A DNA stretch of 64,000 nucleotides from an uncultured Verrucomicrobiota bacterium (GTDB taxonomy: Bacteria; Verrucomicrobiota; Verrucomicrobiia; Limisphaerales; CAZIFU01). Both the position numbers and the translations under genes were made by a program. Of the stretch, positions 1 through 64,000 are shown piece after piece. How positions within the stretch are numbered: position 1 is the stretch's first letter; the number at the start of each line of letters is the position of its first letter. The stretch covers positions 15,134-79,133 of the forward strand of contig CAZIFU010000287.1 in NCBI GenBank assembly GCA_964539075.1, in the 5' to 3' direction. The notes under the pieces were generated by a model. The model was not told the DNA's origin, ran no database searches, and was given only the letters and a program-made list of their open reading frames with translations.

Positions 1-1149
1 GCCGCCGCCGTTGCCAAGACCGGCATTCCGGTCTTCGCGCACAAAGGCGAATCACTCGAAGAATACTGGGACTTCACCCTCGCCGCGCTCACACATCCCG
101 GCAACAAAGGCCCGCAACTCATCGTGGACGATGGCGGCGACGCCACGCTCCTCATCCACAAAGGCTATGAACTGGAAAACGGTGACAACTGGATCAACAC
201 GCCCAGCGACAATCACGAAGTCGCCGTCATCAAGGCGTTGTTGAAAAAGGTCGCGAATGAACGCTCCGGCTTCTGGCACGAAGTCGTGAAGGATTGGAAA
301 GGTGTTTCCGAAGAAACCACCACCGGTGTGCATCGCCTCTACCAGATGCTGGAGCGGGGCAAACTTCTCGTGCCCGCCATCAACGTCAACGACTCCGTCA
401 CCAAGTCCAAGTTCGACAACCTCTACGGCTGCCGCGAATCGCTCGCCGACGGCATCAAACGCGCCACCGACGTGATGATCGCCGGCAAGGTCGCGGTCGT
501 CGCGGGCTACGGCGACGTCGGCAAGGGCTGCGCGCATTCGCTCCGCGGATTTGGCGCACGCGTCATCGTCACCGAGATTGACCCCATCAACGCGCTGCAA
601 GCCGCGATGGAAGGTTTTGAAGTCACCACGCTCGAAGACACGCTCGGCATCGGCGACATCTACGTGACGACCACCGGCAATTGCGACGTCATCACGCTCG
701 ATCACATCCTCAAGATGAAGGATCAGGCCATCGTTTGTAACATTGGCCACTTCGACAACGAGATCCAGGTGGAAAAGCTCAACACGCTGAAAGGCGTGAA
801 GAAAATCAACGTCAAGCCGCAGTACGACAAATACGCACTGCCCAACGGCCGCACGATTTATCTGCTCGCCGAAGGCCGCCTCGTGAACCTCGGCTGCGCC
901 ACCGGCCATCCGAGCTTCGTGATGAGCAACAGCTTCACGAACCAGTGCCTCGCGCAACTCGACCTCTGGGCCAAACGCGACACCAACAAGATCGGCGTCT
1001 ATCGTCTGCCCAAGAAGCTGGATGAAGAAGTCGCCCGCCTGCACTTGGATCGCATCGGCGTGAAGCTGACCAAGCTCACGAAGAAACAGGCCGATTACCT
1101 CGGCGTGCCGCCCGATGGCCCATACAAGCCGGAGCACTATCGGTATTGA
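1..1149 (+). CDS. ahcY: S-adenosyl-L-homocysteine hydrolase (5' end outside window)
   Basis: Frame open from base 1; motifs [50 protein letters not shown]-terminal KPEHYRY. Confidence 0.97.
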
Positions 1150-1157
1150 AAATCAGG

Positions 1158-1186
1158 TTGTTTGAATCCGCCGCGTGTGTCATTGT
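1158..1186 (+). promoter_or_regulatory. Putative sigma70 promoter of cassette 1
   Basis: TTGTTT-17 nt-CATTGT with extended TG, ATG 6 nt downstream at 1193. Confidence 0.45.
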
Positions 1187-1192
1187 CATCCC

Positions 1193-1366
1193 ATGAACAG
1201 AGCAATCGTCACCAAGATGTACGGCGCAAAAGAGATTGAAGCGGAAGTCCGCCAAATGCGCCGGACAGCGAAGCGGATACTCGCGTCGAAAAGCGCGACG
1301 CGACGATTCCTTGCGGCCACCGGGATGTACACGCTGAAAGGCGAATTGAAGCCTCAATTCCGCTGA
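1193..1366 (+). CDS. Small basic protein (57 aa), candidate antitoxin
   Basis: ORF with TGATG overlap onto the next gene; start chosen from promoter geometry. Confidence 0.6.
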   Translation: MNRAIVTKMYGAKEIEAEVRQMRRTAKRILASKSATRRFLAATGMYTLKGELKPQFR

Positions 1367-1935
1367 TGCCTTCGCAATCCCTCGCCATCGGCTACCATGG
1401 GTGCGACCGCAGGTTGGTCGAAAAAGTGGTGGCGGGAGCGGCGGAACTCAAGCCGAGTCAAAACGCCTGGGACTGGTTGGGCCACGGCATCTATTTCTGG
1501 GAGGATAGTCGGGCGCGAGCCTTGCGTTGGGCGGAAACCGAGGCCCAACGGCACGGCACCAAAATCAAAACTCCCGCCGTGCTTGGCGCGGTCATCCAAC
1601 TCGGCCATTGCCTCAACCTCACCGAAACCGAGTCGCTCTCCCTCGTCAAAGGCGCGCATGAATTTTATACCAGCGCGTGCGCTTCGACGGGTTCCCCCGC
1701 AGCGACCAATCGCGGCCCGGAACTGCGCGCGCGATTTCTCGACTGCGCGGTGGTCGAAACCCTTCATCAACTTCGCACGAAAGAAAGAAAACAACCGTTC
1801 GACACCGTGCGCGGCTTTTTCTTGGAAGGGCGTGCTTTGTATCCCGGCGCGGGCTTTCGCGAGTTGGATCACATTCAAATCTGCGTACGCTCGCCCAAGC
1901 AGATCATCGGCTACTTTCTGCCGCGAAACGGTTGA
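1366..1935 (+). CDS. Hypothetical protein, probable ADP-ribosyltransferase-like (DUF3990-like) fold, candidate toxin
   Basis: YHG, GxGIYFW, RAxxWA and HIQICV motifs spaced like the H-Y-E/Q triad of ART enzymes; family assignment is inference. Confidence 0.65.
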
Positions 1936-1944
1936 ACGCATTGG

Positions 1945-2053
1945 GCACCTCGACCGCATTGGCGTGAAGCTGACCAGGCTCACGAAGAAACAAGCCGACT
2001 ACCTCGGCGTGCCGCCCGAAGGACCTTACAAGTCGGAGCACTACCGGTATTGA
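1945..2053 (+). pseudogene. Duplicated 3' end of ahcY (109 bp)
   Basis: Aligns to 1041-1149 with 12 mismatches, 9 synonymous; encodes [35 protein letters not shown]. Confidence 0.95.
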
Positions 2054-2223
2054 TTACCGTGGCTGCGCTCGTGAGAGCGCGGCTGAAATTGGCCTTGTTC
2101 TCAAGAACACCACGAACATTCAATGGCGAGCGGAGATCCCTTTCGCCTTTCTGCTTTCAACCGTGAAATTTGCTGTACACGCCAAATTTGTCGCCGCCAA
2201 AGAATGCAAAAGCCGCAAAGATT

Positions 2224-2263
2224 TCTCCCTGTCCGTCTCGAACGGCGAGAGGGCCGGGGTGAG
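2224..2263 (-). repeat. CCCTCACCCC-family palindromic repeat
   Basis: cctcaccccggccctctcg...agggaga; same family near 3997, 5846, 6184, 13735, 34382, 34505, 38985, 60500. Confidence 0.7.
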
Positions 2264-2272
2264 GTTTCGAAA

Positions 2273-2764
2273 TCAACTTAACCCCTGCTGAATCCGCCGC
2301 ATGAGCCGCGGCTCATTCTTCTTCGCAAGCTCATGTTCCCACACGCGCAACACAAGCCAGCCAGCGCCCTGCAACGTGCGCGTCACAAGCGCATCGCGCG
2401 CGATGTTGCCCGCCAGCTTCCGCCGCCAGAAAGCGCGATTGTTCTGCGGCTTCGTCGCGTGCTTCGGACAGCCGTGCCAGAAACAACCGTCCACAAAGAG
2501 TGCGAGCCGCACCTGCCTGAAAACGAAATCGGGGCGCACGGTGAATGGCGGGAAAAACTTCCAACGTCCAACGCTCAACTTTGAACGTTCAATGTTGGAA
2601 GTTGGACGTTGAACGTTTATTCGGATGACCACCTGTCGTCTCCATCCTGAAATCCGGTTCGCGCGCAACACCCGCGCCAGCACCAGTTCCGTGTCCTTGT
2701 TCCCGCGCCCGCGTATGCTCGACATCACCTCCGACCGCTTGGATTTGGAAAAGACATCAGTCAT
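2273..2764 (-). CDS. vsr: Very short patch repair endonuclease with in-frame heptamer-repeat insert
   Basis: MTDVFSKSKRSEVMSSIR, PDFVF, FVDGCFWHGCP, FWRRKL, LRVWEH; insert at about 2558-2617. Confidence 0.9.
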   Translation of the reverse strand: MTDVFSKSKRSEVMSSIRGRGNKDTELVLARVLRANRISGWRRQVVIRINVQRPTSNIERSKLSVGRWKFFPPFTVRPDFVFRQVRLALFVDGCFWHGCPKHATKPQNNRAFWRRKLAGNIARDALVTRTLQGAGWLVLRVWEHELAKKNEPRLMRRIQQGLS

Positions 2765-2775
2765 GAACAAAAATC

Positions 2776-2891
2776 TTTGACGCTAATTTCGCCAATTGTC
2801 GCCAATTCAGATTCGCGCTAATTCGCGCAATTCGCGTCTGAAAACGTCAGCCATTTGTTTTTAACCGCAGATTACGCGGATGAACGCGGAT
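2776..2891. repeat. Degenerate 9-mer-like tandem repeats
   Basis: cgctaattt/cgccaattg/cgccaattc, cgctaattc/cgcaattcg, gattacgcg/gatgaacgcggat; similar tracts at 3938-3970, 4074-4140, 12023-12065. Confidence 0.55.
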
Positions 2892-2929
2892 GCGAAAGGA
2901 GCGCGACCTTCAGGTCGCTTCAACTGTCG

Positions 2930-3187
2930 AACCTCGGCTTTGACATTAAATCTTTCGAGACCGACGGACACGACCGACTGATCGAAGTGAAGACGACTCG
3001 CTTTGGTTCATTGACCCCATTCTTTGCTTCCAAGAATGAAGTGCAAGTTTCCGAAGCGCACGAGGCTGAGTACCAACTTTACCGTCTGTTCAATTTTACC
3101 AGGCAACCGAGACTTTTTGCTTTGCCGGGTTCTCTTCGCAATACCTGTTCCCTTGATCCGATTCAGTTTTCTGCCCTGCCGCGCTGA
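2930..3187 (+). pseudogene. C-terminal fragment of a DUF3883/NO VEIN-C (PD-(D/E)XK-like) protein
   Basis: LGFDIKSFETDGHDRLIEVKTT...FFASKNEV...YQLYRLFNF; N-terminal part replaced by repeats. Confidence 0.6.
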
Positions 3188-3191
3188 ATAG

Positions 3192-3593
3192 CTATTTCAA
3201 CCAGTTGATTTTGATTTCCTTTTCCAGCGGTTTGAAGTCGGTGTCGGCGGTGACGAGTTCGGCTTTTTTGCTTTTGGCTAGCGCGGCGGCAAAAGCATCA
3301 GCCAGGCCGAGGTCGTGCGCGGTTTTCAATTGCGCGGCTGACTCGGCCAGGTCGCGGTCGAGCGGCGCAACGTCCAGTGGCATCGAGTGTTCAAACCGGC
3401 GCGCGGTTTCCCAGCCTTCCTTGCCGTGCTTGTTTTGCATCTTGTAAAGCACTTCCGCCCAGTTGACGGCGCTGATGAGCATGGGCTTGTCGGCGTCGGC
3501 GGCTTTGTGGAAAAGGTCGCGCACCTGTTCCATGCCCGGTTGCCCGAAGAACATGGCCAGCAGCGCCGAGGCGTCGAGAACGGTGGTCTTCAC
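3192..3593 (-). CDS. vapC: PIN-domain VapC toxin
   Basis: VLDASAL, SAVNWAEV, LGLADAF, LVTAD acidic PIN motifs; overlaps upstream antitoxin by 4 nt. Confidence 0.92.
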   Translation of the reverse strand: MKTTVLDASALLAMFFGQPGMEQVRDLFHKAADADKPMLISAVNWAEVLYKMQNKHGKEGWETARRFEHSMPLDVAPLDRDLAESAAQLKTAHDLGLADAFAAALAKSKKAELVTADTDFKPLEKEIKINWLK

Positions 3594-3856
3594 TTGCGGT
3601 TTTCCCGGTCGCGTTCGGCGCGGCGTTCCTCCAGATGCTCCTGCACGACGGATTTTTCGCCGGGCTTCTGTTTGAAGATGCCGCAGAAGGAATCAATGTA
3701 TTCGCGCGTGACGGGCTGGAAGATGATGCGATCACCTTCCTCCACAAAATTGATGCGCGTGCCGGGCTTGATGCCGAACCGGCGGCGGATGGACGAAGGG
3801 ACCACCAACTGGCCTTTGGATGTGACGTAGGCCGAATTCATAACATATTCTTTCAT
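3590..3856 (-). CDS. AbrB/MazE/SpoVT-family antitoxin
   Basis: VTSKGQLVVPSSIRRRFGIKPG swapped-hairpin signature; start at 3856 or 3841. Confidence 0.9.
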   Translation of the reverse strand: MKEYVMNSAYVTSKGQLVVPSSIRRRFGIKPGTRINFVEEGDRIIFQPVTREYIDSFCGIFKQKPGEKSVVQEHLEERRAERDRENRK

Positions 3857-3864
3857 TCGGCCAA

Positions 3865-3893
3865 AGTCTGGCATAGCCAATAATGTAAGGCAA
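3865..3893 (-). promoter_or_regulatory. Putative sigma70 promoter of the AbrB-VapC operon
   Basis: TTGCCT-17 nt-CAGACT with extended TG, 8 nt before ATG 3856. Confidence 0.45.
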
Positions 3894-3937
3894 GAAGTAT
3901 TTTGTAAGACATAAGCACAATGCCTGTTTTGCGTTTG

Positions 3938-4140
3938 AATCAGCGAGTATTAGCGTAAATCAGCGGTTAAACAGATTTCAACACCTCACCAATGCCCTCA
4001 CCCCCAGCCCCCCTCCCATCCGATGGGCGAGGGTGGCGTCAGAGTCTGCCCGATCGAGGCGGAGAGGGAGATGGCTTTTGTGTTCCTTGTGTTCTTTCGC
4101 GGCGATTTCATCCGTGTCCATCGGTGCTCATCCCGTGGTT
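3938..4140. repeat. Cluster of 9-mer-type and CCCTCACCCC-type repeats
   Basis: atcagcgag/attagcgta/atcagcggt; ccctcacccccagccccctccc...gagggaga; tgtgttcct/tgtgttctt. Confidence 0.55.
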
Positions 4141-4166
4141 GAAATGCATAATCAAGGCTAAAGAGC

Positions 4167-4195
4167 TTGACGACGGCGGCGAACGAACCTATCAC
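4167..4195 (+). promoter_or_regulatory. Putative sigma70 promoter
   Basis: TTGACG-17 nt-TATCAC, ATG 6 nt downstream at 4202. Confidence 0.55.
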
Positions 4196-4239
4196 CGCAG
4201 CATGGCCCGTGGAACGTCGCCGCCACGGGCGACACGAAA

Positions 4240-5802
4240 ATGAACGCTCCACACACCCGTCGTGAATTCCTGGCGGATGTCGGCCGCGGCATGTTGGTCG
4301 CCAGCGTCGGCCATGGCATGGCGACCGAACTCGGACTCGCGCCCGCTTTCGCCGCCGAGGCGGCCGACTCACTCGACTTCGGCCCGCTCGAACCGCTCGT
4401 GCGTCTCATGCAGGAGACGCCCGTCAACCGGCTCCTGCCCGCGCTGGCCGGCCAGCTCAAATCCGGCACCGACCTCCGCCGGTTGGTCGCCGCTGCTGCG
4501 CTCGCCAACGCCCGCACTTTCGGAGGTGAAGACTACGTCGGCTTCCACACGATGATGGCGCTCGCGCCGTCGCTGCACATGGCCCACGAACTTCCCGACG
4601 CGCTCCAGCCACTGCCCGTCTTCAAAGTCCTTTACCGAAACACCAATCGCATCCAGGAACGGGGCGGGCGCAACGAGGAGGTCCTGCACGCGGTCAAACC
4701 CGCGACGCTCTCCGAGGGTCTCCCCGGCGGTGAACTTCTCCGCGACGCCGTCCACCGCAACGATGTGAACGAGGCCGAGCAAACCTTCGCCACGCTCGCG
4801 CAACGCAGCGCCGATGACGCCCTCAATCACCTCCTCCACACCGTGCAGGACCAGACCGAAGTCCACCGTGTCGTCCTGCCTTATCGCGCCTGGGATTTGC
4901 TCGACCTCATCGGCAAGGAGCAAGCCCACACGCTGCTCCGCCAATCTGTCCGCTACTGCGTGAAGGCCGAGTCGTGGCAACACACCGCTGCCTTGGACGA
5001 GCCGCGTACGCTCCTGCCGAAATTGCTCGAACGGCACAATCTTCTCGCCCGCGCGCCCGGCACCCGCGCCGTGGAAGACGAGTGGGTCGAGGAACTCAGC
5101 CAGACCATTTTCAAATCCACGCCCGAACAAGCCGCCGAAACCGCCGCCGCCGCGCTCGCCGAGGGTGTTGCGCCCGCCGCCGTCGGTGAAGCCATTTCGC
5201 TCGCGGCCAACCAACTTGTCCTCCGCGACACGGGCCGGACGCCGCGCGACGAAGTGGCCGGCAAACCGCCCGGCAGCGTTCACGGCGACAGCATCGGCGT
5301 TCACGCCAGCGATTCCGCGTGCGCCTGGCGCAACCTCGCCCGCGTGAGCAACGCCCGAAACACCTTTGCCTGCCTTATTCTCGGCGCGTATCAAGTTGCC
5401 CTCGACCGCACCGCGCGCGGCGGTGATTTCTTGAACTGGCCGCCGCTGCCGGTGAAGGGGCATCTCGGCCAGATCAAATCCACCGAGGCCGGCGCGCTGC
5501 TGCGCGAAGCCGATGAAGCCATCCGCCAAAACCTCCAGGGCCACGCCGCCGCCGTCATCCACCGCTATGGTGAACTCGGCCACTCCCCACGTCCGGTGTT
5601 CGACCTGCTGTTGCGCTACGCCGTGAGCGAAGACGGCGCGCTTCACGCCGAGAAATACTACCGCACCGTGACCGAAGAATTCGCCGCGCTGCGCCCGGCG
5701 TTCCGCTGGCGTCAACTGGTGGCGCTCGCCCGCGTCACCGCCAGCGAATACGGCCGGCCCGCGCCGGGGATGGCGGAGGCAAGAGTGGTTTTGAAGGTTT
5801 AA
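4240..5802 (+). CDS. Hypothetical protein with twin-arginine-like N-terminus
   Basis: 520-aa ORF with host-like codon usage; TRREFL motif; His-rich motifs (GFHTMM, VHGDSIGVHASD, LHAEKYY). Confidence 0.8.
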   Translation: MNAPHTRREFLADVGRGMLVASVGHGMATELGLAPAFAAEAADSLDFGPLEPLVRLMQETPVNRLLPALAGQLKSGTDLRRLVAAAALANARTFGGEDYVGFHTMMALAPSLHMAHELPDALQPLPVFKVLYRNTNRIQERGGRNEEVLHAVKPATLSEGLPGGELLRDAVHRNDVNEAEQTFATLAQRSADDALNHLLHTVQDQTEVHRVVLPYRAWDLLDLIGKEQAHTLLRQSVRYCVKAESWQHTAALDEPRTLLPKLLERHNLLARAPGTRAVEDEWVEELSQTIFKSTPEQAAETAAAALAEGVAPAAVGEAISLAANQLVLRDTGRTPRDEVAGKPPGSVHGDSIGVHASDSACAWRNLARVSNARNTFACLILGAYQVALDRTARGGDFLNWPPLPVKGHLGQIKSTEAGALLREADEAIRQNLQGHAAAVIHRYGELGHSPRPVFDLLLRYAVSEDGALHAEKYYRTVTEEFAALRPAFRWRQLVALARVTASEYGRPAPGMAEARVVLKV

Positions 5803-5845
5803 GATCGGGTTGGAATGAGAATCGGCACATTGGGCACAGGAAATT

Positions 5846-6195
5846 CCCTCACCCCGGCCCTACCCATGAACCTCGCTGGCTGCGCAACGATGCGGCAAGG
5901 AGGCGGGTGATCGAAGTCGCGAAGCGCTTGGAGTGCGCCGGCCCCAGCCGGCGCTTTCCACATCATCAACAGCGCCGACTCGCGTCGGCGCACTCTCCCG
6001 CCTTGCGGGACTGACGCGCGGGCGAAGGCTCCATCCGGTTCAGGGGCACAATTCGTGAACTTCGATTCATGGAATTTCCCCCTGAGGGAGAGGGGGAATC
6101 TTGGCCAGCGTGTTCGCAATCCGAGCGCGCCCGGGTTGGTGTAGGACTGGATACCGTTCTCCCTCTCCCCCTGGGAAAGGATTGGGGTGAGGGCA
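5846..6195. repeat. Nested repeat cluster
   Basis: CCCTCACCCC element interrupted by a CCCATGAACC...GGTTCAGGGG shell (5863-6046) that contains a TTGGAGTGCG-type hairpin pair. Confidence 0.65.
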
Positions 6196-6289
6196 CCGCT
6201 TTATCGTTTGTCCCGATTATTACTGGGAAATGGTATGACTCGACCACGTTCCACCGCGTCCGACGGGCGTTTCGCCAACCAGGGAACCT

Positions 6290-7663
6290 TCAATACTCCC
6301 GATGCTTTTTGATGCCCGGCTGCGGGATGGGATACTTGCCGTCGGCGTCGGCGGGCAGCGGCGAGGGTGAATTCATCGTCAGCTTGTCCACGTCCGGCGC
6401 ATACTCGTGCTCGTGGTTGAGCATCTCCTCGAACGTGATCTCCTGGCCGGTGTGCGCCGCCATGCGGCCCATGGAAGTCACGAGGCTGGCTTCGACGCCG
6501 CGTTTGACTTCGTTGTAAGGCTTGTCGTCGCGAATGGCATCGAGAAGATCGTGCCATTCGTTGCTGTAGGGATCCGCCTCGCCCGGTTTGACATCGGAAG
6601 TCCAGATCAGCTTGTCGCGCTGCGGAGACAGGCCTTTGTAGGTGCTCGAAGGCAATCCGCAGTCGTTATGCGCCGAGGCGATCGCCATGCCTTTGGTGCC
6701 ATGCACGTAGCTGGAGTAAATCGGCAGGGCACCCACCATGCAGCGGCCGTCCATGAGGAACTTGGAGCCGTCGGCGAACGTGTATTCCACTGAATAGCTG
6801 TCGAAGTTCTGGTCAATGTCGTTGCCGCGATAATGCCGGCCGCCGATCGCCTGGGCCTTGACCGGCCAGGCGTTCTTCATCCAGCAGAGATGATCAATGT
6901 GGTGGATGTAGAAGTCGCTGAACCCCCCGCCGCTCGCCCAGAGGAAGCTGTGGAAACGTGAAATCTGCCACAACAATTCACTGGGTTGGCCGGGCCATTT
7001 TTCCGAGAATGCCGACCCGATCGGTCCCTGCATCCGGTAACCGCGCATGAGAACGATGTCGCCGATTTCGCCGTCCTGAATGCGGTGCTGCAGTTCCTGG
7101 AGCGCGCGGCTGTGACGTGACATCAAGCCCACGCCGACTTTCAAGTTCTTCGCCGAGGCCTCCTCCGCGAGCTTGAGCATGCGGCGCGAAGTCGGGCCGT
7201 CCGCCGTCAGCGGCTTTTCCATGAAGACGTTCAGGCCCTTTTGGATGGCGTAAGTAAAATGCACCCAGCGAAACGCCAGCGGCGTCGTGAAGATGACGAT
7301 GTCGCCCTTCTTGAGGCAATCCACCGCCTTCTGGTAACCGTCGAAGCCGATAAACTGGCGGTCTTCGGGCACGTCCACCTGTTTTTCGAATTTTTCCGTC
7401 AACGCGTGGTGGCTGCCCTTGAGCTTGTGCTCGAAGACATCGGCCATGGCGACGAGTTTGGGCGGGCCGCTGCAGGCCAGCGCGTTGGCGGCGGCGCCGG
7501 TGCCGCGGCCGCCGCAACCCACCAGCGCCAACTGGATATTGTCGCTCCCGACGGCGTGGACGTGCGGGAGGGCCACGCCGGCCAGGGCTGACGCGGCGGC
7601 GAGGCGGGTGCTGTTCTTCAGAAATTCGCGGCGTGAGGTGAGCAGGTTTTGGTTTTCGTTCAT
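6290..7663 (-). CDS. Tat-exported Gfo/Idh/MocA oxidoreductase
   Basis: SRREFL signal, ALVGCGGRGTGA, FMEKP motif. Confidence 0.9.
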   Translation of the reverse strand: MNENQNLLTSRREFLKNSTRLAAASALAGVALPHVHAVGSDNIQLALVGCGGRGTGAAANALACSGPPKLVAMADVFEHKLKGSHHALTEKFEKQVDVPEDRQFIGFDGYQKAVDCLKKGDIVIFTTPLAFRWVHFTYAIQKGLNVFMEKPLTADGPTSRRMLKLAEEASAKNLKVGVGLMSRHSRALQELQHRIQDGEIGDIVLMRGYRMQGPIGSAFSEKWPGQPSELLWQISRFHSFLWASGGGFSDFYIHHIDHLCWMKNAWPVKAQAIGGRHYRGNDIDQNFDSYSVEYTFADGSKFLMDGRCMVGALPIYSSYVHGTKGMAIASAHNDCGLPSSTYKGLSPQRDKLIWTSDVKPGEADPYSNEWHDLLDAIRDDKPYNEVKRGVEASLVTSMGRMAAHTGQEITFEEMLNHEHEYAPDVDKLTMNSPSPLPADADGKYPIPQPGIKKHREY

Positions 7664-7717
7664 AAAGCCATCTTCCTGACGTTCGCGAACCGATGTCAAT
7701 TCAAGAAGTCAGCCCGG

Positions 7718-7807
7718 TTTGGAGTTCACGCTTTAGCGTGTCTGCGCCGTTTGGAGTTCACGCTTTAGCGTGTCTGCGCTGACAGCCTAAAGGCTGGACT
7801 CCAAACT
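7718..7807. repeat. GGAGT-type REP-like hairpin with tandemly duplicated left arm
   Basis: tttggagttcacgctttagcgtgtctgcgc occurs twice, then acagcctaaaggctggactccaaac. Confidence 0.75.
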
Positions 7808-7833
7808 CCGGACATTCACGAACTGCTCCGCAC

Positions 7834-9417
7834 TTACATCCCATCCCGCAGAATCTCCCGCGCGGCGTTGTAGCCGCACGCGCCCATCACGCCGCCGCCC
7901 GGATGCGTGGCCGCTCCGCACAGGTAAAGACCGCGGACCGGCGTGCGATAGTTCGCGTAGCCGGGGACCGGCCGCAGGAAAAAGAGCCGGTGCAGGTGCA
8001 TCGCGCCCTGAAAAATGTTGCCGCCGGTCAGGCCATAACGCCGTTCCATGTCGAGCGGCGAAAGCACCTGGCGGGCAATCACCGCGCGGCGGAAGTTCGG
8101 CGCGTACTCGTTGAGGATGTCGAAGCACCGGTCGGCGAATTTTTCCTTCACGTCATCCCAGCTCGCGCCGCGCAGGTCCGTCGGCGCATACTGGACGAAC
8201 AGGGACATGAGATGTTTGCCCGGCGGCGCGACCGTCGGGTCCACCACGGACGGGATCGTGCCTTCCAGGATCGGGGATTCCGAAGGGCGGCCATATTTCG
8301 CGTCGTCGTAAGCGCGCTCGAGGTAGTCGAACGTGGGCGAGATATGGATCGTGCCGCGATGCTGCGGGCCGGCTTCCCTGCCCGGCAACGCCTTGAAGTC
8401 CGGCAGTTCGCCGAGCGCCACGTTGATTTTGAGCGAGGGGCTGGTGTAATCAATTCCGCGCACGGACTCGACGAAGTCGCCCGGCAGTTCGGCCGGGTCC
8501 ATCAGCTTGAGGAATGTGACATGGGCGTCGGCATTCGACACAACGGCGCCAGCGCGCAGCTCGGTTCCGTCTTCGAGCACGACGCCGGCCGCACGGCCGC
8601 GCTCGACGAGAATTGTTTTCACCGGCGCGTTGCAGCGAATCTCCGCGCCGCGCTCGCGCGCCGCCGCGGCCAGCGCGTTGCTGATGCCGCCCATGCCGCC
8701 GCGCACGTACCCCCAGACGCCGCGCGCGCCGTTGCACTCACCCATGACGTGGTGAAAAAGCACGTAGGCCGTGCCTGGCATGGACGGCGAGGCCATCGCG
8801 CCGATGATCGCGTCGGTGGCCAGCGTGACTTTGAGTTGTTCGGACTCGAACCAGCGGTCGAGAATGGGCCGCGCGGCGCCGGTGAGGATTTCGATCGCCT
8901 GCGCGCCGTCGCGGCCGAGTTTGCGGAAGCGCCAGGCCAGCCGGGCGAGTTGCGCCAGGTCGCGCCACCGTCCCGACCACGGGTCGGGCGGCGTCTGCAG
9001 GAGCGTCGGCTCGATGAAATCGGCCACGCGTTCGAGCATTTTTTCGTAACGGGGCAGCGCCGCGGCGTCCTTCGCGGAAAATTTGCTGATCTCGCGCCGG
9101 TTCAAGTCCGCGTCCGGTCCGAGCAACAGGTGACGGCCATCGGGGAACGGCGTGAACGAGGAAGGATTGCGCGGCAGCAGCTCGTAGCCGTGGCGCGGGA
9201 GATCGAGGTCGCGGATGATTTCGGGCCGCAACAGGCTGTTCACGTAGGCGGCGGTGGAGACTTTGAAGCCGGGCCAGATTTCCTCCGTCACGCAGGCGCC
9301 GCCGACCAGTTCGCGCCGTTCCAGCACGAGCACGCGCCGGCCCGCGCGGGCCAGGTAGGCCGCCGTCACCAGTCCGTTGTGCCCCGCGCCGATGATGAGA
9401 ATGTCGTAGTGAGCCAT
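7834..9417 (-). CDS. NAD(P)/FAD-dependent oxidoreductase, phytoene desaturase/PYROXD2-like
   Basis: IIGAGHNGLVTAAYLA, VLERR, C-terminal LYLCGAATHPGGGVMG. Confidence 0.9.
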   Translation of the reverse strand: MAHYDILIIGAGHNGLVTAAYLARAGRRVLVLERRELVGGACVTEEIWPGFKVSTAAYVNSLLRPEIIRDLDLPRHGYELLPRNPSSFTPFPDGRHLLLGPDADLNRREISKFSAKDAAALPRYEKMLERVADFIEPTLLQTPPDPWSGRWRDLAQLARLAWRFRKLGRDGAQAIEILTGAARPILDRWFESEQLKVTLATDAIIGAMASPSMPGTAYVLFHHVMGECNGARGVWGYVRGGMGGISNALAAAARERGAEIRCNAPVKTILVERGRAAGVVLEDGTELRAGAVVSNADAHVTFLKLMDPAELPGDFVESVRGIDYTSPSLKINVALGELPDFKALPGREAGPQHRGTIHISPTFDYLERAYDDAKYGRPSESPILEGTIPSVVDPTVAPPGKHLMSLFVQYAPTDLRGASWDDVKEKFADRCFDILNEYAPNFRRAVIARQVLSPLDMERRYGLTGGNIFQGAMHLHRLFFLRPVPGYANYRTPVRGLYLCGAATHPGGGVMGACGYNAAREILRDGM

Positions 9418-9553
9418 GACCACGGCCATCCAACCAGAACTGCGCGTAAAAACGAAGGAGGATTCGTACAAGCCGGCAGGGAACGGCGGGGAACGGTTGA
9501 CTTTCGCGGTTTCTCCCGTAGCGTCGCTCGCAAGTTGCGCCGCCGCGCCCGAC

Positions 9554-11656
9554 ATGAGAACATTTTGCTGCTGCGTCCTGTCAAGTTTGCTTACCATGAG
9601 TTGCGTTACCTTGCTCGAAACCCAACCACCCCGTCCGCCCGTCGCGAAGAAAATCCCCAAAGTGGACGTGCTGCACGGCGAGCGGCGCGTGGACGATTAC
9701 TTCTGGCTGCGCGAGAAGACCAATCCGGCGGTGCTGGCCTACCTCAAGGCGGAAAACGCCTACACCGCCCGCATCATGAAGCCGACGCAAAAGTTTCAGC
9801 AGGCGCTCTACAAAGAAATGCTTGGCCACATCAAGGAGACCGACCTCTCGGTGCCGTTCCGCTACGGCGGCTTCTGGTATTATTCGCGGACGGAGAAGGG
9901 CAAACAGTATCCGATCCTCTGCCGCAAGCGGGGCAGCCTCGACGCAACTGAAGAGGTCACGCTGGACTTGAACCAGCTCGCGCGCGGCCGGAAATTCCTC
10001 GCGCTCGGCGTTTATGAGGTCAGCGACGATGGCAACCTGCTGGCCTACTCGATTGATACGACCGGCTTTCGCGAGTACACGCTTTATGTCAAGGACCTCC
10101 GCACGGGAAAGCCCGGTCCGGAGAAGATTCCGAAGACCGGCTCAGTCGCGTGGGCGGCGGACAACCTCACGTTCTTCTACACGGTCGAAGATGAAGCCAA
10201 GCGCCAGTACCGGCTCTTTCGACATCGCCTTGGCGCGGCAAAGGACGAGTTGATCTTCGAGGAGAAGGACGAGTTGTTCGACATTGCGGTGGATCGTTCG
10301 CGCAGCAAGGTGTTTCTCTTTCTCGCCTCCACCAGCAAGACGACCACCGAGTTTCGCTACCTGGCCGCGGCCGGGCCGGACGCGGCCTGGCAGATCGTCG
10401 CGCCGCGCGAGCACGACCACGAATACGACGTGGACCATCACGGCGACAAGTTTTACATCCGGTCAAACAAAGGCGGGCGAAACTTCCAGCTCGTCACCGC
10501 GCCCATCGCTGACCCGCGTCCGGCGAACTGGACCGTGCTCGTGCCGCATCGCACGAACGTCATGATCGAGGGTGTGGAGCTGTTTGCCTCGCACTGCGTC
10601 CTGCTCGAACGCGAGAACGCCCTGCCGCGCGTGACAATTACCGACCTGAACGGCGGCGCTTCGCAGCGCATCGAGTTCCCCGAGCCGGCTTACGAAGTCG
10701 AGCCGGAGAACAATCCTGAATGGGAGACGACCGCGTTTCGTTACGCCTACCAATCCTTCGTCACGCCGCAGTCGGTCTATGACTACGACCGGGCAACGCA
10801 CACCGCGAAACTGCTCAAACGAACCGAGGTGCCACACTACGACGCGGCGCAGTACGAGAGCGAGCGCATCTTCGCTACGGCGAGCGACGGCACGCGCATC
10901 CCGATCTCGCTGGTTTATAGAAAGGGTTTCAAGCACGACGGCTCCGCGCCGCTGTCGCTCGATGGCTACGGCTCCTATGGCATCGTGAATGACGTGCGGT
11001 TTTCCGCGAGCCGGCTGGCGTTGCTCGACCGTGGCGTTGTGTTCGCGCAGGCGCACATCCGCGGTGGCGGCGAGCTGGGCAAGCTCTGGCACGACCAGGG
11101 CCGGATGATGAACAAGAAGAACACGTTCACCGACTTCATCGCGGCGGCGGAATTTTTGCTCGCGGAGAAATACACGGCCAGGGACCGGTTGATCATCACG
11201 GGTGGCAGCGCGGGCGGGCTGCTCATGGGCGCGGTGATGAACCTGCGGCCGGACTTGTTCAAGGCGGTCGTGACGCGCGTGCCGTTTGTGGATGTGATCA
11301 ACACGATGCTCGACGAGACGCTGCCGTTGACCGTCACCGAGTTCGAGGAGTGGGGCAATCCGAAGAAGAAAGACGAGTACGACTATCTCAAAACTTACAG
11401 CCCGTACGACAATCTCCGGCCCGCCGCGTATCCGGCGATGCTCGTGAAGACTTCGATCAACGACAGCCAGGTGATGTATTGGGAGCCGGCCAAATTCGTG
11501 GCCCGGCTGCGGGCGCTCAAGACCGACGCCAACCCGCTGCTGTTGCAGATCAATCTGCACGCCGGCCACGGCGGCAGTTCGGGCCGCTATGATTACCTGA
11601 AGGAGATCGCGTTCAACTACGCGTTCATCCTGGATCAGGCCGGCATCCACCAGTGA
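9554..11656 (+). CDS. ptrB: Oligopeptidase B (S9A)
   Basis: DDYFWLR, GGSAGG catalytic Ser motif, DSQVMYWEPAKF, AGHGG. Confidence 0.92.
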   Translation: MRTFCCCVLSSLLTMSCVTLLETQPPRPPVAKKIPKVDVLHGERRVDDYFWLREKTNPAVLAYLKAENAYTARIMKPTQKFQQALYKEMLGHIKETDLSVPFRYGGFWYYSRTEKGKQYPILCRKRGSLDATEEVTLDLNQLARGRKFLALGVYEVSDDGNLLAYSIDTTGFREYTLYVKDLRTGKPGPEKIPKTGSVAWAADNLTFFYTVEDEAKRQYRLFRHRLGAAKDELIFEEKDELFDIAVDRSRSKVFLFLASTSKTTTEFRYLAAAGPDAAWQIVAPREHDHEYDVDHHGDKFYIRSNKGGRNFQLVTAPIADPRPANWTVLVPHRTNVMIEGVELFASHCVLLERENALPRVTITDLNGGASQRIEFPEPAYEVEPENNPEWETTAFRYAYQSFVTPQSVYDYDRATHTAKLLKRTEVPHYDAAQYESERIFATASDGTRIPISLVYRKGFKHDGSAPLSLDGYGSYGIVNDVRFSASRLALLDRGVVFAQAHIRGGGELGKLWHDQGRMMNKKNTFTDFIAAAEFLLAEKYTARDRLIITGGSAGGLLMGAVMNLRPDLFKAVVTRVPFVDVINTMLDETLPLTVTEFEEWGNPKKKDEYDYLKTYSPYDNLRPAAYPAMLVKTSINDSQVMYWEPAKFVARLRALKTDANPLLLQINLHAGHGGSSGRYDYLKEIAFNYAFILDQAGIHQ

Positions 11657-11838
11657 CCGTGCAAGGCGCTGACACGATCCAATGCCCGTTCTGCGGCCAG
11701 CGCTGCGAGCTGGTCATTGACACCAGTATCGCCTCGCAACGATTCACGACGGACTGCGAAGTGTGCTGCCGGCCGTTCGAGGTAATCGCCGAGTGTGAAG
11801 AAGGCGAGGTGGTGAGCCTGGAAGCGCGTGCGGGTTAA
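11653..11838 (+). CDS. CPXCG-motif cysteine-rich protein
   Basis: CPFCG...DCEVCCRP; GTGA overlap with ptrB stop. Confidence 0.85.
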   Translation: MTVQGADTIQCPFCGQRCELVIDTSIASQRFTTDCEVCCRPFEVIAECEEGEVVSLEARAG

Positions 11839-11875
11839 TTGACTGGAAAAAGAACGCCGCGCGGCGGAGCCGCAA

Positions 11876-11965
11876 CCAAAAACATTGAACACTGGACATC
11901 CAACATCCAACATCGAACGCCGGACTTCGAAGTTCCCGTGCGCCAGTCAGTTCGATGTTCGATGG
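11876..11965. repeat. Heptamer-tandem hairpin
   Basis: (CCAACAT)n-like arm and ttcgatg/ttcgatg inverted arm. Confidence 0.65.
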
Positions 11966-12077
11966 GAAAATCGTCGCGGTGCGCGACGATTTAGACGGAT
12001 GCGACTGCAGAGATGAAAGGCCGTGAATTCATTTCTTTGTGTTCTTTGCGTTCTTTTGCGGCTATTTTCCAAACCTG

Positions 12078-12374
12078 ATGACACCCAACTTGATTCTCTG
12101 GATTTACGTGGCGTTGCTCGTGGTCGGCGGGTTGATGGGCCTTCTGAAAGCCGGCAGCAAGGTTTCGTTGATCATGTCGGTCGCGTTTGCCGTGCCGATT
12201 GCACTCGAAGCGGCGGGCGTGCTGCACGTCGCGCACCTCGCCGACATTCTGATCGGCGCGCTGCTGGTCGTCTTCGGCATCCGCTTCGCGAAGGGCAAAA
12301 AGTTCATGCCCGCCGGCTTGATGGTGATCGTCTCGGCCGCCGCCCTGGTGCTGCGGCTCGTCGTGTTGAAGTGA
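12078..12374 (+). CDS. TMEM14-family membrane protein
   Basis: GGLMGLLKAGSKVSL and RFAKGKKFMPAGL motifs. Confidence 0.85.
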   Translation: MTPNLILWIYVALLVVGGLMGLLKAGSKVSLIMSVAFAVPIALEAAGVLHVAHLADILIGALLVVFGIRFAKGKKFMPAGLMVIVSAAALVLRLVVLK

Positions 12375-12395
12375 GTTCCTTTCCGCTTCTTCGTT

Positions 12396-15194
12396 GTGGC
12401 TGAGCGCTCGCTTCCCATCTGGCAGCTTCATGCCGGCATCCTCGGCCATCTGAAAACCGGCAATCGCCTCGTGCTCGTCGCACCGACCGGTTCCGGCAAG
12501 ACCACGCAAGTGCCGCAGATGCTTCTCGACGCCGGCTTCGCTGGCGGAAATCCGAAATCCGAAATCCGAAATCCGAAACGGATTGTGGTGCTTCAGCCGC
12601 GACGGGTCGCCGCCCGCACCGTGGCCGCGCGCGTCGCGTGGGAGCGCGGTTGCAAACTGGGCAAGGAGGTCGGCTACCAGATTCGTTTTGACGATCAGAC
12701 CAGTCTCGGCACGCGCATTTGCTATGTGACGGAGGGGATTCTGCTCCGCTGGCTCCAGGACGACCGCGCGTTGCCGGACGTGGGCGTGATTTTGTTTGAT
12801 GAGTTTCATGAACGCAATTTGTTCAGTGACGTCGCGCTTGCGCTGGTGAAGCAGCTTCAGCAAACACAGCGGCCGGACCTGAAAATGGTCGTCATGTCCG
12901 CCACACTCGATGCCGAGCCGGTAGCGGATTATTTGGCGTTCGGGCATCCACCTTCCGGCGGCCCAACGGTAAAACCGCCTGAAGGCGGAACTCCAAACAC
13001 GGCCTGCCCGATTCTTATCTCCGAAGGCATCAGCTTCCCGGTGGAGATCCGTTACCTCGATCACCAGGACGAGCGGCCCATCACCGAGCAGGCGGCCGAT
13101 GGTGTCGAGGCCATCATCAACGCGGGCGAACCGGGGGACATCCTCGTCTTCATGCCGGGGATGGGCGAGATCAACGCCACGATCAACGCCCTGCGCGCCG
13201 CACGACTGATTGAACGCGTGGCGTTCATCCCGTTGCACGGCGATCTCCCGCCGGAGGAACAGGACCTGGCCTTCGCACAGAATCCGTTGCGCAAGGTGGT
13301 GGTCGCCACCAACGTGGCTGAAACGTCCGTCACCATTGACGGCATCCGGCACGTGGTGGACAGCGGTCTGGCGCGCGTGGCCCGCTACGACATCGAGCGC
13401 GGCATCGGCACGTTGTTCCTCGAGGACATCAGCCGCGCCTCGGCGGACCAGCGCAAGGGCCGGGCGGGCCGCACGGCGCCGGGCATGTGCCATCGGCTCT
13501 GGACCGCGAGCGGCCAGTTGAACCGCCCGGAGCGCAACACTCCGGAAATCCAACGCAGCGATCTGGCGGAGGTGGTGTTGCTGCTGCATTCGCTCGGCAT
13601 CAAGCGCGCCGCCGGGTTCGACTGGCTCGACAAGCCGGACCCACTGGCCGTCGAGCGGGCGGAGAAGCTGTTGCGGACGCTTGGAGCCTTACGAGCTTCG
13701 ATGCACACACCCCTCACGCGCTCTTCTGACAGCCCCCTCACCCCATCCCTCTCCCCCTCGGAGGGGGAGACGGTGCCCGCAGAGCGGGTGAGCGGTGAAA
13801 CCACCGACCTCACCCCCATCGGCCGCCAAATGCTCCGTTTGCCGATGCATCCGCGTTACTCGCGAATGCTGGTCGAGGCGTCGCGACGCGGCTGCGCGCC
13901 GGCGGCCGCCTTGTGCGCGGCGCTGGTGAGCGGCCGCGATTTGCTCCAGCGCGTGCGCCGGGAGGACCAGCACATCGCCGAAGCGCGCGAATTGTTCGAG
14001 GCCAGCCAGGACTCTGATTTTTTCACACTGATGCGGGCGTATCAGTTTGCGAAAAATTCCAACTTCAGCGTCGAGCGCTGCCGTCGCCACGGCATCAACG
14101 CGCAGGTGGCGCGGCAGGTGGAGCAGACGTTCGGGCAAATTCTCCAGATCGCGCAGCAACAGAAGCTGGTTCGGGGCCGGGAATCGGGGGACGAGGGCGA
14201 AGAACCTCCAACGTCCAACGTCCAACGTCCAAAGCCGGATGATGACGTCTTGCTGCGGTGCATCGTCGCGGGATTCGTTGACCAGCTTTGCCTGCGGCGC
14301 GATCAAGGGACGCTCGAATGCGATCTGACCGAAGGCCGGCACGGCACATTGATGCGCGAGAGCGTGGTGCAGAGCGCGCCCCTGTTTGTGGCGGCGACGG
14401 TTCGCGAAGTGACCGGGCGCGGCCCCGAGAACCTTACGTTGCTCGGTCTGGCGACGGCGGTGAAGCGCGCGTGGCTGGAAGAGATGTTTCCGGACCAGTT
14501 GAGCGCTCGCGTCGAGCACCTGTTCGACCGCACGCACAAACGTGTCGCCGGCGTGAAACTTGTGCGGTTCCACGACCTGGTCATTCATCACGAGCACCAG
14601 AGCGAAGTCGTGCCGGCGGCGGCGGGGCGCTCCCTGGCGGACGCCTATCACAAGGGCTATTTCGAACTGCCGCTGTTCAACCACGAAATAAAGCAATTCA
14701 TCGCCCGCGTGAACCTGGTCTGCGCGGCAAGGCCGGTACTGGAATTTCCGCGGTTTGACGAAACGGCGATCGCAGCGTGCCTGGCGCGGGCGTTCGCCGG
14801 GTTGACGCTGGTGAAGGAAGCGCAGGCCACGCATCTGAAGGAATCCTTCGCCGCGCACCTGGCCCCGGAGCAAGTCGGCTGGCTGGACGAACTCGCGCCG
14901 GCGGCGGTTCCCTGGCCCGGCGGCCGCAAGGTGAAGCTGCTCTACTCCGAGGACGCGGAGGCGGCGAAGAGCGAGGCGATTTCCCCGGAGGCGCAGGTGA
15001 AGTTGCTCGAGTGTTTCGAGCTCTCGGAGCATCCGCGCGTGTGCGAGGGCGCGATGCCGGTGAAACTCTGGCTGTGCGCGCCGGATGGAAAACGCCTGGA
15101 GTCCACGCTCGACTGGCCGGCCTGGAAGGCGGCGCAGTATCCGAAGCTCAAGCCGGCGTTGCTGAGGAAATATCCCGGCTTTACGTGGCGATAG
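12396..15194 (+). CDS. hrpB: ATP-dependent RNA helicase HrpB with four in-frame repeat inserts
   Basis: APTGSGKTT, DEFHER, MSAT, ATNVAETSVTIDG, QRKGRAGR; inserts near 12547, 12938, 13706, 14180. Confidence 0.92.
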   Translation: MAERSLPIWQLHAGILGHLKTGNRLVLVAPTGSGKTTQVPQMLLDAGFAGGNPKSEIRNPKRIVVLQPRRVAARTVAARVAWERGCKLGKEVGYQIRFDDQTSLGTRICYVTEGILLRWLQDDRALPDVGVILFDEFHERNLFSDVALALVKQLQQTQRPDLKMVVMSATLDAEPVADYLAFGHPPSGGPTVKPPEGGTPNTACPILISEGISFPVEIRYLDHQDERPITEQAADGVEAIINAGEPGDILVFMPGMGEINATINALRAARLIERVAFIPLHGDLPPEEQDLAFAQNPLRKVVVATNVAETSVTIDGIRHVVDSGLARVARYDIERGIGTLFLEDISRASADQRKGRAGRTAPGMCHRLWTASGQLNRPERNTPEIQRSDLAEVVLLLHSLGIKRAAGFDWLDKPDPLAVERAEKLLRTLGALRASMHTPLTRSSDSPLTPSLSPSEGETVPAERVSGETTDLTPIGRQMLRLPMHPRYSRMLVEASRRGCAPAAALCAALVSGRDLLQRVRREDQHIAEARELFEASQDSDFFTLMRAYQFAKNSNFSVERCRRHGINAQVARQVEQTFGQILQIAQQQKLVRGRESGDEGEEPPTSNVQRPKPDDDVLLRCIVAGFVDQLCLRRDQGTLECDLTEGRHGTLMRESVVQSAPLFVAATVREVTGRGPENLTLLGLATAVKRAWLEEMFPDQLSARVEHLFDRTHKRVAGVKLVRFHDLVIHHEHQSEVVPAAAGRSLADAYHKGYFELPLFNHEIKQFIARVNLVCAARPVLEFPRFDETAIAACLARAFAGLTLVKEAQATHLKESFAAHLAPEQVGWLDELAPAAVPWPGGRKVKLLYSEDAEAAKSEAISPEAQVKLLECFELSEHPRVCEGAMPVKLWLCAPDGKRLESTLDWPAWKAAQYPKLKPALLRKYPGFTWR

Positions 15195-15456
15195 GAGTGC
15201 AGGCACCCGTGCCTTCGCCCGGAAAGCTTCGAGTTCTTGTTCTTGCGGTTTCCCAAACTTTGTCGCATATGCGACGAAGTTTTGAAGCGCGTGGAGGCTT
15301 CGCATATTCGAAACTCAAGCGGACGTTGCTGATAAACATCCCGACTTTACGTGGCAGTAGGAACGCTGGCAGCTGTTCTCACGCTTGAACGTTTCAAGTT
15401 TTTGTTCGAGGGGTTATCCCAAACTTTGTCGCATATGCGACAAAGTTTGGGAGCGC
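15134..15456. repeat. 166-bp-period tandem duplication of the hrpB 3' end plus palindrome
   Basis: Stop-equivalent TAG at 15194 and 15360; TCCCAAACTTTGTCGCATATGCGAC at 15251 and 15417; perfect 36-bp palindrome at 15417-15452. Confidence 0.85.
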
Positions 15457-15513
15457 GTGAGGGCGTGAAACCCTTGTATTCGCGGGACGGCGGCCTGCGC
15501 TCCAATGCGGCGG

Positions 15514-16422
15514 TTACTTTTTGGGCGCTTTCTTCGGCTCCGCTTTTTTCGCGTCGGCTTTACCGGGTTTCTCGTAGGAGACGTTGATGTCCATCCTGCC
15601 TTTCCAGGTGTCGGGCACCGGTTGGCCGAGCGTCCAGTAGACGGCATTGAGCACGAGTCGCTGGAAGGGTTCCACGCTGAAGTCTTCGGGGTGGCCCAGC
15701 GTGGTGAAGAAAATGCGGCCGCCGAATTTGTTTTTCCAGGTCCAGGCCACCGGGTTGTCGGGGGCGGGCTTGTTGGGATCAACGGCTTTGCCCGACAACA
15801 GCCGCGTGGCATCGGCGGGCGGCCATTTGGGCAGGACCTGGTAAAGCCAGGAGCGGACGTGAAACGACCCGGTGGCGCCTTTCAGGATTGGCTCCTTCGC
15901 CGCCGCCGGAATGATCGAGACATCCGTGCTGCATTGATGGCCGTAATGCGTGTGGCCGTCGGCGCCCCAGCCGGGCGGCGCGCCGAAGGCTTCCGCGGCC
16001 CAGCCGTTCCATTTTTCCAACGGATCACCTTCGGGATATTTGAAGGAGTGCGAGCTGGTGCGAAAGCCGATCATCGGTCTGCCGGATTTTGCATAAGCCT
16101 CGACGTGCTGGATCTGCTGGGCGGGCAACGCGCGCCAGCGTAAAAAGAAAATGGCGAGGTCGGCGGTATCGAGCGCTTCAAGGCCGGGAATGTCATTGCC
16201 GGCTTCATCGGGAACGGATTTGAGGACGGTCGTCTTGAAACCGTACTGGGTTGACAGCGCCTGGGCGAGCAAGGGCATCGTCCGTTCCGAACCGTATTCG
16301 TGGTCGCCGACGATGAAGACAATGTGTGGGGGTGGGGCGGCTTTCGCCGATGTTGCCGTCAAGCCGGCCAGCAGCAGGAGCGCGAGCAGGCCAGCGGTGA
16401 CAAGGTGGGGCAAAGTTTTCAT
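15514..16422 (-). CDS. ThuA-like domain protein (secreted)
   Basis: Signal peptide; GDHEY, GFRTSSH, PVAWT, FFTTLGHPEDF. Confidence 0.85.
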   Translation of the reverse strand: MKTLPHLVTAGLLALLLLAGLTATSAKAAPPPHIVFIVGDHEYGSERTMPLLAQALSTQYGFKTTVLKSVPDEAGNDIPGLEALDTADLAIFFLRWRALPAQQIQHVEAYAKSGRPMIGFRTSSHSFKYPEGDPLEKWNGWAAEAFGAPPGWGADGHTHYGHQCSTDVSIIPAAAKEPILKGATGSFHVRSWLYQVLPKWPPADATRLLSGKAVDPNKPAPDNPVAWTWKNKFGGRIFFTTLGHPEDFSVEPFQRLVLNAVYWTLGQPVPDTWKGRMDINVSYEKPGKADAKKAEPKKAPKK

Positions 16423-16524
16423 CGGATTCTCAGTTGGTGTGAGCGGACAACATCCATTTCCTCCCGCTATCGTAAAGGGGGAAAATTCCAACCGCGTGCG
16501 ATGGCATGGCGAGGCCGGATCCGG

Positions 16525-16827
16525 TCAGACCTCGAAATCGAACACGATGGCGGACTCGATTTGCGCCAGAAACAATGCCTTCACGCGTTCATGTTCGGGA
16601 TGCGGCAGGTACTCGTCGCGCGCCGCCACATCCCTGAACGTCATCACCAGGCCGTGGGTGTACCCCCCGCTGAGGCCCTCGGTGCTGATGTTGGCGCCGG
16701 CGACGTAATCCTCGATGCCCGGGAAGGATTCGGTCAATTCGAGGAGTTCATTGAACAGTTGGTCAATCTGTTCAGTGCTGGTGCCTTCTTTGAACTTGAC
16801 CAGAACAACGTGCTTGATTTTTGTCAT
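16525..16827 (-). CDS. Dabb / stress-responsive alpha-beta barrel protein
   Basis: IKHVVLVKFK, GYTHGLVMTF, YLPHPEH, FDFE. Confidence 0.9.
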   Translation of the reverse strand: MTKIKHVVLVKFKEGTSTEQIDQLFNELLELTESFPGIEDYVAGANISTEGLSGGYTHGLVMTFRDVAARDEYLPHPEHERVKALFLAQIESAIVFDFEV

Positions 16828-17055
16828 AAAAACGATTTTCGCCTGAGTTCGTCGCTAAATTTCGGAGTTTCCCAACCCGCGCCGCCGCCATGATGCCGAG
16901 GGCGACTTCGACTGCGGGCTTCTTCCAGCCAGCCAGCGTGATGACGTTCATGGCCTCATAATGGCCGTTCGCGGGGCAATGTCAAACTTCGCGGGAAAAA
17001 TTATTCAGCCATTCGCAGCGGCCTGCGCCAGCGCTTTCAGCCTTTTTCCGGGAGG

Positions 17056-19197
17056 TTAAAAGGAGAGAATTTTGAACAGGTTGCTCTCCTCGTCGGTCCA
17101 CAGGCGGATGCGGTGAAAATCGCCTGCCGGCTCATCGGTGGCGTCACGGATCTGTTTGGTCTGCAGAAATTCATCATTGCGCGTCACCAGCATCCACTCG
17201 GAATTATAGGCGCCCGATGTTTCCTCGTCCTCCTCGCGTTCGTCCACGTCGTCGTCGTCAATGATCGCGCACGGGAAGCGAAAATGGTCCGCCAGCCCGA
17301 GCACCACCGGTTGCAGGTTCAGGTAGCGGTTGGAAATGTGCACGCAGATCACGCCGTCGGGCTTCATGTGGCGCTGGTAGGTTTCAAAGCACTCTTTGGT
17401 CAGCAAATGCACCGGAATGGCGTCGCTGCTGAAGGCGTCGAGCACCAGGATGTCGAACTGTTGCGGCGCCTCGCGTTCGAGGGAGAGCCGCGCGTCGCCC
17501 AGGATGATTTCGACCCTGGCCTCGCAATTCGACAGGTAGGTGAAACGGGTTTGGGCAATCTGCTTCACTTCCGGGTTGATTTCGTAAATGCGGATATAAT
17601 CACCGGGCTTGCCATGGGCCGTCACCGTGGCGGTGCCCAGGCCGACCACCCCGATGCGCCGGTTGATTTGCCGGGGAAAATGACGCATCGTAAGGCCCAC
17701 GCCACTGCTCTTGGTATAATACGTGGTTGCCAGCCGCTGCTTGTCTGGTGCCACGAACTGCAGGCCATGCGTGGTGCCGCCATGCTGCAACACGATTCGG
17801 TGGTTACTGGGCGTGTCTTTGCCGGATTCGTACGCGGTGAGGACCCCATAAAAATTGCGCGAGCGCGTGAGGATTTGCTTCCATTCCTCGGGCTCATCGC
17901 CATAAAGCGCGATGGCCAACCCCACCAGCACGACGATCAACACGTCCCGCGCCCAGCGGGGTCGGCCGCCGTGGAGCGGACTGGCCGGGTCGTGAAACAG
18001 CGCCAGCACCGCCAGGAGGCAGCAGGCCCAGAAGCCCCAATGCAATTCCGCATACGAACGGAACACCAACGGCGCCACCAGTGCCACCAGCAGCCCGCCA
18101 AACGCGCCCCCGGCGGCGATCATCAGATAGAAGGCTGTCAAGTGTTTGGGGCTGGGCCGGAGGCGATAGAGTTCCCCGTGGCACACCATGCAGCCGATGA
18201 ACATCGCGGTCAGATACACGGTGATCTCGGTTAACATGCGGGGAGCCTGAACCGCGTGATCCAGGAGCCAGACCACCGGCCGAAGCCAGATACTGGCCGA
18301 GTCCGGTACGGGCTTGCCCAGCATGATCCAAACCACCGCGCCGAGGGCCAGCACCAACCCGGAAAGCCACACCGGCCGCCAATACCAGCGGGGGCTGTCG
18401 AAACTGACGATAAATGACACCAGATAAAAGCTCAACGGCAGCACCCACAAAAATGGGATCACCGCAATGTCCTGGCAGATTTTGTTCGTCACTGCCAGCA
18501 GCAACACCGAGGCGCACGCGGGTAGAAAAAACCACAGCAACCGTCTGACCGCGCTGATTTCCTCCGGCTCCGATGTCCCGTGGCCAGGCGGTGGTTCGAC
18601 CGGCTTCGCCGATTTTTTCCAGAGGCTCACCGCGCAGTAACCGCAGACCAGGACGAAGACACCCAGCCCCGCCGACCAGAGATTCGCTTGGTCCCGGCGC
18701 GTGAGGTTCGGCTCGACCACGAAGGGGTAACCCACCAGCGCCAGCAGTGAACCGACGTTGGAGAGCGCGTAGAGGCGGTAAGGTGATGCCCCCGGCCGCG
18801 TCTGGCTGAACCACGCTTGCAGCAGCGGCCCAGTGGCCGAAAGCACAAAATAAGGAAGGCCCAGCGTAATGAACAACAAAACAAGAATCCGCCACATGGG
18901 ATTGCCCGGATCAGCCGGCTTCCACCCGTTGTCCGGCGGGATCAGCCACAACGCCAATGCCAGCGCCGCCAGGAGCAGCGCCAGATGCACGACCGCCTGT
19001 GCGCGCGGCCGCAGCCATCGGATGCTGAAATGCGCGTAAGCATAACCGCCCAACAGCAGCGTCTGGAAAAACAACATGCAGGTCGTCCAGACTGCCGGCG
19101 TGCCGCCGAACCACGGCAGGATGAATTTGCCGATCAGCGGTTGGACCAGGAACAACAGGAACGCACCGGTGAAGATGGCCAGACTGTAAGCGAGCAT
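17056..19197 (-). CDS. Fused membrane domain / spermidine synthase-like SAM-dependent protein
   Basis: Multi-TM N-terminal half; HGGTTHGLQ, VVGLG, YEINP, GDARLSLE, DAFSSDAIPVHLLT. Confidence 0.88.
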   Translation of the reverse strand: MLAYSLAIFTGAFLLFLVQPLIGKFILPWFGGTPAVWTTCMLFFQTLLLGGYAYAHFSIRWLRPRAQAVVHLALLLAALALALWLIPPDNGWKPADPGNPMWRILVLLFITLGLPYFVLSATGPLLQAWFSQTRPGASPYRLYALSNVGSLLALVGYPFVVEPNLTRRDQANLWSAGLGVFVLVCGYCAVSLWKKSAKPVEPPPGHGTSEPEEISAVRRLLWFFLPACASVLLLAVTNKICQDIAVIPFLWVLPLSFYLVSFIVSFDSPRWYWRPVWLSGLVLALGAVVWIMLGKPVPDSASIWLRPVVWLLDHAVQAPRMLTEITVYLTAMFIGCMVCHGELYRLRPSPKHLTAFYLMIAAGGAFGGLLVALVAPLVFRSYAELHWGFWACCLLAVLALFHDPASPLHGGRPRWARDVLIVVLVGLAIALYGDEPEEWKQILTRSRNFYGVLTAYESGKDTPSNHRIVLQHGGTTHGLQFVAPDKQRLATTYYTKSSGVGLTMRHFPRQINRRIGVVGLGTATVTAHGKPGDYIRIYEINPEVKQIAQTRFTYLSNCEARVEIILGDARLSLEREAPQQFDILVLDAFSSDAIPVHLLTKECFETYQRHMKPDGVICVHISNRYLNLQPVVLGLADHFRFPCAIIDDDDVDEREEDEETSGAYNSEWMLVTRNDEFLQTKQIRDATDEPAGDFHRIRLWTDEESNLFKILSF

Positions 19198-19233
19198 GGC
19201 GCGAGGGAAAAAAGTGGCGGCGCGCGACGGGAC

Positions 19234-20016
19234 TCAGTTGGCGTATTTGGCCAGCAGGCGTTGCAGGCTGGCTTCGGTCAATCCCGCCGGATGTCCTTCC
19301 CAGCGCACGATGCCCCGTGGATCGATCAGGAGGCCGTGGGGGATCCCGCGCACCTGCGCGGCGGCAGCCGTCCGGCCGCGGGTGTCGATCGCGCTGTAGT
19401 ATTCCATCTTCGGCGTGGTCAACTTGCGCACCGTTGCTTCCGGCTCATCAGACAACCCCAACACGATCAGGCGGTCGCCATATTTGTCATGCAGTGCGTT
19501 CAAGTGGGGAATCGAGGCCCGGCACGGCCCGCACCAGGTCGCCCAGAAATCCACGAAGAGAAACTTTCCCTCGCGTGACGGCGCTTCCTTGATCCACTTT
19601 TCCACGGCGATGGCGGGCGCAGGCTGGTTGAGAAAAGACTTCGCTGATATTTTATTGGCCGCGTCGGCAACTTCCGGTTCCGCGCCGCCGCGCGGGTGGG
19701 GGGCCGGGGTGTTGGGCGTCAGATACATCGGGTGACCGCCTTTGGCCCTGGCTTCCGCCTGGAGCTTTTCCGCCTCCGCCGCCTTGACTGCGTCAAAGCC
19801 GAACTTCTTCTGCAATTCCGGGTCCAGCTCTTTGAGCTTCGCGTTGGCGACCCCGCCGGCGTGCATGAAATACAAATCCGTGGCCGACTGGGCGGTGACG
19901 ATGGCGTTGGTGTACGTGCGCGGTCCCACCTTGAGCGTCGCAAGTTTTTCCTCGGCGGCCCACAGGGTGGAGGTGAGCACGGCCAGGCCTGCCCACCGAA
20001 TAATTCGGGACGTCAT
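19234..20016 (-). CDS. TlpA-family thiol-disulfide reductase
   Basis: Signal peptide; VDFWATWCGPC. Confidence 0.88.
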   Translation of the reverse strand: MTSRIIRWAGLAVLTSTLWAAEEKLATLKVGPRTYTNAIVTAQSATDLYFMHAGGVANAKLKELDPELQKKFGFDAVKAAEAEKLQAEARAKGGHPMYLTPNTPAPHPRGGAEPEVADAANKISAKSFLNQPAPAIAVEKWIKEAPSREGKFLFVDFWATWCGPCRASIPHLNALHDKYGDRLIVLGLSDEPEATVRKLTTPKMEYYSAIDTRGRTAAAAQVRGIPHGLLIDPRGIVRWEGHPAGLTEASLQRLLAKYAN

Positions 20017-20073
20017 CCCTTGCGTATGCCTGAGGACCGGACGTTTGACAAGACTAACCGCGTGGGCGCTCGT

Positions 20074-20856
20074 TCAGCGCGTTTTGCCGATCGGGTCCGC
20101 CTTCCCGTCGTTTCTGAAATTGTCCCGCCAATGGCTCAGGAAGAATTTCTTCTCCATCGGCAAAAAAGTGTCCGCCGTGCCCACGATCGGGCGCAACGCC
20201 GTGGACATTTGCAAAGCGACGAGCAGAAAGAGGACCGTCCACACGCGCCGCCCGCCCCCCGCCTGGCCGCTCAAATGGCGGAAGCCGGCGTCCAGAAAGC
20301 GCAGGCCGAAATACGTGGCGAGCAGCCAGAACGACAGGTGCAGTGCCCCCATGGCCGTCAGCGATTCTGTGGTCTGCGAAAACACCCAGGCCACCGGCGC
20401 GAACCCGATCAACAACACCGTCATCAGCGCCAGCAAACCCGCCAGCAAACCGAGCACCTCCACCAGCCGTCCTTGCGAACCGCCGAGGCACGAAAAAATG
20501 TAGAGGCTCGGCAAACAGATCAGCGCCGAAAGAAGCAGCCCGCCGGCGATCTTGACCGGCGCCGCCCAGAGTTGCGTTCCGCCCGAAAACGTGCCGACGA
20601 CAAGCCCGTACGTCAGGGCGCAAAAGATCGCGCTGACGAGCAGCGCGCTGACGAGCGGGCCGGGCCGCGGCTGGCGCAACTGAAACATCACGCGGCGCGG
20701 CTGGCGCAGGAGGGCTTCGATGGCGCTGACGAGATTCAGGATGGGCCGGTCCTCGCCTGGATTTCCGCCCAAGGGGCGATTGGCAGCATCGAGCGGCGCT
20801 TGGACCGGCGGGATTTGCGGCGGCACGAGGGGCGGGGTGGAGGGCAAGTCGTTCAT
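20074..20856 (-). CDS. Yip1-like multi-pass membrane protein
   Basis: About five TM helices; paralog of the next ORF (both end in LRPxVG...F). Confidence 0.7.
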   Translation of the reverse strand: MNDLPSTPPLVPPQIPPVQAPLDAANRPLGGNPGEDRPILNLVSAIEALLRQPRRVMFQLRQPRPGPLVSALLVSAIFCALTYGLVVGTFSGGTQLWAAPVKIAGGLLLSALICLPSLYIFSCLGGSQGRLVEVLGLLAGLLALMTVLLIGFAPVAWVFSQTTESLTAMGALHLSFWLLATYFGLRFLDAGFRHLSGQAGGGRRVWTVLFLLVALQMSTALRPIVGTADTFLPMEKKFFLSHWRDNFRNDGKADPIGKTR

Positions 20857-20882
20857 GGTGTCGTTTTGGTTGAAGTGTTTGT

Positions 20883-21596
20883 TCACGGTGAAAACAGATG
20901 GCGCGCAGCGCGGAAGAGCGCTTCGTAGAAACTGCCGCGCAACCAGTCGTCGCGGAGGAATTGCACGGGCAATCCCGGCGAGCCGACGAACGGCCGGAGA
21001 ATCCACGCGAGCTGGCTGCCGAGGAACAGGTTTACCGCCAGCCAGGCGAAAAGGACTTTGCGGGCGATGACCCGGCTGCCGCTGAATTCGCGCAACAGTT
21101 GAACCAGGCGCACATTCGCCGTCATGCCCGCGAACGCGATCATCGCCGTCTGCGACACCAGAATGAAGCTGTAGGCTGACAAGTTGACGCGCGAGCCTGG
21201 CTCAAGTGGCGGCGTGTTCCAGACCAGGAAATAAAGCACGGGGCTGAACGCGCCGAGAATGACCGCGGCGATGGTGAAGCTGAGCAGCACGGCGAGCAGC
21301 GACTGGCGCACAGTGAGGTTGAGGCCCAGCAACGGGGCGAGCATCGCGTTGAGCAGGCCATTGCCCAGGGTGGTGAGCAGGAGGATGAGCGGCAGCTTGA
21401 TGGCCGTGTAGAGCGCTTGCAGCGGGTCGCGCCAGGAACCAATCGCCGCGCCAAACGCGGCCGTGCCGGCGACGATCACGACGAGGCACAGGTGGAGCCG
21501 CGCGGAGGTCCATTGCTCCAGCCAGCCGCGGATGGGTCGCGCTTCGCCGCGCAGCAGCACGGGAACGTCGCGAAGCTGGATGGCCAGGACATTCAT
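20883..21596 (-). CDS. Yip1-like multi-pass membrane protein
   Basis: AIKLPL and QLAWILRPFVG; overlaps neighbour by 4 nt. Confidence 0.7.
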   Translation of the reverse strand: MNVLAIQLRDVPVLLRGEARPIRGWLEQWTSARLHLCLVVIVAGTAAFGAAIGSWRDPLQALYTAIKLPLILLLTTLGNGLLNAMLAPLLGLNLTVRQSLLAVLLSFTIAAVILGAFSPVLYFLVWNTPPLEPGSRVNLSAYSFILVSQTAMIAFAGMTANVRLVQLLREFSGSRVIARKVLFAWLAVNLFLGSQLAWILRPFVGSPGLPVQFLRDDWLRGSFYEALFRAARHLFSP

Positions 21597-22309
21597 GGCG
21601 TTGGCTCAATGAATCTGCACGCCGCTAGCGCGCCACCGGTGTCGGAGCGAATCCTTCGCAACACCATCGCCACCGGCGCGGACATCAGCAGTAGCGCGAC
21701 GAGGAACAGCGGCCAATTGAAGCGTTCGGGAAGCAGGTTCCGTAGCGCGTCGTCGCCTTGTCCAGCCACACGCAGGGCGTCGGCCATGAACACGTAGAGC
21801 ACCAGAGCGGCACCGGCCGCGGCCAGCGCCCACCAAGTCCACTCGGCGCGCGGGGCCGGTGGCGTGCGCTCAAATTGAGTCACAGCCGTGCCCCAAAGAA
21901 CCATCAACGTGGCGATACAAACCGGCGCCAGCACCGGGCTCCACCACGGCAGCGGCACCAAAAACAGAATGTCCCAATCGAACAATGACCGCGGCCAGCC
22001 GGTGATCGCTTTCAGGAAAACGTAGTAGAAAATGTCCCACACGCCGAATGCGATCAGGCCGTAGCCCAGCCGCGTGCGCCACGTCCGGCCCGCGAGCCAG
22101 CCGACGGTCAGCAACATGATCAACGTGGCCAGCTCGCGGACCATTTCAGCCGGCGCGAGACCCCCGAATTTCGGCAAGGGATACGGCTGATACGGTTCGA
22201 TACGGTCAATCAACGTCCGCAGGTAGAACACAACCGCCGCTTCGACCCAGGCCATCGCGACGGCATAGACGACGACGATCAGCCAGCGGCGGCAGCAGCG
22301 GTGGTTCAT
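21593..22309 (-). CDS. Hypothetical membrane protein
   Basis: Hydrophobic ORF with WVEAAVV, RELAT, WDIFYY, WDILFLVP; coupled to ispH by ATGA overlap. Confidence 0.75.
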   Translation of the reverse strand: MNHRCCRRWLIVVVYAVAMAWVEAAVVFYLRTLIDRIEPYQPYPLPKFGGLAPAEMVRELATLIMLLTVGWLAGRTWRTRLGYGLIAFGVWDIFYYVFLKAITGWPRSLFDWDILFLVPLPWWSPVLAPVCIATLMVLWGTAVTQFERTPPAPRAEWTWWALAAAGAALVLYVFMADALRVAGQGDDALRNLLPERFNWPLFLVALLLMSAPVAMVLRRIRSDTGGALAACRFIEPTP

Positions 22310-23244
22310 GCGAGAGAGATCAGTGGGTCGTGGATTTCTACCAGTTCGCGCAGGCGCGTTTCGACGGCGTCGATGAGCGGGTCGGGCGTGGACGTGCCGG
22401 CGGTGATCCCGACGATTTCAGCCCCGGCGAACCATTCCTCGCGCAGATCCCCGGCAGTCTGCACGTGGTGGACCCGCCGGCAATGACGGCTGCAGGTGCT
22501 GACCAGTTCGCGCGTGTTGTTGCTGTGCGCGCCGCCAATGACCACCACCACGTCGCACCGTCGAGCCAGTTCGATGGCTGCCGTCTGGCGTTGCTTGGTC
22601 GGCTGGCAGACCGTGTCCGTGAACCGCACCTCGGAACGCGGAAAACGTTGAAGGATCAACGCCACCAGCCGCCGCACCCGGTCAATCGGCTGGGTCGTCT
22701 GCGCGACAATTCCAAACCGGGCGTGTTCCCTCAGCTTTGCCACGTCTGCCTCGGTCAAAACCACGTCGAACGCGTCCAAATCCTCCGTCATGCCGCGCAC
22801 CTCCACGTGGTCGCGCTTGCCGACGATGACCGGATGACAGCCTTGCTCGACCAGCCTGGCCAGGGCGCGGTGCGCGAAGGCCACCAGCGGGCACGTGGCC
22901 TCCAGCACGTTCAAGCCGCGCTCGCGCACCCGGCTCTTGGTCCGTTCCGACGCGCCGTGGGCGGTCACCATCACCGTCGGTGTGGTCACGCCGGCCACCT
23001 GCTGCTCGAGGCGAATGCCTCTGGCGCGAAGGCCGGCGAGGACCGTTTCGTTATGAACCAGGTCGCCGAGTATGGTCAACGGGCCGGCGGCTGCCTGCTC
23101 CTCGGCCAGCGCGATGGCGTCGCGGACGCCGAAGCACATGCCGAGGTGTTCGGCGCGGAGGATTTTCAGTCTGGCGGGCGGCGGCGCAAACGGAGCCGGG
23201 CCGGCGGGCGGATTCCAATGCGGGGTGGCGGAAGTTTGTGTCAT
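22306..23244 (-). CDS. ispH: 4-hydroxy-3-methylbut-2-enyl diphosphate reductase
   Basis: GMCFGV, LVHN, AHG, ATCPLV, HVEV, DTVC, SNN, TAGTSTP: three Fe-S cysteines and catalytic His/Glu present. Confidence 0.92.
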   Translation of the reverse strand: MTQTSATPHWNPPAGPAPFAPPPARLKILRAEHLGMCFGVRDAIALAEEQAAAGPLTILGDLVHNETVLAGLRARGIRLEQQVAGVTTPTVMVTAHGASERTKSRVRERGLNVLEATCPLVAFAHRALARLVEQGCHPVIVGKRDHVEVRGMTEDLDAFDVVLTEADVAKLREHARFGIVAQTTQPIDRVRRLVALILQRFPRSEVRFTDTVCQPTKQRQTAAIELARRCDVVVVIGGAHSNNTRELVSTCSRHCRRVHHVQTAGDLREEWFAGAEIVGITAGTSTPDPLIDAVETRLRELVEIHDPLISLA

Positions 23245-23253
23245 GGCCGATTA

Positions 23254-23270
23254 GCTTTGTATTGCAAAGT
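23254..23270. promoter_or_regulatory. Candidate operator CTTTG-N5-CAAAG upstream of ispH
   Basis: GCTTTGtattgCAAAGT; same motif at 24256. Confidence 0.55.
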
Positions 23271-23313
23271 ATAAGACTTGAAGGGTTCGTTGGCGTTCAA
23301 AATATTTTTCGAT

Positions 23314-23625
23314 TCAGCGGGCCCGGCGGGACTGGCGGACGATTTGTTCGAGCAGGTTGATGTAGGCGGCGAACGCCTTCTTGCCGGCGGCCGTCAGCGC
23401 GCAGGTGGTCAGCGGGCGGTTGTTCTGGAAGGATTTGGCCACGGCGACGTAACCGGCCTCCCGCAGGGTGCGGATGTGGGTGGTCAGATTGCCGTCGGTC
23501 ATTTCAAGCGTGTCGCGCAGCTCGGTGAACGACAGTTCGGGTGTGGCGGCCAGCGACGACATGATGGCCATGCGCCCCTTTTCGTGAATCACCCGGTCGA
23601 GCTGAAGGAAAGGTTCCGGGTTCAC
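23314..23625 (-). CDS. Winged-helix transcriptional regulator (MarR/ArsR-like)
   Basis: LDRVIHEKGRMAIM, SFTELRDTLEMTDGNLTTHIRTL, LTAAGKKAF. Confidence 0.9.
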   Translation of the reverse strand: MNPEPFLQLDRVIHEKGRMAIMSSLAATPELSFTELRDTLEMTDGNLTTHIRTLREAGYVAVAKSFQNNRPLTTCALTAAGKKAFAAYINLLEQIVRQSRRAR

Positions 23626-24248
23626 GCTTCATTCTTCCGCTGCTCGGTGAAGTGGAGGTAAACACCGTAGGCCAGATGCAGTCCGCCGAACAAAACGCCC
23701 ATCACCGGGTGTGGCGACTTCGCCGGCCAGGCATTTTCCGAAATGGCCAGGCCCAGTGCCAGCGCGCAGCCACAAAGGATGAAACCCCAGCCGAAGAGTC
23801 TGATGCCGCGCGGCGTGAAGAACCCGGCCGCGTTGAGCGCGCAGCCGTAAAACAGCGCCCAGATGGGAATCAGCCAGCCCACAATCACGGACTCGTGCTG
23901 CCACTTCTGCGCGAGAATCAAAGTCAACACCGCCACGCCGAAAAACGGCGGGAGCAAGGCCTGGGTGATCCGGCGCGCGGGCGGCGACCAGAACGGCTCG
24001 GCGTCTTTCAAGGACTGCCGGCGCGCCAGCAGGTAGGAAGCGGCCAGGGCGGCCACGGCGGTCAGCAGCCACAAACCGACAAAGCCGCGGGTGGAGTGGA
24101 ATCCTCCCAGTTCGCCGACGAACGCGGCCGCCACGCCCAGCAGCCCGGCGCAAAGCATGATGGGCGCCAGCGCGCAACGGTAAATCGCCGAACGTTCCAT
24201 CAAGGTCCGGATCACTTGCAGGTTGTCCTCCGCCCAGTTCAGTTTCAT
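23622..24248 (-). CDS. Hypothetical membrane protein
   Basis: AEDNLQVIRTLMERS N-terminus, about six TM segments, FGGLHLAYG. Confidence 0.8.
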   Translation of the reverse strand: MKLNWAEDNLQVIRTLMERSAIYRCALAPIMLCAGLLGVAAAFVGELGGFHSTRGFVGLWLLTAVAALAASYLLARRQSLKDAEPFWSPPARRITQALLPPFFGVAVLTLILAQKWQHESVIVGWLIPIWALFYGCALNAAGFFTPRGIRLFGWGFILCGCALALGLAISENAWPAKSPHPVMGVLFGGLHLAYGVYLHFTEQRKNEA

Positions 24249-24255
24249 GCCGGAT

Positions 24256-24272
24256 ACTTTGCGCGGCAAAGT
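24256..24272. promoter_or_regulatory. Candidate operator ACTTTG-N5-CAAAGT
   Basis: Perfect 6-bp inverted arms 7 nt upstream of ATG 24248; TTGACT just upstream. Confidence 0.55.
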
Positions 24273-24349
24273 TAAAGAGTCAAGTCAATATTTCTGCGCA
24301 CGATCGGGAGGGTGGGGCGAGGACAGGTTGAAATCCTGCCGCTCAGCGT

Positions 24350-26293
24350 TCACTGCTGAAAGGCGGCGTGCTGCGGATTGCCTTCGGACATCAGGTAGGC
24401 CAGCAGGTCGAGGATCTGTTCCTCTTGGAGCAGGTTCAACAGCCCGCCGGGCATCAGCGAGAGCGCCTGCGGTTCGCGCGCCAGCAGATCCTTCTTCGCG
24501 TACTTCGTGATGAGCGTTTCGGACGGGCCGGTCTGGATGAAAACCGAGTCGCCTTCCTCCCTCACGATGAAGCCGGTGATCGGTTCGTCGCTGCCGATCT
24601 TAAAATTGTAGGCGCGGTAGCGCGGCTCGATGACTTTCGACGGGTCGAGGATTTCCGCGAGCACGGCCCGGGGGTCGTCTTTGTATTTGGCGAACACGCC
24701 CGTGAGGTTCGGCCCATAGGCGGCGCCGTGGTCGCGGACCTGATGGCACGCGACGCAACCCACGCTGGTGAAAAGCTCTTTGCCCTTCTCGAAGCCGCGT
24801 CCGCTCGCCAGCTTGCTGAGCGCGGGCGCGAGGTCTTCGAACTTCCACTCGGTAATGGCCGGCGCGGCCGGCTCGTTTGGATTTTTGGTGAGGTATTCCT
24901 CCAAGTCGTCCACGACCATCATCACGCCGCGCATCCGCTGCCAGTGGCCGGGGAATGTGCAGACGTAAGGATACTTGTCGGCCTGCTTCGGCGCAGTGAA
25001 CGACAGCTTTGTCTTCTCGTCGGGGTTGATGAGTTTGGTGGCGAAGAGCACCTTCGGTGAAGCGGGGATGTAGAGGCGGCCCTGCTCGTCGGGCACGGGC
25101 GGCATCTTCTCGGCGGCAGAGCCGATTTCCTCCAATGCACCGGGTGCGACGATGACGAGGTTGTGCGGCATCGCGTCGGGGTTCTCGAAGTGAATCTCCA
25201 CCGGCTTGCCGGCCTCGACGACGATCTGCGTTTTGTCGAAGAACATCTGCTCGTGGAGGGTCTTGATGACGATGACACGCACCGAAAGGCTGCCGAGGGT
25301 TTTGCGGATGCTCTTGCCGTCATCGGCGGGGAGCAAGAGCGAAAGGTCGCTGGCGAGCGAGGCCACGGCCAGGAAGTCCGGCCCGGTGCGCTGGGCGGGT
25401 GGCACCCTGGCCGCGTAGTCCACGAGGCTCTGCGCAACAAGCCCGGCGAGTTCCTTGTTCCAGGAATCCTTCGGCAGCTTCGCCAGCGCGTGGACGGCGA
25501 GGAGGCGCTCCTGGCCCTGCTGAATCAAACCGGCGAGCAGCGCAAAGTTTTCCTTCTCGCTGCCTTTCATCGCGGAGAGCGCGGCGATGGCGGCGCGGAG
25601 AACTTCGGGAGTCGGCGCGCTCATCACCAGGGGCGCGACCTTCGACTGGAATTGTGCGCGGAGCGCCGCGTCCGGCACGCGCGGCAAACCGGCGACGATG
25701 GCGGCGAGGCGGTCGTTGTCCTGCGACGCGGCGGTCCAGACGGCATCGGCATTGCCTTCGGCGATGATGAGGCCGGCGGCGGCGGCTTCCTTCGCGGCGG
25801 AGTGCTTTGCCTTGCCGAGCAGCGCGTCGAGGGCGGCTTTCTTCGCGGCGAATTCAGCGGGCTTGGATTTCACGAGCAACTTTGCGAGGTCGTTGAGGAC
25901 GGTGGCGGCATCCTTGTCCTCCCTGGCGTCGAGGCGTTCGAGCGAGGCGAGGAGTTCGGTGACGCGGTCGGTCTTGCGGATCAGGGCGAGCGCATCCACG
26001 GCCTCTTCGCGGTCCTTGGCGCTCATCTTCGCGCGCTCGAGGATGGCCTCATAAACCGGCGCGTATTTCGCGTCGGTCGTCTGGCGGTCCACCATGAGGA
26101 GCTGGACGTTGGAGAGGCGGCCGAGCTGGTAGGCGACCAGGCGCGGACTTTTGTCGAGGAACACGACGGGCTTCTCGATCTGGGCGGCGTCGCTGTGGTT
26201 GTGCTCCGCGTTCTGGGCGGGCAGCGGCGCGGTGGAAAGGGAAACAGCCGCGATCAACGGGAGCCAGTGGCTGGTGAGGATGAGTCGGCGCAT
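24350..26293 (-). CDS. Secreted HEAT-repeat / cupredoxin / cytochrome c protein
   Basis: Signal peptide; MPHN and CTFPGHWQRM type-1 Cu ligands; CVACH heme motif; GPNLT, EILDPS, SLMPGGL. Confidence 0.88.
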   Translation of the reverse strand: MRRLILTSHWLPLIAAVSLSTAPLPAQNAEHNHSDAAQIEKPVVFLDKSPRLVAYQLGRLSNVQLLMVDRQTTDAKYAPVYEAILERAKMSAKDREEAVDALALIRKTDRVTELLASLERLDAREDKDAATVLNDLAKLLVKSKPAEFAAKKAALDALLGKAKHSAAKEAAAAGLIIAEGNADAVWTAASQDNDRLAAIVAGLPRVPDAALRAQFQSKVAPLVMSAPTPEVLRAAIAALSAMKGSEKENFALLAGLIQQGQERLLAVHALAKLPKDSWNKELAGLVAQSLVDYAARVPPAQRTGPDFLAVASLASDLSLLLPADDGKSIRKTLGSLSVRVIVIKTLHEQMFFDKTQIVVEAGKPVEIHFENPDAMPHNLVIVAPGALEEIGSAAEKMPPVPDEQGRLYIPASPKVLFATKLINPDEKTKLSFTAPKQADKYPYVCTFPGHWQRMRGVMMVVDDLEEYLTKNPNEPAAPAITEWKFEDLAPALSKLASGRGFEKGKELFTSVGCVACHQVRDHGAAYGPNLTGVFAKYKDDPRAVLAEILDPSKVIEPRYRAYNFKIGSDEPITGFIVREEGDSVFIQTGPSETLITKYAKKDLLAREPQALSLMPGGLLNLLQEEQILDLLAYLMSEGNPQHAAFQQ

Positions 26294-26388
26294 ATACTGT
26301 CGAGGCAGTATGCCAAAGGAAGGGACGGTTTCCAGTGGAGATTGTTCAAGCGCGGAGCCAGAGCGCGGATGCCTTCATGCGCGTGATT

Positions 26389-26595
26389 GTTTGGAGTTCA
26401 GGCTTTAGCCTGCTCTGGCCGTGACAAGCTGAAGAGGCTGTGTGAAAAATACCCCAACGCCGCATCCTCCTCGTTCTCGTCCTCGTCCTCGTCCTCGAAA
26501 ACCCTTGAAAAATCGAGGACGAGGACGAGAACGACGACGAGGATAAACCGTCACGAAGGGTTTTTCACACAGCCTCTGAAGCTTGAACTCCGAAC
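26389..26595. repeat. GGAGT-type REP hairpin interrupted by a MITE
   Basis: gtttggagttcaggctttagcc ... caagctgaa[MITE]tgaagcttgaactccgaac. Confidence 0.75.
26434..26576. mobile_element. 143-bp MITE-like element
   Basis: Perfect 16-bp terminal inverted repeats GAGGCTGTGTGAAAAA; 4-bp target duplication TGAA; internal (GTCCTC)n/(GAGGAC)n hairpin. Confidence 0.85.
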
Positions 26596-26597
26596 GC

Positions 26598-29309
26598 TCA
26601 CTTGAACTTCTCAAGCTGCTTCATCGTCTCGTCGAGGCAGTATTTGATGTAGTAATCCGGTTTGTTCGGATCCTTTTCCTTGTCAAGCGCGCTGAGAGCG
26701 ACTTCGGCGGCCTTGCTCGTCTGGAAGAAGCTGCAGGCGCGGATGGCTTCGAGGCGGACGCGCGGATGCTCGTCGTTGGCCTGGACTTCCAGAAGCGCCA
26801 GCGGGTCTTTCACGCGGTCGCGCCAGTAGCAAAGGACATGCGTGGCGGCGGCGCGGGCGTGGTAGTCGGGAGAGCGGAGCAACTGCTTGAGCAACGATTC
26901 GTCCACCATGTTGTGCCACTGGTGTACCCAGAGCGCCTCCAGCAGGTGATGCGGGTAGTCCTTGTCCTTCTTGTCGAGTGACGCGGCCCATTTCTTTGTG
27001 GCAGCGATGACTTTCGCGCTGTCGTGCTTGCCGAGTTCAATCTTGGCGCGCGTGCGCAGGTCGTCTTCCGGTGTCTTGAGCGCATCGAGCAACGCTTCGA
27101 TGGGCTGGCCGTCAATTTTCACGGGCTTGAGCAGCGGGCGGCCTTCGTAGGTGATGCGGTAAATGCGGCCGTGGGTCTTGTCGCGGTTCGGGTCGCGGAT
27201 GTGGTGCTGCAAATGGCCGATGAGCGGCTTGGCCCAGTCGGCGAAATAAATGGAGCCGTCCGGCGCGACGGCGACGCAGGACGGGCGGAAGTTCGGGTCG
27301 TCGGATTTCACGAGGTCTTCGGGGAGCGTCTCACCCTGCAGGCCGGAGCCGTCCTCGGTGATCTTCACGCGCCAGATGCCCTGGAAGGTGATGACATTGC
27401 AGTTGAGGAAATTTCCCTGGAACTCCTCCGGGAAATGCCGGCTGGAGAGCATGCCGGTGCCGGCGCACGGGCGCGACGGGCGTTTCCAGAACTCCTGCAT
27501 CTTGTCGTGCTTCCTGGGGAAATCAATGTGGCCGCTGAAGGCGGGGCCGAAGTAGTTCGCGTTGCCGGTCGCGTCGGTGACGATGTCGCTGCCCCAATAG
27601 TCGAACACGCGGCCGTGGGGGTTGGCGAAGTTGTAGGCGACGTACCGCTCGAACTTGTGCGTGAGCGGTTCGTAGCGATAGACGCAGCCGTCAATGTTGC
27701 GCACCGGGCCGGCGGCGGTTTCAACCTGCGTGCGGTGGAAGACGCCGTCGCTCAGATAAATCGCCCCGCCGGGGTCGAGCACGATCGAGTTGGCGGTGTG
27801 GTGCGAGTCGGCGGAGTCCATGCCCATGAGCACGCGCTCCTTCCAGTCGGCCTTGCCATCGCCGTCCGTGTCGCGCACGAACCACAGGTTGGGCGCCTGC
27901 ATGAGGAGGACGCCGTCCTTGAAAAATTGAAAGCCGGTCGGGCAGTTCAGGTCGTCAATCCAGGTCGTGGCCTTGTCGGCTTTGCCGTCGCCGTTCCTGT
28001 CCTCGAAGATGAGGAGCTTGTCGCCCACCTTGCTGTCCGGCGTGCGCTCGGGGTAATTTGGCCACGCGGCGACCCACAGACGGCCCTTCGTGTCGAACGT
28101 CATTTGCACCGGGCTGGCGAGTGCGGGAAATTTTTCCTCGCTCGCGAACAGGGTGACCTTGCAGCCCTTCGGCACAGTCATGTGCTTGACGGCTTCTTCG
28201 CCGCCGAGATACGGGGAAATGTCCTTCTTGTTCGGCGGGACTTTCGTTACCGGGGGGAGGTTCGTGTCGGCCAGTTTGAGGTCGCCGCCTTTGGCCACGG
28301 CCCAGACGCGCAGGTCGCGGTTGGCGGTCTTCACGTCGCGCTGCGCCATTTCCTCCTGCATGACCTTGGAGTTGGTGATCATCGGCACGTCTTTCGGCGG
28401 GTTCTTCTTCGTCCCCTTGAAATCCACGCCTTCCCCGTAACTCATCTTGGAGCGGCCGCCATAGACGTTGTAGCCGTCCACGGTCCGGTAACGGGCGTGC
28501 CACTCGGCGTTCTTCGCGTTGATGGCGGCGCGGAGTTTCTCGAGGTTGCCGGACGGCGCCGTCTCGTTGAAGAGGGCGCGAAAAATTTCGTGCGCAAGCG
28601 CCTTGTCGCCGGCCTCGGTGAGATGGACGGTGTCGAAGGTGAGCGGTTGCCCCTTCTTCGACGCCTCCGCGTAAAGCTGCTGCGACAGGGGAATCAGGTC
28701 CACGAACGGCACGCCGTTGGCCTTGGCGACCTCGGCCATCGCGGCGGCGTACTTCTTCAGGTTGGCGTTGCTCGCCTCCGTGGACGGCAGATTCGGGTCG
28801 TTGATTTTCTCCGCGGCGATGGGCGAGAAGAGCACGAGGCGCGGCGCGCCCCTGCCGCTGAAATTTTTCGTCTTCGTCTCCTGGAGGAATGTATCGAGGT
28901 CCTTTTTGAACTTGGGCAGGCCCGCGTCGCCGGCGAACGACTCGTTGAAGCCGAAGAAGGCGAAGATGACATCAGCCTTGACCTTCGTGAGCCACTCGTC
29001 CGACGAGCCGAAGTTTTCCGAGCGATTGCGAAGGGCGACGTCTTCCTTGCGGGGCTTGTCGAGGAAACCGGCGACCTCGTCGCCGGGGAAGGCGAGGTTG
29101 CGGAAGACGAGGTCGTGCTTGGGGAAGCGCGCCACCGTGAGCGTCTCCAGCCAGCCGTGGTGCTGCATGCGGTCGGCGAGCGCGTTGCCGATGAGGGCGA
29201 CGTGGTCGCCGGGGTTGAGGGTCAGGCTGGCGGCGGACGCTGTCGTGGCAACCGCGGCGGCCAGCAGGAGGGCGGAAAGAAATCCACGCAAGGCTTTGCA
29301 AATGCTCAT
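26598..29309 (-). CDS. PVC-type membrane-bound dehydrogenase domain protein (SGNH + beta-propeller + HEAT)
   Basis: Signal peptide; ALIGNAL...FGFNES SGNH-like domain; LFASE...FDTKGRLWV, DTDGDGKAD, GRIYRI. Confidence 0.85.
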   Translation of the reverse strand: MSICKALRGFLSALLLAAAVATTASAASLTLNPGDHVALIGNALADRMQHHGWLETLTVARFPKHDLVFRNLAFPGDEVAGFLDKPRKEDVALRNRSENFGSSDEWLTKVKADVIFAFFGFNESFAGDAGLPKFKKDLDTFLQETKTKNFSGRGAPRLVLFSPIAAEKINDPNLPSTEASNANLKKYAAAMAEVAKANGVPFVDLIPLSQQLYAEASKKGQPLTFDTVHLTEAGDKALAHEIFRALFNETAPSGNLEKLRAAINAKNAEWHARYRTVDGYNVYGGRSKMSYGEGVDFKGTKKNPPKDVPMITNSKVMQEEMAQRDVKTANRDLRVWAVAKGGDLKLADTNLPPVTKVPPNKKDISPYLGGEEAVKHMTVPKGCKVTLFASEEKFPALASPVQMTFDTKGRLWVAAWPNYPERTPDSKVGDKLLIFEDRNGDGKADKATTWIDDLNCPTGFQFFKDGVLLMQAPNLWFVRDTDGDGKADWKERVLMGMDSADSHHTANSIVLDPGGAIYLSDGVFHRTQVETAAGPVRNIDGCVYRYEPLTHKFERYVAYNFANPHGRVFDYWGSDIVTDATGNANYFGPAFSGHIDFPRKHDKMQEFWKRPSRPCAGTGMLSSRHFPEEFQGNFLNCNVITFQGIWRVKITEDGSGLQGETLPEDLVKSDDPNFRPSCVAVAPDGSIYFADWAKPLIGHLQHHIRDPNRDKTHGRIYRITYEGRPLLKPVKIDGQPIEALLDALKTPEDDLRTRAKIELGKHDSAKVIAATKKWAASLDKKDKDYPHHLLEALWVHQWHNMVDESLLKQLLRSPDYHARAAATHVLCYWRDRVKDPLALLEVQANDEHPRVRLEAIRACSFFQTSKAAEVALSALDKEKDPNKPDYYIKYCLDETMKQLEKFK

Positions 29310-29450
29310 AATTTTTCGGGCTTTCCAGTGAACGCGATATCCGACGCAGAAAGCGCGGGATAATTCATCGGAAGCCGGCGGGATTCAAGCCGCAATTTGC
29401 GCCTCCCGGTTCACGGGCGCCTCTTGCGGGCGTGTTGCCCCGGCCTGATT

Positions 29451-29531
29451 TCGGAGGGATGAGCTACGCGAGTCCCGAACCTGTGTCGGTTGTCCGGGAT
29501 AATTCGAGGGACTCGCCTGGCTCGTCCCGCC
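29451..29531. repeat. GGAGGGACGAGCT-family hairpin
   Basis: Arms gagctacgcgagtccc / gggactcgcctggctc; family also at 47130-47208 and 50035-50101. Confidence 0.7.
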
Positions 29532-29570
29532 GGGCAAGCCTTGGGGCAGGCGGCCGCTGTAAAAAATCAC

Positions 29571-29617
29571 TTGCTTTTCATAACTTTATTCTGTAATTTC
29601 TGTCATGACAGAAATTA
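29571..29617 (+). promoter_or_regulatory. Promoter plus 24-bp palindromic operator centred on the start codon
   Basis: TTGCTT-17 nt-TAATTT, ATG 5 nt downstream; perfect palindrome TAATTTCTGTCATGACAGAAATTA at 29594-29617. Confidence 0.7.
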
Positions 29618-30159
29618 AAGAAATTATGTCCAAGCTCAGTCCAATCCAGCAGAAGTTCATCCTCCACTGGGGCGAGATGGGGACGCGCTGGGGCATCAAC
29701 CGCACCGTGGCGCAAATCCACGCGCTGCTTTTCATGTCGCCCAGGCCACTCAACGCCGACGACCTGGTCGAGACCCTCGGTGTGGCCCGCTCGAACGTCA
29801 GCACCAGTCTCAAGGAGTTGCAGGGGTGGGGGATTGTGAAGCTTGTCCACGTGATGGGCGACCAGCGCGACCATTTTGAGAGCATGAAGAATGTGTGGGA
29901 GATGTTCCGCGTCGTGCTCGACGAGCGGAAGAAGCGCGAGATTGATCCCACCATGCGGATGCTTCACGAGTGCATCGTCGAAGCCGAGAAGGACAAGACG
30001 ACCGACGAGTACACCGGGCAACAGCTCCGCGAGCTGCACGATTTCTTTGCGACGACGACCGTGTGGTATGTGCAGATTCGCAAGTGGCCGACCGCCGCGA
30101 TGGTCAAGTTCATGAAGCTCGGCGACAGAGTCCTGAAAGTCCTCGGCCTCGGTGGTTGA
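29605..30159 (+). CDS. GbsR/MarR-family transcriptional regulator
   Basis: FILHWGEMGTRWGINRTVAQIHALL, SNVSTSLKELQGWG, RKKREIDP. Confidence 0.92.
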   Translation: MTEIKEIMSKLSPIQQKFILHWGEMGTRWGINRTVAQIHALLFMSPRPLNADDLVETLGVARSNVSTSLKELQGWGIVKLVHVMGDQRDHFESMKNVWEMFRVVLDERKKREIDPTMRMLHECIVEAEKDKTTDEYTGQQLRELHDFFATTTVWYVQIRKWPTAAMVKFMKLGDRVLKVLGLGG

Positions 30160-30520
30160 AATGTTTGTGAATGTTGAACGCACATCCAACGCTCTGCGCG
30201 GTGAAGTGCTTTACGATGCCGACTGCGCCATCTGCTCGCGCGGCACGACAGGCCGGGACAGTTTCTTTGAACGACGAGGCTTCCACTGGCTTCCGCTCCA
30301 AGAGCCCGACGCAGCCACGCGCCTCGGCGTGAGTGATGTGGAATTACGCGCGGAGATGAAACTGCGCCTTGCAGATGGTCGCGTGATCGGCGGCGTGGAG
30401 GCGTGGGCGGTTTTGTTCCGCTTGGTCTGGTGGTTGTGGCCGGTCGGAGTCTTGATCGGGCTGCCGGGTAGCGTTCACGATGCACGGGATGGGTCTGCGG
30501 TGATTCGGGCAGAACACCTT
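30152..30520 (+). pseudogene. DCC1/DUF393 thiol-disulfide oxidoreductase, 3' end degraded
   Basis: LYDADCAIC, PLQ, GGVEAW, WWLWP; similarity lost after LPG and the ORF runs into the convergent gene. Confidence 0.55.
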
Positions 30521-30549
30521 GATAAACCGGACGGTCGTTGTGACGCCCT

Positions 30550-32016
30550 TTATTTCAACTGTTGCAGCAGGTCCAGCAGCGTGGCGGTGATTTTCACCGA
30601 GGCATCCACGGCAAGATAGCTCGACTTGGCGCGCCAGGTTTCGTAACCGCCCAGCTGATGGTGTTCGGGCGTGGGCAGGTAGCCGTTGTAACCGTTGGCC
30701 AACTCGATGGTGAAGGTCGGCTGGAACGGACTTTTCTCTTTCAGCTCCAGCCCCGTTTCGACAAACGTCTCGCACGGGACCGCCGTGATCGCCAGTTCCC
30801 CCAGGCGCAAGGCCTGCAAGATCAGCGTCACTTGCGCCGGATATTCCGCCAGTTGCACGGTTTCGCGGGCGTAAATCTCTGCCTCCGTCTCCAGGCGCGG
30901 CAATTTTTTCGCGCGTGACAGGATCTCCCTGGCCCGCGCGACATCCTCTGCCGTCGGCCGGCGCACGCCGAGCGTGATTTCCTTTTGCACCACGCTCAAC
31001 GGGACCCAGTTTTGATACGAGAGGCCTTGATAAACCCGGAGCGCTTCCGCCGCGACCTTGTTGGCGACGAACCGGATCTGGCCGTATGGTCCAGCCACTT
31101 TCTCCTGTCGGCCGGTGAAATCAATGTTGTTGATGTTGCCGCTGGTGCCGTTGGACATCATGGCCACGAACGGCGGATCCTGCCGGTCGGCCTTCAACAA
31201 TTCCGTCATGCGGTCGCAAAAGGCGCCGTAGTAATCCGCCGAGATGTGGCCCGCGCCGACGCCGCCGACGTAGTGCAACGAGTAGTTGGCCAGCAGCGCG
31301 ATCGGCCGGCCGTCGGGCGATTGGACGGCGATGACCGGCAGTTCGGGGTCCGTCGGCCCGGCCGGCTCCAGAAGGTTCGGGTTCTTGACGCCGGGATTCA
31401 TTTTCACCTGGTCGAAGCCGCCGAACGGATCGGGCAGCGGCGTGCCCGGTTTCATCTTCCAGCGGCGGTTGAAGACCTGGCCCGGTTCGCGGCCAACGCC
31501 CCAGCCGATGCGCGCCGGCGCCAGGTTGTTGATCGCGCGCCGCACGCCATCGGCGATGCGCAGGGCCAGGAACTTCCGGTATTCCGGGTCCGGCTCGCTC
31601 TGAAACACGGCCGCGGCGGTCCCGCAGGAGTGCGAGTGCGTGGCGGACATCAGCATGTTCTGCACCGCCAACCCGGTGGCCTCGTGCACCAGGCGTTTGG
31701 CCTCGTCGAGAATCTCGCGCGGGATCATGCAACTGTCGCTCACGACGATCGCCAGCCGCGTCTGGCCGTCGTCGAGCACCAGGCAACGTGCGTGGAGTTC
31801 GTCGTGGATGTGCGTGGCCGGGTGGTCCTGCATGCCGCCGTTGATCGAGCTGCCGAGCCGGGGCGTGATGGTGCTCGTCGCCGCGCCGGCGCGGAACTGC
31901 TTTCCGGCTTCGGCGGCGCCGGCGCGCGTGAGGTTCACCGCCACCGCAGCCGCCGCGAGCAGGGTGATGATTCTGCCGGCGCAGCTGCCGGGGGTCGTTT
32001 TGCGTTGGCCAAACAT
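30550..32016 (-). CDS. Neutral/alkaline ceramidase-like family protein
   Basis: HDELHAR, SATHSHS, NYSLHY, NGTSGN, ELANGYNGYLPT, GGYE. Confidence 0.8.
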   Translation of the reverse strand: MFGQRKTTPGSCAGRIITLLAAAAVAVNLTRAGAAEAGKQFRAGAATSTITPRLGSSINGGMQDHPATHIHDELHARCLVLDDGQTRLAIVVSDSCMIPREILDEAKRLVHEATGLAVQNMLMSATHSHSCGTAAAVFQSEPDPEYRKFLALRIADGVRRAINNLAPARIGWGVGREPGQVFNRRWKMKPGTPLPDPFGGFDQVKMNPGVKNPNLLEPAGPTDPELPVIAVQSPDGRPIALLANYSLHYVGGVGAGHISADYYGAFCDRMTELLKADRQDPPFVAMMSNGTSGNINNIDFTGRQEKVAGPYGQIRFVANKVAAEALRVYQGLSYQNWVPLSVVQKEITLGVRRPTAEDVARAREILSRAKKLPRLETEAEIYARETVQLAEYPAQVTLILQALRLGELAITAVPCETFVETGLELKEKSPFQPTFTIELANGYNGYLPTPEHHQLGGYETWRAKSSYLAVDASVKITATLLDLLQQLK

Positions 32017-32030
32017 GATTGTGCTCCTGT

Positions 32031-33095
32031 TCAAGGACTGTTGTTGGCGGGCCTTTCTTTGTCCACGCCCGGTGCGGCCAGGAAATCCACCTTCGCGCTC
32101 AACTCCGGGGTGAGAAACTTGTCCGGGTTTTTGATCTGCACCTTGATTTGCAGCGTGCCCTTTTGCCGGTTGGCTTCGGGAGCGATCTCGGCCACGTAAC
32201 CCTCGTAGGCCCGGTCGAGATACGCCTCCGGGGCGATCCGGCACTTCTGGTTGAGCGAAACTTTCGAGAGGTCCGCCTCGTTCAATTCAATCTCCACCTG
32301 CAGGTCCTTCGGGTCCGCCACCGAGATCAACGCGGTGCTCGGCCCGCGCGTGCCGCCGAAACTTTGCGGCACCACCAGCTCGTTCGGGTCCACCAGTTTC
32401 TCCAACACCACGCCGTCGATCGGCGAGCGGATGATGCACCAGTCGAGATACGTCTTGATCAACTGGATCGCGCCCTCGCCCTCCTGGACCTGCGCCTTTG
32501 CCGCCTCGAGCTGCAGGCGGGCGTCGTCCTCGGTCTTCTGCATCTCGACCTTCGTCGCGACGAGCTGTTCCGCGCGATGCAAATCCAACTCCGCCTTGGC
32601 CACGCCGACTTTCGCCGCGGCGAGCCGTCCTTCGGTTTCCGCCAGCCGCGCGCGATATTCGGCGTCGTCGAGCCGCACGACCACCTGGCCATTGGTCACC
32701 ACGTCACCCTTTTTCACACCGATCCATTTCACCACGCCGAGGAAGCGTGTGCTGAGTTCGATCCGCTCGCGGTTGATGATGTAGCCAGAGACCGTGAGCA
32801 CCGCGCCTTCGAGGCGGCCCGAGGCGGTGGCCGCTGGGTTCACGGAAGTCGCCGCCTGGGATTTCCCGGTGGCGGACGCGGTGGATTTCGGTTTAGGCGC
32901 AGCGTCCTCGGTCGTCTTGCGGCGCTCACCGCCGCCGGCGAAGACGCGGACCTTGTCCGAGGCGCGCGGCCACATGAAGAACACGGCCACGCCGGCGAGG
33001 GCGATCACGCCGATGAAAATCGCCCAGAGCGGTGTGTGCGAACGCTGCCTGGCTCCCGATTCGATGTGGAGTTGTTGGAGCTTGTCCTGGTTCAT
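32031..33095 (-). CDS. Efflux periplasmic adaptor (HlyD/MFP family)
   Basis: TM anchor, lipoyl-like VKKGDVV, coiled coil, IRSPIDG, LTPELSAKV. Confidence 0.9.
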   Translation of the reverse strand: MNQDKLQQLHIESGARQRSHTPLWAIFIGVIALAGVAVFFMWPRASDKVRVFAGGGERRKTTEDAAPKPKSTASATGKSQAATSVNPAATASGRLEGAVLTVSGYIINRERIELSTRFLGVVKWIGVKKGDVVTNGQVVVRLDDAEYRARLAETEGRLAAAKVGVAKAELDLHRAEQLVATKVEMQKTEDDARLQLEAAKAQVQEGEGAIQLIKTYLDWCIIRSPIDGVVLEKLVDPNELVVPQSFGGTRGPSTALISVADPKDLQVEIELNEADLSKVSLNQKCRIAPEAYLDRAYEGYVAEIAPEANRQKGTLQIKVQIKNPDKFLTPELSAKVDFLAAPGVDKERPANNSP

Positions 33096-34345
33096 ACGGA
33101 TTTGAGCGCGGCAATCACGGGCAGGCGCGCGGCGCGCAGGGCCGGAAGAAACGTTCCCGCCAGACCGACCGCGATGGCGAACTGGATCCCCTTGAGCATC
33201 AACTTTGGCGTGATGGCGAACTCGAAGATCAATTCGCTGAACGTCTCGAAGCCGAACCAGCTCACCGTGGTGCCGTTGAGGAGGAACGACACGCCGATGC
33301 CCAGCACGCCGCCGATCAACGCCAGCAGCACCCCTTCGATCAGAAAACTCAACACCACCGTGCGCCGCCGGAATCCCAGCACGCGCAGCGTCCCCACCTC
33401 GCGCGTGCGCGCGCCCACCGCGGCATACATCGTGTTCATCGCGGCGAAGACTGCACCGATGGACATGAAGCGCGCGAGGAAATTGCCCATCCAGCGGATC
33501 GGCACCGCGGTCTTGGTCTGCGCCTTGTAGTAGTCCAACTCGGACAGTGTGCGGAGCTGGAGGCGTTTGTCGCCCTCGATGCGCTTGACCAGGTTCGTGC
33601 GCGCCTGCGGATCGTCCGCCGGCCGGACCAACAAGCTCGAATACATGTCGCGGTCGAAGAGCCGGCGGCATTCCTCGACATCCATCCACGATTCGGAATC
33701 GAACGCGCTGTTCTGGCCGTCGAGCCAGCCGACCACCGTGAGCACAGCCGGGCCGGTCTTGAACGATTCGCCGATGTCGAAGTTCGCGAACCGGTCGGCC
33801 AGGCGGCGGCTGACGACGACCTCGCGTTTGCCCGGCTCGAACCAGCGGCCGGCCACGAGCGTCACCTGTGGGCGCAACTCCGGCCCGCGCGGCGAAATGC
33901 CGCGGAGCAGCACATTGGCCTCGCCGACATTGGTGCCCTTGCGCGGGAGGTTCATGATCACCAGCACGTCGGCGGAATAAAGCGGCTGGCCGCGCTCGTT
34001 GCGCGCGACCTCGGGGGCGTATTCGAGCGTCTTGACCTGCTCGCGCGAGATGAGGCTGCTCGACTCGGCGGTGGAGCCTTTGCGCACGGCGATGAGGTTG
34101 CGCGGGTCGCCGGTGTTGGCGCCGCTCTTCTCGATGCCCGCCGCCAGCGCCTGCACGAGCACGAACACCGCAACGACCAGCGCGATGCCGAGCACGGCGG
34201 CGAGCGTCGCGCGCCAGCGGACAATGACATTGCGGAGGTTGTAGCCGAGCTTCAACGGCCCGGTCGCCGCGGCGTAGATCATGAACACCACCAACCCCGC
34301 GTAGAACGCTACCACGAGCCAAATGATGATTGTGAAGGGATTCAT
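33092..34345 (-). CDS. ABC transporter permease (MacB/FtsX-like)
   Basis: MNTMYAAVGARTREVGTLRVLGF, PALRAARL. Confidence 0.9.
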   Translation of the reverse strand: MNPFTIIIWLVVAFYAGLVVFMIYAAATGPLKLGYNLRNVIVRWRATLAAVLGIALVVAVFVLVQALAAGIEKSGANTGDPRNLIAVRKGSTAESSSLISREQVKTLEYAPEVARNERGQPLYSADVLVIMNLPRKGTNVGEANVLLRGISPRGPELRPQVTLVAGRWFEPGKREVVVSRRLADRFANFDIGESFKTGPAVLTVVGWLDGQNSAFDSESWMDVEECRRLFDRDMYSSLLVRPADDPQARTNLVKRIEGDKRLQLRTLSELDYYKAQTKTAVPIRWMGNFLARFMSIGAVFAAMNTMYAAVGARTREVGTLRVLGFRRRTVVLSFLIEGVLLALIGGVLGIGVSFLLNGTTVSWFGFETFSELIFEFAITPKLMLKGIQFAIAVGLAGTFLPALRAARLPVIAALKSV

Positions 34346-34380
34346 GGCCAGACTTCAACCGCGGCGCTCGATGGCAGAAA

Positions 34381-34513
34381 GCCCTCACCCCGGCCCTCTC
34401 CCGGCGGGAGAGGGGGAACCGCATCCAGTCGTTCGCAAAACCGTCGCCCCCATACCGCCATCACGCTGGCCATGATTCTCCCTGTCCCTCCGGGAGAGGG
34501 CCGGGGTGAGGGG
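34381..34513. repeat. Inverted pair of CCCTCACCCC-family repeats
   Basis: gccctcaccccggccctctcccggcgggagaggggg and ccctccgggagagggccggggtgaggg. Confidence 0.8.
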
Positions 34514-34546
34514 TTTTGTTTCGCGCGTGTCTGCATGGTCACGGCC

Positions 34547-35692
34547 TCAGTCGAGAGTTCGCAATCCGTCCACGACCGTCGCGCGCGCCACCGCCAGCGA
34601 CGGCGGGAGCGCGGCAACGATTCCCAAACCGGCCGCGACGGTGAACGCCATTCCCAAAATGCGCGGCGTCACCTCGAAGCAGACAAAGATGCCGTTGGTG
34701 AGTTTCTGGATGTCAATCGTGCCAAAGAACAGCCACGCGCCGCCCGCGCCGAGCACCGCGCCGAGCATCGCCAGGCCAAAACTCTCGGCGAGGATGAACG
34801 CGAAAAGTTCGCGCCGGCGGTAGCCCAGCGCCTTGAGCACGGCCAGTTCGCGGAAGCGTTCGCGGATGGCCATGCTCATCGTGCTGACCGTGACGAGCAG
34901 CAGGGTGAAGACGACCACGGTGCAGATCGAGCCGATGAGGATTTTGATGTTGCCCCACATCGAGACGAAGCCCATCTGGAACGCCCGCTCGGTCTCGGCG
35001 CGTACTTCGGCGGAGGTGTTGGCGAAGGCTTTGTTGATCGCGTCGATCACCGCCGGCGCGACCCCGGCGGACCCGGCGCGCAGCCACCAGGTGCCCACGA
35101 TGCCGCTGTTGTTGAGCGATTCGTCGAGCAGTTTGTGGTGGAGGAAGACGTTGCGGTCGTCGAGCGTGCCGGCATAAACCGCCGCGATCTCGAGGTCCAC
35201 GTCCATCGGATAGATCGTGCTGGAGAGTTTCATCTTGTCGCCGATCTTGAGTTTGTATTTCGCCATCGTGTCCTTGCCCACGAGGCACGAGAGCCGGTTT
35301 TTCTTCCACGCCTCGATCTGCTCCGGATCGGTGTGCGCCTCGACGAACACGTTGGTGAACCGCACCGGGTCCACGGCGAACTGCGCGAAGGTGGTGAACT
35401 CCTCGTCCTTGTATTTGCCGCCGAACCAGGTGAAGGGCGTCACCGCGGCGATGCCCGGAATCCGGTCGAGCGTGGCCAACTGCCGCGCCGGCAGCACGGC
35501 GGCGAGCGACACCTTGTTGCGCACCACGATCCGCAGCGACGAGCCGATGTCCTCGGGCGGCACCGTGAATTCGTGCAGCGTGACCAGCAACATCACGAAC
35601 AGGAACAGGCTGACGGCCACGCTCAGGACCGTGAGCGCGGCGCGGCGCTTGTTGCGCAACGCGTTCCTGGCGATGAAGCCGGCGAGGGTCAT
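34547..35692 (-). CDS. ABC transporter permease (MacB/FtsX-like)
   Basis: [28 protein letters not shown]. Confidence 0.9.
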
Positions 35693-36414
35693 GGAAGTGC
35701 GGAGTGAGGAGTGCGGAGTGCGGAGTGAAGCGGCTCATCGGTCAGCTCGCCCTTTTCCAGATGAACGCTGCGCGAACCGTACGCGGCGGCCTTGGGATCG
35801 TGCGTGACCATGATGACGGTCTTGCCGGCCTGGCGACTCAAGGATTGCAGAATCGTGAGCACCTCCTGCGCGGAGGCGGAGTCGAGATTGCCCGTCGGTT
35901 CGTCAGCGACGACGAGGCTCGGGTCGGTCACCAGTGCGCGGGCGATGGCGGCGCGCTGTTCCTGGCCGCCGGACAATTGGCGCGGCAAATGGCGCGCGCG
36001 ATCGGCAAGGCCGACGAGTTCGAGCGCGGTGTTTACCAGCTTGCGGCGTGCACGCCCGCCCAGCCTGGTGAGCAACAGCGGCAGTTCGACATTTTCGTAG
36101 GCCGTCAACACGGGGATCAAATTGAAGGTCTGGAAAACGAAGCCCACGTTCTGGTTGCGCCAGTCCGCCAGATGGGATTCGTTGAGCGTGGTCAGGTCGA
36201 TGCCTTGCACGCGACACTCGCCGCGGGTGGGCCGGTCAATGCCCGCGATGATGTGGAGCAGCGTGGACTTGCCGGAGCCGGACGGCCCCATGAGCACGAG
36301 GAACTCTCCGGTTTGAATCTCCAGGGAAACGTCCTTGAGCGCGGTGACGTTGATTTCCCCTTGCAGGAAAATCTTCGTGAGCTGGCGCGTGACGACAACG
36401 GGAGTGGCGGCCAT
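35689..36414 (-). CDS. ABC transporter ATP-binding protein (LolD/MacB-like)
   Basis: [28 protein letters not shown]; C-terminal tail encoded by a heptamer repeat. Confidence 0.92.
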
Positions 36415-36591
36415 AAATGTCCCGTCACTCATACGGCAACGGCGCGCCCATTGCAACCCGTGGGGCACGCGGCCGCCTCGTCCGCGGGCTGTCCGAGGCG
36501 TTGGATTTTGTCCCCGCTTCGCCAGAAGAACCGAGCCTCGGGACCGCGGCGGCAAAAAAACACTCGCGGGCGAGGCCGCCCGCGCTCCTCG

Positions 36592-37626
36592 TCAACGCGG
36601 AAGCAACTCCGCAAACGCCGACGTCCTCTTTTCGGTGAACGCGCCTTCACCGCGCAGAATGAACAAACAGGCGAAGTTGTTTTGGACGGCGAGTTCAAAC
36701 CCTGCATCGGGTCCGAGGACGGTCAACCCCGTCGCCAGCGCGTCCGCGGTCATGCACGAATCGTGCGCCACGCTGACCGAGGTCAGGTTATGGGCAGCGG
36801 GCCGTCCGGTGCGCGGATCAATGATGTGCGCGTAGCGGCGTCCGGCAGCGCTGAAGAAGTTGCGGTAGTCGCCGGAGGTGGCCAGCGCCCGGTCCTTCAG
36901 TTCGACGACACGCTCGATTTCGCGCCCGGTGTCGAGCGGGCGCTCGATGCCCACGCGCCAAGGGTGGCTCAGCGCACTGTGGCCGCGCGCCGCCAGTTCG
37001 CCGCCGATCTCGACAAGGTAATGGCCCGCGCCGGACTTCACGAGCAGCGCGGCGACCGCGTCCACCGCGTAACCCTTGGCGATGGCGGAGAGGTCCACGG
37101 AAAGTTCCGGGTTCAACTTCCGCAGCGCGGGCGGGTCCAATCTCGCGTCGAGCCGGCGGTAATCCACCCTCCGCCGCGCTTTCGCAATCGCTTCGTCGGA
37201 TGGTACCACGGCCGTGCGCCGCTCCGGGCCGAAACCCCACAGGCGAACCAGCGGGTCCACGGTCACATCGAACGCGCCACCGGTCAGCCGGCTGATCCGC
37301 TGTGCCTCCTCGACAACAACGGCGAACTCGCGCGACACGGCGAACCAGTTCGTCTCGCGCTGGCGGTTGAAGCGCGATAGTTCCGAGTCTGCGCGATAAG
37401 TGGACATCTGTTGGGTGAGCCGTTCGAGCAGGGCGTCGGTCTCGCGTTGCAGCCCGTCGGCGGTCATGGTCGCAGAATCGGCCAAGGCCCGAACGCGGTA
37501 AGTCGTGCCCATGGCGCGGCCGGTGAGAACGATTTCCTCCGACGCCGCGGCCCGGGCGACGCCGGCGAACAGGAGTAGCAGCACGCCGCCGAAAATCCGG
37601 CCGACTGCTTTCTGCAAACGTTTCAT
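36592..37626 (-). CDS. apbE: FAD:protein FMN transferase
   Basis: AMGTT, FDVTV, DLSAIAKGYAVD, EIGGE, ATSGDYR, HIIDPRTG, ADALAT. Confidence 0.92.
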   Translation of the reverse strand: MKRLQKAVGRIFGGVLLLLFAGVARAAASEEIVLTGRAMGTTYRVRALADSATMTADGLQRETDALLERLTQQMSTYRADSELSRFNRQRETNWFAVSREFAVVVEEAQRISRLTGGAFDVTVDPLVRLWGFGPERRTAVVPSDEAIAKARRRVDYRRLDARLDPPALRKLNPELSVDLSAIAKGYAVDAVAALLVKSGAGHYLVEIGGELAARGHSALSHPWRVGIERPLDTGREIERVVELKDRALATSGDYRNFFSAAGRRYAHIIDPRTGRPAAHNLTSVSVAHDSCMTADALATGLTVLGPDAGFELAVQNNFACLFILRGEGAFTEKRTSAFAELLPR

Positions 37627-38900
37627 GGCGCACCGATCAGCCGTTCGTTGATGAGCGGAAACTGCCACCAGATCAGCGCCACCAAAGCCACCATCAGCGC
37701 GGCGGCAACGTCGCGCCGCCCGAAACGGTCGTGCCTGCCGTGCGAGCGCACGAACTCCAGCAGCGCGCCGGTCGGGCAGCCGTAACGGCAATACGCCTGC
37801 GGGATGAACAGCGAGGCGATCAGGCCAACGACCGCAACTGCGATGGTCGCCCAGCCCGCGGACTTGAAGATGTAGGCGTCGAACGGTTCGAGGTCGGCGA
37901 GATCGAACGGAGCCGCGAGCATCACCACCAGCAGCACAAACACCAGCGACAGCGCGGGCAGCCATTGGAGTCCGGCGCCGAGCCGCGCGGGCACGTTGAT
38001 CTTCCCCCGCAGCCCTAGCCGGCCCAGCCATTCCTGCGCGGCGCCGTGCGGACAGAGTTGGTGGCAATAGAGCGGTTTCTTCGCCGCCCACGGCACGACG
38101 AACACCGCGACCACGAAGAGCGCCAGGCCCGGTGCGAGCGTCCACGGCACGCCGGATTTCATCCAGCCGGCGAGCAGCGATTGGGCGATGAGGTCGCCGT
38201 TGATAAAGCCGACGTAACCGATGACCAGCACCTGGAACGCGCGCCGCCACCCGCGCCGGCCGCGCCGGTGCGCGAACGTCATCACACACCCGAGGCCGGT
38301 GACGGCCAGCAACCCGGCGTCGCGCGCGCGGAACCGCAGCGGCGGCCGTGCGGCGAGTTCCTCATTCACCACACGCAACCGGTGACGGATGCTTTCGGCC
38401 ATCGCCATGCTGGTCATCGTCGCGCCGGAGACGCCTTCGATGCCGGCTTTTTTGAAGTCGAGGTCCGCGAGTTGGTCCCAGTCCAGACCGTTGAACTTTT
38501 TCATGAACTTGCGGTCGGTCACGATGTCTTCGACGTGCGTGCGGGTGTCCTCGCTGCTGCGGATTTTGATGCCGAGGACTTTTCCGCCCGCATCGAACGC
38601 CACCAGCACGTCGGTCACGCCGCAATAGCCGATGATGCCGGCGGCCTGCGGCAGCGTGCGAATGACATAGCCGATCTGTTCACCCTGCGTGTCGAGCACG
38701 TGTAGCCCAGCGCGCTCGGCGGGGTCGAGTTGCAGGCTGACGGCGTTCGTAAAGAATCTCCTGGCTTCCTCCAATTCGACGGGCTTGTCGCCCTGCACAC
38801 GCAACCGCACGTGATGATCGCGGATGAGCCAGGCGATCAGCACCAGCACGCCGAGGCGGTAAAGCTGGAGCGCAACCAACGTGAGCTTCGCGGCGGGCAT
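37623..38900 (-). CDS. FMN-binding / 4Fe-4S membrane protein (NosR/RnfG-like)
   Basis: GVSGATMTS flavinylation motif; YCHQLCPHG and YCRYGCPTG cysteine motifs. Confidence 0.85.
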   Translation of the reverse strand: MPAAKLTLVALQLYRLGVLVLIAWLIRDHHVRLRVQGDKPVELEEARRFFTNAVSLQLDPAERAGLHVLDTQGEQIGYVIRTLPQAAGIIGYCGVTDVLVAFDAGGKVLGIKIRSSEDTRTHVEDIVTDRKFMKKFNGLDWDQLADLDFKKAGIEGVSGATMTSMAMAESIRHRLRVVNEELAARPPLRFRARDAGLLAVTGLGCVMTFAHRRGRRGWRRAFQVLVIGYVGFINGDLIAQSLLAGWMKSGVPWTLAPGLALFVVAVFVVPWAAKKPLYCHQLCPHGAAQEWLGRLGLRGKINVPARLGAGLQWLPALSLVFVLLVVMLAAPFDLADLEPFDAYIFKSAGWATIAVAVVGLIASLFIPQAYCRYGCPTGALLEFVRSHGRHDRFGRRDVAAALMVALVALIWWQFPLINERLIGAP

Positions 38901-38984
38901 CGCCCGCGAGTGTGGCAAAACGCAACGCGAAGCTCAACGCACTTCAAGGAGTCGGAATGAAATTTCCATCCTTGCCGCCGCCTG

Positions 38985-39630
38985 CCCTCACTCCGGCCCC
39001 ACTGCCATTGAATTGAGCCCAAGACACGCTAAAGCGTGGACACCGAACGCGTGGAAACCCGTTTGGTGTGCACGCTTTAGCGTGTCCCGTTTCCAAGGAC
39101 CGTTCGCTAATTCAATGGCGGTGCACCCCGGCCCTCCCGAAGGGAGAGAATCCAAGGACGCGCGATCGCGCATAGTGCCCATGACCCGGCTGAGGGACTC
39201 GCCGGCGCGCCAGCGTCTTGGAGTGCGGCAGTCCTCTGCCGCTGTCGCAAGCCGCGGGAGTCCGAAAGCGCCAGAGGACTGGCGCAGTCCAAGACCTTGC
39301 GGAGTGAGGACGGTTCATGGGTAGCCTCCACTTCCAACTTTGGACGCGCATCGGGGCCATGAACTGGTTAGCGCTTCCGTTGTCGCGCCAGCGTCTTGGA
39401 GTGCGCCAGTCCTCTGGCGCTTTCGACCACCCACGACTTTCAAAGCGCCAGAGGACTGGCGCAGTCCAAAACCTTGCGGAGTGAGGACGGTTCATGGGTA
39501 GCCTCCACGATCCGAACATCGCGTACTGGAACCATCAACCCTGGAGCGCGGCATTTATGCCGCTTCACGAATCGTGCAGTATGGGACGTCGAAGCGGCAT
39601 AAATGCCACGCTCCAAAGGCGGTTCACGGG
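38985..39630. repeat. Modular nested repeat cluster
   Basis: CCCTCAC element split by a 14-bp-IR element (39001-39122) carrying a REP pair; three consecutive CCATGAAC...GGTTCA(T/C)GGG shells carrying hairpins. Confidence 0.8.
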
Positions 39631-39723
39631 TAGGGGGAATCGCCGCCAGTCGTTCGCCGAAACCGGCGCGCTTGGATTGCAAACACGCTGGGCCGATCTG
39701 AACGGTTTGTCGGCGAGAAGATC

Positions 39724-41997
39724 TCACGGCGCCGGCAACACCTGCACGGCGTCAATATGCACGTTGCCGTCCACGCCCTCGGCCCTCACCTCGACGGCGC
39801 CGGGTTGGCCGGCCGCGAAGCGGAACACGCCGAGCGACACGAACGTCGGCGGCACCGGCGGCTCGACTTGTTGGTTGACGCGGATGGTTTTCGCGCCGTC
39901 GGCGCTGTGGACGGTGACGGGCACGTTGCGGGCGCGGTTTTCGTGCGGCTGATAGGCGTAGCGCACTTCGTAACGCCCGGTCGCCGGCACGTTGAACTCG
40001 AAGCGCGCCGTCGCCCCGGATTTCGCCGACGCATATTGATAATGCGCGCCGACGTGGCCCTTGAGGCCCTCGCCTTTGGTCCATTTGCCGGTGAGTCTGG
40101 CCTGCGCGTCGTCAATGACGATGCCGGCCAGAGTGGCCGGGTCCACGTTATTGATTTCGAGTTTGGGCGGCGGCAGTTCCTTCGCGTCGGCCGGGATGTA
40201 AATTTTGCCGCCCAGGCTGTCGCGCCGCGCCACGCCGCGGAGGTTGATCAACTCCTGCAACTCGGCGAAGTAGGAATGATAGATGTCGCGCGGCGCGCAG
40301 TGATGGAGGAGGCAGAGCGAAGCGGCCTTGCCGACGACTTCGCCGATCATGCCGCCGGTCTTCATCACGCGCACGGTGCCCAGCGCTTCGTGCGTGACGC
40401 TCACGTCGCGGCCCGACATGAAAAGATTTTCGATGTTGCGCGAATAGAAGCAGCGATACGGCACCGGGTAGCCGTGCTCGCGGTCCACTTTCTTGTCCAT
40501 GATCGCCTTGGAGATGAAGGGGTCGTCCGGAAATTTCTTCGCGTATTCGTCCTTTGGATAATGGAGGTCAATGTCCCACGTCGTGGGCACGGTGCCGTCG
40601 GAAAACGGCCGCTTGCTTTCGATATCCTCGCGGGTGAGGACCACGTCGCCGAGCAACTGGCGCGACTCGCGCGTGCCGCCGATGTAGGCGACCCATTCGA
40701 GCTTCGCGTTCTGGTGCTCCTCCTTGCCGTCCTTGTTCTTCATCGCGTTGAACGCGCCGTAAATCGCGCGGAGATTCCAGTCGCGGGTGTATTCGAGGTC
40801 GTGGATCGGGTGCTTGTTGAAGCCGCTTTCCCAGAACCAGTCGGCTTTGTTGCGCTTGGGGTATGGGAAATCGTCCATCGTCAGGGCCAACGCCCACGGC
40901 ACGTCGGGGAAGGGCGCGGGTTGATCGCCGTCTTTCCAGCGCCACATGTTGCTCATGCCGAGGTGATCCTCCTCCTTGAGCGTGTGATCGGCGCCGGCGA
41001 GCGCGCCGATGGCGGCGTGGCCCGTGGAATCCACGAACAGCGTGCCCTGGAAGCGGCGCACTTCGCTGGTCAAGGTGTTGAAGGCCAGCACGGCGACGAT
41101 TCGTTTCTTGTCGTTGCTCATCTCGACGGCGTAAGCGTGAGTGTTGAGGAACAGCGAAATGTTCTTCTCCGCCCGGATGAGCGCCTCCTTTTTTTCGTCG
41201 CCGAACTCCTCGAAGGTGCCGGGCGACGCCTTGGCGTGGTCCATGAACTCCTCGACGATCTCGCCGAGGTTCGGGTAAAGGCCGCGCCGCGTGCCGCCCA
41301 TCGCCCAGACGCGGACCTCCGAACTGCCGTTGCCGCCGAGCACGGGCCGGTTTTGAATGAGCGCCACCTTCAGCCCCATGCGCGCTGCCGAGATTGCGCT
41401 GCCCATGCCGCCGTAACCGCCGCCGACCACGACGAGGTCGAAGGGACCGGTGTCCGCCGGCTTGTCCGGCAACCCGAGCAACTGCTTGCGCCAGGCAACG
41501 AGCGACTTCGCGTCGTTGGGCGGCTCGAACGCCGTGTCCTTGCTGAACAGAATTGCGTCGCAACGGCCCTCGAACCCGGTCAAATCGTGCAGCGCGATTT
41601 TCGTGTCGGCCTTCGCGATCTCCACCGTGCCGCCGTCGTGCCAGAACCATTCGGCGCCTTTTGTGCCGAAGGTTTCCTTCAGCGGCTGGCCCTCGACGAG
41701 CACCTGGAATTTTCCCGGCGCGCCGGGGGCCTTCCAGCGCGCGACCCAATCTTTCGTGCGCACCCAGACGCGATACGCGCCAGTGCCGGGAAACTTCACG
41801 GTCGTCATTGCGTCCTTGACCGGTTCGCCCAGGCCGTGCGCGAGCAGGTAAGGCGAACCCATGCTCTCGATGAATTGTGTGTCGAGCGACCAGCCGCCGG
41901 GGTCCTGGAAGCTCTCGGCCTCCAAGAGCAGATGATCGGCGGCGAACAGGGGCAGCGCGGCGGCCAGCGACAGAAGGGCGGCGAGCAAACGTTTCAT
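39724..41997 (-). CDS. Secreted FAD-dependent oxidoreductase with C-terminal golvesin/xanthan-lyase-like beta domain
   Basis: VVVGGGYGG, LGGNGSSE, VDSTG, RESRQLLG, VPYRCFYS, GTVRVMKTGG. Confidence 0.85.
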   Translation of the reverse strand: MKRLLAALLSLAAALPLFAADHLLLEAESFQDPGGWSLDTQFIESMGSPYLLAHGLGEPVKDAMTTVKFPGTGAYRVWVRTKDWVARWKAPGAPGKFQVLVEGQPLKETFGTKGAEWFWHDGGTVEIAKADTKIALHDLTGFEGRCDAILFSKDTAFEPPNDAKSLVAWRKQLLGLPDKPADTGPFDLVVVGGGYGGMGSAISAARMGLKVALIQNRPVLGGNGSSEVRVWAMGGTRRGLYPNLGEIVEEFMDHAKASPGTFEEFGDEKKEALIRAEKNISLFLNTHAYAVEMSNDKKRIVAVLAFNTLTSEVRRFQGTLFVDSTGHAAIGALAGADHTLKEEDHLGMSNMWRWKDGDQPAPFPDVPWALALTMDDFPYPKRNKADWFWESGFNKHPIHDLEYTRDWNLRAIYGAFNAMKNKDGKEEHQNAKLEWVAYIGGTRESRQLLGDVVLTREDIESKRPFSDGTVPTTWDIDLHYPKDEYAKKFPDDPFISKAIMDKKVDREHGYPVPYRCFYSRNIENLFMSGRDVSVTHEALGTVRVMKTGGMIGEVVGKAASLCLLHHCAPRDIYHSYFAELQELINLRGVARRDSLGGKIYIPADAKELPPPKLEINNVDPATLAGIVIDDAQARLTGKWTKGEGLKGHVGAHYQYASAKSGATARFEFNVPATGRYEVRYAYQPHENRARNVPVTVHSADGAKTIRVNQQVEPPVPPTFVSLGVFRFAAGQPGAVEVRAEGVDGNVHIDAVQVLPAP

Positions 41998-42152
41998 AAT
42001 GGTGACGACGACACTAACATTCCGGCGCGCCGTTCGGCCAGCCCATTCCGCAGGGGGAACATGGGCTGGCCATTTCACCTTGGGAGCAGCCTCGATCTTC
42101 CTGAAACCGAAAGCCGGTGATGGTCGGTAAAATCGCCCACCCCATGAAACTC

Positions 42153-42304
42153 GTAGCCGCCGACGTCAGTCGGCGCACTGCCTTCCCGTCCGAGAACATT
42201 TGGCGCGGACTGACGTCCGCGGCTACCCGGCACCGTAGCCGCCGACGTGAGTCGGCGCTCATCGTTCCTGGCATAAGAGTGCGCCGACTGACGTCGGCGG
42301 CTAC
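42153..42304. repeat. Four GTAG REPs in two inverted pairs
   Basis: GTAGCCGC(C/G)GACGT(C/G)AGTC(G/C)GCGC at 42153, 42203, 42235, 42281. Confidence 0.9.
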
Positions 42305-42428
42305 GGTTCATGTTACCGCGGCGGCGAAATCCATCGTTCCTGGCCCGACTTCAGGCTTGCCAAAACCCGCGCGCTTTGCTTCCATGCAACCAAGCAAACT
42401 CCAACCCACCTTCAACCGGAGAAATACC

Positions 42429-43199
42429 ATGAATTCTTCTTTGCCTTCTGATTCGAATCGCGGTCCGCGCATCCTCAGTCCCGATGCCATTGCGCTGTTG
42501 CGGCGGACGCGGCAAGGCATGTTAGTCCGGATGCTGTCCGGTCCGGCGGCGGGTGGCGGGGTGCGGGGTGCGGGCGCGTCGCGGCGGCAGTTCCTCAAGG
42601 GCGCGCTGCTCGGGGCGGCGGCGTGGTCGCTACCGTGGGCCGCGCGGGGAGCAGCTGTAGTCCAACAGCTATCAGGCACGAACTTTGTCGCCAACGCAGA
42701 GTTTGAGTTCGTGGACACGTCAACATGCGCGTTGGGTGACATCACACACGTCAGCGTTCTAACTGGCGTGTCGATGGTGAAGAACGGCGAGACAAACCCC
42801 GCTCCGCTGACGGCGGTCGCAATTGCTCGCTTGAACTTCTGCACTTTTTATTCTCAGTTCGCCATCGGCAATGTGGTGAACCCGACTCAAATCATCGATA
42901 GCAAACTGAGGACAGCGTCAGTGGATGTTGACATTCCGGTTCAAGACGAAGGCACGAATACGGTCGTTCTCGCCCACGTGAATATCCAATGGACGGCGTT
43001 ATCCAATGCAGCGGCGGCCACTTTTAACGATGTCTTCACCGCGCCGGGATTGACAGTTGGCTACCACTCCACCGGGAAATTCATCCCGGCAATCGCAGTC
43101 GGATCGGTTACGATCGGAACTCACAACTTTACGCCCCAGCCGTCGATTGAGGCTATTATCGGCAAGGCCAAGACTCACCTGATTACGGTCCAGCACTGA
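42429..43199 (+). CDS. Hypothetical Tat-exported beta-rich protein
   Basis: SRRQFLKG motif then hydrophobic stretch; GGAGA RBS; mature region looks less GC-rich than host genes. Confidence 0.7.
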   Translation: MNSSLPSDSNRGPRILSPDAIALLRRTRQGMLVRMLSGPAAGGGVRGAGASRRQFLKGALLGAAAWSLPWAARGAAVVQQLSGTNFVANAEFEFVDTSTCALGDITHVSVLTGVSMVKNGETNPAPLTAVAIARLNFCTFYSQFAIGNVVNPTQIIDSKLRTASVDVDIPVQDEGTNTVVLAHVNIQWTALSNAAAATFNDVFTAPGLTVGYHSTGKFIPAIAVGSVTIGTHNFTPQPSIEAIIGKAKTHLITVQH

Positions 43200-43344
43200 A
43201 TCACTGCATACTGACGAGGAGCGAATCCAAGCCATAACGCGTAAGTTCTAAATGGCGTTTTGTTGACTTCATGGTTGGATGGTTTTTCTGACAGCGTCCG
43301 GCACCTTTACCATCAGCCACTGAGCGCGCCCTTTCGCCCCATCC

Positions 43345-43501
43345 GTAGCCGCCGACGTCAGTCGGCGCACTTCCTTCCCGCCGGAGAAACCTTGGCGCGG
43401 ACTGACGTCCGCGGCTACCGCGCGCCGTAGCCGCCGACGTTAGTCGGCGCAGTCTTTCCCCCTCACCCGAAAAATCAGCGCGGACTCACGTCCGCGGCTA
43501 C
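43345..43501. repeat. Four GTAG REPs in two inverted pairs
   Basis: Copies at 43345, 43395, 43427, 43478. Confidence 0.9.
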
Positions 43502-43506
43502 GAGGG

Positions 43507-44133
43507 CTATTCCATCTCGCGCGGCGGGAGGATCCGTTGCTCGATACCCGGTTCGCGCACCGACAAGTAGTGCTTCCAAAACCACGGCCAGTAATCCGGC
43601 TCGAAGGGATTCAATCGCGGATACCCCGGCACGACCGCACCCAGATACGGCCAGTCCGGCGGCGCCTTCACCAGCCCGCCCTTGAACGGATTGAGCAGCA
43701 CGTAATCCGCGCAGGCGAGGCTGAACGCGCGCCGTTGCCGCTCCTCCGCCGTGAGCACGTGATCGTGCGGCTGATGCTGGAACTTCGCCGGCTTGAGGAA
43801 CGGACCGAGTTGCGCGCGGAGAAACTTCATCCCGTTGCGCTGGTCGGCCTGCTTGCGGATGCCCATCCAGACAAGATGAACGTGGTTGGGCATGAGGCAA
43901 TAGGCCGGGCAGAGCAATCCCTCGCGGGCGGCGGCATGAAGCATCATCTCGCGAAAGGCGGCGTGGAAGGAATGGTCCAGCCAGCCCGATTGGCGATGCG
44001 CCACGGGCAGGGTCCAGAAGACCACGGCGTCGGCCTGGTAAAACTCGCGCTTCAACCGCGGGAGATAGTGGGAGAACGAGGAGCGTGGCTTGCGCTCGTC
44101 AGGGTTTGGGGAACCACCGGATGGATCGGGCAT
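43507..44133 (-). mobile_element. REP-associated tyrosine transposase (RAYT, Y1/HUH family)
   Basis: AYCLMPNHVHL HUH motif, DYVLLNP...GL catalytic Tyr, DWPY; flanked on both sides by GTAG REPs. Confidence 0.88.
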
Positions 44134-44146
44134 GGGCGGGAGATTA

Positions 44147-44202
44147 GCGCGGACTTACGTCCGCGGCTACGCCGCGTCGTAGCCGCCGACGTGAGTCGGC
44201 GC
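44147..44202. repeat. Two GTAG REPs upstream of the RAYT
   Basis: Copies at 44147-44170 and 44179-44202. Confidence 0.88.
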
Positions 44203-44291
44203 GGTTCGGCTCCCGGCGGATGGAAGGTTGCGCCGCGAGGCAGAGGAGAACCACGAACGGACGCGAAGGGACACCAGAAGGAGTTTCATAA

Positions 44292-44364
44292 GGCCAACCA
44301 CGGGGGGCTCCGTCGAGCCAATTCATTCCGCGCCCGAGGCGGCTCGACGGAGTCTCGCCCCACC
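44292..44364. repeat. GTGG-type REP-like hairpin
   Basis: ctccgtcgagcc / ggctcgacggagtctcgccccac; related pair at 58599-58675. Confidence 0.65.
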
Positions 44365-44509
44365 TTGCGAAACCACTTCTTCTCGCGCGAGGGATCGAAC
44401 ACACGAGATTCATGGCGCGGAAAAGGAGATCAAGGGACGCATAGTTTCGAGAACCGGTGCTGAAACTAACTTGTCATTGGCGTTGCTTCGTGTCCATTCG
44501 TGGCTGGCT

Positions 44510-45403
44510 TCACTTCGTGAAACCCATTTCCTTCAACCACAACGCGCATTGCGTCGTCCAGGGGTGGCGGTTGTCCGGGTCCCATTGTTGGCCGCCCAGT
44601 CCGAGGCCGTGGCGGCCCTTGGGATAAATGTGCAGCGAGAACGGCACGCCGTTCTGGCGCAGCGCGGCGGCGAACTCGAGACTGTTCTCCACCTTCACCG
44701 AGCTGTCCTCGAACGTGTGGAAGAGGAAACACGGCGGCGTATCTTTGGTGACCTGCTTTTCGTTCGACAGCAATTCAACGAGTTTGGGATCAGGGTTGTC
44801 GCCCAGCAGGTTTTTCCGCGAACCGGCGTGCGCGTTCGGCCCCGCCAGCGTGATGACCGGGTAACACAGGATGCCCAGGTCGGGCCGCGAACTGACACGG
44901 TCAATCGGGTCGGTGGCGGTCGCGTCGCCGGCGTCGTAGTGGGTCAGGCCGGTGGAGGCGAGGTGGCCGCCGGCGGAGGACCCCATCAGGCCGATGCGTT
45001 TGGGGTCGAGCTTCCATTTTTCGGCATTGGCGCGGACGTAGCGGATGGCGCGGTTAACATCCTGCATCATGGCCGGGTGTTTGTAGCCGGAGGTGCCGAG
45101 GCGGTACTTGAGCACGAAGCCGGCGATGCCCTGCTCGTTGAGCCACATGGCATAATGCGAACCTTCATGGGGTGCCAGGGCGCCGTAGCCGCCGCCGGGG
45201 CAGATGATCATTGCCCCGCCGGTGGCTTTGGCGGGGCTGGCGAAGTGCGGCGTGAGCGTGGGCGTGTCCTTGTCTACGTTGCCGAGCGCGCCGGGGGCGC
45301 CGTTGGGCCAGAGCGGAAAGGCGTCGCGGGGCGGCGCTTGACCGAAGACTTGTCCTGCGGTGACACCAAGCAACAAGGCCAGCAGACACAAAGAATATTT
45401 CAT
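44510..45403 (-). CDS. Secreted alpha/beta hydrolase (esterase)
   Basis: PGGGY, GSSAGGHL nucleophile motif, HTFED, HGLG. Confidence 0.9.
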   Translation of the reverse strand: MKYSLCLLALLLGVTAGQVFGQAPPRDAFPLWPNGAPGALGNVDKDTPTLTPHFASPAKATGGAMIICPGGGYGALAPHEGSHYAMWLNEQGIAGFVLKYRLGTSGYKHPAMMQDVNRAIRYVRANAEKWKLDPKRIGLMGSSAGGHLASTGLTHYDAGDATATDPIDRVSSRPDLGILCYPVITLAGPNAHAGSRKNLLGDNPDPKLVELLSNEKQVTKDTPPCFLFHTFEDSSVKVENSLEFAAALRQNGVPFSLHIYPKGRHGLGLGGQQWDPDNRHPWTTQCALWLKEMGFTK

Positions 45404-45524
45404 AGGCTTGCGGGAGAATAAACAACCGGCGCGCCGGATTCAAATGAATTGCCGGTGTTCCCCGCCTGCCGGGGTGGCCTCTTCCACTCTGGGTTGTTCA
45501 GCGGTCACACACCCTGAGCCCTCC

Positions 45525-45562
45525 GGCTCTTAATCTTAATCTTGCTCTTGCTCTTGATCCTC
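45525..45562. repeat. Hexamer tandem repeat
   Basis: ctcttaatcttaatcttgctcttgctcttgatcctct. Confidence 0.6.
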
Positions 45563-45604
45563 TCGACGATGGGCCAAGAGATCAAGTGCAGGAACCCGAC
45601 GAAA

Positions 45605-46012
45605 ATGAATCCGCCTTTCCGCCGCATCCCGCCTCTTGGGCCGCCCCGGGCGAATTCCCGCCAGCGCGTCCTGGCGCAATGGCGCGGTGTGGACCTGACC
45701 CCGCTCGAAAAAGCGCAATCCGTCCACGCCCGAACCCCCGGCCAATTGTTGCCCGGCGTGCTGCAGGGCATGGGCCTGGAACGCCGCCGCGCCGAAGCCG
45801 AAGTCGTCAAGGTCTGGAACCACCTCATTGATCCGAACATCGTCGCCCACGCCCAACCCGTCGGAGTGCGACGCGGCACGCTCTTCGTGGTCGTGGACAG
45901 CAGCGTGTGGCTCTCCGAAATTGTCCGTTATCGCCGCAAAGAAATCCTCGACCGCCTCCAGCACAGCTTCGGCCGCGAAGTCATCGCGCGGATTTCCTTC
46001 CGCGTCGGTTGA
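45605..46012 (+). CDS. dciA: DUF721 / DciA helicase-loader family protein
   Basis: WNHLIDPNIVAHAQP...GTLFVVVDSSVWLSE...ISFRVG. Confidence 0.8.
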   Translation: MNPPFRRIPPLGPPRANSRQRVLAQWRGVDLTPLEKAQSVHARTPGQLLPGVLQGMGLERRRAEAEVVKVWNHLIDPNIVAHAQPVGVRRGTLFVVVDSSVWLSEIVRYRRKEILDRLQHSFGREVIARISFRVG

Positions 46013-46027
46013 CGCACGCGCGCGGCG

Positions 46028-46150
46028 AAACTACGTGTTCAAAGTTCAAACGAAGCTCCAAAGACCGGGCTCCCAAGCAGACGGGTTCCCAGGCGCGTTC
46101 TTTTGGAATTTGGGATTGGGGTTTCATTTGAGCTTGGACCATTGAGTTTG
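46028..46150. repeat. Heptamer-tandem hairpin between convergent genes
   Basis: ttcaaag/ttcaaac/ctccaaa arm and ttggaat/ttgggat/ttgagct/ttggagc arm. Confidence 0.6.
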
Positions 46151-46156
46151 GAGCTT

Positions 46157-47077
46157 TCAGGACTCTTCCAACGGCTCCGGCTGGAGGCCGGGCACCCCCG
46201 CGTCCTCCAGCCGTTTGATCTCCGCCGTGTAACCCTGGCGGAAGGTCGGGTACTTGAGCTGGCAGCCCAGCTCCATTCTGAGCTTGCGGTTGAGCACTTT
46301 CCTGTGCGTCAGGCCGCGCTTGCCGGCAGCTTCCGGCTCCCCGGTCGCGAACGGTGGCATTTCTTTGCCGAGCGTCTCGGAAAGCCAGCGGAAGAAATGC
46401 AGTTGCGTCACCGGTTCGTCATCCACGGCGTTGTAAATCTCACCGGGCCGGCCGCTCTGGAGCGCCGCCACGAGGCAGCCCACCAGGTCGTCGCGATGAA
46501 TCATGTTCATCAGCCGCCCGCCCTGGCCTTCGATGCGCGCCTCGTTCCGGAGATATTGCTGAAACAGATGGCCGCGGCCGGGGCCGTAAATGCCCGCCAC
46601 GCGCAGGATCACCGCCGGAAAGTTTTTCTCCCGTGCCGCCGCGAGCAGCAGCCGCTCCGTTTCCAGCAGCACCCGGGCCGTTTCGCCGGCCGGTTCGGTG
46701 GGGCTGCTCTCCTTGACCTGCGAACCATCCGTCTGTCCGTAAACACCGGTGCTGCTCGTATAGACAAATTTTCTTGGCAGCGCGGGGGCCAGCCATTCGA
46801 TCAAATTGCGCGTGCCGTTGAAATAAACGGCGCGATATTCCTCGACCCCTCCGTGGCTGGACGAAACCGTGTTCACCACCCAATCGAACGGGCCGGGAAG
46901 CTTCTTCAAGTCGTCAAAGTTCGTGATGTCGGCCGTCAGCGGATGAATCCCGGCGGCCTGGAGCGTGGCGGCGGCGTCAGCCGAGCGGCGCACGCCGAAG
47001 ACTTCATGCCCCAGTTGCGCCAGCTTCGTCCCCAGCGGCGAGCCGACGTATCCGCAGCCGACGATCAACACACGCAT
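46157..47077 (-). CDS. NAD-dependent epimerase/dehydratase (YeeZ-like SDR)
   Basis: LIVGCGYVG, YTSSTGVYG, LRVAGIYGP, IHRDD, YNAVDD. Confidence 0.88.
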   Translation of the reverse strand: MRVLIVGCGYVGSPLGTKLAQLGHEVFGVRRSADAAATLQAAGIHPLTADITNFDDLKKLPGPFDWVVNTVSSSHGGVEEYRAVYFNGTRNLIEWLAPALPRKFVYTSSTGVYGQTDGSQVKESSPTEPAGETARVLLETERLLLAAAREKNFPAVILRVAGIYGPGRGHLFQQYLRNEARIEGQGGRLMNMIHRDDLVGCLVAALQSGRPGEIYNAVDDEPVTQLHFFRWLSETLGKEMPPFATGEPEAAGKRGLTHRKVLNRKLRMELGCQLKYPTFRQGYTAEIKRLEDAGVPGLQPEPLEES

Positions 47078-47129
47078 GACCGGAGTTAAACGCAATGGCG
47101 CAGCGAGGCCAAGCCGCAAAACCCATTTT

Positions 47130-47208
47130 TCGGAAGGACGAGCTACGCGAGTCCCTAACTTCCCGGCCGGCCCTTTCAAATGGGGACTCGCGTAGCTCGT
47201 CCCTCCGA
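47130..47208. repeat. GGAGGGACGAGCT-family hairpin
   Basis: Near-perfect 26-bp arms in a divergent intergenic region. Confidence 0.8.
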
Positions 47209-47285
47209 AGCCGACGCCTCGTGATCGCCCAGCCATCCAAACTTCGCTTTGTTTCAATCCCGTTCCCTGATAGATTGGGCGCTCA

Positions 47286-50030
47286 ATGGCCGAATCGCCT
47301 TCTATTTCAACCGCGGCTCTCGAAGCGGAAACCATTCCGCACTCCGCACTCCGCACTCCGCATTTCCCCGAACTGCTCGCCCCGGCCGGCGATTGGGAGT
47401 GCGCCCGCGCGGCCGTCGAGAACGGCGCCGACGCAATCTACTTCGGCCTGGAAAAGTTCAACGCCCGGATGCGCGCGCGCAATTTCACCGGGACGGACCT
47501 GCCCAGGTTGATGGAGTTTCTCCACCGCCGAGGTGTGAAGGGCTACGTCACTTTCAATACGCTCGTCTTCGCCAATGAGCTGGCCGAGGCGACGCAATAC
47601 CTGCGCGCCATCATCGCCGCCGGCGTGGACGCCGCCATCGTGCAGGACGTGGGCATCTGCCGGCTGATCCGGCGCCTCTCACCCGATTTCCCGATTCACG
47701 CGAGCACGCAGATGACGATCACCAGCGCCGCCGGCGTGGAGTTCGCGCGCGAACTGGGCTGCCACCTGGTCGTGCTGGCGCGGGAGAATTCGTTGAAGGA
47801 AATCGAGAAGATTCAAGAGGCACAGCGCGCTTCGTTCGGAGTCCAGCCTTCAGGCTGTTCCTCCGCGCCCGGACAGCCTGAAGGCTGGACTCCGAACTTG
47901 CCGCTCGAGGTGTTCGTCCACGGCGCGCTCTGCGTGGCCTACTCGGGCCAATGTCTCACCAGCGAGGCGCTGGGCGGCCGCAGCGCCAATCGCGGCGAAT
48001 GCGCGCAGGCCTGCCGGATGCCCTACGAGTTGATCTCCGACGGCAACCGGATTCCCCTCGGCGACAAAAAATATCTCCTCAGCCCGCAAGACCTCGCCGG
48101 GCTGGAAGTATTGTCCGAACTGGTCCGTCTCGGCGTCGCTTCACTCAAGATCGAAGGCCGCCTCAAGTCGCCCGAATACGTGGCCGGCATCACGCGCGTT
48201 TACCGCCAGGCGCTGGATGATTTACGATTTACGATTTACGATTTACGAGAATCGCGAAGTTCGGAAGCTGTGGCCGAAACCAGCCCGGCGCGTAAATCGC
48301 AAATCGTAAATCGTCAATACGAGATGGAGATGTCCTTCTCGCGCGGCCTCTCCACCGGCTGGTTCCGTGGCAACGACCACCAGGCGCTCGTCCACGCCCG
48401 ATTCGGCAAGAAACGCGGCGTGTCTCTCGGCGAAGTCACCCGCGTGCTGCACGACGCCGTGGTCGTCCGCCTCGCCGGCCCGCTCAAGCCCGGCGACGGC
48501 ATCGTGTTCGACGCCGGCCATCCCGAAGAGAAAGAGGCGGGCGGGCGGGTCTTCAAGGTTCAAAGTGCAAAGCGCAACGTTCAAGGTTCGCCCCAGGCCA
48601 CCGTGACCTTCGGCCGTGGCGCAGTGGATTTCACCCGCGTCCACGTCGGCGACAAGGTTTGGAAGACGAGCGACCCGGAACTTGACCGCCGCCTGCGCCG
48701 GACGTTTGCAGGCGACGTGCCGAGGTTTCAACGGCCGATTCACCTCGAAGTCCACGGCCACGCTGGCGCGCCACTCACGCTCATCGCCGGTGACGAGCCT
48801 GGCCACATCGTGCAGATCGCCTCGACGGTGCCGCTCGCACCGGCCGAAAAGCAGCCGCTGACGACCGAGCGCCTGACCGGGCAACTGGGCCGTCTTGGCG
48901 GCACGCCCTTCACGCTCGGGGATTTGCACAACCACCTCGAAGGCGACGTCATCCTGCCGGTCCGCGAACTCAACGCGCTCCGCCGCGCAGCCGTGGCGCA
49001 ATTGGAGGCGCTCCGCGCTCAGCCGAAGCGGTGGACGCTGAACGAATGTGGAATGCGGAATGCGGAATGCGGAATAGAGCACAACGGGTCTCACGAATCC
49101 AAAATTCCGCGCCCCGCCCTCCGCGCTCCGCAGTTGATCGTCTTGGTCCGCTCGCTCGCCCAACTGGAGTCCGCGTTGCGCTGCGGCGTCGAAACGGTCT
49201 ATTGCGAATTCGCGGACCCGAAGAAATACCGCGAGGCCGTCACGCTCTTCCACACCGCGCGCGGCTGCGCTGTTTCCCAAGACCCCAAATCCCAGACCCC
49301 ATCCCCTTCAATCTGGGTGGCTCCTCCGCGCATCACCAAGCCGGGCGAGGAATGGATTCTCCAGCAAGTCCGCTCCTGCAACGCCGACGGCTACCTCGTC
49401 CGCAACTATGATCACCTGAAGTTTTTTGCGGGCTGCCGGCGCATCGGCGACTTCTCGCTCAACGTCGCGAACCCGCTCACGGCGGAATACTTCAAGGAGA
49501 AGTTCGGCCTGGAGCGCGTCACGGCCTCCTATGACCTGAACATCACGCAGCTCGAAGCGCTGCTGCGCGCCGCGCCGCCGGAATGGTTTGAGGTGACGAT
49601 TCACCAGCACATGCCGATGTTTCACATGGAGCACTGCGTCTTCTGCGCGTTCCTCTCCACCGGCAAGGACTACCGCGATTGCGGCCGCCCCTGCGACAAG
49701 CACGACGTGAAGCTCCGCGACCGTGTGGGCATGGAACACCCGCTCAAGGCCGACGTGGGCTGTCGCAACACCGTCTTCAACGCGCGCGCCCAGACGGGCG
49801 CCGAGTTCATCGAACCTCTCCTGGCGATCGGGGCGCGTCATTTTCGCATCGAATTCGTCAACGAATCGCCCGTCGAAGTGGCGCGCACGATCACGCAGTA
49901 TCGCGCGTTGTTGCGCGGCGAAATCACCGGCGCGCGACTTTGGCAGGAGTTGAAGTTGATCAACCAGCTCGGCGTCACCCGCGGCCAGTTGGATCAGACC
50001 GAAGTGCGCAAGGTGGTGCCGAAAGCGTAG
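47286..50030 (+). CDS. Peptidase U32-family Fe-S protein with DUF3656-like region (RlhA-like RNA hydroxylase), six in-frame repeat inserts
   Basis: ELLAPAG, FNARMRA, HASTQ, HGALCVAYSGQC, NRGECAQACR, SLKIEGR. Confidence 0.88.
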   Translation: MAESPSISTAALEAETIPHSALRTPHFPELLAPAGDWECARAAVENGADAIYFGLEKFNARMRARNFTGTDLPRLMEFLHRRGVKGYVTFNTLVFANELAEATQYLRAIIAAGVDAAIVQDVGICRLIRRLSPDFPIHASTQMTITSAAGVEFARELGCHLVVLARENSLKEIEKIQEAQRASFGVQPSGCSSAPGQPEGWTPNLPLEVFVHGALCVAYSGQCLTSEALGGRSANRGECAQACRMPYELISDGNRIPLGDKKYLLSPQDLAGLEVLSELVRLGVASLKIEGRLKSPEYVAGITRVYRQALDDLRFTIYDLRESRSSEAVAETSPARKSQIVNRQYEMEMSFSRGLSTGWFRGNDHQALVHARFGKKRGVSLGEVTRVLHDAVVVRLAGPLKPGDGIVFDAGHPEEKEAGGRVFKVQSAKRNVQGSPQATVTFGRGAVDFTRVHVGDKVWKTSDPELDRRLRRTFAGDVPRFQRPIHLEVHGHAGAPLTLIAGDEPGHIVQIASTVPLAPAEKQPLTTERLTGQLGRLGGTPFTLGDLHNHLEGDVILPVRELNALRRAAVAQLEALRAQPKRWTLNECGMRNAECGIEHNGSHESKIPRPALRAPQLIVLVRSLAQLESALRCGVETVYCEFADPKKYREAVTLFHTARGCAVSQDPKSQTPSPSIWVAPPRITKPGEEWILQQVRSCNADGYLVRNYDHLKFFAGCRRIGDFSLNVANPLTAEYFKEKFGLERVTASYDLNITQLEALLRAAPPEWFEVTIHQHMPMFHMEHCVFCAFLSTGKDYRDCGRPCDKHDVKLRDRVGMEHPLKADVGCRNTVFNARAQTGAEFIEPLLAIGARHFRIEFVNESPVEVARTITQYRALLRGEITGARLWQELKLINQLGVTRGQLDQTEVRKVVPKA

Positions 50031-50034
50031 CTGC

Positions 50035-50101
50035 CGGAGGGAGGAGCGACGCGAGTCCCCGACTGATCCAGGAGTGGGACTCGCGCAGCTCGTCCCTCCG
50101 A
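50035..50101. repeat. GGAGGGACGAGCT-family hairpin between convergent genes
   Basis: cgcgagtccc / gggactcgcg arms. Confidence 0.75.
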
Positions 50102-50115
50102 AACGTTTGGCGCGT

Positions 50116-51237
50116 TTACCCGATCTTCTGCCGGAAGCGCAGGACGCACAGGGCGAAGAGCGCGCCGCCCATCCCCGACAGGACCACCAGGTGTTGCCAG
50201 AAATCGTGCAGGCTCGCCCCGCGCAGGATGATGGCCCGCGCCAGTTCGATGAAGTACGTGGTCGGCAGGCACGCGCCCAGCGCCCAGAAAATCCAGGGCA
50301 TCGTCTCGCGCGGAAAGATGAACCCGGAGAAGAAGACCGACGGCATGATGAAAATCATGCTCATTTGCAGCGCCTGCATCTGGTTTTGCGCGCGGGTCGA
50401 GAGCAGCAGCCCCAGGCTCAACAGTGAAAAGATATACAACACCGTCGCCGCCGCCAGCGCCGTCAGGCTGCCGGCAATCGGCACGTCGAACAGCCAGTGC
50501 ATGATGGCGTAGAGGCCCGAGGACATCACGATGCCGATGCACAGGTAGGGCACGAGCTTGCCGAGCATCAGGCCCCACCGGGAAAGCGGGCTGACGAGCA
50601 GTTGCTCCAGGGTGCCGCGCTCGCGCTCGCGCACCAGCGACATCGCCGTGGCGAACGTCGTCGCGATTTGCAGCACCACGCCGATGACGCCCGGCACGAA
50701 AAAGTTCGGGCTGCGCATGGCCGGGTTGTAGAGAATTTGCGGTCGCACTTCGACGGGCAGTTCGCGCAGGCCGGTTTGGGTCTGGAAGTGCAGCAGCGAT
50801 TCGCGGAAGGCCACGCTGATGGAGGTGTTCAACGCCGAGCCGGCGATGGTGGAACTGGAGCCGTCAATAAGCACCTGAAGGTGCGCGGTGCGGCCGGCGT
50901 GGAGGTTGCGCGTGAAGTCGGGCGGGATTTGCAGGCCCACGTAGGCCTTGCCGCGGCGGATGACGGCGGCCAGTTCGTCCACGCTTTGCACCTCGCCCAC
51001 CACGCGGAAGGTCTGTGTGTTGACGAAGCGCTCGATGATCTGCCGGCTCTCGGTGGTGCGGTCCTCGTTGAGAACGACCATCGCCATGTGCTTCACGTCG
51101 TTGTCCAGCGCGTAACCGAACGCGACCATCTCGATCAGCGGCGGGAAGAACATGAAGAACAGCGTCAGCGGATCGCGCAGGACCACGCGGAATTCCTTGT
51201 AGAGAATGGCGGAGAAGCCGCGGAAGGGGGTTTTCAT
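50116..51237 (-). CDS. ABC-2 type transporter permease (YbhR/YbhS-like)
   Basis: LYNPAMRSPNFFVPG, RERERGTLEQLLVSP, FSGFIFP. Confidence 0.92.
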   Translation of the reverse strand: MKTPFRGFSAILYKEFRVVLRDPLTLFFMFFPPLIEMVAFGYALDNDVKHMAMVVLNEDRTTESRQIIERFVNTQTFRVVGEVQSVDELAAVIRRGKAYVGLQIPPDFTRNLHAGRTAHLQVLIDGSSSTIAGSALNTSISVAFRESLLHFQTQTGLRELPVEVRPQILYNPAMRSPNFFVPGVIGVVLQIATTFATAMSLVRERERGTLEQLLVSPLSRWGLMLGKLVPYLCIGIVMSSGLYAIMHWLFDVPIAGSLTALAAATVLYIFSLLSLGLLLSTRAQNQMQALQMSMIFIMPSVFFSGFIFPRETMPWIFWALGACLPTTYFIELARAIILRGASLHDFWQHLVVLSGMGGALFALCVLRFRQKIG

Positions 51238-51265
51238 CGGGCAACCTTCGGGAGCCGTACGTTGG

Positions 51266-51415
51266 AAAATGACGAATGACGAATGACGAATGACGAAAGA
51301 ATGACGAAGCTCGAAGCCCCAAGACGCGTGCGCAAATCGTTCGCGTTGGCATCGGCTGTTTCGACATTCGTCATTTGGAATTCCTTGGTCATTAGGATTT
51401 GGTCATTCGTCATTG
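51266..51415. repeat. (GAATGAC)n heptamer hairpin
   Basis: Four to five GAATGAC units and an inverted GTCATT(C/T) arm; supplies the ATPase stop codon. Confidence 0.8.
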
Positions 51416-52365
51416 CCCCGAGCGCCGTTGATGCGATCACTTGTCAAAGCGACGAAAACATCCTCCAGCGACGGCGCAATCGGCCGGATGTCCGCGCGCG
51501 CGATGCCCACCTTCGTCAGTTCCTCGCGCATGAGTTGCTCGGACATGTCCTGCTCGATCAGCAGGTGCATGGATTGGCCGAAGACCGTCGCGGCCTTCAC
51601 CCCCGGCAGCCGCCGCAACGACTGCAAGCCCACCGTCACGTGCTCGCACGTCACGTCCACCCGGCGTGTGCCGGGCGGGTTGACGACGCGGAGTTGCTTG
51701 AGCGCATCCGGCTCGCCGCACACCACCAGTTTGGAGAAGGAGATGTAGCCCACGTGCGAACAGCGTTCCGCCTCGTCCATGTAATGCGTCGTGATGAACA
51801 GCGTGATCCCCTTGCTGGAAAACTCGAAGAGCAAATCCCATAACTCGCGCCGCGCCACCGGATCAATGCCCGCCGTCGGCTCGTCGAGAAACAGCACGCT
51901 CGGCTTGTGTACCAACGAGCAGGCCATCGCGAGCCGTTGCCGCCAACCGCCGGAGAGCAGGCCGGCGCGGCGAGCGAGGTAGGGTTCGAGGTGCGTGAGC
52001 GTGATAAGTTCGTCGCGCCGCTGCGCCAGCGCCGCGCCGCGCAGCCCGTAGAGCCGCGAGTAAAACGTGATGTTCTCGTGCGCCGTCAATTCGTCGTAGA
52101 GCGAGAACTTCTGCGACATGTAACCGATGAGCGACTTGATGTGCTCCGTCTGCCGCGCCACGTCGTAGCCGGCGATGGTCGCGCGCCCCTCGGACGGTTC
52201 CAGCAGCCCGCACAACATGCGGATGACCGTGGACTTGCCCGAGCCGTTGGGACCGAGGAAGCCGAAGATGGACCCTTTGGCGACGCTGAACGACACGCCG
52301 TCCACGGCGGTGAAATGTCCAAACCGCTTCGTCAGGTTTTCACATTCGATCATCGCGTCGGGCAT
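51403..52365 (-). CDS. ABC transporter ATP-binding protein
   Basis: [33 protein letters not shown]. Confidence 0.93.
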   Translation of the reverse strand: MPDAMIECENLTKRFGHFTAVDGVSFSVAKGSIFGFLGPNGSGKSTVIRMLCGLLEPSEGRATIAGYDVARQTEHIKSLIGYMSQKFSLYDELTAHENITFYSRLYGLRGAALAQRRDELITLTHLEPYLARRAGLLSGGWRQRLAMACSLVHKPSVLFLDEPTAGIDPVARRELWDLLFEFSSKGITLFITTHYMDEAERCSHVGYISFSKLVVCGEPDALKQLRVVNPPGTRRVDVTCEHVTVGLQSLRRLPGVKAATVFGQSMHLLIEQDMSEQLMREELTKVGIARADIRPIAPSLEDVFVALTSDRINGARGNDE

Positions 52366-52373
52366 GGTGAAGA

Positions 52374-52991
52374 TCACTCGGTTGTTACCTCGAACCCCTC
52401 AAAGCGCTGTTCCCAAACTTGCATCAACGGTCGCCAGTCATTCCCGTCGCCAGCCCTCAGTGCGGCGAAATAATTGGACTCGCCTGCGGTCTCCGTGGGA
52501 ACAAGGTCAACCGGCGGAAGTTCCAACCGGCGGAGCAATTCACGAAGAAAGAGACGGGTGACACGACCATTGAAATCGTTGAACGGATGGATCGAGAGCA
52601 GGCGCCCCTCGGCAAACGCGAGCATTTCCAGGAGCAGGTCATCCATCTTCCTGCTGGCATTTTGGAGACGCACACGAAGGTTCTCGCTGTAGTCACGCAT
52701 GAGGATGGGCACGCGAAACGGCGGTGGTGGGTTGTGCTCGCCGACCGTCACCTCGGCGTCGCGCCACCGACCCGCCCATTCGGGCACCAGATCAGCGGCG
52801 ATTTCAGAATGAAAACGCAGGATGAGTTCGCCACCGGGGTCTTGGGCAGCAAAAGCGCCTGAAGCAATGGCGGTTTCCACGCGGAGCACACGTTCGGCCA
52901 GCAGCGGCGCCAACTGCGAATAACTCAGGAGGCCGCTTGTGGTTTGAATGAAGCGGGTCGCTCCGCCTGGCGGTGTAGTTTCTCCAGCCAT
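52374..52991 (-). CDS. Fic-domain protein (class I toxin candidate)
   Basis: HPFNDFNGRVTR, a variant of HPFx(D/E)GNGRxxR. Confidence 0.88.
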   Translation of the reverse strand: MAGETTPPGGATRFIQTTSGLLSYSQLAPLLAERVLRVETAIASGAFAAQDPGGELILRFHSEIAADLVPEWAGRWRDAEVTVGEHNPPPPFRVPILMRDYSENLRVRLQNASRKMDDLLLEMLAFAEGRLLSIHPFNDFNGRVTRLFLRELLRRLELPPVDLVPTETAGESNYFAALRAGDGNDWRPLMQVWEQRFEGFEVTTE

Positions 52992-53122
52992 GATTGGTCA
53001 ACGGCCTCCTTCTCGAACGCCATGGACAGGGCCACCTGGCGCGGAATCCGCCGCCAACAAATCTCCTGCCGGGCTTCAGCATTGAGCCGCCGCCAGCGTT
53101 GGATGGTTTCAGTCCATTTCAT
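52925..53122 (-). CDS. Small protein, candidate FicA-like antitoxin
   Basis: Directly upstream of and overlapping fic; SMAFEK resembles the (S/T)xxxE(G/N) inhibitory motif. Confidence 0.6.
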   Translation of the reverse strand: MKWTETIQRWRRLNAEARQEICWRRIPRQVALSMAFEKEAVDQSWLEKLHRQAERPASFKPQAAS

Positions 53123-53128
53123 GCCGGA

Positions 53129-53157
53129 ACATTACTGCCGATGCGGTAGCCAGACAA
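53129..53157 (-). promoter_or_regulatory. Putative sigma70 promoter of the Fic cassette
   Basis: TTGTCT-17 nt-TAATGT, ATG 6 nt downstream. Confidence 0.6.
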
Positions 53158-53159
53158 GA

Positions 53160-53324
53160 CTACAATCCGCATAACATGCGGATGACTGTGGACTTGCCCG
53201 AGCCATTGGGACCGAGGAAGCCGAAGATGGACCCCTTGGCCACGCTGAACGATACGCCATCCACAGCGGTGAAATGCCCGAACCGCTTGGTCAGGTTTTC
53301 GCAGTGGATCATCGCGTCGGGCAT
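53160..53324 (-). pseudogene. Duplicated, truncated 5' end of the ABC ATPase gene
   Basis: 54 codons match 52204-52365 with 16 mismatches, 14 synonymous, then TAG. Confidence 0.95.
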
Positions 53325-53332
53325 GAGGCAGC

Positions 53333-54791
53333 CTATTCGGGTAGGCGCAGTTTCCAGAGAAACTCGTCCGTTGCGATGTAAACGGAATTCTTGGCAACCA
53401 CAGGCGAATGGTAAAGCCCCAGAGGCAACTGAAAGCGGCCAAGACATTTCTTTTTCCTGCCGGCCGCGAACACAATCAAGTCACCGTCATCAGTTCCGAC
53501 CAGAACCTTGCCGTCTGCAAGGCAGGGCGAGCCATAGTAACAACCGCGCGCGCCGTCAGCGAGTCGGCTGTGCCAGATTTCTTCCCCGGTCTTTTCATCC
53601 AGGGCAAATAAAACGGCCTGCCAGCCCAAGACATAAACGATTCCGTCGGCCACGGTGGCCGAGCCGTAAGTGCTGCCGAACTCTGGATGTTGAAATGTCC
53701 AGCGCACGGCTTTCGCAGTAGCGTCGCCACGATGCCCGAGGGCAATGGCGTAAAGCGGCGCGTTGGTTTGAGGTTGCTCAAAGTCATTGTTCAGACCGAC
53801 ATAGATCGTATCGCGATGGACAGTCGGAGTTCCTACGAAGAAATTTTTCCGGTTTTCGGGATACAAACCGGATTCCACTGCTCGCCAGTCGTTCGCCGCA
53901 GGTTCCGTGCAATTGGCCTTCCAAATCTCCCGTCCAGTCTTCGGTTCAAATCCATACAACCATCCATCCCCCCCCGGGAAAAATCACCTGGTCCACGCCG
54001 TTCACTCGCGCAACGGCGGGCGAAGACCACTGGCCATACATGATTGCCTGGCCCGGCGCGTGACTGCTCCAAACCACTTTGCCGCTCTCCTTGTCCACCG
54101 CCAGAAATGACGGCGCGGAACTCGGTTCGCCTGACGGACGGCAACCTTCGCCGGTAACGCAAAACACCAAGTTGCCCGGCACCATGGGCGAGCAAATCGG
54201 ATTGCCTACGTCGCCCGCATCCCGCTTGAAGACGCCGAGCTCTCGAACCATGTCGAGTTTCCAGATGAAGTCGGCGTCGGTCGGTCCGGTGAGGTCCTCC
54301 GACGTGAAAGGGCTGTTGTTCTTGCCGTCGCGGAAACCCTCCATGTCCACGCAGACCAACTCGCCACGATTGCTCACATACAACGCGCGCCCGCCTTCCA
54401 CCCACGGGCGCGAATTGATGAACCCCAGCATGTCGTTGACACGTTCTGGAAGTCTGGGATGGGCTGACTGCCACAGAATCTCGCCCGTCTGGCTGTTGAA
54501 GCACTTCAGCGCACCACCCTCTTCCGCGATCTTGTGAGTGCGCGGATCCTCTCTTTGAAAACTCGTGCCAACCAGAATCTTTTCGCGCGAGAGCGCTACT
54601 GCGCCGGAGTTCCAGCCAATCTTCGCGCGCCAGATCACATACTTGCCGCCATCCTTGGTGCAATCCCAAACCGGAGCTTTTTCCACCTCGGGGTCTATTT
54701 GAGCGCGAAGAGCGTTCGCAAGGGACAGCATCAGGACGAACGTCAGCGCGAGGCAACGAAACGTTCTTGATCGGCAGTTCTTTCGTTTCAT
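53333..54791 (-). pseudogene. PQQ-binding-like (BamB-type) beta-propeller protein split by a +1 frameshift in a G8 tract
   Basis: ORFs 53946-54791 and 53333-53959 join as FPGGDGWLYGFEPKTG if the G run at 53968-53975 is G7. Confidence 0.8.
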
Positions 54792-54806
54792 AACGTTGTC
54801 TGGTTC

Positions 54807-54831
54807 TTACTTTGCCACGATCGGGAACGTC
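54807..54831 (-). repeat. Short diverged copy of the hlyD 3' end
   Basis: g-acg-ttc-ccg-atc-gtg-gca-aag-taa (TFPIVAK*) versus 55539-55563 g-acg-ttt-ccc-ggc-ttg-acg-aag-tga (TFPGLTK*); 17/25 nt identical. Confidence 0.45.
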
Positions 54832-55180
54832 ACGATTCCGGCGGAGGATTTGCGGCCAGATAAGCCTCCAAGCGCGCGATCAAGGGTGGAAGGTCTCGTT
54901 GCACGGTGTCCCACACGACATCCAGGTCCACATCGTCGTAGTCGTGGATGAGAATGTTCCGCATCGCGGTGATCAGCTTCCAGGGGATCTCGGGGAAAGT
55001 TTTGAGGGCTTCGGGAGACAGTCGGCGGGCGGCTTCGCCGATGATCTCAAACTTGCGGTTCACCGCTTCATACTTTTCTTCGTTTGCCTTGAAATCCTCG
55101 CGGGAGACGCCGCTGGTGAATCGCCGGATGGCTTTGGCAGCTTCGAGAATATCCTCCAGATAAGCATTATCCTTCGGCAT
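54830..55180 (-). CDS. hepT: HEPN (DUF86) RNase toxin
   Basis: EIIGEAA, IPWKLITAMRNILIHDY (RX4H), DVVWDTV. Confidence 0.92.
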   Translation of the reverse strand: MPKDNAYLEDILEAAKAIRRFTSGVSREDFKANEEKYEAVNRKFEIIGEAARRLSPEALKTFPEIPWKLITAMRNILIHDYDDVDLDVVWDTVQRDLPPLIARLEAYLAANPPPES

Positions 55181-55475
55181 AAATCGGCGTTGCCGTGGAA
55201 AGGATGGAATGTTTACGGTAGCGATTGCGGCTGCGCTCAATGGCGCGGCGGCTCACCAAATCCACCGGACGACCGAACAACTCTGCTAACTTTTCCTGCA
55301 TATCCGCCCAATCGAGCAGCGTCGGACGCGCATCTGAACGAAGCGTGGCCAGCAGATCAACGTCGCTGTCACCGCGAAAATCATCGCGCAGCGCCGAGCC
55401 GAACAATTCGAGCCGGGCAATGCCGCGTTCCCGGCAGAATCGTCCAAGCTTCTCGCGATTGAAGTTCAGCTTCAT
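55167..55475 (-). CDS. mntA: Minimal nucleotidyltransferase antitoxin
   Basis: LFGSALRDDFRGDSDVDLL, GRPVDLV. Confidence 0.92.
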   Translation of the reverse strand: MKLNFNREKLGRFCRERGIARLELFGSALRDDFRGDSDVDLLATLRSDARPTLLDWADMQEKLAELFGRPVDLVSRRAIERSRNRYRKHSILSTATPIYAEG

Positions 55476-55481
55476 GCTGCT

Positions 55482-55510
55482 GTTTTACCATTTTGAATCG
55501 GCGCTGTCAA
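55482..55510 (-). promoter_or_regulatory. Putative sigma70 promoter of the MNT-HEPN cassette
   Basis: TTGACA-17 nt-TAAAAC with extended TG, ATG 6 nt downstream. Confidence 0.6.
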
Positions 55511-55538
55511 AATCGCCCTGTTCGCGCGTTTTGTGATT

Positions 55539-56501
55539 TCACTTCGTCAAGCCGGGAAACGTCGCCTCCACCGACATGCCGGCGCGCAGTTGGCCGTCGG
55601 GATTCTCCAGCCGCAGCTTCACGCCGAAGACCTGCTTGATGCGCTCGTCGGCGGTCTGCACGTTGCGCGGGGTGAACTCGGCGGCGCGGCCAATCTGCTC
55701 GACCGCGCCCTTGAACTCCCTGTCGGGGAACGCGTCGGCGCGAGCCGTTACGGCGTCCCCAAGTTGGATGTGTCCCAGCCACGGTTGCGGCACGAAGACG
55801 CGCACCCAAAGATGATTGGTCAACAGCAGCGTGGCCACCTCGCGGTTCGGCGCGAGCACGTCGCCCGGCTTCACGCTCAACACTTCGAGCACGCAATTGG
55901 TCGGCGCCGCGATGGTCATCTCGCGGAGCTGCGCGTCGGTCTCGGCCAGTTGCGCGCGCGCCTGAGCCAGCCGCTCCGGCCGCGTGCCCGCCAGCAGCAG
56001 GTCGTAACGCGCCTTGGCGGCGGCGGCGCTTTTCTCCCGCGTGGTCGCCTGGCTCACCGCGCGGTCGCGCTCGGTTTCAGAAACCGTCTTGTCGCGGAAC
56101 AATTCCTCAGCGCGCTTGCGCTCGGTGCGGGCGAGGTCCAGTTCGGCCAGTTGCGCCTCCCACTCGGCCTGGACGGCGGCGATTTCCTCCTTGCGCGGGC
56201 CGGCTTCCCACTCGGCGAGCATCGCGGCCATTTGTTCGCGGCGCGCGCGGAGTTCGGCGGCGTCGAGCTGGACGATGGGCTGGCCGGTTTGCAGTGCGTC
56301 GCCTTCCTGCGCAAAAATTTTCTCCACGCGCCCGCCGTAGCGCGAGGCGACGCGGGCCTCGTCGGTTTCAATCGTGCCGGAGACGCCCGCCCGGTCCGCG
56401 GGGAAAGCCGCCCGGTCGCAGGCCGCCAGCAAAAGCAGCGGCAGGAGCGCGGCGCCGAGTGTGATGCCAGAATTGATGTTCACCCGGCGCGAACATAGCA
56501 A
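55539..56501 (-). CDS. HlyD-family secretion adaptor (YbhG-like lipoprotein)
   Basis: LLAAC lipobox, VSGTIE, VASRYGGRV, AEFTPRNVQT, LRAGMSV. Confidence 0.9.
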   Translation of the reverse strand: MLCSRRVNINSGITLGAALLPLLLLAACDRAAFPADRAGVSGTIETDEARVASRYGGRVEKIFAQEGDALQTGQPIVQLDAAELRARREQMAAMLAEWEAGPRKEEIAAVQAEWEAQLAELDLARTERKRAEELFRDKTVSETERDRAVSQATTREKSAAAAKARYDLLLAGTRPERLAQARAQLAETDAQLREMTIAAPTNCVLEVLSVKPGDVLAPNREVATLLLTNHLWVRVFVPQPWLGHIQLGDAVTARADAFPDREFKGAVEQIGRAAEFTPRNVQTADERIKQVFGVKLRLENPDGQLRAGMSVEATFPGLTK

Positions 56502-56586
56502 GCGCGCCCGCGCGGTTCAATGCCGCAAAGAAACCTGTCCAAATGACGCCATTGGTATATTTTGACGGTGGCGAAAAGGTTTCCGC

Positions 56587-57243
56587 ATGACGTTTGCATC
56601 GCGCAATGAAGCCGGCGAACAATTGGGCCGCCGTCTGCAGCAGCAAAAGGTTGCGGCCGACCTGGTGCTGGGACTGCCGCGCGGCGGCGTGGTGGTGGCC
56701 GCGGCGGTGGCCCGCGCCCTGGGCTGTCCGCTCGACGTGATCGTCGTGCGCAAGATCGGACACCCGCGCCACCGCGAGTTCGCCGTGGGCGCGCTGGCCG
56801 AGGACGGCACGGTGGTTCTGGACGAAGCCTCGTTGGACAACACCGGGGTCAATCGCGCCGAACTGGATGAAGTGATCGCGGAGGAATCGCAGCGGCTGAT
56901 GGATTACCGGGGGAAGTTTCACCGGGCCGGTTTGCCCGCGCTCAAGGGCCGGCGTGTTCTGATCGTGGATGATGGCCTGGCGACGGGCGCGACGATGGAC
57001 GTAGCGGTGCGCGCCGCGAAGAACCAGGGTGCGCTCCAGGCAGTCGTGGCGGTTCCCGTCGCGTCGGACAGCGGCGTGGACCGGTTGCGGCGCGCCGCCG
57101 ACGACGTCATCGCGCTGCTGGTGGACCCGGGCTTCATGGCCGTGGGGCAATACTACGTGCGGTTCGATCAAACCTCGGACGAGGAAGTGGTGCAACTCCT
57201 GGACGCGGCCCGCGCTCGCGCCGATTCGCCGTCGTCGTCGTGA
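56587..57243 (+). CDS. Phosphoribosyltransferase-family protein
   Basis: LGLPRGGV, VRKIG, LIVDDGLATGAT, AVGQYY..FDQTSDEEV. Confidence 0.92.
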   Translation: MTFASRNEAGEQLGRRLQQQKVAADLVLGLPRGGVVVAAAVARALGCPLDVIVVRKIGHPRHREFAVGALAEDGTVVLDEASLDNTGVNRAELDEVIAEESQRLMDYRGKFHRAGLPALKGRRVLIVDDGLATGATMDVAVRAAKNQGALQAVVAVPVASDSGVDRLRRAADDVIALLVDPGFMAVGQYYVRFDQTSDEEVVQLLDAARARADSPSSS

Positions 57244-57312
57244 CCCGCACTGCGGAAGAAGATTTTCCGCGCGCGGACGGCGAAATAAACCGGGAGGCGA
57301 AGATTGTCCGGA

Positions 57313-57397
57313 AAACCTTGAACCCTGAACCTCGAACCTTGAAGATCGGCGCCGAACCGGGTGGCGTTCAAAGTTCGAGGTTCAAGGTTCAAGGTTT
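57313..57397. repeat. Heptamer-tandem hairpin between convergent genes
   Basis: (GAACCTT/C)n arm and (TTCAAGG)n inverted arm. Confidence 0.75.
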
Positions 57398-57481
57398 GTT
57401 TGGTTGCGGCTTTGCCGCGTCAGTCCTTTATGTCCTCGTTGTTTGACTATTTGCCCGATTCAGGAACAAGCGCCACCGTGG

Positions 57482-58567
57482 CTACAGGTGTTCGCCCGCC
57501 AGCACGTCCGTCTCCTTCAACGCGAGCGGGAATGGTTCCAGCGGCATCGGCCGGTCGTGGTTCAGGAACACTTCGCAGACGCGGCAGAAATCGGCCCCGG
57601 TCGTCACGCGGCGGATCTGGTGGAGGAACTGCCCCGTCGGCTCGACGCCCAGGCCGATGTAGTTCATGTATTTTTTCATCTTCTGCACGTGCGCGTTCTC
57701 CTTGACGCCCGCAGGCCGCACGGTTTCAAACAGCTCGCGAACATAGCGCCACACGTCGTGGCCGCGCGGCACGAAAAGCGTCTCGCCACGCCGGTGCTGG
57801 CGGATTTGGTGAAAGAGCCAAGGATTGCGAATCGCGCCGCGCCCGATCATCAAACCGCGCGCGCCGGTCTGCTGGAGGACTTCCGCGGCCTTCGCGGCGG
57901 AATAGACATTGCCATTGGCCAGCACGGGGCAGCGGACGGCGGCGGCCGCGCGGGCGATGTAATCGTAATGGACCTCGCTGCGATACATCTCCGCCACCGT
58001 GCGCCCGTGGACCGTCAACAGGTCAATCGCATGCTTCGCGAAAATCGGCAGCAGTTCATCGAACACCTGGGGTGAGTCGAAGCCAAGGCGCGTTTTGACG
58101 GTGAACTTGATCGTGATGGCGTCGCGCAACGCGCCGAGGATGGCGTCCACGCGCTGCGGCTCGCGCAGCAAACCGCCGCCGGCACACTTGCGATAGACCA
58201 CCGGCGCGGGGCAGCCGAGGTTGAGGTCCACGGCCACGATGGGGAGTTGCTGCAGTTCCCTCGCCGTGCGCACGAGCGCCGGGATGTCGTTGCCGATCAT
58301 CTGCGCGACGACGGGCCGGCCGGTCGGATTCTGCGTGATGGATTCAAGTATCCACGGCTCCAGGTTCGACGTGGCATGGACGCGGAAATACTCGGTGAAA
58401 TAAACGTCCGGCCCGCCGTAACGCGCCATGAGCCGCCAGAACGGCAAATCGGTCACGTCCTGCATCGGCGCCAGCACAAGGATCGGCGCGGCGCCACGCA
58501 GCAGGGCGTCAAATTGTTCGTGATGACTCACGCGAGGATTTAACCACGGAGGGACAAGGATGAACAC
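57482..58567 (-). CDS. dus: tRNA-dihydrouridine synthase family protein (start may be GTG at 58531)
   Basis: LAPMQDVT, AQMIG, DLNLGCP, TVKTRLG, TVHGRT, ANGNV, MIGRGA. Confidence 0.92.
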   Translation of the reverse strand: MFILVPPWLNPRVSHHEQFDALLRGAAPILVLAPMQDVTDLPFWRLMARYGGPDVYFTEYFRVHATSNLEPWILESITQNPTGRPVVAQMIGNDIPALVRTARELQQLPIVAVDLNLGCPAPVVYRKCAGGGLLREPQRVDAILGALRDAITIKFTVKTRLGFDSPQVFDELLPIFAKHAIDLLTVHGRTVAEMYRSEVHYDYIARAAAAVRCPVLANGNVYSAAKAAEVLQQTGARGLMIGRGAIRNPWLFHQIRQHRRGETLFVPRGHDVWRYVRELFETVRPAGVKENAHVQKMKKYMNYIGLGVEPTGQFLHQIRRVTTGADFCRVCEVFLNHDRPMPLEPFPLALKETDVLAGEHL

Positions 58568-58598
58568 GAATAAGATGCCGTTTCAAAAGTCTCATTTG

Positions 58599-58675
58599 GT
58601 GGGGCGAGCGTCCTCGCGAGCCCTGACTCGGTGAAGCCTTATTGATTCGAAGGCTCGCGGGGACGTTCGCCCCAC
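58599..58675. repeat. GTGG-type REP pair
   Basis: gtggggcgagcgtcctcgcgagcc / ggctcgcggggacgttcgccccac. Confidence 0.8.
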
Positions 58676-58722
58676 CTTTTTGAAACGACTTCCCAAAGCA
58701 GGAGCTCCGCGCGCCGGGCGGT

Positions 58723-59592
58723 TCATTCGAATTGCGGGTGCGCTTGCAAACGTTCCCAGGTCCCGGGCGACAGCGGCGCCTGGCGGTAAACGGGTTCCCC
58801 GAGCGGCTCGGCGCTGGTCGAGTTGCGCGCGCGCTTCAACCATTTCCGGTCGAGCGGCTCCTCGATCAACGTCCGCGTGTTGGCGGCGATGGTGGTTTCC
58901 TCCTTCTCACCCGTGGCGTGGCCGGCGCCGACGAAGAAGCCCGCGAGCAACAGCGTGACGCGGAGCATCGTGCTGCGCGAGTAGGTCGGCAGCGCGCAGG
59001 GACGCTGCGCATCGAGCAGCCGGAACAGGTTGGTGAACAATGGCAGCGTCCACATCGCCGGATTTTTCGCCGGTGAGAACGCATCGAACAAAATCGCGTG
59101 CGGGGCGGGGAGCGGGGAAGCGGGCGAGCGGGCAAGTGAGCGATGGAGAAGAGAAGGGAAATCGCCGAGGTGAAGTTCCCAGGCCACGTTCTGCCGGGCG
59201 TCGCGGAAATTCACGTGGTGCGTTTTGAGAAGCGTTTGCAACGGCGTTCCGTAGCCGCCGAAGTAGCCGAGCGCGTCGGCGTGTTCGAGCGCGAATTCGA
59301 GCGGCTCCAACGTCCGATCGAAACTGACCAGCCGGAGCGTCGCGGGGAGGTCGCGCGTGGCCCGCAGCACCGTGAGCGCGTTGGCAGCGGCGCCCAGGCC
59401 CACGTCCCAGACCACGAATTCGCCGTGATGGTCGCGTAGTCGCTCGACCAGCCGCAGTTGCCTGACATAAAGCGCCTCCGCCTCGGCGACGGGGCCGATG
59501 ACGGGATGAAACGTTTCGCGCTCGGCCAGCGAATGGACGCTGTGCACGCCGCAGGCCAGCCTCACCATTTTGTAGCCGGAGAGGGGTGGCAC
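58723..59592 (-). CDS. MnmC/MnmD-like SAM-dependent tRNA methyltransferase
   Basis: ETFHP, EAEALYV, WDVGLGAAAN, LFDAFSPAKNPAMW, TYS, KEETT. Confidence 0.8.
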   Translation of the reverse strand: MPPLSGYKMVRLACGVHSVHSLAERETFHPVIGPVAEAEALYVRQLRLVERLRDHHGEFVVWDVGLGAAANALTVLRATRDLPATLRLVSFDRTLEPLEFALEHADALGYFGGYGTPLQTLLKTHHVNFRDARQNVAWELHLGDFPSLLHRSLARSPASPLPAPHAILFDAFSPAKNPAMWTLPLFTNLFRLLDAQRPCALPTYSRSTMLRVTLLLAGFFVGAGHATGEKEETTIAANTRTLIEEPLDRKWLKRARNSTSAEPLGEPVYRQAPLSPGTWERLQAHPQFE

Positions 59593-59598
59593 AGCGGG

Positions 59599-61815
59599 TC
59601 AACGCACGGCGCGTTTGCGTTTGCCGCCGCGCGGGTAGCGGACTTTGACAGGGGCGGCGGGCGACTGCATTCCCAGTGCACCGCGTTTGAGTTCGTTGAT
59701 CTGATCGCGGAGCAGCGCGGCTTTTTCGAACTCCAGGTTGTTGGCGGCTTCGAGCATTTCGGCTTCGAGTTCGCGGAGGGTCTCGGTCACGTCGAAGTTG
59801 CCGCCGGCTTCGTTGATCACGGCCGCGGCGCGGGCGGAGCCTTCGCGATACACCGCCAGGCTGTCCTCGACGGCGCGGCTGACGCTGCGCGGGGTGATGT
59901 GGTGCTCGCGGTTGTAGGCGAGCTGCTTCTCGCGGCGGTAGTTGGAAATGGCCAGAAACTTTTGAATGCTCTGCGTCATCACGTCGGCGTAAAGGATCAC
60001 TTCACCGTTCAGATGGCGTGCGGCGCGGCCGGCGGTCTGAATCAAACTCGTCTCGCTCCGGAGAAAACCTTCCTTGTCAGCGTCGAGAATGGCGACGAGC
60101 GACACCTCCGGCAGATCGAGGCCTTCGCGCAGCAGGTTGATGCCGACGAGCACGTCGAACTCGCCCTTGCGGAGCCCGCGCAGAATCTCGACACGCTCGA
60201 TGGCGTCAATCTCGCTGTGCAGGTAACGGACGTTGATGCCGATGTCGCGGAGGTAATCGGTCAGTTCCTCGGCGGTGCGCTTGGTCAGCGTGGTGACGAG
60301 CACGCGCTCTTTTTGCTCGACCCGTTTGCGCGCCTCGTTGATGAGGTCATCAATCTGGCCCTTGAGCGGTTTGACGGTGATGACCGGGTCCACCAGGCCG
60401 GTGGGGCGGACGACCTGTTCGACGACGCCGGAATTTCCACTGCCCAGGCCCTCGCTTTGCGGGACCACCCTCTCCCCACCCGATGGGGAGAGGGACGGGG
60501 TGAGGGGTGCTCTTGTTTCTTCCGTAGCAGCCGACGTGAGGAGGCTCTGATCAATGTCCTTTGAAGAATGAGCCTCCTCACGTCGGCTGCTACGAACTTG
60601 AAGGGCACTCTCCCCTGCCCATTGAATTTCCCGACCGCCTGGCGTGGCGCTGACATAAATGGTCTGGTTCTGGTGGCCTTGAAACTCGCCGAAGTTCAGG
60701 GGGCGATTGTCGAGCGCGCTGGGGAGCCGGAAACCGTGCTCGACGAGGACGGTCTTGCGCGAGCGGTCGCCTTCGTACATCCCGCCGATCTGCGGGACGG
60801 TGGCGTGCGACTCGTCAATCACAAGCAGGAAATCCGGCGGGAAAAATTCCATCAAGGTGCAGGGCCGCGAACCGGCCGGCCGGCCGGTGATGTGGCGCGA
60901 ATAATTTTCAATGCCGGAACAAAAGCCCATCTCCTCCATCATCTCCAGGTCGTACTCGGTGCGCATCTTGACGCGCTGGGCTTCAAGCAGTTTGCCGTGC
61001 TTTTCGAACCACGCGATGCGGTCGCCCAGTTCCTCGCGGATGGTCAGGACGGCGCGCTTTGTTTTTTCAGCGGGCGTGACGAATTGTTTGCCGGGGAAAA
61101 CGGTGACCACTTCCAGGCCCTCGATTTTGTCACCGGTGAGCGGCTCGAAGCGGGTCAGGCGCTCCACCCGGTCGCCGAAAAACTCGATGCGCAACGCGTC
61201 TTCCACGTAGGCGGGGCACAGTTCGACGGTGTCGCCGCGCACGCGGAACTGGCCGCGGGTGAACTCGATGTCGTTGCGGTTGTATTGCAGGTCCACCAAA
61301 CGGAGGAGGAACTGGTCGCGGGTCAGTTCCTGGCCGGCGCGCAAGTGGACGAGCATCGTCTCGTAATCCTCCCGGCTGCCGATGCCATAGATGCACGAGA
61401 CGCTGGCGACCACGATCACGTCGCGTCGCGCGAAGAGCGAACTCATCGTCGAGAGCCGCATCCGCTCGATCTCCTCGTTCACGCTGGAATCCTTCTCGAT
61501 GAAGGTGTCGGTGCGCGGGATGTAGGCTTCGGGCTGGTAATAATCGAAATAACTCACGAAATACTCGACGGCGTTGCGCGGAAAAAAACTTTTGAATTCG
61601 GCGTAAAGCTGCGCCGCGAGCGTCTTGTTGTGCGAGATGACGAGCGTGGGCTTGTTTACGTTTTGGATGGCATTGGCGATGGTGAAGGTCTTGCCGGAGC
61701 CGGTGACGCCGAGCAGCACCTGATGCTTCGCGCCGGACAACAGCCCCTCGGTCAGCTTCGCAATCGCTTGCGGCTGGTCACCGGCGGGCGCGTATGGGGC
61801 GACGAGTTCGAACAT
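59599..61815 (-). CDS. uvrB: Excinuclease ABC subunit B with ~60-aa repeat-derived insert
   Basis: [50 protein letters not shown]-terminal UVR domain. Confidence 0.97.
60459..60593. repeat. In-frame GTAG REP hairpin plus CCCTCACCCC element inside uvrB
   Basis: Perfect 23-bp arms at 60524-60546 and 60571-60593; second element at about 60461-60507. Confidence 0.9.
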
Positions 61816-61870
61816 TTCTGATCGCGCGGGTTTTCCTCGGGCAAGCGCAAAGAGACGATTGCACGGCGAT

Positions 61871-62158
61871 TCAAATAGCCTTGGCCAGTTGGCGGCGCTT
61901 CATGCCCAGGCGAAAAAGGGTTTGCAGCAGCAGGTCAATGGATACCGTGGCATCGGCCGCCTCCATCTTGGCAACACGGGATTGACTGGTTTTCAAGCGC
62001 GCCGCCAAGGCCGTCTGCGTGAGTCCCTGTTCCTGTCGCAAAGCGCGCACCTGACGGGCGAGCGCCCGTCGCATCTCGATGAATTCCAGGTCGGCGTCGG
62101 ACAGGTCTAGGAAGTCCTGCACCGAGCCTTCCACCCAACCGTTTTTCAACTTTTTCAT
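61871..62158 (-). CDS. XRE/HTH antitoxin
   Basis: [24 protein letters not shown]; overlaps toxin by 4 nt. Confidence 0.9.
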
Positions 62159-62487
62159 GGCTGGCTTGCTTCGTAGAGTTTCACCCGCCGCCGGCAGTTT
62201 TGGATTACTGCGTCCGGCGTTTTTTCAGTCTTCTTCTCAAACACGTCCAGAACCACGACGGCGTCCGCTTCGAGGCGGTAAATCACCCGCCACGCTTTGT
62301 TCCGGTCGTTCACGCGCAACTCGTGGCAGCGCGGACCGATGATCGGCATCGGGCGGGAGTGGGGCAGACCCAGGTTCTCGCCGTCCTGCAAGTCTCGCAA
62401 GAGCATCCCGATTTCCCGCCGGGCTTCCACGCTCATCGGCGGGGTTTTCACCTCGCCGTGCAGCCAGCGCAGGGGCTTGCCGTTCAT
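62155..62487 (-). CDS. RelE-like (Gp49/DUF891-type) toxin
   Basis: LPHSRPMPIIGPRCHELRV, WRVIYR, FEKKTEKTP. Confidence 0.9.
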   Translation of the reverse strand: MNGKPLRWLHGEVKTPPMSVEARREIGMLLRDLQDGENLGLPHSRPMPIIGPRCHELRVNDRNKAWRVIYRLEADAVVVLDVFEKKTEKTPDAVIQNCRRRVKLYEASQP

Positions 62488-62497
62488 CGTGCGATGG

Positions 62498-62526
62498 AAG
62501 CTATGTCAGAACAGGTATAGTGTCAA
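62498..62526 (-). promoter_or_regulatory. Putative sigma70 promoter of the RelE-XRE cassette
   Basis: TTGACA-17 nt-TAGCTT, 10 nt before ATG. Confidence 0.65.
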
Positions 62527-62533
62527 CCGCGTG

Positions 62534-62658
62534 CCCCGTGATACCGACCAGCTTCTGGTGCTTCGCGCCGGACAACAGCCCGTCGGTCCGGTTCGCAACT
62601 CCGAAAGCTTTCGAGGCCGGTCACCGGCGGGTTTGAACGATGCGGACAACTCAAACCT
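62534..62658 (-). pseudogene. Degenerate duplicate of the uvrB 5' end
   Basis: RFELSASFKPAGD...[+8 nt]...[22 protein letters not shown] versus Uvr[14 protein letters not shown]...[22 protein letters not shown]; exact 23-nt match tgcttcgcgccggacaacagccc. Confidence 0.9.
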
Positions 62659-62928
62659 GCCAATCGAACGTCTGAGCAGGCGCGAGCGTGTCAACACGGG
62701 TGGTGTCACGATTTTCGGGAAAGGGGTCCAGCGCCGGGAGGCACGCGTTGATTCGGTCAAAAAGCGCCGTCAGAGAGGCGCTCACCATCGCGACGGGCCT
62801 GCCGAACATCCGCCGGGCGTTTCCGGGCGAATAATTACTTCACTTCGGCCGGCTTTCAGTTAATCTGGACAATCACAAGCACACACGATGCGCCCGCCTC
62901 ACGCAAAGCAGTATTCACCGACGGCGTT

Positions 62929-64000
62929 ATGAAGTTGCTCGTCTTCGCTCACACCCCGCCGCCGCATCACGGCCAGAGCTACATGGTGCAACTCATGTTG
63001 GCCGGCTTCGGCGGGGACCGGTGCAAGCGCGCGCCGCAAACTCACACCGCCGCGCCTGAGCACGCGGCCCGCTACGGGATTGCCTGCTATCATGTCAACG
63101 CCCGCTTGTCCCGAAAGCTGGAGGACATCGGGAGCGTCCGACCGGCCAAGCTGGTGTTGCTCCTGGGTTATTGTCTGCAAGCCCTCTGGTGCCGCGTCCG
63201 CTTCGGTGTCACCAATTTTTACTACGTGCCCGCCCCCGGTCAACGCTCAGCGCTGTTGCGCGATTGGGTGGTCATGCTGCTGTGCCGGCCGTTTTTCAAG
63301 CGAATCATTTTGCACTGGCACGCCGCCGGTTTGTCCACCTGGCTGGACACCGCTGTGCCCGCCTCCTCCCGCTGGCTCACTTACCGGCTGCTCAAACACG
63401 TTGATCTGAGCATCGTCCTCTCGGCCTTCAACCGGGCGGATGCCGAAAAATTCCTGCCCCGCCAGATCCAGGTCGTCAGCAATGGCATTCCCGATCCCTG
63501 TCCGGACTTTGAACGGGAGATTCTGCCGCGGCGCAACGCGCGATTCGCCGCCCGCGGCAAGATTCTGGCCGGCGGGAGGCTGACGGACGCGGAGCTGGAA
63601 AACACCGGCGGGGATCCGCAAATCTTCCGCATCCTGTTTCTGGCCCACTGCACCCGGGAGAAAGGACTCTTCGATACAGCCCAGGCCGTCCTCAGCGCCA
63701 ATCGCCAACTGGCCGCCAGCGGCAGCCCGATCTCGCTGCATTTGCAGGTGGCGGGCAACTTCGTGACGGCAGAGGAAAAAGCCGGGTTCGATCTTCTGCT
63801 CGCGGACCCGCAAACCCGCCGCTTCATTGCTTACACGGGCTTTATCTCGGGCGAGGAGAAGCACGCCGTTCTCAAAACGGCCGACTTGTTCTGTTTTCCA
63901 ACCTGTTATCGGAATGAAAATCAGCCGGTGAACCTGATCGAGGCGATGGCCTACGGATTGCCGATCCTGACCACCCGCTGGCGTTCCCTGCCCGAACTGC
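62929..64000 (+). CDS. Glycosyltransferase family 4 (3' end outside window)
   Basis: Not in the ORF track; MKLLVFAHTPPPHHGQS..., LHWH, FPTCYRNENQPVNLIEAMAYGLP (E-x7-E). Confidence 0.88.
   Translation, partial: MKLLVFAHTPPPHHGQSYMVQLMLAGFGGDRCKRAPQTHTAAPEHAARYGIACYHVNARLSRKLEDIGSVRPAKLVLLLGYCLQALWCRVRFGVTNFYYVPAPGQRSALLRDWVVMLLCRPFFKRIILHWHAAGLSTWLDTAVPASSRWLTYRLLKHVDLSIVLSAFNRADAEKFLPRQIQVVSNGIPDPCPDFEREILPRRNARFAARGKILAGGRLTDAELENTGGDPQIFRILFLAHCTREKGLFDTAQAVLSANRQLAASGSPISLHLQVAGNFVTAEEKAGFDLLLADPQTRRFIAYTGFISGEEKHAVLKTADLFCFPTCYRNENQPVNLIEAMAYGLPILTTRWRSLPEL

Follow-up and report, generated by a model that had tools for sequence, protein, structure and literature searches.

Toxin-antitoxin cassettes between duplicated gene ends in an uncultured Verrucomicrobiota bacterium and their probable spread by host homologous recombination

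How can a module of only two genes come to lie between an intact housekeeping gene and a second, partial copy of that gene's end, if it brings no recombination enzyme of its own? This question is raised by a stretch of 64,000 nucleotides (contig CAZIFU010000287.1, hereafter the window) from an uncultured Verrucomicrobiota bacterium, for which the initial annotation had listed four such sites. Three of them, at the 3' end of ahcY, the 5' end of an ABC-ATPase gene and the 5' end of uvrB, stand, whereas the fourth, at the 3' end of hlyD, falls away because its 25-bp match is at chance level. The three remaining pairs are the sole dispersed non-REP direct repeats of the whole 64-kb window, and each insert consists of two small toxin-antitoxin (TA)-like genes and nothing else. 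These structures are real and far from random. As had been claimed, all cassettes are co-oriented with their host gene, and integrase or transposase genes as well as terminal inverted repeats are absent from the three inserts. In contrast, the promoter proposed for each cassette was not recovered: when scanned for the sigma-70 consensus, the spacers ahead of the cassettes gave no match, and the only one obtained for the three regions falls within the Fic gene, on the strand opposite to it. The interpretation we regard as probable from the sequence comparisons is that of recombinase-free addiction or defence mini-cassettes, which would have been joined to a gene end illegitimately and then spread, and also lost, by homologous recombination of the host.

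At the first site, the host gene ahcY (S-adenosylhomocysteine hydrolase) is intact as far as its open reading frame and translation can be followed (3' part at 124..1149, plus strand, running off the window start) and colinear with the AdoHcyase-annotated genes of the relatives L165 and L172. Its functional terminus, the last 36 codons plus stop (copy A, 1041..1149, +), is repeated as a displaced, non-functional copy B (1945..2053, +), which is followed by native ahcY downstream sequence; this DNA is homologous to that after the real ahcY stop codon in L172. The copies align over 109 bp without gaps (97/109 identical, BLAST E 2e-34), and 9 of the 12 mismatches are synonymous, 3 non-synonymous. 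The cassette begins with a conserved upstream block starting TGAAAATCAGGTTGTT (1147..1192, +), which overlaps the ahcY stop codon and, with a length of about 50 nt, precedes the antitoxin in six contexts (L162, L164, L165, L172, L176 and the window). It is followed by a 57-aa antitoxin-like gene (1193..1366, +), whose stop overlaps the start of a 189-aa toxin-like gene (1366..1935, +). Family searches with the 57-aa frame gave no match; in relatives it is invariably the upstream partner of the 189-aa gene. The 189-aa protein has 4253 homologs, and no family was found for it in Pfam and NCBIfam searches. Its AlphaFold2 model (pLDDT 80) finds its best Foldseek matches in exotoxin A, PARP1, Tpt1, NatT and RES, H11, Y43 and E154 are invariant, and the predicted fold is ADP-ribosyltransferase-like. 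The junction spacer ACGCATTGG (1936..1944, +, read from the sequence) repeats CGCATTGG, which is present again 11 nt further, inside copy B, and appears to be a micro-duplication at an illegitimate joint.

An assembly artefact, i.e. two strains collapsed into one contig with false duplications as the result, is hardly credible. The window probably stems from a metagenome-assembled contig, and contig L001 from an independent Logan assembly ends inside both repeats, which suggests strain variation. Nevertheless, this same contig covers the site independently from inside copy A through the cassette to inside copy B with 0 differences, which argues against a chimera. Furthermore, the like architecture recurs in many independent assemblies (L165/166, L172-175, L176/177, L178-187, L188/189), and the copies, with 12-16 mismatches over approximately 110-160 bp, have no long stretches of exact identity on which an assembler could go astray.

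The second site lies on the minus strand, where the intact host gene encodes an ABC-transporter ATPase (51403..52365, Pfam ABC_tran, real start at 52365) with orthologs at 89-94% identity. Its real 5' end (copy A', 52204-52365, -) is repeated in the displaced copy B' (53163..53324, -), which runs from a pseudo start at 53324 through 54 codons to a stop. Among 162 in-frame bases the copies differ at 16, and 14 of these mismatches are synonymous; compared with the real gene of L167, a 150-nt block of copy B' (codons 5-54) encodes identical residues with 13 synonymous differences. In a multiple alignment the left end of the cassette, with its GGATTG / GTCTTGTCTGG junction (53123..53162, -), is common to the window, L178 and L188. 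The same relatives conserve a 65-aa frame upstream of the Fic gene (52925..53122, -), which contains the motif SMAFEK; family searches gave no match for it, and it is possibly a FicA/VbhA-type antitoxin. The Fic-domain toxin itself (205 aa, 52374..52991, -, motif HPFNDFNGR, Pfam Fic E 1.4e-11) has 880 homologs at E<=1e-20, nearly all of them 205 aa long among the top matches listed.

At the third site, the intact uvrB gene (59599..61815, -, with its real 5' copy at 61700-61815) was recognized by sequence identity, its product being 72-75% identical to UvrB of other Verrucomicrobiota. The displaced pseudo 5' end (approximately 62523..62655, -) repeats about 117-130 bp with 79% identity over 97 aligned bases, but the start codon is gone and an 8-nt insertion causes a frameshift. 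Between the copies lie genes for a HigB/Gp49-family toxin (110 aa, 62155..62487, -, Pfam Gp49 E 7e-14) and an HTH antitoxin of the Xre/HigA type (95 aa, 61871..62158, -, Pfam HTH_37 and HTH_3), which is matched by NCBIfam TA antitoxin models below their cut-offs.

The initial annotation had read the copies at sites 1 and 2 as diverged functional alleles and not as a decayed local duplicate, and this reading holds. Taking both sites together, 23/28 mismatches are synonymous (P~1e-5 against a duplication with one-sided decay), and the changes that are derived in the pseudo-copies, polarised with L165, L167, L168 and L169, are mostly synonymous as well. A purely local history, in which a single illegitimate entry duplicated the recipient's own target and the copies diverged in place, is difficult to reconcile with both results, and also with a breakpoint within the displaced copy of L176/L177 (see below). 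On the other hand, such a history is what L167 would lead one to expect. There, with an ATPase 91% identical to that of the window, the ABC site holds another two-gene cassette, one gene of which is DUF6036-like nucleotidyltransferase; the pseudo-copy is 190 nt long, its junction differs from that of the window, and 10/12 mismatches to the real copy are non-synonymous, as expected for the decay of an initially identical duplication. The frameshifted, start-less copy at site 3 and the near-identical repeats of published restriction-modification (RM) cases (PMC2853133) point in the same direction. Hence, local duplication may still describe the founding event, but it does not account for sites 1 and 2 as they are now, and as the full account we consider it quite improbable.

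The initial annotation had also proposed entry and spread by homologous recombination via the duplicated terminus, and this is visible in relatives. Between L176 and L177, only 1/816 bases differs from the cassette through the spacer to nt 29 of the displaced copy (99.9% identity), whereas 5 of the next 24 bases differ, which alters four codons synonymously as well as the stop codon (TAA/TGA), and the DNA past the stop codon is unrelated. Identity that turns into divergence within the repeat locates a crossover in the interior of the displaced copy. A comparable picture emerges for the Fic unit, which together with a pseudo-ABC end is found again at the ABC 5' end in L178-187 and L188/189. The cassette-side junction with its GGATTG microhomology is the same in the window, L178 and L188 lineages, each pseudo-ABC copy resembles the real copy of its own genome, and homology across lineages begins exactly at the pseudo-copy, with unrelated genes upstream. 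An empty ABC site, whose existence had been suggested as a check, was found in L169-171 (order hlyD-X-ABC, ABC ATPase 94% identical). Members of the site-1 cassette family follow ahcY in three lineages, the pseudo-copies measuring 109, 49 and approximately 30 nt. The closest relative of the window's cassette (toxin 85% identical) lies behind glycine dehydrogenase, with some 55 nt from the end of this gene present twice. In L176 an array of the form A-cassette-B-gene-C-gene is present.

Could these patterns instead go back to a single old insertion at each site, passed on by vertical descent while gene conversion kept the copies similar and precise loss caused the patchiness? Gene and cassette units are colinear between lineages at 76-82% nucleotide identity (76% for ahcY plus cassette in the window and L165, 82% for the pseudo-ABC, Fic and ABC unit in L178 and L188), a degree of similarity that is also compatible with a long period of joint vertical inheritance and losses here and there. 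The Fic junction common to three lineages and the resemblance of the pseudo-copies to the real copy of their own genome speak for it too, and a sliding-window scan of the ABC operon detected no clear imported block beside the cassette. However, conversion plus neutral decay predicts mostly non-synonymous differences, contrary to the 14/16 and 9/12 synonymous ones of the window, and the 150-nt block of the pseudo-ABC copy has 0 amino-acid differences from the functional gene of a relative. Likewise, vertical descent does not accommodate the L176/L177 pair, in which the cassette is almost identical yet the right half of the displaced copy is divergent and the downstream DNA unrelated, nor the occurrence of one cassette family at two different host genes. 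Moreover, the nearer relatives by ABC identity (94%, 91%, 89%) are without the Fic cassette, while more distant ones possess it. We therefore judge this scenario unlikely.

A site-specific recombinase acting in trans, or remnants of larger integrase-encoding elements of the e14/phage 21 type that supplied a replacement end, would by analogy explain that the element-side copy restores the gene and that homology stops at the coding boundary, as with gene-end-targeting elements; the conserved cassette-side junction of the Fic family would also fit. In the four 3'-end cases whose copies still reach the stop codon (window site 1, L165, L148, L032) the homology stops 0-4 nt from it, in L176 approximately 8 nt before it, and in the 5'-end cases at the start codon. 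Compact operons and selection for an intact gene explain this boundary only partly. Nevertheless, no integrase was found in or beside the sites in the window and approximately ten related lineages, including searches of the gene tables of related loci for integrase families. At least six unrelated genes serve as targets (ahcY, ABC ATPase, uvrB, glycine dehydrogenase, inositol monophosphatase, GluRS), the repeat length differs even at the same site (109/49/~30 nt at ahcY, 162 vs 190 nt at ABC), and the L176/L177 breakpoint is interior to the repeat and not at a fixed core. With cassettes only 9-55 nt from the repeats, there is no room for deleted element DNA. Such an enzyme thus seems very unlikely.

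The relatives indicate that the cassettes bring along no enzyme for their movement and travel by homologous recombination of the host, and the life cycle we prefer may be outlined as follows. A cassette of approximately 0.7-0.8 kb, consisting of two overlapping genes behind a short upstream block, sits exactly at the host gene end, so that the gene is intact and the partial terminus copy lies beyond the cassette. Originally, we infer, an illegitimate, microhomology-type recombination would join the cassette beside a gene end and produce the duplicated terminus, for which homology-facilitated illegitimate recombination or the RM-type 'insertion with long target duplication' are candidates. Thereafter, as the comparisons suggest, the conserved gene and the displaced terminus, a portable arm, could serve as homology arms; alternatively, the two repeats might recombine and free a circle that re-enters by single crossover. 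In either way the cassette could enter related genomes which have the host gene, whatever DNA lies beyond. With crossovers falling inside it, the displaced copy would come to consist partly or wholly of the recipient's allele, and because of this the differences between the copies would be mostly synonymous. Recombination between the copies would delete the cassette precisely and leave an empty site, whereas repeated entry would build cassette arrays with terminus copies between them. The TA content, finally, would select against loss through the flanking repeats.

The phenomenon appears to be general across lineages: in L148, an unrelated bacterium, the 3' end of an inositol monophosphatase gene is repeated over 146 bp on both sides of an Unstab_antitox gene and a toxin-sized ORF, and in the archaeon L032 a PIN/VapC pair is flanked by 205-bp copies of the 3' end of a GluRS-type gene; the apparent TA enrichment comes from a small, unsystematic sample. 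Several members of the site-1 family (L162/163, L164, L191-200) lack any flanking duplication, hence it is not obligatory.

Parts of this cycle resemble known systems. The elements e14 and phage 21 insert in icd and bring a replacement gene end. Here, too, inserted DNA may have brought a diverged functional end and displaced the native one, but e14 and phage 21 are large, encode integrases and use a fixed crossover core. Homology-facilitated illegitimate recombination was reportedly described in 2002 (de Vries and Wackernagel; Prudhomme et al.), and minimal mobile elements are reported from Neisseria (Saunders and Snyder, 2002; Snyder et al., 2007). The latter are small cassettes that differ from strain to strain and lack mobility genes; their exchange proceeds through homologous recombination in the conserved genes on either side. 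Our cassettes are likewise small, free of mobility genes and apparently exchanged homologously. However, minimal mobile elements, a term in current use (PMC3787668 and others), need two different conserved flanking genes and thus synteny, whereas here the duplicated piece of the first gene is the second arm, so that one conserved gene suffices and the far flank is arbitrary, as seen in L176 vs L177 and in the window vs L178 vs L188. Homology-facilitated illegitimate recombination combines a one-sided homologous anchor with a microhomology joint and needs no dedicated enzyme (PMC3240628). The short duplications at the junctions, CGCATTGG for site 1 and GGATTG for the Fic family, would fit this process, but it is laboratory-defined, usually deletes recipient DNA, and is not known to have been described as a source of a reusable displaced terminus or of TA spread.

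The suggestion of an undescribed route was too strong, since integrase-free insertion has been published for RM modules and a circle plus homologous recombination model for Rhs tips. RM gene complexes show 'insertion with long target duplication' (Furuta, Abe and Kobayashi, 2010, PMC2853133, where Nobusato et al., 2000, Gene 259:99, is cited for it), with repeats of variable length (46-423 bp), of which a related genome with an empty site has just one copy and which may reach into the 3' end of an adjacent gene; invasion, amplification via the repeats and release were proposed as life cycle (PMC2853133). Both are small addiction-type units without transposase or integrase between long, variable direct repeats. 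They differ in that the cargo here consists of TA-like pairs, the repeats are restricted to the coding end of a conserved gene, with the start or stop codon as their limit, sites 1 and 2 have diverged alleles instead of near-identical target duplications, and relatives show crossovers within the displaced copy. A 2013 review of the same school names the route for RM systems only and does not mention TA (PMC3874152). For Rhs proteins, C-terminal displacement (Jackson et al., 2009, PMC2935791) and orphan CdiA-CT/CdiI modules (Poole et al., 2011, PMC3150448) are known, and the model assumes that homologous recombination excises and inserts units with an attached core fragment via a circular intermediate (PMC2935791). 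Here as there, the 3' end of a conserved gene is the place where a toxin plus immunity unit comes in; the old end is shifted downstream with a conserved-core fragment, and displaced units form arrays. Yet the Rhs unit is translationally fused to its carrier and changes the toxic tip, whereas the cassettes are free-standing operons at unrelated housekeeping genes whose protein remains unchanged, and for the 5'-end versions (ABC ATPase, uvrB) no counterpart is known among Rhs genes. Text searches of the literature found no description of stand-alone TA pairs at housekeeping gene ends via such a route; it is known for RM and Rhs toxin genes, and here it would concern toxin-antitoxin pairs.

Two further TA pairs of the window are without terminus duplication. 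One is VapBC, the fifth pair (3192-3880). The other follows hlyD (55539-56501, -) and comprises an MNT gene (55475..55167, -, Pfam NTP_transf_2) and a HEPN/HepT gene (55186..54830, -, HepT 44 bits, below the 60-bit cut-off). The 25-bp match was rejected as a duplication, being equalled or beaten in 385/2000 shuffles, and a second hlyD 3' copy was not found at the protein level. The MNT/HEPN pair is nevertheless an insertion relative to L169, where hlyD directly precedes the next operon gene.

Self-comparison of the window, which stems from a verrucomicrobial genome and has a G+C content of 62.6%, detected only three pairs of dispersed direct repeats outside a cluster of REP-like repeats, and each pair flanks one two-gene cassette. 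At site 1, the last 36 codons and the stop of ahcY (1041-1149, plus strand) have a second copy at 1945-2053 that matches at 97 of 109 bases, and ORFs for a 57-aa (1193-1366) and a 189-aa protein (1366-1935) lie between the repeats on the same strand. Site 2 is on the minus strand, where the first 54 codons of an ABC-transporter ATPase gene (start 52365) recur as a pseudo-copy of 162 bp (53324-53163) that ends in a stop; a 65-aa ORF and the gene of a 205-aa Fic protein are located between these 5' copies. At site 3, also on the minus strand, the first ~40 codons of uvrB (start 61815) are duplicated over ~117 bp, and the cargo consists of a Gp49/HigB toxin and an HTH antitoxin. In the pseudo-uvrB (~62655-62523), the start codon is lost and 8 nt are inserted. 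The initial annotation counted a fourth site at the 3' end of hlyD. This one has to be given up, because the 25-bp match past the MNT/HEPN gene pair was reached in 385 of 2000 shuffles and is best regarded as chance; in that pair, a possible type VII MNT/HepT system (nucleotidyltransferase antitoxin, HEPN RNase toxin), NTP_transf_2 scores 48 bits, above its cut-off, and HepT 44 bits, below its cut-off of 60 bits.

The inserts at sites 1-3 are real and recombinase-free. Every one of them consists of just two small genes, either of TA type or without a family, and contains neither transposase nor integrase; a sequence search found no terminal inverted repeats at the cassettes, in agreement with their initial description. 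On the other hand, the promoter assigned there to each cassette was not recovered, since a consensus scan of the upstream spacers revealed no sigma-70-type promoter. The AhcY host protein ends normally (...EHYRY, then stop), and the cassettes use their own start codons without in-frame fusion to the carrier genes. No extra protein-level copies of the four termini were found elsewhere in the window. An independent contig of 969 bp, L001 (Logan SRR9952630), is identical to window 1054-2022 and therefore spans both site-1 junctions. It begins 13 nt inside the first ahcY copy and stops 31 nt short of the end of the second; these ends would fit strain variants in the sample that have a common cassette and different flanks, and low coverage is equally possible.

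Concerning the gene products, the label TA-like appears reasonable for all three cassettes on the basis of Pfam, motif, fold and gene-pairing findings, though it is proven for none. The site-3 pair has the layout of a type II HigB/HigA system with a predicted toxin (Pfam Gp49, E 7e-14; HTH_3 and HTH_37 in the partner), and its genes overlap at 62155-62158. The site-2 Fic protein contains the motif HPFNDFNGR (HPFNDFNGRVTR), which fits the Fic pattern HxFx(D/E)GNGRxxR, reaches 45 bits with Pfam Fic compared to a cut-off of 24 bits, and gives a weak match to TIGR02613, the "mobile mystery protein B". In its 65-aa partner, the stretch SMAFEK (S-x-x-x-E, then K) is near the inhibitory motif (S/T)xxxE(G/N) of FicA/VbhA, and from this resemblance we infer only a possible FicA/VbhA-type antitoxin (class I). 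Pfam and NCBIfam searches gave no match for the site-1 pair, the 65-aa ORF and two further small genes discussed below, a 104-aa gene in locus L167 and a 96-aa ORF in locus L148. The 189-aa protein is a member of a family that counts 4253 database proteins and has no Pfam or NCBIfam model; the listed top matches (P0001-P0120) are mostly ~190 aa long, and in the loci examined the 57-aa gene is always found upstream of the family gene. With 36 homologs as input, AlphaFold2 gave a model (pLDDT 80) for which Foldseek retrieved nearly exclusively ADP-ribosyltransferases, among them exotoxin A, PARP1, Tpt1 and the TA toxins NatT and RES, although these matches are weak (best E 8e-4, TM 0.45). The residues H11, Y43 and E154 are invariant in the 36 homologs and may correspond to the catalytic H-Y-E triad of ADP-ribosyltransferases (ART). 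The family is a candidate new TA or defence toxin family with a predicted ART-like fold.

An obvious question is whether the displaced gene ends are local duplicates that decayed in place. With one selected and one decaying copy, ~38% of the differences are expected to be synonymous. At sites 1 and 2, the copies diverge by 9-11%, mainly at synonymous positions, and are therefore alleles; 23 of the 28 mismatches are synonymous (P=1e-5 against one-sided decay), and the separate counts of 9/12 at site 1 and 14/16 at site 2 are exactly those given in the initial annotation. Polarisation with relatives points in the same direction, because the changes derived in the site-2 pseudo-copy are all synonymous and those derived in the site-1 pseudo-copy mostly so. 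Over a 150-nt block (codons 5-54), the site-2 pseudo-copy specifies the same residues as the functional gene of a relative, from which it differs at 13 synonymous positions. The synonymous excess and the polarised changes thus indicate that the displaced copies at these two sites are alleles of functional genes which were part of working genes until recently, and that the two copies at each site come from different, related lineages. The earlier preference for diverged alleles over local decay is supported for sites 1 and 2. Plain decay seems to describe two other cases better, namely the site-3 pseudo-copy and the displaced ABC end in L167, where 10 of 12 mismatches are non-synonymous. We also tried to recognise the native copy by its distance to relatives, and both copies turned out to be equidistant.

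The single-copy comparison with an empty site covers site 2, since closer public relatives of the window ABC-ATPase exist (89-94% protein identity). Sister genomes with an empty site had been proposed as a check, and L169-171 provide them: in these loci (ATPase 94% identical), hlyD, a 223-aa gene and the ATPase gene form a tight operon with a single 5' end and without a cassette. In a further relative, L167 (ATPase 91%; JGI Ga0604610_0000095, 8908-9979), the same ABC 5' site is occupied by a different two-gene cassette with a different junction, in which a pseudo 5' end of 190 nt comes first and the cargo is the 104-aa gene and a gene of a 175-aa DUF6036-like nucleotidyltransferase, just below the Pfam cut-off. 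Relatives selected by UvrB were of no use for empty sites, as among the matches listed from GTDB and JGI none exceeded 75% identity or shared synteny; the nearest species representatives in GTDB reached 72% and the nearest JGI contig 75%. Regarding the gene content next to the site, L167 has an unannotated 222-aa gene between hlyD and the pseudo-ABC copy. The window has in the position of the 223-aa gene of the relatives, between hlyD and the ABC ATPase, two adjacent PQQ/beta-propeller ORFs (53946-54791 and 53333-53959, minus strand, together 53333-54791) that overlap by 14 nt and may represent one frameshifted gene.

Two more lineages have the Fic cassette and, with it, a pseudo-ABC end: L178-187, which are one population in ten assemblies, and L188/189. 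Their Fic proteins are 83-84% identical to that of the window. The cassette-side junction is common to all three lineages and built on GGATTG microhomology, a motif still duplicated in L178 and L188. Each pseudo-copy of the Fic lineages shows codons specific to the real copy in its own genome, and it is precisely with the pseudo-copy that homology between the lineages sets in. Farther upstream, the lineages have unrelated genes, coding for PQQ repeat proteins in the window, for Bro-N in L178 and for Kelch in L188. A sliding-window analysis of identity between the ABC operon and five relatives revealed no clear breakpoint of an imported block beside the cassette.

The ART-fold cassette family of site 1 permits a broader comparison. 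Directly 3' of ahcY it occurs in the window, in L165/166 (toxin 68% identical to that of the window, pseudo-ahcY of 49 nt, with L165-specific codons in L165) and in L172-175 (toxin 80% identical, ~30 nt of pseudo-ahcY, left boundary as in the window). The closest relative, L176/L177 with a toxin identity of 85%, is located after another gene, the product of which resembles, over its 31 C-terminal residues, the end of glycine dehydrogenase (E 5e-8), and the cassette is followed there by a copy of the last ~55 nt of this host gene. Hence, one cassette family is found at the ends of two different genes. A block upstream of the cassette genes (TGAAAATCAKGTTGTT...) is kept in six contexts and conservation stops at the toxin stop codon, which characterises the cassette as a discrete unit placed at several gene ends. 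Other family members have no flanking duplication (L162/163, L164, L191-200), and an identical family toxin present on 21 contigs (P0044) showed one context throughout and zero duplications. Beyond the displaced ahcY end, the window contains a small defence/addiction islet (2273-3880) with a Vsr-type endonuclease (2273-2770, minus strand), a NOV_C protein (2855-3187, plus strand) and VapBC (3192-3880, minus strand). L165 has FRG and GmrSD genes at that position, so that the 3' flank of ahcY looks like a variable hotspot.

L176 and L177 were obtained from different samples. From the cassette through the spacer to nt 29 of the displaced glycine-dehydrogenase end, they differ at only 1 of 816 bases. 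Among the next 24 bases, 5 differ, corresponding to four synonymous codon changes and a TAA/TGA difference in the stop codon, and beyond the stop codon the two sequences are unrelated. We read this pattern as a direct sign of a crossover inside the displaced copy. Moreover, L176 (ENA ERZ28573581 scaffold_214084, 1-1498) is an array in which the 3' end of the glycine dehydrogenase gene appears three times (41-97, 904-957, 1241-1294) in the order gene end, ART-fold cassette, copy, 68-aa gene, copy and next gene (start 1311). The core of the initial proposal, recombination through a homologous gene terminus, gains support from this breakpoint and from the empty ABC site.

How such loci might arise and spread can be outlined as follows. 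A cassette would be founded by an illegitimate, microhomology-type joint beside a gene end, either through homology-facilitated illegitimate recombination or through long target duplication as described for RM systems; such a joint would agree with the micro-duplications seen at the junctions, CGCATTGG at site 1 and GGATTG for the Fic cassettes. It would then spread as a linear fragment by RecA-type recombination, with the conserved gene as one arm and the displaced terminus as the other. Alternatively, a circle released by the two repeats could re-enter via a single crossover. By both routes the cassette could enter any genome having the gene, the displaced copy would become a chimera of donor and recipient alleles, scar-free loss would be possible and arrays could be built up. 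Persistence may result from the toxin, which would select against loss through the repeats. The exact end of homology at start or stop codons can be attributed to the compactness of operons and to selection that keeps the gene intact in the 5' cases, but in only some of the 3' cases. A role of the RAYT/REP system found in the window was also considered and discarded, since the REP repeats bear no relation to the junctions of the cassettes.

The closest published phenomenon is the insertion with long target duplication of RM systems, which is integrase-free, produces repeats in the order of 100 bp and was hypothesised to follow a cycle of invasion, amplification and release (PMC2853133); a later review applies this route to RM systems only (PMC3874152). 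Insertions of this type are flanked by direct repeats of more than 30 bp, typically ~50-400 bp, and those at sites 1-3 measure 109, 162 and ~117 bp. Both situations have in common the long direct repeats, the single-copy empty site (here site 2) and the lack of a mobility gene in the insert. However, the cargo here is Fic, HigBA and an ART-fold pair instead of an RM system, and in contrast to RM insertions, whose repeats duplicate the recipient's own target and start out near-identical, the copies at sites 1 and 2 are alleles, whereas L167 and site 3 are compatible with that type. The closest published mechanism is the C-terminal displacement of Rhs proteins, in which homologous recombination excises or inserts toxin tips attached to core fragments, with a proposed circle (PMC2935791). 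As in Rhs/CDI systems, the displaced unit at sites 1-3 includes a fragment of the carrier gene, and the three-copy array of L176 is a further similarity, but no in-frame toxin fusion replaces the C-terminal domain of the carrier and the host proteins end normally. Minimal mobile elements of Neisseria likewise move by recombination only, but they need two conserved flanking genes, whereas the far flank here varies between lineages, whose homology has its limit at the displaced copy of the terminus.

Elements of the e14/phage 21 type differ in that they encode a tyrosine or serine integrase, and none is present at the window sites or in the gene tables of the related loci. A fixed crossover core should also keep the repeats of an element family equally long at a given site. 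Unlike this, the repeat at ahcY measures 109, 49 or ~30 nt and the L176/L177 breakpoint lies in the repeat interior, although the Fic family is alike in part as it keeps one junction. The claim of a completely undescribed route is too strong given the published RM (PMC2853133) and Rhs (PMC2935791) cases. What differs from the known systems is the free-standing TA pair, the unchanged housekeeping carrier at its 5' or 3' end, and the displaced terminus as second arm. Our literature search found no description of a displaced-terminus route for TA systems, and absence there is not proof of absence.

Similar arrangements were seen in 160 loci fetched with UvrB (2.3 Mb), which served as an unplanned control without a formal enrichment test. 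In L148, 146-bp repeats (94% identical) of an inositol monophosphatase 3' end enclose an Unstab_antitox gene and the adjacent, toxin-sized 96-aa ORF. In L032, from a Methanoperedens archaeon, a small gene and a PIN/VapC gene are flanked by 205-bp copies (95% identical) of a class-I (Glu/Gln) tRNA synthetase 3' end, with mainly synonymous mismatches. In both loci, homology stops 2-4 nt past the stop codon. Two loci with non-TA or unknown cargo may be further cases of this architecture: L110 (1056-2541), where a perfect 447-bp repeat of the GAPDH 3' end and downstream DNA surrounds an unknown 139-aa ORF, and L065 (12954-13780) from a cyanobacterium, where 146-bp repeats (87% identical) surround a DUF6887 gene. 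Other spaced repeats in the control loci were mostly paralogous domains or tandem genes, and L079 (rhomboid, DUF3738) and L056 were unconvincing as examples. Judged from these sequences, it is suggestive that TA cassettes between terminus repeats occur more widely, including in an archaeon.

It has long been asked how chromosomal TA and small defence operons move when no plasmid, phage, transposon or integron carries them, and these loci offer a testable answer, in which the displaced gene end makes the cassette a substrate for ordinary homologous recombination. It could then enter any genome with the gene independent of synteny and leave without a scar, which would explain the patchy distribution of TA systems among close relatives, "hot" gene ends and gene-fragment pseudogenes beside TA pairs. 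The signature is searchable in all genomes, as a gene terminus repeated within ~1-3 kb would point to new addiction or defence cassettes; the unannotated family with predicted ART fold and more than 4000 members is one example. A more far-reaching reading, which we regard as rather doubtful at present, is that terminus copies act as general recombination sites requiring RecA only, comparable to an integron without integrase, at which small TA and defence cassettes are captured, stacked into arrays as in L176, excised precisely and passed across lineages with different neighbouring genes, in several bacterial phyla and in archaea. If true, this would define a distinct class of self-propagating mobile elements whose sole "mobility gene" is a piece of the host's gene.

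The window contains further repeats of different kinds. A REP-like palindromic unit of 24 nt (GTAGCCGCCGACGTCAGTCGGCGC) is present in ten copies in three clusters (42153-42304, 43345-43501 and 44147-44202), which surround a 208-aa ORF (43507-44133, minus strand) with an IS200/RAYT-like HxH motif (PNHVHLV) and no Pfam match at 1e-3; the whole resembles a REP/RAYT system. Within uvrB (gene 59599-61815, minus strand), a diverged REP unit is found in frame as an inverted doublet (60524-60593), and the UvrB protein of the window is ~60-70 residues longer than those of relatives (738 aa vs ~670). Finally, two intergenic tandem duplications of ~167 bp were observed, one with internal palindromes (39167-39331/39345-39508, 83% identical) and one (15127-15293/15295-15459, 79%) that contains the palindrome TTTGTCGCATATGCGACAAA and may represent an operator region in two copies.

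Follow-up and report, generated by a model that had tools for sequence, protein, structure and literature searches.

The 3′ end of ahcY, the gene for adenosylhomocysteinase, is present twice in the window studied here (the whole stretch of DNA that was analysed, 64,000 nucleotides in length), and the two copies enclose a mobile cassette composed of two small overlapping genes that would encode a toxin–antitoxin pair. Comparison of the copies suggests that one of them probably derives from another lineage. The reading we prefer, and to which we would give roughly even odds, is that the cassette inserted by homologous recombination of the Campbell type within the end of ahcY, using the gene end it carried and thereby restoring ahcY. 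The region contains the following features:

1..1149, + strand: ahcY (adenosylhomocysteinase), truncated by the start of the window, 3′ end complete (NCBIfam TIGR00936, 3e-136)
1041..1149, + strand: c1, the last 35 codons plus the stop codon, completing the functional ahcY (alignment)
1150..1192, + strand: cassette leader, 43 nt in the window (alignment of the window with L121, L167, L120, L132, L097 and L095)
1193..1366, + strand: A57, a 57-aa ORF, putative antitoxin partner (called as a 57-aa gene beside the 189-aa gene in L005-L010)
1366..1935, + strand: T189, a 189-aa ORF, putative toxin of ADP-ribosyltransferase (ART) fold, distantly CmdT-like (weak profile and fold signals)
1945..2053, + strand: c2, a displaced ahcY 3′ end lying outside any conserved ORF (alignment)
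2054..2160, + strand: native ahcY 3′ region, with a REP-like hairpin at ~2065-2080 and a terminator hairpin at ~2125-2148 followed by a T-rich tail

Two copies of the ahcY 3′ end

The 109-nt repeat (1041-1149 and 1945-2053) aligns without gaps and is identical at 97 of 109 bases. The alignment confirms the original prediction that the last 36 codons of ahcY recur with exactly 12 substitutions, only three of which alter the peptide (K>R, D>E and P>S). Chance is excluded as the source of this likeness by the BLAST E-values, 8e-37 and, when the window is compared with itself, 2e-34. Both copies are terminated by TGA and the likeness ceases at the stop codon; to the left of position 1945 a possible weak similarity reaches ~20 nt further. 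The longest run of identical bases measures 20 nt (1096-1115 and 2000-2019), which is compatible with an att core without being diagnostic of one. A further weak ahcY-like match is found elsewhere in the window, at 60246-60289.

The ahcY product shares 93% amino-acid identity with AhcY of Verrucomicrobiota MAGs. Since c1 and c2 both bear the clade signatures HLDR and PP, neither can be assigned as the imported copy. In the related loci L167, L120 and L151 an in-frame stop lies just 5′ of c2, indicating that c2 is not translated as a conserved product; the same stop rules out translation of c2 through the 218-aa ORF 1397..2053, which had been considered as a candidate. The fate of c2 varies between loci: it is truncated or decayed in L007, L121, L132 and L151, and its peptides are identical or near-identical to functional AhcY in L167 and L120.

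No terminator is present between c1 and the cassette, the native terminator being located 3′ of c2. The sequence 2054..2160 is homologous to that found right after the ahcY stop codon in L007 and after c2 in L120. It has a fold z of −2.3, a terminator-like site at 2130-2146 and a REP-like 'LTSAAT' element at ~2075.

The junctions are well supported. In Logan contigs from four public runs all three of them (c1/module, module/c2 and c2/downstream) are crossed with zero mismatches, sequencing depth is even (14 in the module versus 11.6 in the flank, and 12.8 versus 13.5), and L006, a 969-nt contig of independent origin, shows no difference from the window. Their recurrence in independent assemblies shows that the junctions are not a misassembly, one of the two checks on which the original prediction had been made to depend. 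An artefact in which the ahcY ends of two strains were joined around an unrelated fragment could be suspected from several related contigs that end within the repeat; with all three junctions crossed in four runs and the same architecture recovered from independent metagenomes, we regard its probability as negligible. A circular form, an empty-site joint or an excision joint was not seen among the Logan contigs, which drop rare variants.

The cassette

The insert of ~0.8 kb between the two copies comprises a leader of ~45 nt, the 57-aa ORF and the 189-aa ORF. These two coupled ORFs are indeed the sole genes between the copies, as had been proposed, the ATG of T189 overlapping the TGA of A57 (TGATG), and the gene pair is kept across unrelated contexts. 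The small ORF has 57 codons counted from the ATG at 1193, or encodes 63 aa if the GTG start at 1175 given in the ORF list is used. The promoter that was also claimed could not be substantiated: a scan of positions 1000-2300 for the sigma-70 consensus returned no match, and there is only the leader, with a weak candidate, TTGTTT-17-CATTGT. This leader has been conserved in copies of the cassette from various host contexts, contains no terminator hairpin and appears unstructured (z = +1.75). Neither the Rfam nor the tRNA scan gave a match in the region, and no inverted repeats were detected between 900 and 2400. GC content is the same in the cassette as in ahcY, as one would expect of a related donor.

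A57 was found with tblastn at 82 of 90 cassette loci and has no match in Pfam, NCBIfam or PADLOC. T189 belongs to a family of 4257 homologues, none of them named, and its relatives on viral contigs are merely 40-48% identical. The T189 of the window has no match in Pfam or NCBIfam or among solved structures. It is matched by the PADLOC profile PD-T4-9_A (2.9e-7, residues 4-60), and when its relatives are compared with Pfam the best signals come from PARP (0.0025, in 4 of 37 relatives) and Exotox-A (0.012). The top Foldseek matches of the T189 model, itself of low confidence (pLDDT 66.7), are exotoxin A, Tpt1 and PARP16, none of them significant (E of at least 0.1). Three residues, H11, Y43 and E154, are invariant. 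Taken as weak sequence signals, these similarities make T189 a candidate ART-type toxin, and we infer that A57 and T189 function as antitoxin and toxin.

Empty sites and related lineages

The locus L013 provides a near-isogenic empty site for the sister locus L167, the ahcY genes of the two being 95% identical. In L013 the ahcY stop codon is directly followed by the terminator that stands after c2 in L167, where 914 nt are inserted at this point. Within the two copies of L167 the changes specific to c2 are found on the left and those specific to c1 on the right (3+3 sites, p about 0.05), just as a crossover within the repeat predicts. A second copy of the gene end within 6 kb was found in none of 80 module-free ahcY loci, and the expectation that relatives without the module also lack the duplication is therefore borne out. 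No empty site that could be aligned was found for the lineage of the window, and downstream synteny gave no counterpart of the proteins of 2273-11653 in any of 170 loci.

A composite with the same T189/c2 junction occurs, partly decayed, in several diverged lineages, so the event is not necessarily recent or restricted to this genome; the composite may have been acquired when an allele already containing it replaced the resident one by homologous recombination. When the window is compared with L011, identity falls at c1 from 94.5% to 85% (Fisher p = 0.01), to be read together with the observations that c2 is no closer to L011 and that divergence of the last 109 nt is faster among module-free genomes too. 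The T189 of the window is closest to that of L007 and to a copy outside any ahcY context, the AhcY of the window is closest to those of L011 and L012, which are both without the cassette, and in the T189 tree the ahcY-linked copies are found at three separate places. This disagreement between T189 and AhcY similarity is at odds with a single ancient insertion followed by vertical inheritance, in which selection would have kept c2 for its own function, for instance as a peptide, as an RNA element or within the ahcY 3′ UTR. Such a history would account for the identical junction across diverged lineages and for c2 peptides that match functional AhcY in L167 and L120, but in view of the decay of c2 in four loci, the in-frame stop that precedes it in three and the absence of an Rfam family match we consider it highly improbable.

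Recurrence at other gene ends

Relatives of the cassette with 82% amino-acid identity are found in unrelated contexts. Flanking direct repeats were present in 7 of 40 evaluable cassettes compared with 0.46% of 4324 control windows, a difference of ~38-fold. They include gcvP-like and other gene 3′ ends, which terminate exactly at the stop codon; the length of the repeat ranges from 62 to 159 nt between sites and the copies are 79-97% identical. Serial arrays exist at ahcY in L121 and L132 and at gcvP in L095, in which other small genes of the toxin–antitoxin type (DUF433, DUF4926) are separated by decaying gene-end copies. The same layout is seen within the window itself for Fic and HigBA cassettes; the genes concerned are an ABC ATPase gene and uvrB, and it is their 5′ ends that are used. 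Three further repeats (42152, 43344 and 44144), considered as gene-end duplications, were rejected because they are REP-like elements near an IS200/RAYT-like gene.

Silent divergence between the copies

Seven gene-end pairs together show 55 synonymous and 19 non-synonymous differences, giving a pN/pS of 0.10. For the pair in the window the figures are 8 synonymous and 4 non-synonymous when averaged over paths (9 and 3 by direct count), and for the L167 pair 6 and 0. Synonymous divergence of the copies amounts to 0.22-0.52 with amino-acid change near nil, and in the window the pS between c1 and c2 (0.32) resembles that between its ahcY and the nearest relatives (0.36). Since the differences are mostly silent, we conclude that one copy of every pair probably stems from a different lineage; at ahcY it would have been imported together with the cassette from a related bacterium.

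These values bear directly on a long duplication of the resident target, produced by staggered breaks or replicative repair, whose copies would at first have been identical and have diverged later. A short insert without mobility genes, direct repeats of ~100 bp that are single-copy at the empty site, and a repeat length that varies from site to site are all what one would expect from it. A model of neutral decay of the free copy, however, predicts that 64% of the differences are non-synonymous, which is rejected with P = 3e-11. The synonymous divergence with scant amino-acid change would require selection on a frameless fragment, yet c2 lies outside any conserved ORF, and the differences in L167 are divided between left and right rather than concentrated in c2. 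We therefore think that a duplication of this kind is improbable.

Discussion

We have arranged these data in a model in which the incoming DNA would be the ahcY end of a related lineage lying beside the cassette, and it would enter through reciprocal recombination within the final ~110 nt of ahcY. Two routes can be envisaged. A circle made up of the ahcY end and the cassette could integrate by a Campbell-type single crossover, or a donor allele already containing the c1-cassette-c2 composite could replace the resident one by homologous recombination. By either route one copy would keep ahcY intact while the other would be a leftover, and the cassette would come to lie within the ahcY transcription unit, after the stop codon and ahead of the native terminator. 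The recombination itself would most likely be carried out by the homologous recombination machinery of the host, for which the gene end brought along by the cassette would act as a portable homology arm, because the cassette has no recombinase and different toxin–antitoxin families share the layout at other gene ends. We infer both the route of recombination and its dependence on RecA.

The Campbell-type insertion restoring ahcY that was originally predicted is thus supported in part: c1 completes ahcY, c2 is followed by the native terminator, and L013 and L167 give the empty and occupied forms of the site. An integrase (in the ORFs of 1150-5800, or by a crude motif search of the 64 kb), inverted repeats (in 900-2400) and an identical core longer than 20 nt were not found. 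As a separate observation, the longest identical run of 20 nt is short for efficient RecA recombination. It can also be remarked that a model based on homology alone explains the exact end of the repeats at the stop codon only indirectly, through a donor in which the cassette came right after the stop codon or through faster divergence of non-coding sequence.

Both the common junction and the repeat ends would also fit site-specific integration with an integrase that was lost or acts in trans, the cassette being a decayed remnant or a non-autonomous satellite, comparable to a CIME, of an integrative element with an attP that contains the ahcY 3′ end, in the manner of e14 and phage 21 at icd. 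The layout is that of icd and icdC around e14, including the mostly silent differences between copies; every ahcY-linked lineage shares one position of the T189/c2 junction; in several host genes the stop codon exactly marks the end of the repeat; and the arrays recall tandem accretion at an att site. Against this, a Pfam search of the ORFs in 1150-5800 revealed no integrase, and a crude regular expression for the tyrosine-recombinase motif found none in the ORFs of at least 120 aa throughout the 64 kb of the window. The 80 ahcY loci without a second gene end within 6 kb also speak against it, as do five viral contigs carrying the AhcY C-terminus, all of which hold a full-length ahcY and not an attP-like fragment. 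Moreover, three unrelated toxin–antitoxin families are found at three genes in one window, and each would need a matching integrase. On balance we judge this explanation unlikely, although less so than a target duplication.

Homologous recombination, the reading we favour, can be extended to a whole class of integrase-free mobile elements, in which toxin–antitoxin cassettes of Verrucomicrobiota would carry the end of a housekeeping gene as homology 'bait'. Host recombination would direct them into the orthologous gene of related hosts, with the gene restored and the cassette co-transcribed. Being bracketed by conserved sequence, a cassette could spread whatever the local gene order and accumulate in arrays. 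We put this generalization forward tentatively, as something possible rather than probable. If true, it would also suggest how the 'insertion with long target duplication' seen with addiction modules comes about.

How toxin–antitoxin and restriction-modification modules move without mobility genes is a long-standing gap, and the pattern of long target duplication, described in 2000, still lacks a mechanism. The flanking copies studied here are evidently not a simple target duplication, their silent differences being like those between orthologues of different lineages. A descriptive pattern can in this way be turned into a testable model, with the carried gene end as homology arm in a RecA-dependent process, which would explain why cassettes are found exactly at conserved gene ends, their co-transcription and the formation of arrays. 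The T189 family, with more than 4000 unnamed members, represents in addition a candidate new ART-type toxin.

Comparison with known systems

Several classes of small mobile elements resemble the cassette in part. With respect to integron cassettes, neither an attC-like inverted repeat in 900-2400 nor an integron integrase was found. Transposons and MITEs are set apart from it by terminal inverted repeats, which are absent from 900-2400, and by a short duplication, which here measures 109 nt. The minimal mobile elements of Neisseria are small cassettes exchanged at a fixed place beside conserved genes, and are not known to have a flanking duplication. The CIMEs of streptococcal ICEs have att-like repeat flanks and accumulate in tandem, and they depend on the integrase and att sites of an ICE; the cassette likewise has no mobility genes, but no element of the ICE integrase type was found here.

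As regards the cargo, PD-T4-9 corresponds to CmdTAC, a toxin–antitoxin–chaperone defence system with an mRNA ADP-ribosyltransferase toxin. T189 shares with it a weak N-terminal match to PD-T4-9_A, a near-equal length (191 positions) and conserved H, Y and E residues. The match covers only ~57 residues, however, the partner is an upstream 57-aa ORF without detectable homology, and no gene for a SecB-like chaperone accompanies the two ORFs between the repeats.

The layout is closest to that of e14 and phage 21, which integrate in the 3′ end of icd in Escherichia coli and leave the icdC pseudogene fragment. In both cases the element is flanked on one side by a complete gene, which takes its last codons from the copy on the side of the element, and on the other by a displaced C-terminal fragment; differences between the copies are mainly synonymous and conservative, and excision would rebuild a functional hybrid gene (PMC13626634; Hill et al. 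1989, cited therein). A prophage of 15 kb, e14 has an integrase of its own and is excised upon SOS induction. In contrast to e14, the insert studied here has a size of 0.8 kb, has no recombinase and is located inside the transcription unit of the host gene, and the same and other cassettes use further gene ends, 5′ ends included.

The gene content and repeats are reminiscent of restriction-modification systems that show 'insertion with long target duplication' (Nobusato et al. 2000, Gene 259:99; Furuta, Abe and Kobayashi 2010, PMC2853133). An insert of less than 20 kb without mobility genes and flanked by direct repeats of more than 30 bp, by which such insertions are recognized, is what we observe. 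Both comprise an addiction-type gene pair devoid of mobility genes and long direct repeats of variable length (~100 bp), single-copy at the empty site of a related genome. Literature searches for toxin–antitoxin cassettes with long target duplications returned only restriction-modification papers. The cargo is nevertheless different, consisting here of toxin–antitoxin-like 57-aa and 189-aa ORFs, the latter ART-like. In the repeat table of PMC2853133 the flanking copies are more alike mutually than to the empty site. In our case one copy would have been imported and not copied from the target, the copies having 79-97% identity with mostly silent differences; the repeats consist of gene ends, reaching no further than the stop codon, and there are also arrays.

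A cassette between two copies of the ahcY 3′ end

The 3′ end of ahcY (NCBIfam TIGR00936, 3e-136; the protein is 93% identical to AhcY from Verrucomicrobiota MAGs) occurs twice, once completing the gene (c1, 1041-1149) and again as a displaced copy (c2, 1945-2053). As noted from the sequence alone, the copies differ by 12 substitutions, with three amino acids altered (K>R, D>E, P>S), the alignment being gap-free with 97 of 109 bases identical (BLAST E-values 8e-37 and 2e-34). Both copies terminate with TGA and the similarity ends at that stop. The arrangement is real: the c1/cassette, cassette/c2 and c2/downstream junctions are spanned mismatch-free by contigs of four public runs, read depth over the cassette equals that of the flanks, and an independent contig of 969 nt agrees with the window at every position. 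In view of these junctions and the even depth an assembly artefact deserves practically no credence. The interval contains:

1150-1192, leader, 43 nt
1193-1366, A57 ORF, 57 aa
1366-1935, T189 ORF, 189 aa, its ATG overlapping the A57 stop

The start of c2 lies nine bases past the end of T189. The two coupled ORFs expected between the copies are thus present; the promoter also expected there found no match in a scan with the sigma-70 consensus.

Pfam and NCBIfam searches gave no match for either A57 or T189, and the T189 family comprises 4257 proteins, all unnamed. The pair is kept in 82 of 90 loci, and the leader is conserved across different host genes, starting 0-8 nt past the host stop codon. 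PADLOC PD-T4-9_A matches T189 residues 4-60 (2.9e-7); PD-T4-9 is CmdTAC, the toxin of which is an ADP-ribosyltransferase (ART) targeting mRNA. Pfam searches of 37 T189 relatives gave a PARP match for four (best 0.0025) and an Exotox-A match for one (0.012). In Foldseek, exotoxin A, Tpt1 and PARP16 come out on top, none of them significantly and from a poor model (pLDDT 66.7); residues H11, Y43 and E154 are invariant. These weak signals favour a putative ART fold in T189. Since the pair is conserved and such signals exist, we infer a toxin-antitoxin-like function for the cassette, with T189 as the putative ART toxin. About 28 IMG/VR viral contigs (L171-L198) have T189 relatives of 40-48% identity, so that phages or prophages carry the family too.

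Occupied and empty ahcY loci

The cleanest comparison is between the cassette-free locus L013 and its occupied sister L167, whose ahcY genes are 95% identical. In L013 the ahcY stop codon is followed by the terminator, while in L167 that terminator comes after c1, the cassette and c2, the insertion amounting to 914 nt. Folding of the region in the window revealed no hairpin between c1 and the cassette; 3′ of c2 lie a REP-like hairpin and then a terminator hairpin, homologous to the sequence right behind the ahcY stop in L007 and to that following c2 in L120. Because no hairpin follows c1, the native terminator follows c2 and the empty L013 has the terminator that closes the occupied L167, ahcY, A57, T189 and c2 probably form a single transcription unit closing at the native terminator. 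If c1 and c2 recombined, an intact ahcY would result.

The composite is also found in L120, L151 and L166/L167, with the T189/c2 junction always immediately before the RLHL codons. In L166/L167, T189 is frameshifted near codon 62 (L167:3797-4362), which means a pseudogene or else an error in sequencing, and the ahcY copies on its two sides are better preserved than any others (94% identical). In L007 c2 is reduced to 32 nt. In L121 and L132 a further small gene (DUF433 in L121) follows ahcY and its terminator; beyond it the cassette sits between decayed copies, c1′ and c2′, with a terminator after c2′. A duplication without the module would speak against the predicted insertion; none of 80 module-free ahcY loci in GTDB genomes has a second C-terminus copy.

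Divergence between the copies

If the repeats were a true target duplication, the copies would have been identical at the start and the free one would have decayed neutrally. The seven gene-end pairs show 55 synonymous and 19 non-synonymous differences (pN/pS = 0.10, Nei-Gojobori), an excess of silent changes (P = 3e-11 against the 64% non-synonymous expected under neutral decay) that contradicts a decayed target duplication and leaves this explanation improbable. The L167 pair has 6 silent and 0 replacement differences, the ABC ATPase pair described below 12 and 2 by Nei-Gojobori, and the window pair 8 and 4 when path-averaged, or 9 silent substitutions and 3 altered amino acids when counted directly. 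An old insertion passed down vertically, with c2 serving a function, is very hard to credit, since an in-frame stop precedes c2 in L167, L120 and L151, which rules out direct coding selection on c2. The pS between c1 and c2 of the window (0.32) is close to the ahcY distance to its nearest relatives (0.36). On the simplest reading of these sequences, both copies would have diverged mostly as working gene ends in separate lineages, so that one of them, c1 or c2, would have come in with the cassette. In L167 the three variants specific to c2 are all found left of the three specific to c1 (p about 0.05), a split that would match what a crossover within the repeat predicts; two of these left-hand c2 variants recur in c2 of L120 and L151. 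The clade signatures HLDR and PP are present in both window copies. Compared with L011, identity falls from 94.5% to 85% at c1 (Fisher p = 0.01), but between module-free genomes too the last 109 nt diverge faster, and c2 is no closer to L011.

Cassettes at other gene ends

Copies of T189 with 82% identity to that of the window adjoin a peptidase M19 gene, others sit between an AMP-binding gene and hemC, and a neighbour-joining tree, not backed by bootstrapping, puts the ahcY-linked copies at three separate places. Of 40 evaluable cassettes, 7 have direct repeats of 39 nt or more lying within 450 nt of each end, compared with 0.46% of 4324 control windows. The repeat consists of the final 25-35 codons of a gcvP-like gene, ending at TGA, in L097 and L095, of the end of a convergent gene in L155 and of the 3′ end of another gene in L134. 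The cassette is a mobile one that has repeatedly come to lie between gene ends.

The L095 array reads gcvP end, cassette, DUF4926 pair, decayed gcvP end, small ORF, gcvP end. Successive, partly decayed copies of one host gene end enclose the DUF433 gene at L121:327-840, and likewise a DUF4926 pair and a 64-aa ORF at L095:1694-2664. Both arrays look like products of serial insertion.

Two further cassettes in the window have the same layout as at ahcY, at gene 5′ ends instead:

51403..52377, minus strand, ABC ATPase gene
52374..52991, minus strand, Fic-domain gene (Pfam Fic, 1.4e-11)
52925..53122, minus strand, 65-aa ORF upstream of Fic
59599..61815, minus strand, uvrB
61871..62158, minus strand, XRE-family HigA-like gene
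62155..62487, minus strand, Gp49/HigB-like gene

The Fic gene and the 65-aa ORF are flanked by two 159-nt copies of the ABC ATPase 5′ end (52208-53325; 91% identical, 14 differing sites, one amino-acid change). The HigB-like and XRE genes lie between uvrB and a diverged copy of its 5′ end at 62535-62631 (79% identical, with indels), the arrangement as a whole covering 61700-62631. Because three unrelated toxin-antitoxin families occupy three genes in a similar layout, we argue for a general process and not one encoded by the cassette.

Surroundings of the cassette

REP-like hairpins (translating as ‘..LTSAAT..’) occur at 42150-44210, where they surround a 208-aa IS200/RAYT-like ORF (43507..44133; HVHLVW motif, no Pfam match), at about 2075, directly 3′ of c2, and at 60540-60577, apparently in frame within uvrB. 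Downstream of ahcY lies a Vsr-like mismatch endonuclease ORF (2273-2770, minus strand), in which a palindromic insertion of some 60 nt (about 2556-2620) keeps the frame and divides the Pfam match into two stretches. A 110-aa fragment (2855-3187, plus strand), probably a truncated defence gene, matches the C-terminal end alone of NOV_C / PADLOC PDC-S36 (1.6e-35) and adjoins a VapC (PIN) and AbrB/MazE-type VapB pair (3192-3880, minus strand). The GC content of 2600-4200 (0.49-0.55) is below that of the flanks (0.58-0.69), pointing to an accessory islet. Elsewhere, stretches of about 165 nt are duplicated in tandem at 39167-39508 (83% identity) and 15127-15459 (79%), and a 118-nt inverted repeat (75% identity) at 6077-6194 and 34381-34497, about 28 kb apart.

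Mechanism of insertion and known systems

Of the Campbell-type insertion originally proposed to restore ahcY, the layout stands; the usual machinery did not come to light. Among the ORFs of 1175-5799 Pfam revealed no recombinase, a crude search no tyrosine-recombinase motif across the 64-kb window, and we found no inverted repeats around the cassette, no tRNA in a scan of the region and no attP-like ahcY fragments on viral contigs. An integrase that was later lost, or one that works in trans, could leave such a layout behind but seems rather unlikely to us. Given a Campbell layout without recombinase, inverted repeats or tRNA, and a duplicate that appears imported, we favour homologous recombination within the carried gene end, with about even confidence. 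Insertion would occur either by a circle crossing over once with the chromosome or through replacement by a donor allele already carrying the composite. Once made, the bracketed unit would have conserved sequence on both sides and could spread despite the downstream gene order, which at this ahcY locus is not conserved among relatives; arrays could grow by unequal exchange. Weak points of homologous recombination are the longest identical c1/c2 run of 20 nt, the exact stop-codon boundary of the repeats, and the first capture of a new gene end, which it leaves unexplained.

The E. coli prophage e14, inserted in the icd 3′ end with icdC as the displaced fragment, shares the Campbell-type, gene-restoring layout, whereas the ahcY cassette has it without an integrase. 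The nearest published description concerns restriction-modification systems and their ‘insertion with long target duplication’, for which the literature offers no mechanism; here, in contrast, the duplicate would be imported instead of copied from the target, and the cargo is toxin-antitoxin-like. The ahcY cassette varies both known kinds: it has the e14/icd layout without integrase, and long-target-duplication behaviour involving a toxin-antitoxin-like cargo and an apparently imported copy.

Follow-up and report, generated by a model that had tools for sequence, protein, structure and literature searches.

Heptanucleotide tandem arrays within and between genes of a subdivision-3 verrucomicrobium and their likeness to cyanobacterial STRR

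A 64,000-nt stretch of DNA from an uncultured Verrucomicrobiota bacterium (contig CAZIFU010000287.1), referred to below as the window, carries tandem arrays of 7-nt units both between genes and within them. On balance, these arrays are probably long simple-sequence repeats (SSRs) with a 7-nt unit, the verrucomicrobial counterpart of the STRR of cyanobacteria, and not copies of a mobile element. The STRR, or short tandemly repeated repetitive sequences, are said to have been described by Mazel et al. in 1990. Such arrays, of many unrelated units, are spread over the genomes of subdivision-3 Verrucomicrobia and are found in their phage-like contigs too. Comparison of relatives shows that at a given site the array may be absent, present, or built of a different unit, and that once present it is inherited vertically. 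Within an array the units stay alike, and the two arms of a hairpin are homogenized independently of each other.

Period-7 arrays in the window and in other genomes

The host is a subdivision-3 verrucomicrobium of Pedosphaera/Limisphaerales-like character; its genome has a G+C content of 63% and its habitat is soil and sediment. Tandem Repeats Finder returns 21 period-7 rows for the window. By exact matching, tracts of at least three copies number six at period 7, as compared with none at period 5, one at period 6, and none at periods 8 to 15, which bears out the enrichment over neighboring periods on which the initial annotation of this DNA had staked its case. Near-exact period-7 arrays, for which one mismatch per 14 positions is tolerated, number 10 against 0.1 in Markov shuffles, and the same scan of the window finds zero near-exact arrays at periods 8 to 15. 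The heptamer units named in that annotation were recovered in place, the peptides NPKSEIR, TSNVQRP, HSALRTP, RFTIYDL, and NAECGMR were confirmed as read, and so were the host genes, Vsr, HrpB, U32 peptidase, and ABC ATPase. It had further proposed that one period is common to many unrelated units, and the units are indeed no more alike than random heptamers (nearest-neighbor distance of 1.22 versus 1.39 +/- 0.115 for random heptamers). Its view of stop codons as a filter also stands, as units having stops on both strands occur in 0 of 80 arrays where 9% is expected.

In 664 kb of subdivision-3 sequence there are 61 exact period-7 arrays of approximately three or more copies, with 0 expected and two at period 8; there is one such period-7 array in 519 kb from Opitutae, and 29 in 220 kb from cyanobacteria. 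Forty viral contigs sharing one unit, one of which is a phage head module, hold 122 period-7 arrays versus 2 at period 8. The excess is common to subdivision-3 relatives and their phage-like contigs, absent from Opitutae, and found in heterocystous cyanobacteria as STRR. Half or more of the arrays are located in frame within coding sequence.

Since the window was assembled from a metagenome and arrays interrupt de Bruijn contigs, the arrays might be suspected to be products of assembly. This is hardly credible, as the arrays and their design recur in many assemblies made independently, long-read MAGs and genomes of cyanobacterial isolates among them. Reading frames also run through the arrays without interruption, and different species share conserved peptides encoded by them.

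Arrays within protein-coding genes

Nine array loci are in frame in the Vsr, HrpB, ABC ATPase, and U32 peptidase genes, at loops, linkers, or termini. The minus-strand Vsr gene (2273-2770) contains a palindrome of CCAACGT/ACGTTGG-type units without a spacer (2555-2618, inverted repeat I8), which gives a strong single-strand fold (2550-2625, z -4.6). It encodes about 25 extra residues (including INVQRPTSNIERSKLSVGRWK) on the N-terminal side of the conserved RPDF segment. Pfam matches Vsr as two separate stretches, and alignment to the E. coli Vsr structures begins only past the insert.

In HrpB, on the plus strand, a solo array (GAAATCC)x4.6 at 12547-12578 lengthens the loop that connects helicase motifs I and Ia by nine residues (NPKSEIRNP), and a solved DEAH-type RNA helicase leaves an 8-residue gap there. 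The array is multi-copy in the metagenome, and the flanks of its copies are unrelated. Most relatives are empty here, about 60 of them having an empty 16-residue loop, while the window and five others (L092, L086, L089, L113, and L124) carry different units, showing independent gains at the same loop. Such presence/absence differences among relatives are what the initial annotation had proposed to look for in a strain comparison. Insert sizes at one site among relatives are 24, 27, 30, 39, 72, and 87 nt. A second solo array, (TCCAACG)x4 at 14203-14232 (plus strand), encodes PTSNVQRPK in an HrpB linker that is variable in every relative and holds other arrays in some; metagenome contigs span it, and no copy-number or frameshifted variant of it was found in two samples. 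In the ABC ATPase gene at 35689-36555, the minus-strand array (CACTCCG)x4.6, written for the sense strand, forms a 12-letter C-terminal tail (35696-35727) immediately 5' of the point where the following, overlapping gene starts.

About half of the arrays of the window lie in one plus-strand gene, U32. The first, (TCCGCAC)x3.9 at 47336-47362, occupies residues 17-26 of an N-terminal extension; many relatives have an array at this site, several with the unit TCCGCAA. The nearest relative, L081, has a single unit, and the difference of exactly 21 nt from the window reads as a clean in-frame step of three units. The interdomain linker contains a hairpin, (GATTTAC)x4.3, a 42-nt spacer, and (GTAAATC)x4 (48219-48318, inverted repeat I12), whose fold is strong (48205-48330, z -4.9). 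Here a T>C change removes an in-frame TAA from the 3' arm, one in-frame TAA having met with three point solutions (CAA, GAA, and TCA), and the 3' arm among relatives follows [A/C]AATC[G/C]N. L004, L009, and L026 each have a species-specific unit in every copy at the linker, a pattern of vertical inheritance with concerted change within each array. Separate homogenization of the two arms is seen in L004 at this linker and in L081. Further downstream, a degenerate TTCAAGG/TTCAAAG array (48552-48589, residues 423-435) has other units in relatives. It is followed by a hairpin of (GGAATGC)x4.6, a spacer, and a decayed TCCGCGC-type arm (49044-49131, residues 587-616) that folds weakly (49035-49140, z about -1.7). 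L081 retains the 5' arm of this hairpin and has a perfect TCCGCAC array as its 3' arm, leaving one A.C mismatch per unit between the arms. A degenerate CCCCAGA array (49276-49301, residues 664-672) is absent from L081, and other relatives have arrays at that site. Across 120 U32 homologues, residue repeats at lag 7 number 244; the counts for lags 5, 6, and 8 are 0, 7, and 9. A native conserved motif accounts for about 50 of the 244, and all the others fall in six variable sites.

Selection would clear those arrays that break genes, and the genic survivors would be those with a stop-free frame and a total insert divisible by 3, located in termini, loops, or interdomain linkers. This is supported by the three point changes that remove the TAA of the U32 linker, by the lack of units with stops on both strands, by the six variable sites of the U32 lag-7 repeats, by predicted structure, in which inserts fall in low-confidence loops and termini (pLDDT below 50 at U32 residues 1-25, 319-342, and 588-612), and by the gaps against solved structures. 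Near-perfect arrays of at least four units in four genes could instead be contingency loci, in which a gain or loss of one unit shifts the frame; as 7 is no multiple of 3, slippage would inactivate the gene that contains the array. We regard such phase variation as very improbable. The hosts are the housekeeping enzymes HrpB, Vsr, U32, and ABC ATPase, none of surface or restriction type, the two metagenome samples lack frameshifted variants where the array is spanned, differences between species are in frame, and genic arrays gather interruptions.

Hairpins, gene junctions, and the origin of the arrays

The initial annotation had described arrays that often have a spacer and an inverted arm. 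The inverted arms are real but not universal, as only a quarter to half of arrays have one. Of 127 arrays from the window and from loci outside cyanobacteria, 29 have a partner of two or more units in inverted orientation within 120 nt, while reversed or complemented control units give 2 to 4. When the solo arrays at 12547, 14203, and 48552 were scored for folding, none was found.

Outside genes, arrays would occupy short intergenic spacers. On the minus strand, a hairpin at 51268-51412 (mRNA strand AATGACG AATGACC, spacer, and (TTCGTCA)x5; strong fold over 51258-51405, z -3.8) fills the space that separates the ABC-2 permease gene (50116-51237) from the ABC ATPase gene (51403-52377). The proposal that GAATGAC lies intergenically or supplies a stop proved correct, as the second unit includes the in-frame TGA stop of the ATPase gene at 51403-51405. 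The hairpin (AACCTTG)x4.3, 22-nt spacer, (GTTCAAG)x4.4 at 57314-57396 (inverted repeat I2; strong fold over 57305-57405, z -6.5) separates convergent phosphoribosyltransferase and dus genes, and contigs of an RNA-labelled run enter its 3' arm from the dus side. The plus-strand pair (ACATCCA)x3.3 at 11896-11918 and (GTTCGAT)x2.1 at 11950-11964, 3' of an S9 peptidase gene, is a weak, degenerate hairpin (11885-11975, z about -1.7). The array (GGGTGCG)x3.3 at 42551-42574 lies in a repeat-rich stretch with no confident gene call (ORF 42117-43199 is listed), and REP-like doublets adjoin it.

True REP-like families are also present in the window, in frame in uvrB, U32, and hrpB. The span first assigned to the heptamer family ends on the right (approximately 60523-60594) in a non-heptamer REP-like palindrome that lies inside uvrB, a gene that carries this type of palindrome only. 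One element of the heptamer-hairpin design has a period of 6 rather than 7: (TCCTCG)x5, a 16-nt spacer, and (CGAGGA)x5 at 26468-26543 (inverted repeats I6 and I21; fold z -8.3), intergenic and nested inside a larger palindrome at 26425-26585.

It is possible that the arrays and hairpins are selected cis-elements, kept for what they do in RNA or DNA: as transcript 3' ends or stabilizers, as standby or translational coupling sites between genes, or as targets of a protein that recognizes 7-nt units, with genic copies as by-products. The hairpin that runs exactly from the ATPase stop to just 5' of the permease start, and the one between convergent genes with RNA-labelled contigs extending into its 3' arm, would be in keeping with such roles. 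In the phage-like contig L186, arrays start 0-9 nt past stop codons at most gene junctions, and 34 of 108 arrays at viral loci are within 15 nt of a gene's 3' end. Published suggestions of roles for STRR hairpins between hupS and hupL (PMC2670836) and the TAACTGA arrays before start codons (PMC4679880) point the same way. However, tolerance alone in compact genomes also predicts placement beside stops and starts, and at least half of the arrays are in coding sequence. A single operon carries both orientations of one unit on its sense strand, unit sequences are free of constraint, arm complementarity is lost in L113, in L004, and in the window versus L081, and most relatives tolerate empty sites. 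A terminator scan gave fewer terminator-like sites than shuffles and none at heptamer hairpins. As a general account, selection for such roles is thus fairly unlikely; under the SSR reading, a few intergenic hairpins may nevertheless serve transcript ends or the coupling of adjacent genes.

Read depth in the source metagenome climbs from some 13x to some 5000x, and does so precisely over the perfect U32 linker array at 48216-48251. The spacer of this hairpin returns to 12.7x, the imperfect 3' arm reaches only 20-55x, and the flanks of other copies of the array are unrelated. What is multi-copy in this metagenome is the pure array alone, the spacer and the flanks being single-copy and unrelated. 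Words of pure array sequence outnumber the genome by a factor of hundreds, and metagenome contigs break at arrays. A conserved mobile hairpin element was rejected, as the depth spike is limited to the pure array, flanks are unrelated, and units are random-like; the earlier idea of a family of hairpin elements moving as units is contradicted on the first two counts. The same annotation had seen no obvious mobilizer for the 7-mers in the 64-kb window, and no gene for one is present there.

A dedicated generator is a different matter. A host or phage enzyme (a reiteratively copying polymerase, primase, reverse transcriptase, or hairpin-targeting nuclease or transposase) might in a single step write or insert arrays of about 30 nt with 7-nt register, many of them in inverted pairs, and the arrays would be its active and possibly selfish product. 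Perfect arrays cluster at 26-33 nt with none longer in 664 kb, long-read loci included, and two-copy heptamer duplications are only 1.9x chance; this humped distribution, with its sharp limit at 26-34 nt and few two-copy precursors, would suit such an enzyme. The heptamer arms of about 30 nt also resemble the 24-33-nt arms of the window's other palindromic families. Identical units recur at very many loci and across genomes (AATCCGC accounts for 10 of 70), a phage structural module is densely populated with arrays, which stand at nearly all of its gene junctions, and the lineages are patchy, including subdivision 3 and Nostocales but not Opitutae. Where the window has the U32 linker heptamer hairpin, its nearest relative has a REP-like palindrome instead, as if hairpin sites attract hairpins. 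Against this, neither a transposase (REP-associated or other) nor a reverse transcriptase is present in the 64-kb window, no conservation is seen in junctions, spacers, or flanks, insert sizes at one site vary from 24 to 87 nt, unit diversity equals that of random heptamers, arms drift and homogenize separately, and one species difference is a clean 3-unit step. We consider a dedicated generator improbable.

Under the favored reading of the arrays as SSRs, birth and turnover would proceed by replication slippage, which we infer because 7-nt loops exceed the size that MutS-type mismatch repair can handle, and inverted arms would arise from strand or template switching. Simple stepwise slippage fits the length distribution poorly because of the few two-copy duplications, the 26-33 nt cluster, and the lack of longer arrays. 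Also counted against the favored reading are the recurrence of the same few units at many loci, the over-abundance of pure array words, the share of arrays held by U32 alone, and the invariance of the only spanned array in two samples.

Relation to known repeat systems

Rickettsia palindromic elements (RPE) are 100-150 bp long and fall into a few families, each conserved in sequence. They had been named as the known precedent for repeats in coding regions; cyanobacterial STRR and heptanucleotide SSRs are closer. Like RPE, the arrays form hairpins and lie in frame in conserved proteins at fold-tolerant places, but they share only a period, their spacers and flanks being unrelated. REP/REPIN sequences with RAYT transposases are likewise short, dispersed palindromic repeats, often in doublets, but REP are conserved in sequence, carry a GTAG head, and come with a cognate transposase (PMC3116915), none of which the heptamer hairpins show.

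The TAACTGA arrays of marine Beggiatoaceae (2-6 copies at gene junctions, just 5' of start codons) resemble those described here in that stop codons in the unit set the tolerated place and orientation. They differ in having a single unit, nearly always 5' of starts and in one orientation, with one inverted pair only (PMC4679880). The GGGAATC repeats of Xanthomonas and GGGGA(T/C)T repeats of Nostoc are also heptamer arrays with some inverted stem-loop pairs, and differ in length and sequence between close relatives at the same intergenic sites, as here. Those repeats are a single G-rich, quadruplex-prone unit family, mainly intergenic (PMC4692102), whereas the present arrays have dozens of units, mostly not G-rich, and many are genic.

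As relayed by PMC4692102 and PMC4679880, Mrazek, Guo and Shah (2007) found heptanucleotides to be the most abundant long SSRs in most prokaryotic genomes and proposed polymerase slippage as their source. The excess of heptamers over neighboring periods agrees with that account. In the survey as quoted there, units divisible by 3 are commonest in coding regions, whereas here the indivisible 7-nt unit is common in genes; hairpin pairing and the size ceiling of the verrucomicrobial arrays lie outside its description in those sources.

The closest match is the STRR, 7-bp tandem repeats with many units and hairpins, located between and even within genes (PMC4692102, PMC4679880, PMC2670836). STRR hairpins sit between hupS and hupL, where a part in translational coupling or in the stability of the transcript has been proposed for them (PMC2670836), and the title of Vioque 1997, cited in PMC2858038, places an STRR inside an RNase P RNA gene. 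Both systems have a 7-nt unit, many unrelated units per genome in dispersed arrays, some inverted pairs that fold between genes, and arrays sometimes inside genes. The cyanobacterial loci analyzed here show the same design, with one array in frame in a Calothrix U32 gene (L069). Unlike STRR, the present arrays occur in Verrucomicrobia subdivision 3 at 63% G+C, with at least half in frame in protein genes, and they rarely exceed 5 units, while those of cyanobacteria, analyzed in the same way, extend to 123 nt. A known cyanobacterial repeat type would then be present in a new phylum, Verrucomicrobia, and unusually often inside proteins.

Heptamer Arrays and Their Distribution

The window has a G+C content of 57 to 65% along its 64 kb and yields 21 period-7 rows in Tandem Repeats Finder. 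Exact tracts of at least three copies number six at period 7, compared with none at period 5, one at period 6, and none at periods 8 to 15. When one mismatch per 14 positions is tolerated, 10 near-exact arrays of head-to-tail units are found at period 7 versus 0.1 in Markov shuffles, and there are none at periods 8 to 15. The 10 arrays represent nine canonical units, further degenerate arrays appear in the Tandem Repeats Finder output, and the units named in the initial annotation are present as listed. Among the subdivision-3 relatives, 37 canonical units make up 70 arrays, with one frequently recurring unit, AATCCGC, in 10. The nearest-neighbor distance between units is 1.22, versus 1.39 ± 0.115 for composition-matched random heptamers. 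A single degenerate unit family is ruled out because the units are as distant from each other as random heptamers. The shared period with unrelated units that was first noticed in the window is real, both in its excess over neighboring periods and in the lack of relatedness among its units.

The window comes from a freshwater sediment metagenome. The best 80 genomes by similarity of the U32 peptidase are headed, at no more than 73% identity, by MAGs labeled as Verrucomicrobia subdivision 3, Limisphaerales, and Pedosphaera, with Opitutae and cyanobacteria next. The nearest relative in the collection is the locus L081, at 77% identity, and none is closer. Counting exact arrays of about three or more copies, the subdivision-3 loci and the window (664 kb) contain 61 at period 7, where 0 are expected, along with 2 at period 8 and 8 at period 5 (12.8 expected). 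Opitutae contain a single period-7 array in 519 kb and cyanobacteria contain 29 in 220 kb. In a further 80 metagenome loci, retrieved through HrpB, there are 36 period-7 arrays and none of period 8, and a scan of viral contigs for (TCCGCAM)n returned 40 loci that together hold 122 period-7 arrays versus 2 at period 8. The viral contig L186, which encodes major head and head-tail adaptor proteins, has an array at nearly every gene junction. Since the excess recurs in subdivision-3, HrpB-found, and viral loci, heptamer arrays are a lineage-wide genome signature that extends to the phage-like DNA of the lineage.

Arrays Within Protein-Coding Genes

The initial annotation had arrays colonizing proteins in frame, and this is confirmed in four genes identified through Pfam: Vsr (2273-2770, minus strand), whose match is split into two stretches, HrpB (12396-15194), an ABC ATPase (35689-36555, minus strand), and the U32 peptidase (47286-50030). 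The heptapeptide repeats encoded by the arrays read as had been claimed. Of 13 array loci in the window, 9 are genic, and across the window and the subdivision-3 loci a coding GC3 signal marks the ORFs that contain at least 45 of the 80 arrays. The alignment of Vsr to its E. coli counterpart begins only past the insert, while the HrpB array at 12547 falls between motifs I and Ia, where the alignment with a solved DEAH-type RNA helicase shows a gap of 8 residues. The C-terminal tail of the ABC ATPase is made up of 12 array-encoded residues. Five variable sites of U32 contain arrays (residues 17-26, 312-345, 423-435, 587-616, and 664-672), and a sixth (residues ~185-205) holds a different palindromic element. 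An AlphaFold model of this protein (mean pLDDT 67) places residues 1-25, 186-202, 319-342, and 588-612 below 50 and the other two sites in loops. Among 120 U32 homologs, lag-7 residue repeats scored at 3 matches number 244, versus 0, 7, and 9 at lags 5, 6, and 8; about 50 of the 244 represent a native conserved U32 motif and the remainder fall in the six variable sites. Requiring 5 consecutive matches proved too stringent because the arrays hold fewer than 5 units. With eight hairpin or array elements in 3 kb, counting palindromes on its two flanks, the U32 gene accounts for about half of the heptamer arrays in the window.

Stop codons filter the units, as had been proposed. None of 80 arrays is built from a unit with stops on both strands, compared with 9% expected, and the TGA-bearing unit GAATGAC is intergenic and supplies the stop of another ABC ATPase gene (51403-52377). 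A perfect complement of GATTTAC would place TAA in frame in the 3′ arm of the U32 linker hairpin, and this codon is replaced by CAA in the window and L011, by GAA in L001, L005, and L013, and by TCA in L006.

Presence/absence differences, which the initial annotation had proposed to seek between strains, are found among relatives in a loop of HrpB. The loop is empty in about 60 relatives, which have the 16-residue form MLLDAGLAGDKKIVVL, and it is filled at exactly the same spot by inserts of 24 to 87 nt in the window, L092, L086, L089, L084, L113, and L124. These inserts consist of unrelated units, two are full hairpins, and no common junction signature was seen among them. In the U32 linker, most close relatives carry a GATTTAC-type hairpin whose 3′ arm across species reads [A/C]AATC[G/C]N, with L004, L009, and L026 each having its own variant in all copies. 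The linker element is thus inherited vertically with homogenization. Hairpin arms evolve separately: those of L004, (ATTGCGG)4 and (CCGAAAT)4, contain one mismatch per unit, those of L081 at U32 residues 587-616, GGAATGC and TCCGCAC, have one A.C mismatch per unit, and in L113 complementarity is lost.

Between the window and L081, two of the six U32 sites keep their element, one has an array that is contracted or expanded, one carries another unit, one is without an element, and the linker has a REP-like palindrome in L081 in place of the hairpin. The N-terminal array is exactly 21 nt longer in the window, with 4 units versus a single unit in L081. In the window, TCCGCAC is the unit at the N-terminus (47336-47362) and TCCGCGC the unit in a 3′ arm (49106-49131, residues 607-616), and L081 has the reverse, a reciprocal swap that hints at ectopic conversion between the two arrays. 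The gene order DciA, epimerase, U32 is kept (45542-47356 in the window, 8304-9847 in L081), and the neighborhoods diverge beyond it.

Two stretches of the window are lower in G+C and may be acquired islands. The first, 1-4000 (0.57), contains Vsr adjoining an ORF with a NOV_C domain (2855-3187), and the second, 52000-56000 (0.60), contains a Fic-domain ORF (52374-52991) and several ORFs without a Pfam match.

Hairpins, Other Palindromes, and Possible Function

Some arrays are paired with an inverted arm. Strong single-strand folds are predicted at 2550-2625, 48205-48330, 51258-51405, and 57305-57405 (z -3.8 to -6.5) and weak ones at 11885-11975 and 49035-49140, and single-strand folding gives no hairpin for the solo arrays in hrpB and at 48552. 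For 29 of 127 arrays, a partner of 2 or more units in inverted orientation is present no farther than 120 nt away, versus 2 to 4 for reversed or complemented control units. Many other loci of the source community have (GGAATGC)n followed by a loop of 3 to 35 nt and a near-complementary array, so the hairpin design is general, though its loops are unrelated. An element of the same design with a 6-nt unit is present at 26468-26543 (z -8.3). A single reverse-complement unit is weakly enriched near solo arrays (17 of 98, versus 6 to 9 in controls). The possibility that solo arrays are seeded when adjacent native sequence is copied by snap-back was considered in view of two suggestive cases, AATCCG-AAA-CGGATT at hrpB and GCGGAA-ACCA-TTCCGC at U32; the weakness of that systematic test led us to set it aside.

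The initial annotation treated the hairpins as one element family, with Rickettsia palindromic elements (RPE) as the known precedent, and this does not hold. In favor of a mobile hairpin family, insertion is in frame in conserved proteins with empty sites in relatives, as in RPE and MITE-like elements. However, those elements are conserved over arms, loop, and ends, and here the array alone is multi-copy. When contigs from two source runs were placed on the U32 linker hairpin, depth was 12-16x over the flanks and spacer, about 5000x exactly on the perfect array (48216-48251), and 20-55x on the imperfect 3′ arm. Past the array, the sequences of other contigs agree with one another at chance level. 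The GAAATCC array of hrpB behaves in the same way, being multi-copy with unrelated flanks, and the window's hairpins share no spacer sequence. Because depth rises over the array alone and flanks are unrelated, a mobile hairpin family is ruled out. REP/REPIN elements combine a conserved palindrome bearing a GTAG head with a RAYT transposase, and the heptamer hairpins have no conserved sequence. No transposase, Y1 transposase, REP-associated transposase, or reverse transcriptase is encoded in the 64-kb window, in agreement with the earlier impression that it contains no obvious mobilizer, and known RNA families and tRNAs are likewise absent from it.

Palindromes of other kinds are also present. 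A REP-like family with a GTAG head (CGTAGC[CA]GCCGACGT..) forms doublets at 42152-42307, 43345-43502, 44147-44202, and 60523-60594, with three clusters filling 42079-43506 and its neighborhood. The last copy has 25-nt arms that are 100% complementary and lies in frame in uvrB (59599-61815); the right-hand end of the span first assigned to the heptamer family is this different palindrome. The same element occupies the U32 linker in L021, L023, L032, and L081. A second family, GTTYGGAGT-hairpin-ACTCCRAAC, is found at 7717-7806 (with a perfect 32-nt tandem duplication at 7717-7779), 39023-39086, 26389-26400, 12950-13000, and 47834-47897. It has copies in frame in HrpB (..PPSGG..PEGGTPN) and in U32 (..FGVQPSG..EGWTPN), the latter copy having 100% complementary 25-nt arms and being conserved in L081. 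Two copies of the palindrome GGGACTCGCGTAGCTCGTCCCTCCG flank U32 on both sides (47129-47209 and 50035-50100). Those of the CCCTCTCCC..GGGAGAGGG type lie at 13733-13790, where the copy is in frame in HrpB and has a depth of 70-160x versus 15x in the source metagenome, making it multi-copy there, and at 34378-34516, intergenic with 41-nt arms. Just downstream of hrpB is a 166-nt tandem duplication of 2 copies at 79% identity (15133-15459).

Some of the intergenic copies may plausibly have a function. The hairpin at 51268-51412 connects the stop of the second ABC ATPase with the start of a permease, and that at 57314-57396 lies between convergent genes, where RNA contigs give thin coverage and carry no direction. 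In L186 (1-13338; IMG/VR), arrays occupy nearly every gap between co-directional genes, most of them 0-9 nt after a stop codon. Placements of all these kinds are also expected from tolerance alone in compact genomes. Action as intrinsic terminators was rejected, as a consensus scan found fewer sites than in shuffles and none at heptamer hairpins. In the locus L175 (221-593), inverted GTAGCCG/CGGCTAC arrays 250 nt apart flank a small ORF.

Array Length, Mechanism, and Related Systems

The data fit simple-sequence repeats that are born, homogenized, and lost locally and are then selected for an open frame and a tolerant position. Homogenization within arrays and the 3-unit step suggest that slippage-type events would be responsible, and some strand switching would be needed for the inverted arms. 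In most prokaryotic genomes no class of long simple-sequence repeat is as abundant as the heptanucleotides, for which a connection with the polymerase has been suggested (Mrazek 2007, as summarized in PMC4692102 and PMC4679880). No copy-number variant, of the kind that phase-variable contingency loci would use to switch a gene on and off, was seen at the one 26-nt array spanned by Logan contigs, which are interrupted at arrays from about 27 nt upward.

A simple stepwise model is at odds with several observations. Duplications of two heptamer copies are just 1.9 times as frequent as chance, and a small number of units reach extreme abundance in the community. Perfect arrays are concentrated at 26-33 nt, and the 664 kb contains no longer one; when one mismatch is allowed the peak is at 31-34 nt and numbers fall at 35 nt, as they also do in loci from long-read assemblies. 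This humped distribution, with almost nothing beyond 34-35 nt, is seen in the window and in loci L001-L037 and L082-L161, whereas the same analysis gives cyanobacterial arrays of up to 123 nt and a few viral-contig arrays of up to 152 nt. The capped length is a quantitative feature that any mechanism must reproduce. Together, these observations could be accommodated by a dynamic with a threshold and a ceiling, by selection acting on the size of the arms, or by a dedicated generator. In the last case, a dedicated activity common to the Pedosphaerales-type Verrucomicrobia and their phages, and perhaps also to Nostocales, would write arrays of about 30 nt with a 7-nt register wherever a site tolerates them, frequently in inverted pairs; we consider this unlikely. 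If such an activity did exist, the ceiling of about 34 nt, the missing two-copy precursors, and the arrays at nearly every junction of L186 would be its signature.

Heptanucleotide repeats have been known for some 35 years in cyanobacteria, and the closest known system is their short tandemly repeated repetitive sequences (STRR), which replace RPE as the precedent. STRR have a 7-bp unit repeated in tandem, comprise several different units, and can fold into hairpins such as those between hupS and hupL, for which a part in coupling or in transcript stability has been suggested (PMC2670836), and one report, by its title, places them inside the RNase P RNA gene (Vioque 1997, cited in PMC2858038). 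As in STRR and long simple-sequence repeats, a 7-nt head-to-tail unit occurs here in excess over neighboring periods, and several unrelated units are dispersed over one genome. The fetched cyanobacterial loci resemble the window: their units are diverse, a few arrays form inverted pairs, and one array lies in frame within a U32 gene. However, STRR were originally defined in heterocyst-forming cyanobacteria, and such repeats are mostly intergenic, while the host here belongs to subdivision-3 Verrucomicrobia and at least half of the arrays lie in coding ORFs. Other relatives are the single-unit GGGAATC repeats of Xanthomonas (PMC4692102) and TAACTGA repeats of Beggiatoaceae (PMC4679880), and the dominance of heptanucleotides among the long simple-sequence repeats of prokaryotes has been recognized since 2007 (as summarized in the same two papers). 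RPE and REP/REPIN share an in-frame or hairpin aspect with the arrays but are sequence families, which the arrays are not.

Our literature search found no paper describing heptamer arrays in Verrucomicrobia. New here are the phylum, the large share of in-frame genic copies for a unit whose length is not a multiple of 3, the finding that identical protein loops are occupied again and again, and the size cap. High G+C leaves most units stop-free, so this lineage reveals what cyanobacteria hide, namely that arrays enter conserved enzymes freely, with six sites in a single U32 gene, and persist across species. This is relevant to annotation, alignments, and structure prediction, and it provides a natural map of insertion-tolerant loops. 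Alongside the cyanobacteria, a second, unrelated phylum offers an independent comparison for the cause of such repeats, for example through replication and repair genes common to repeat-rich lineages.
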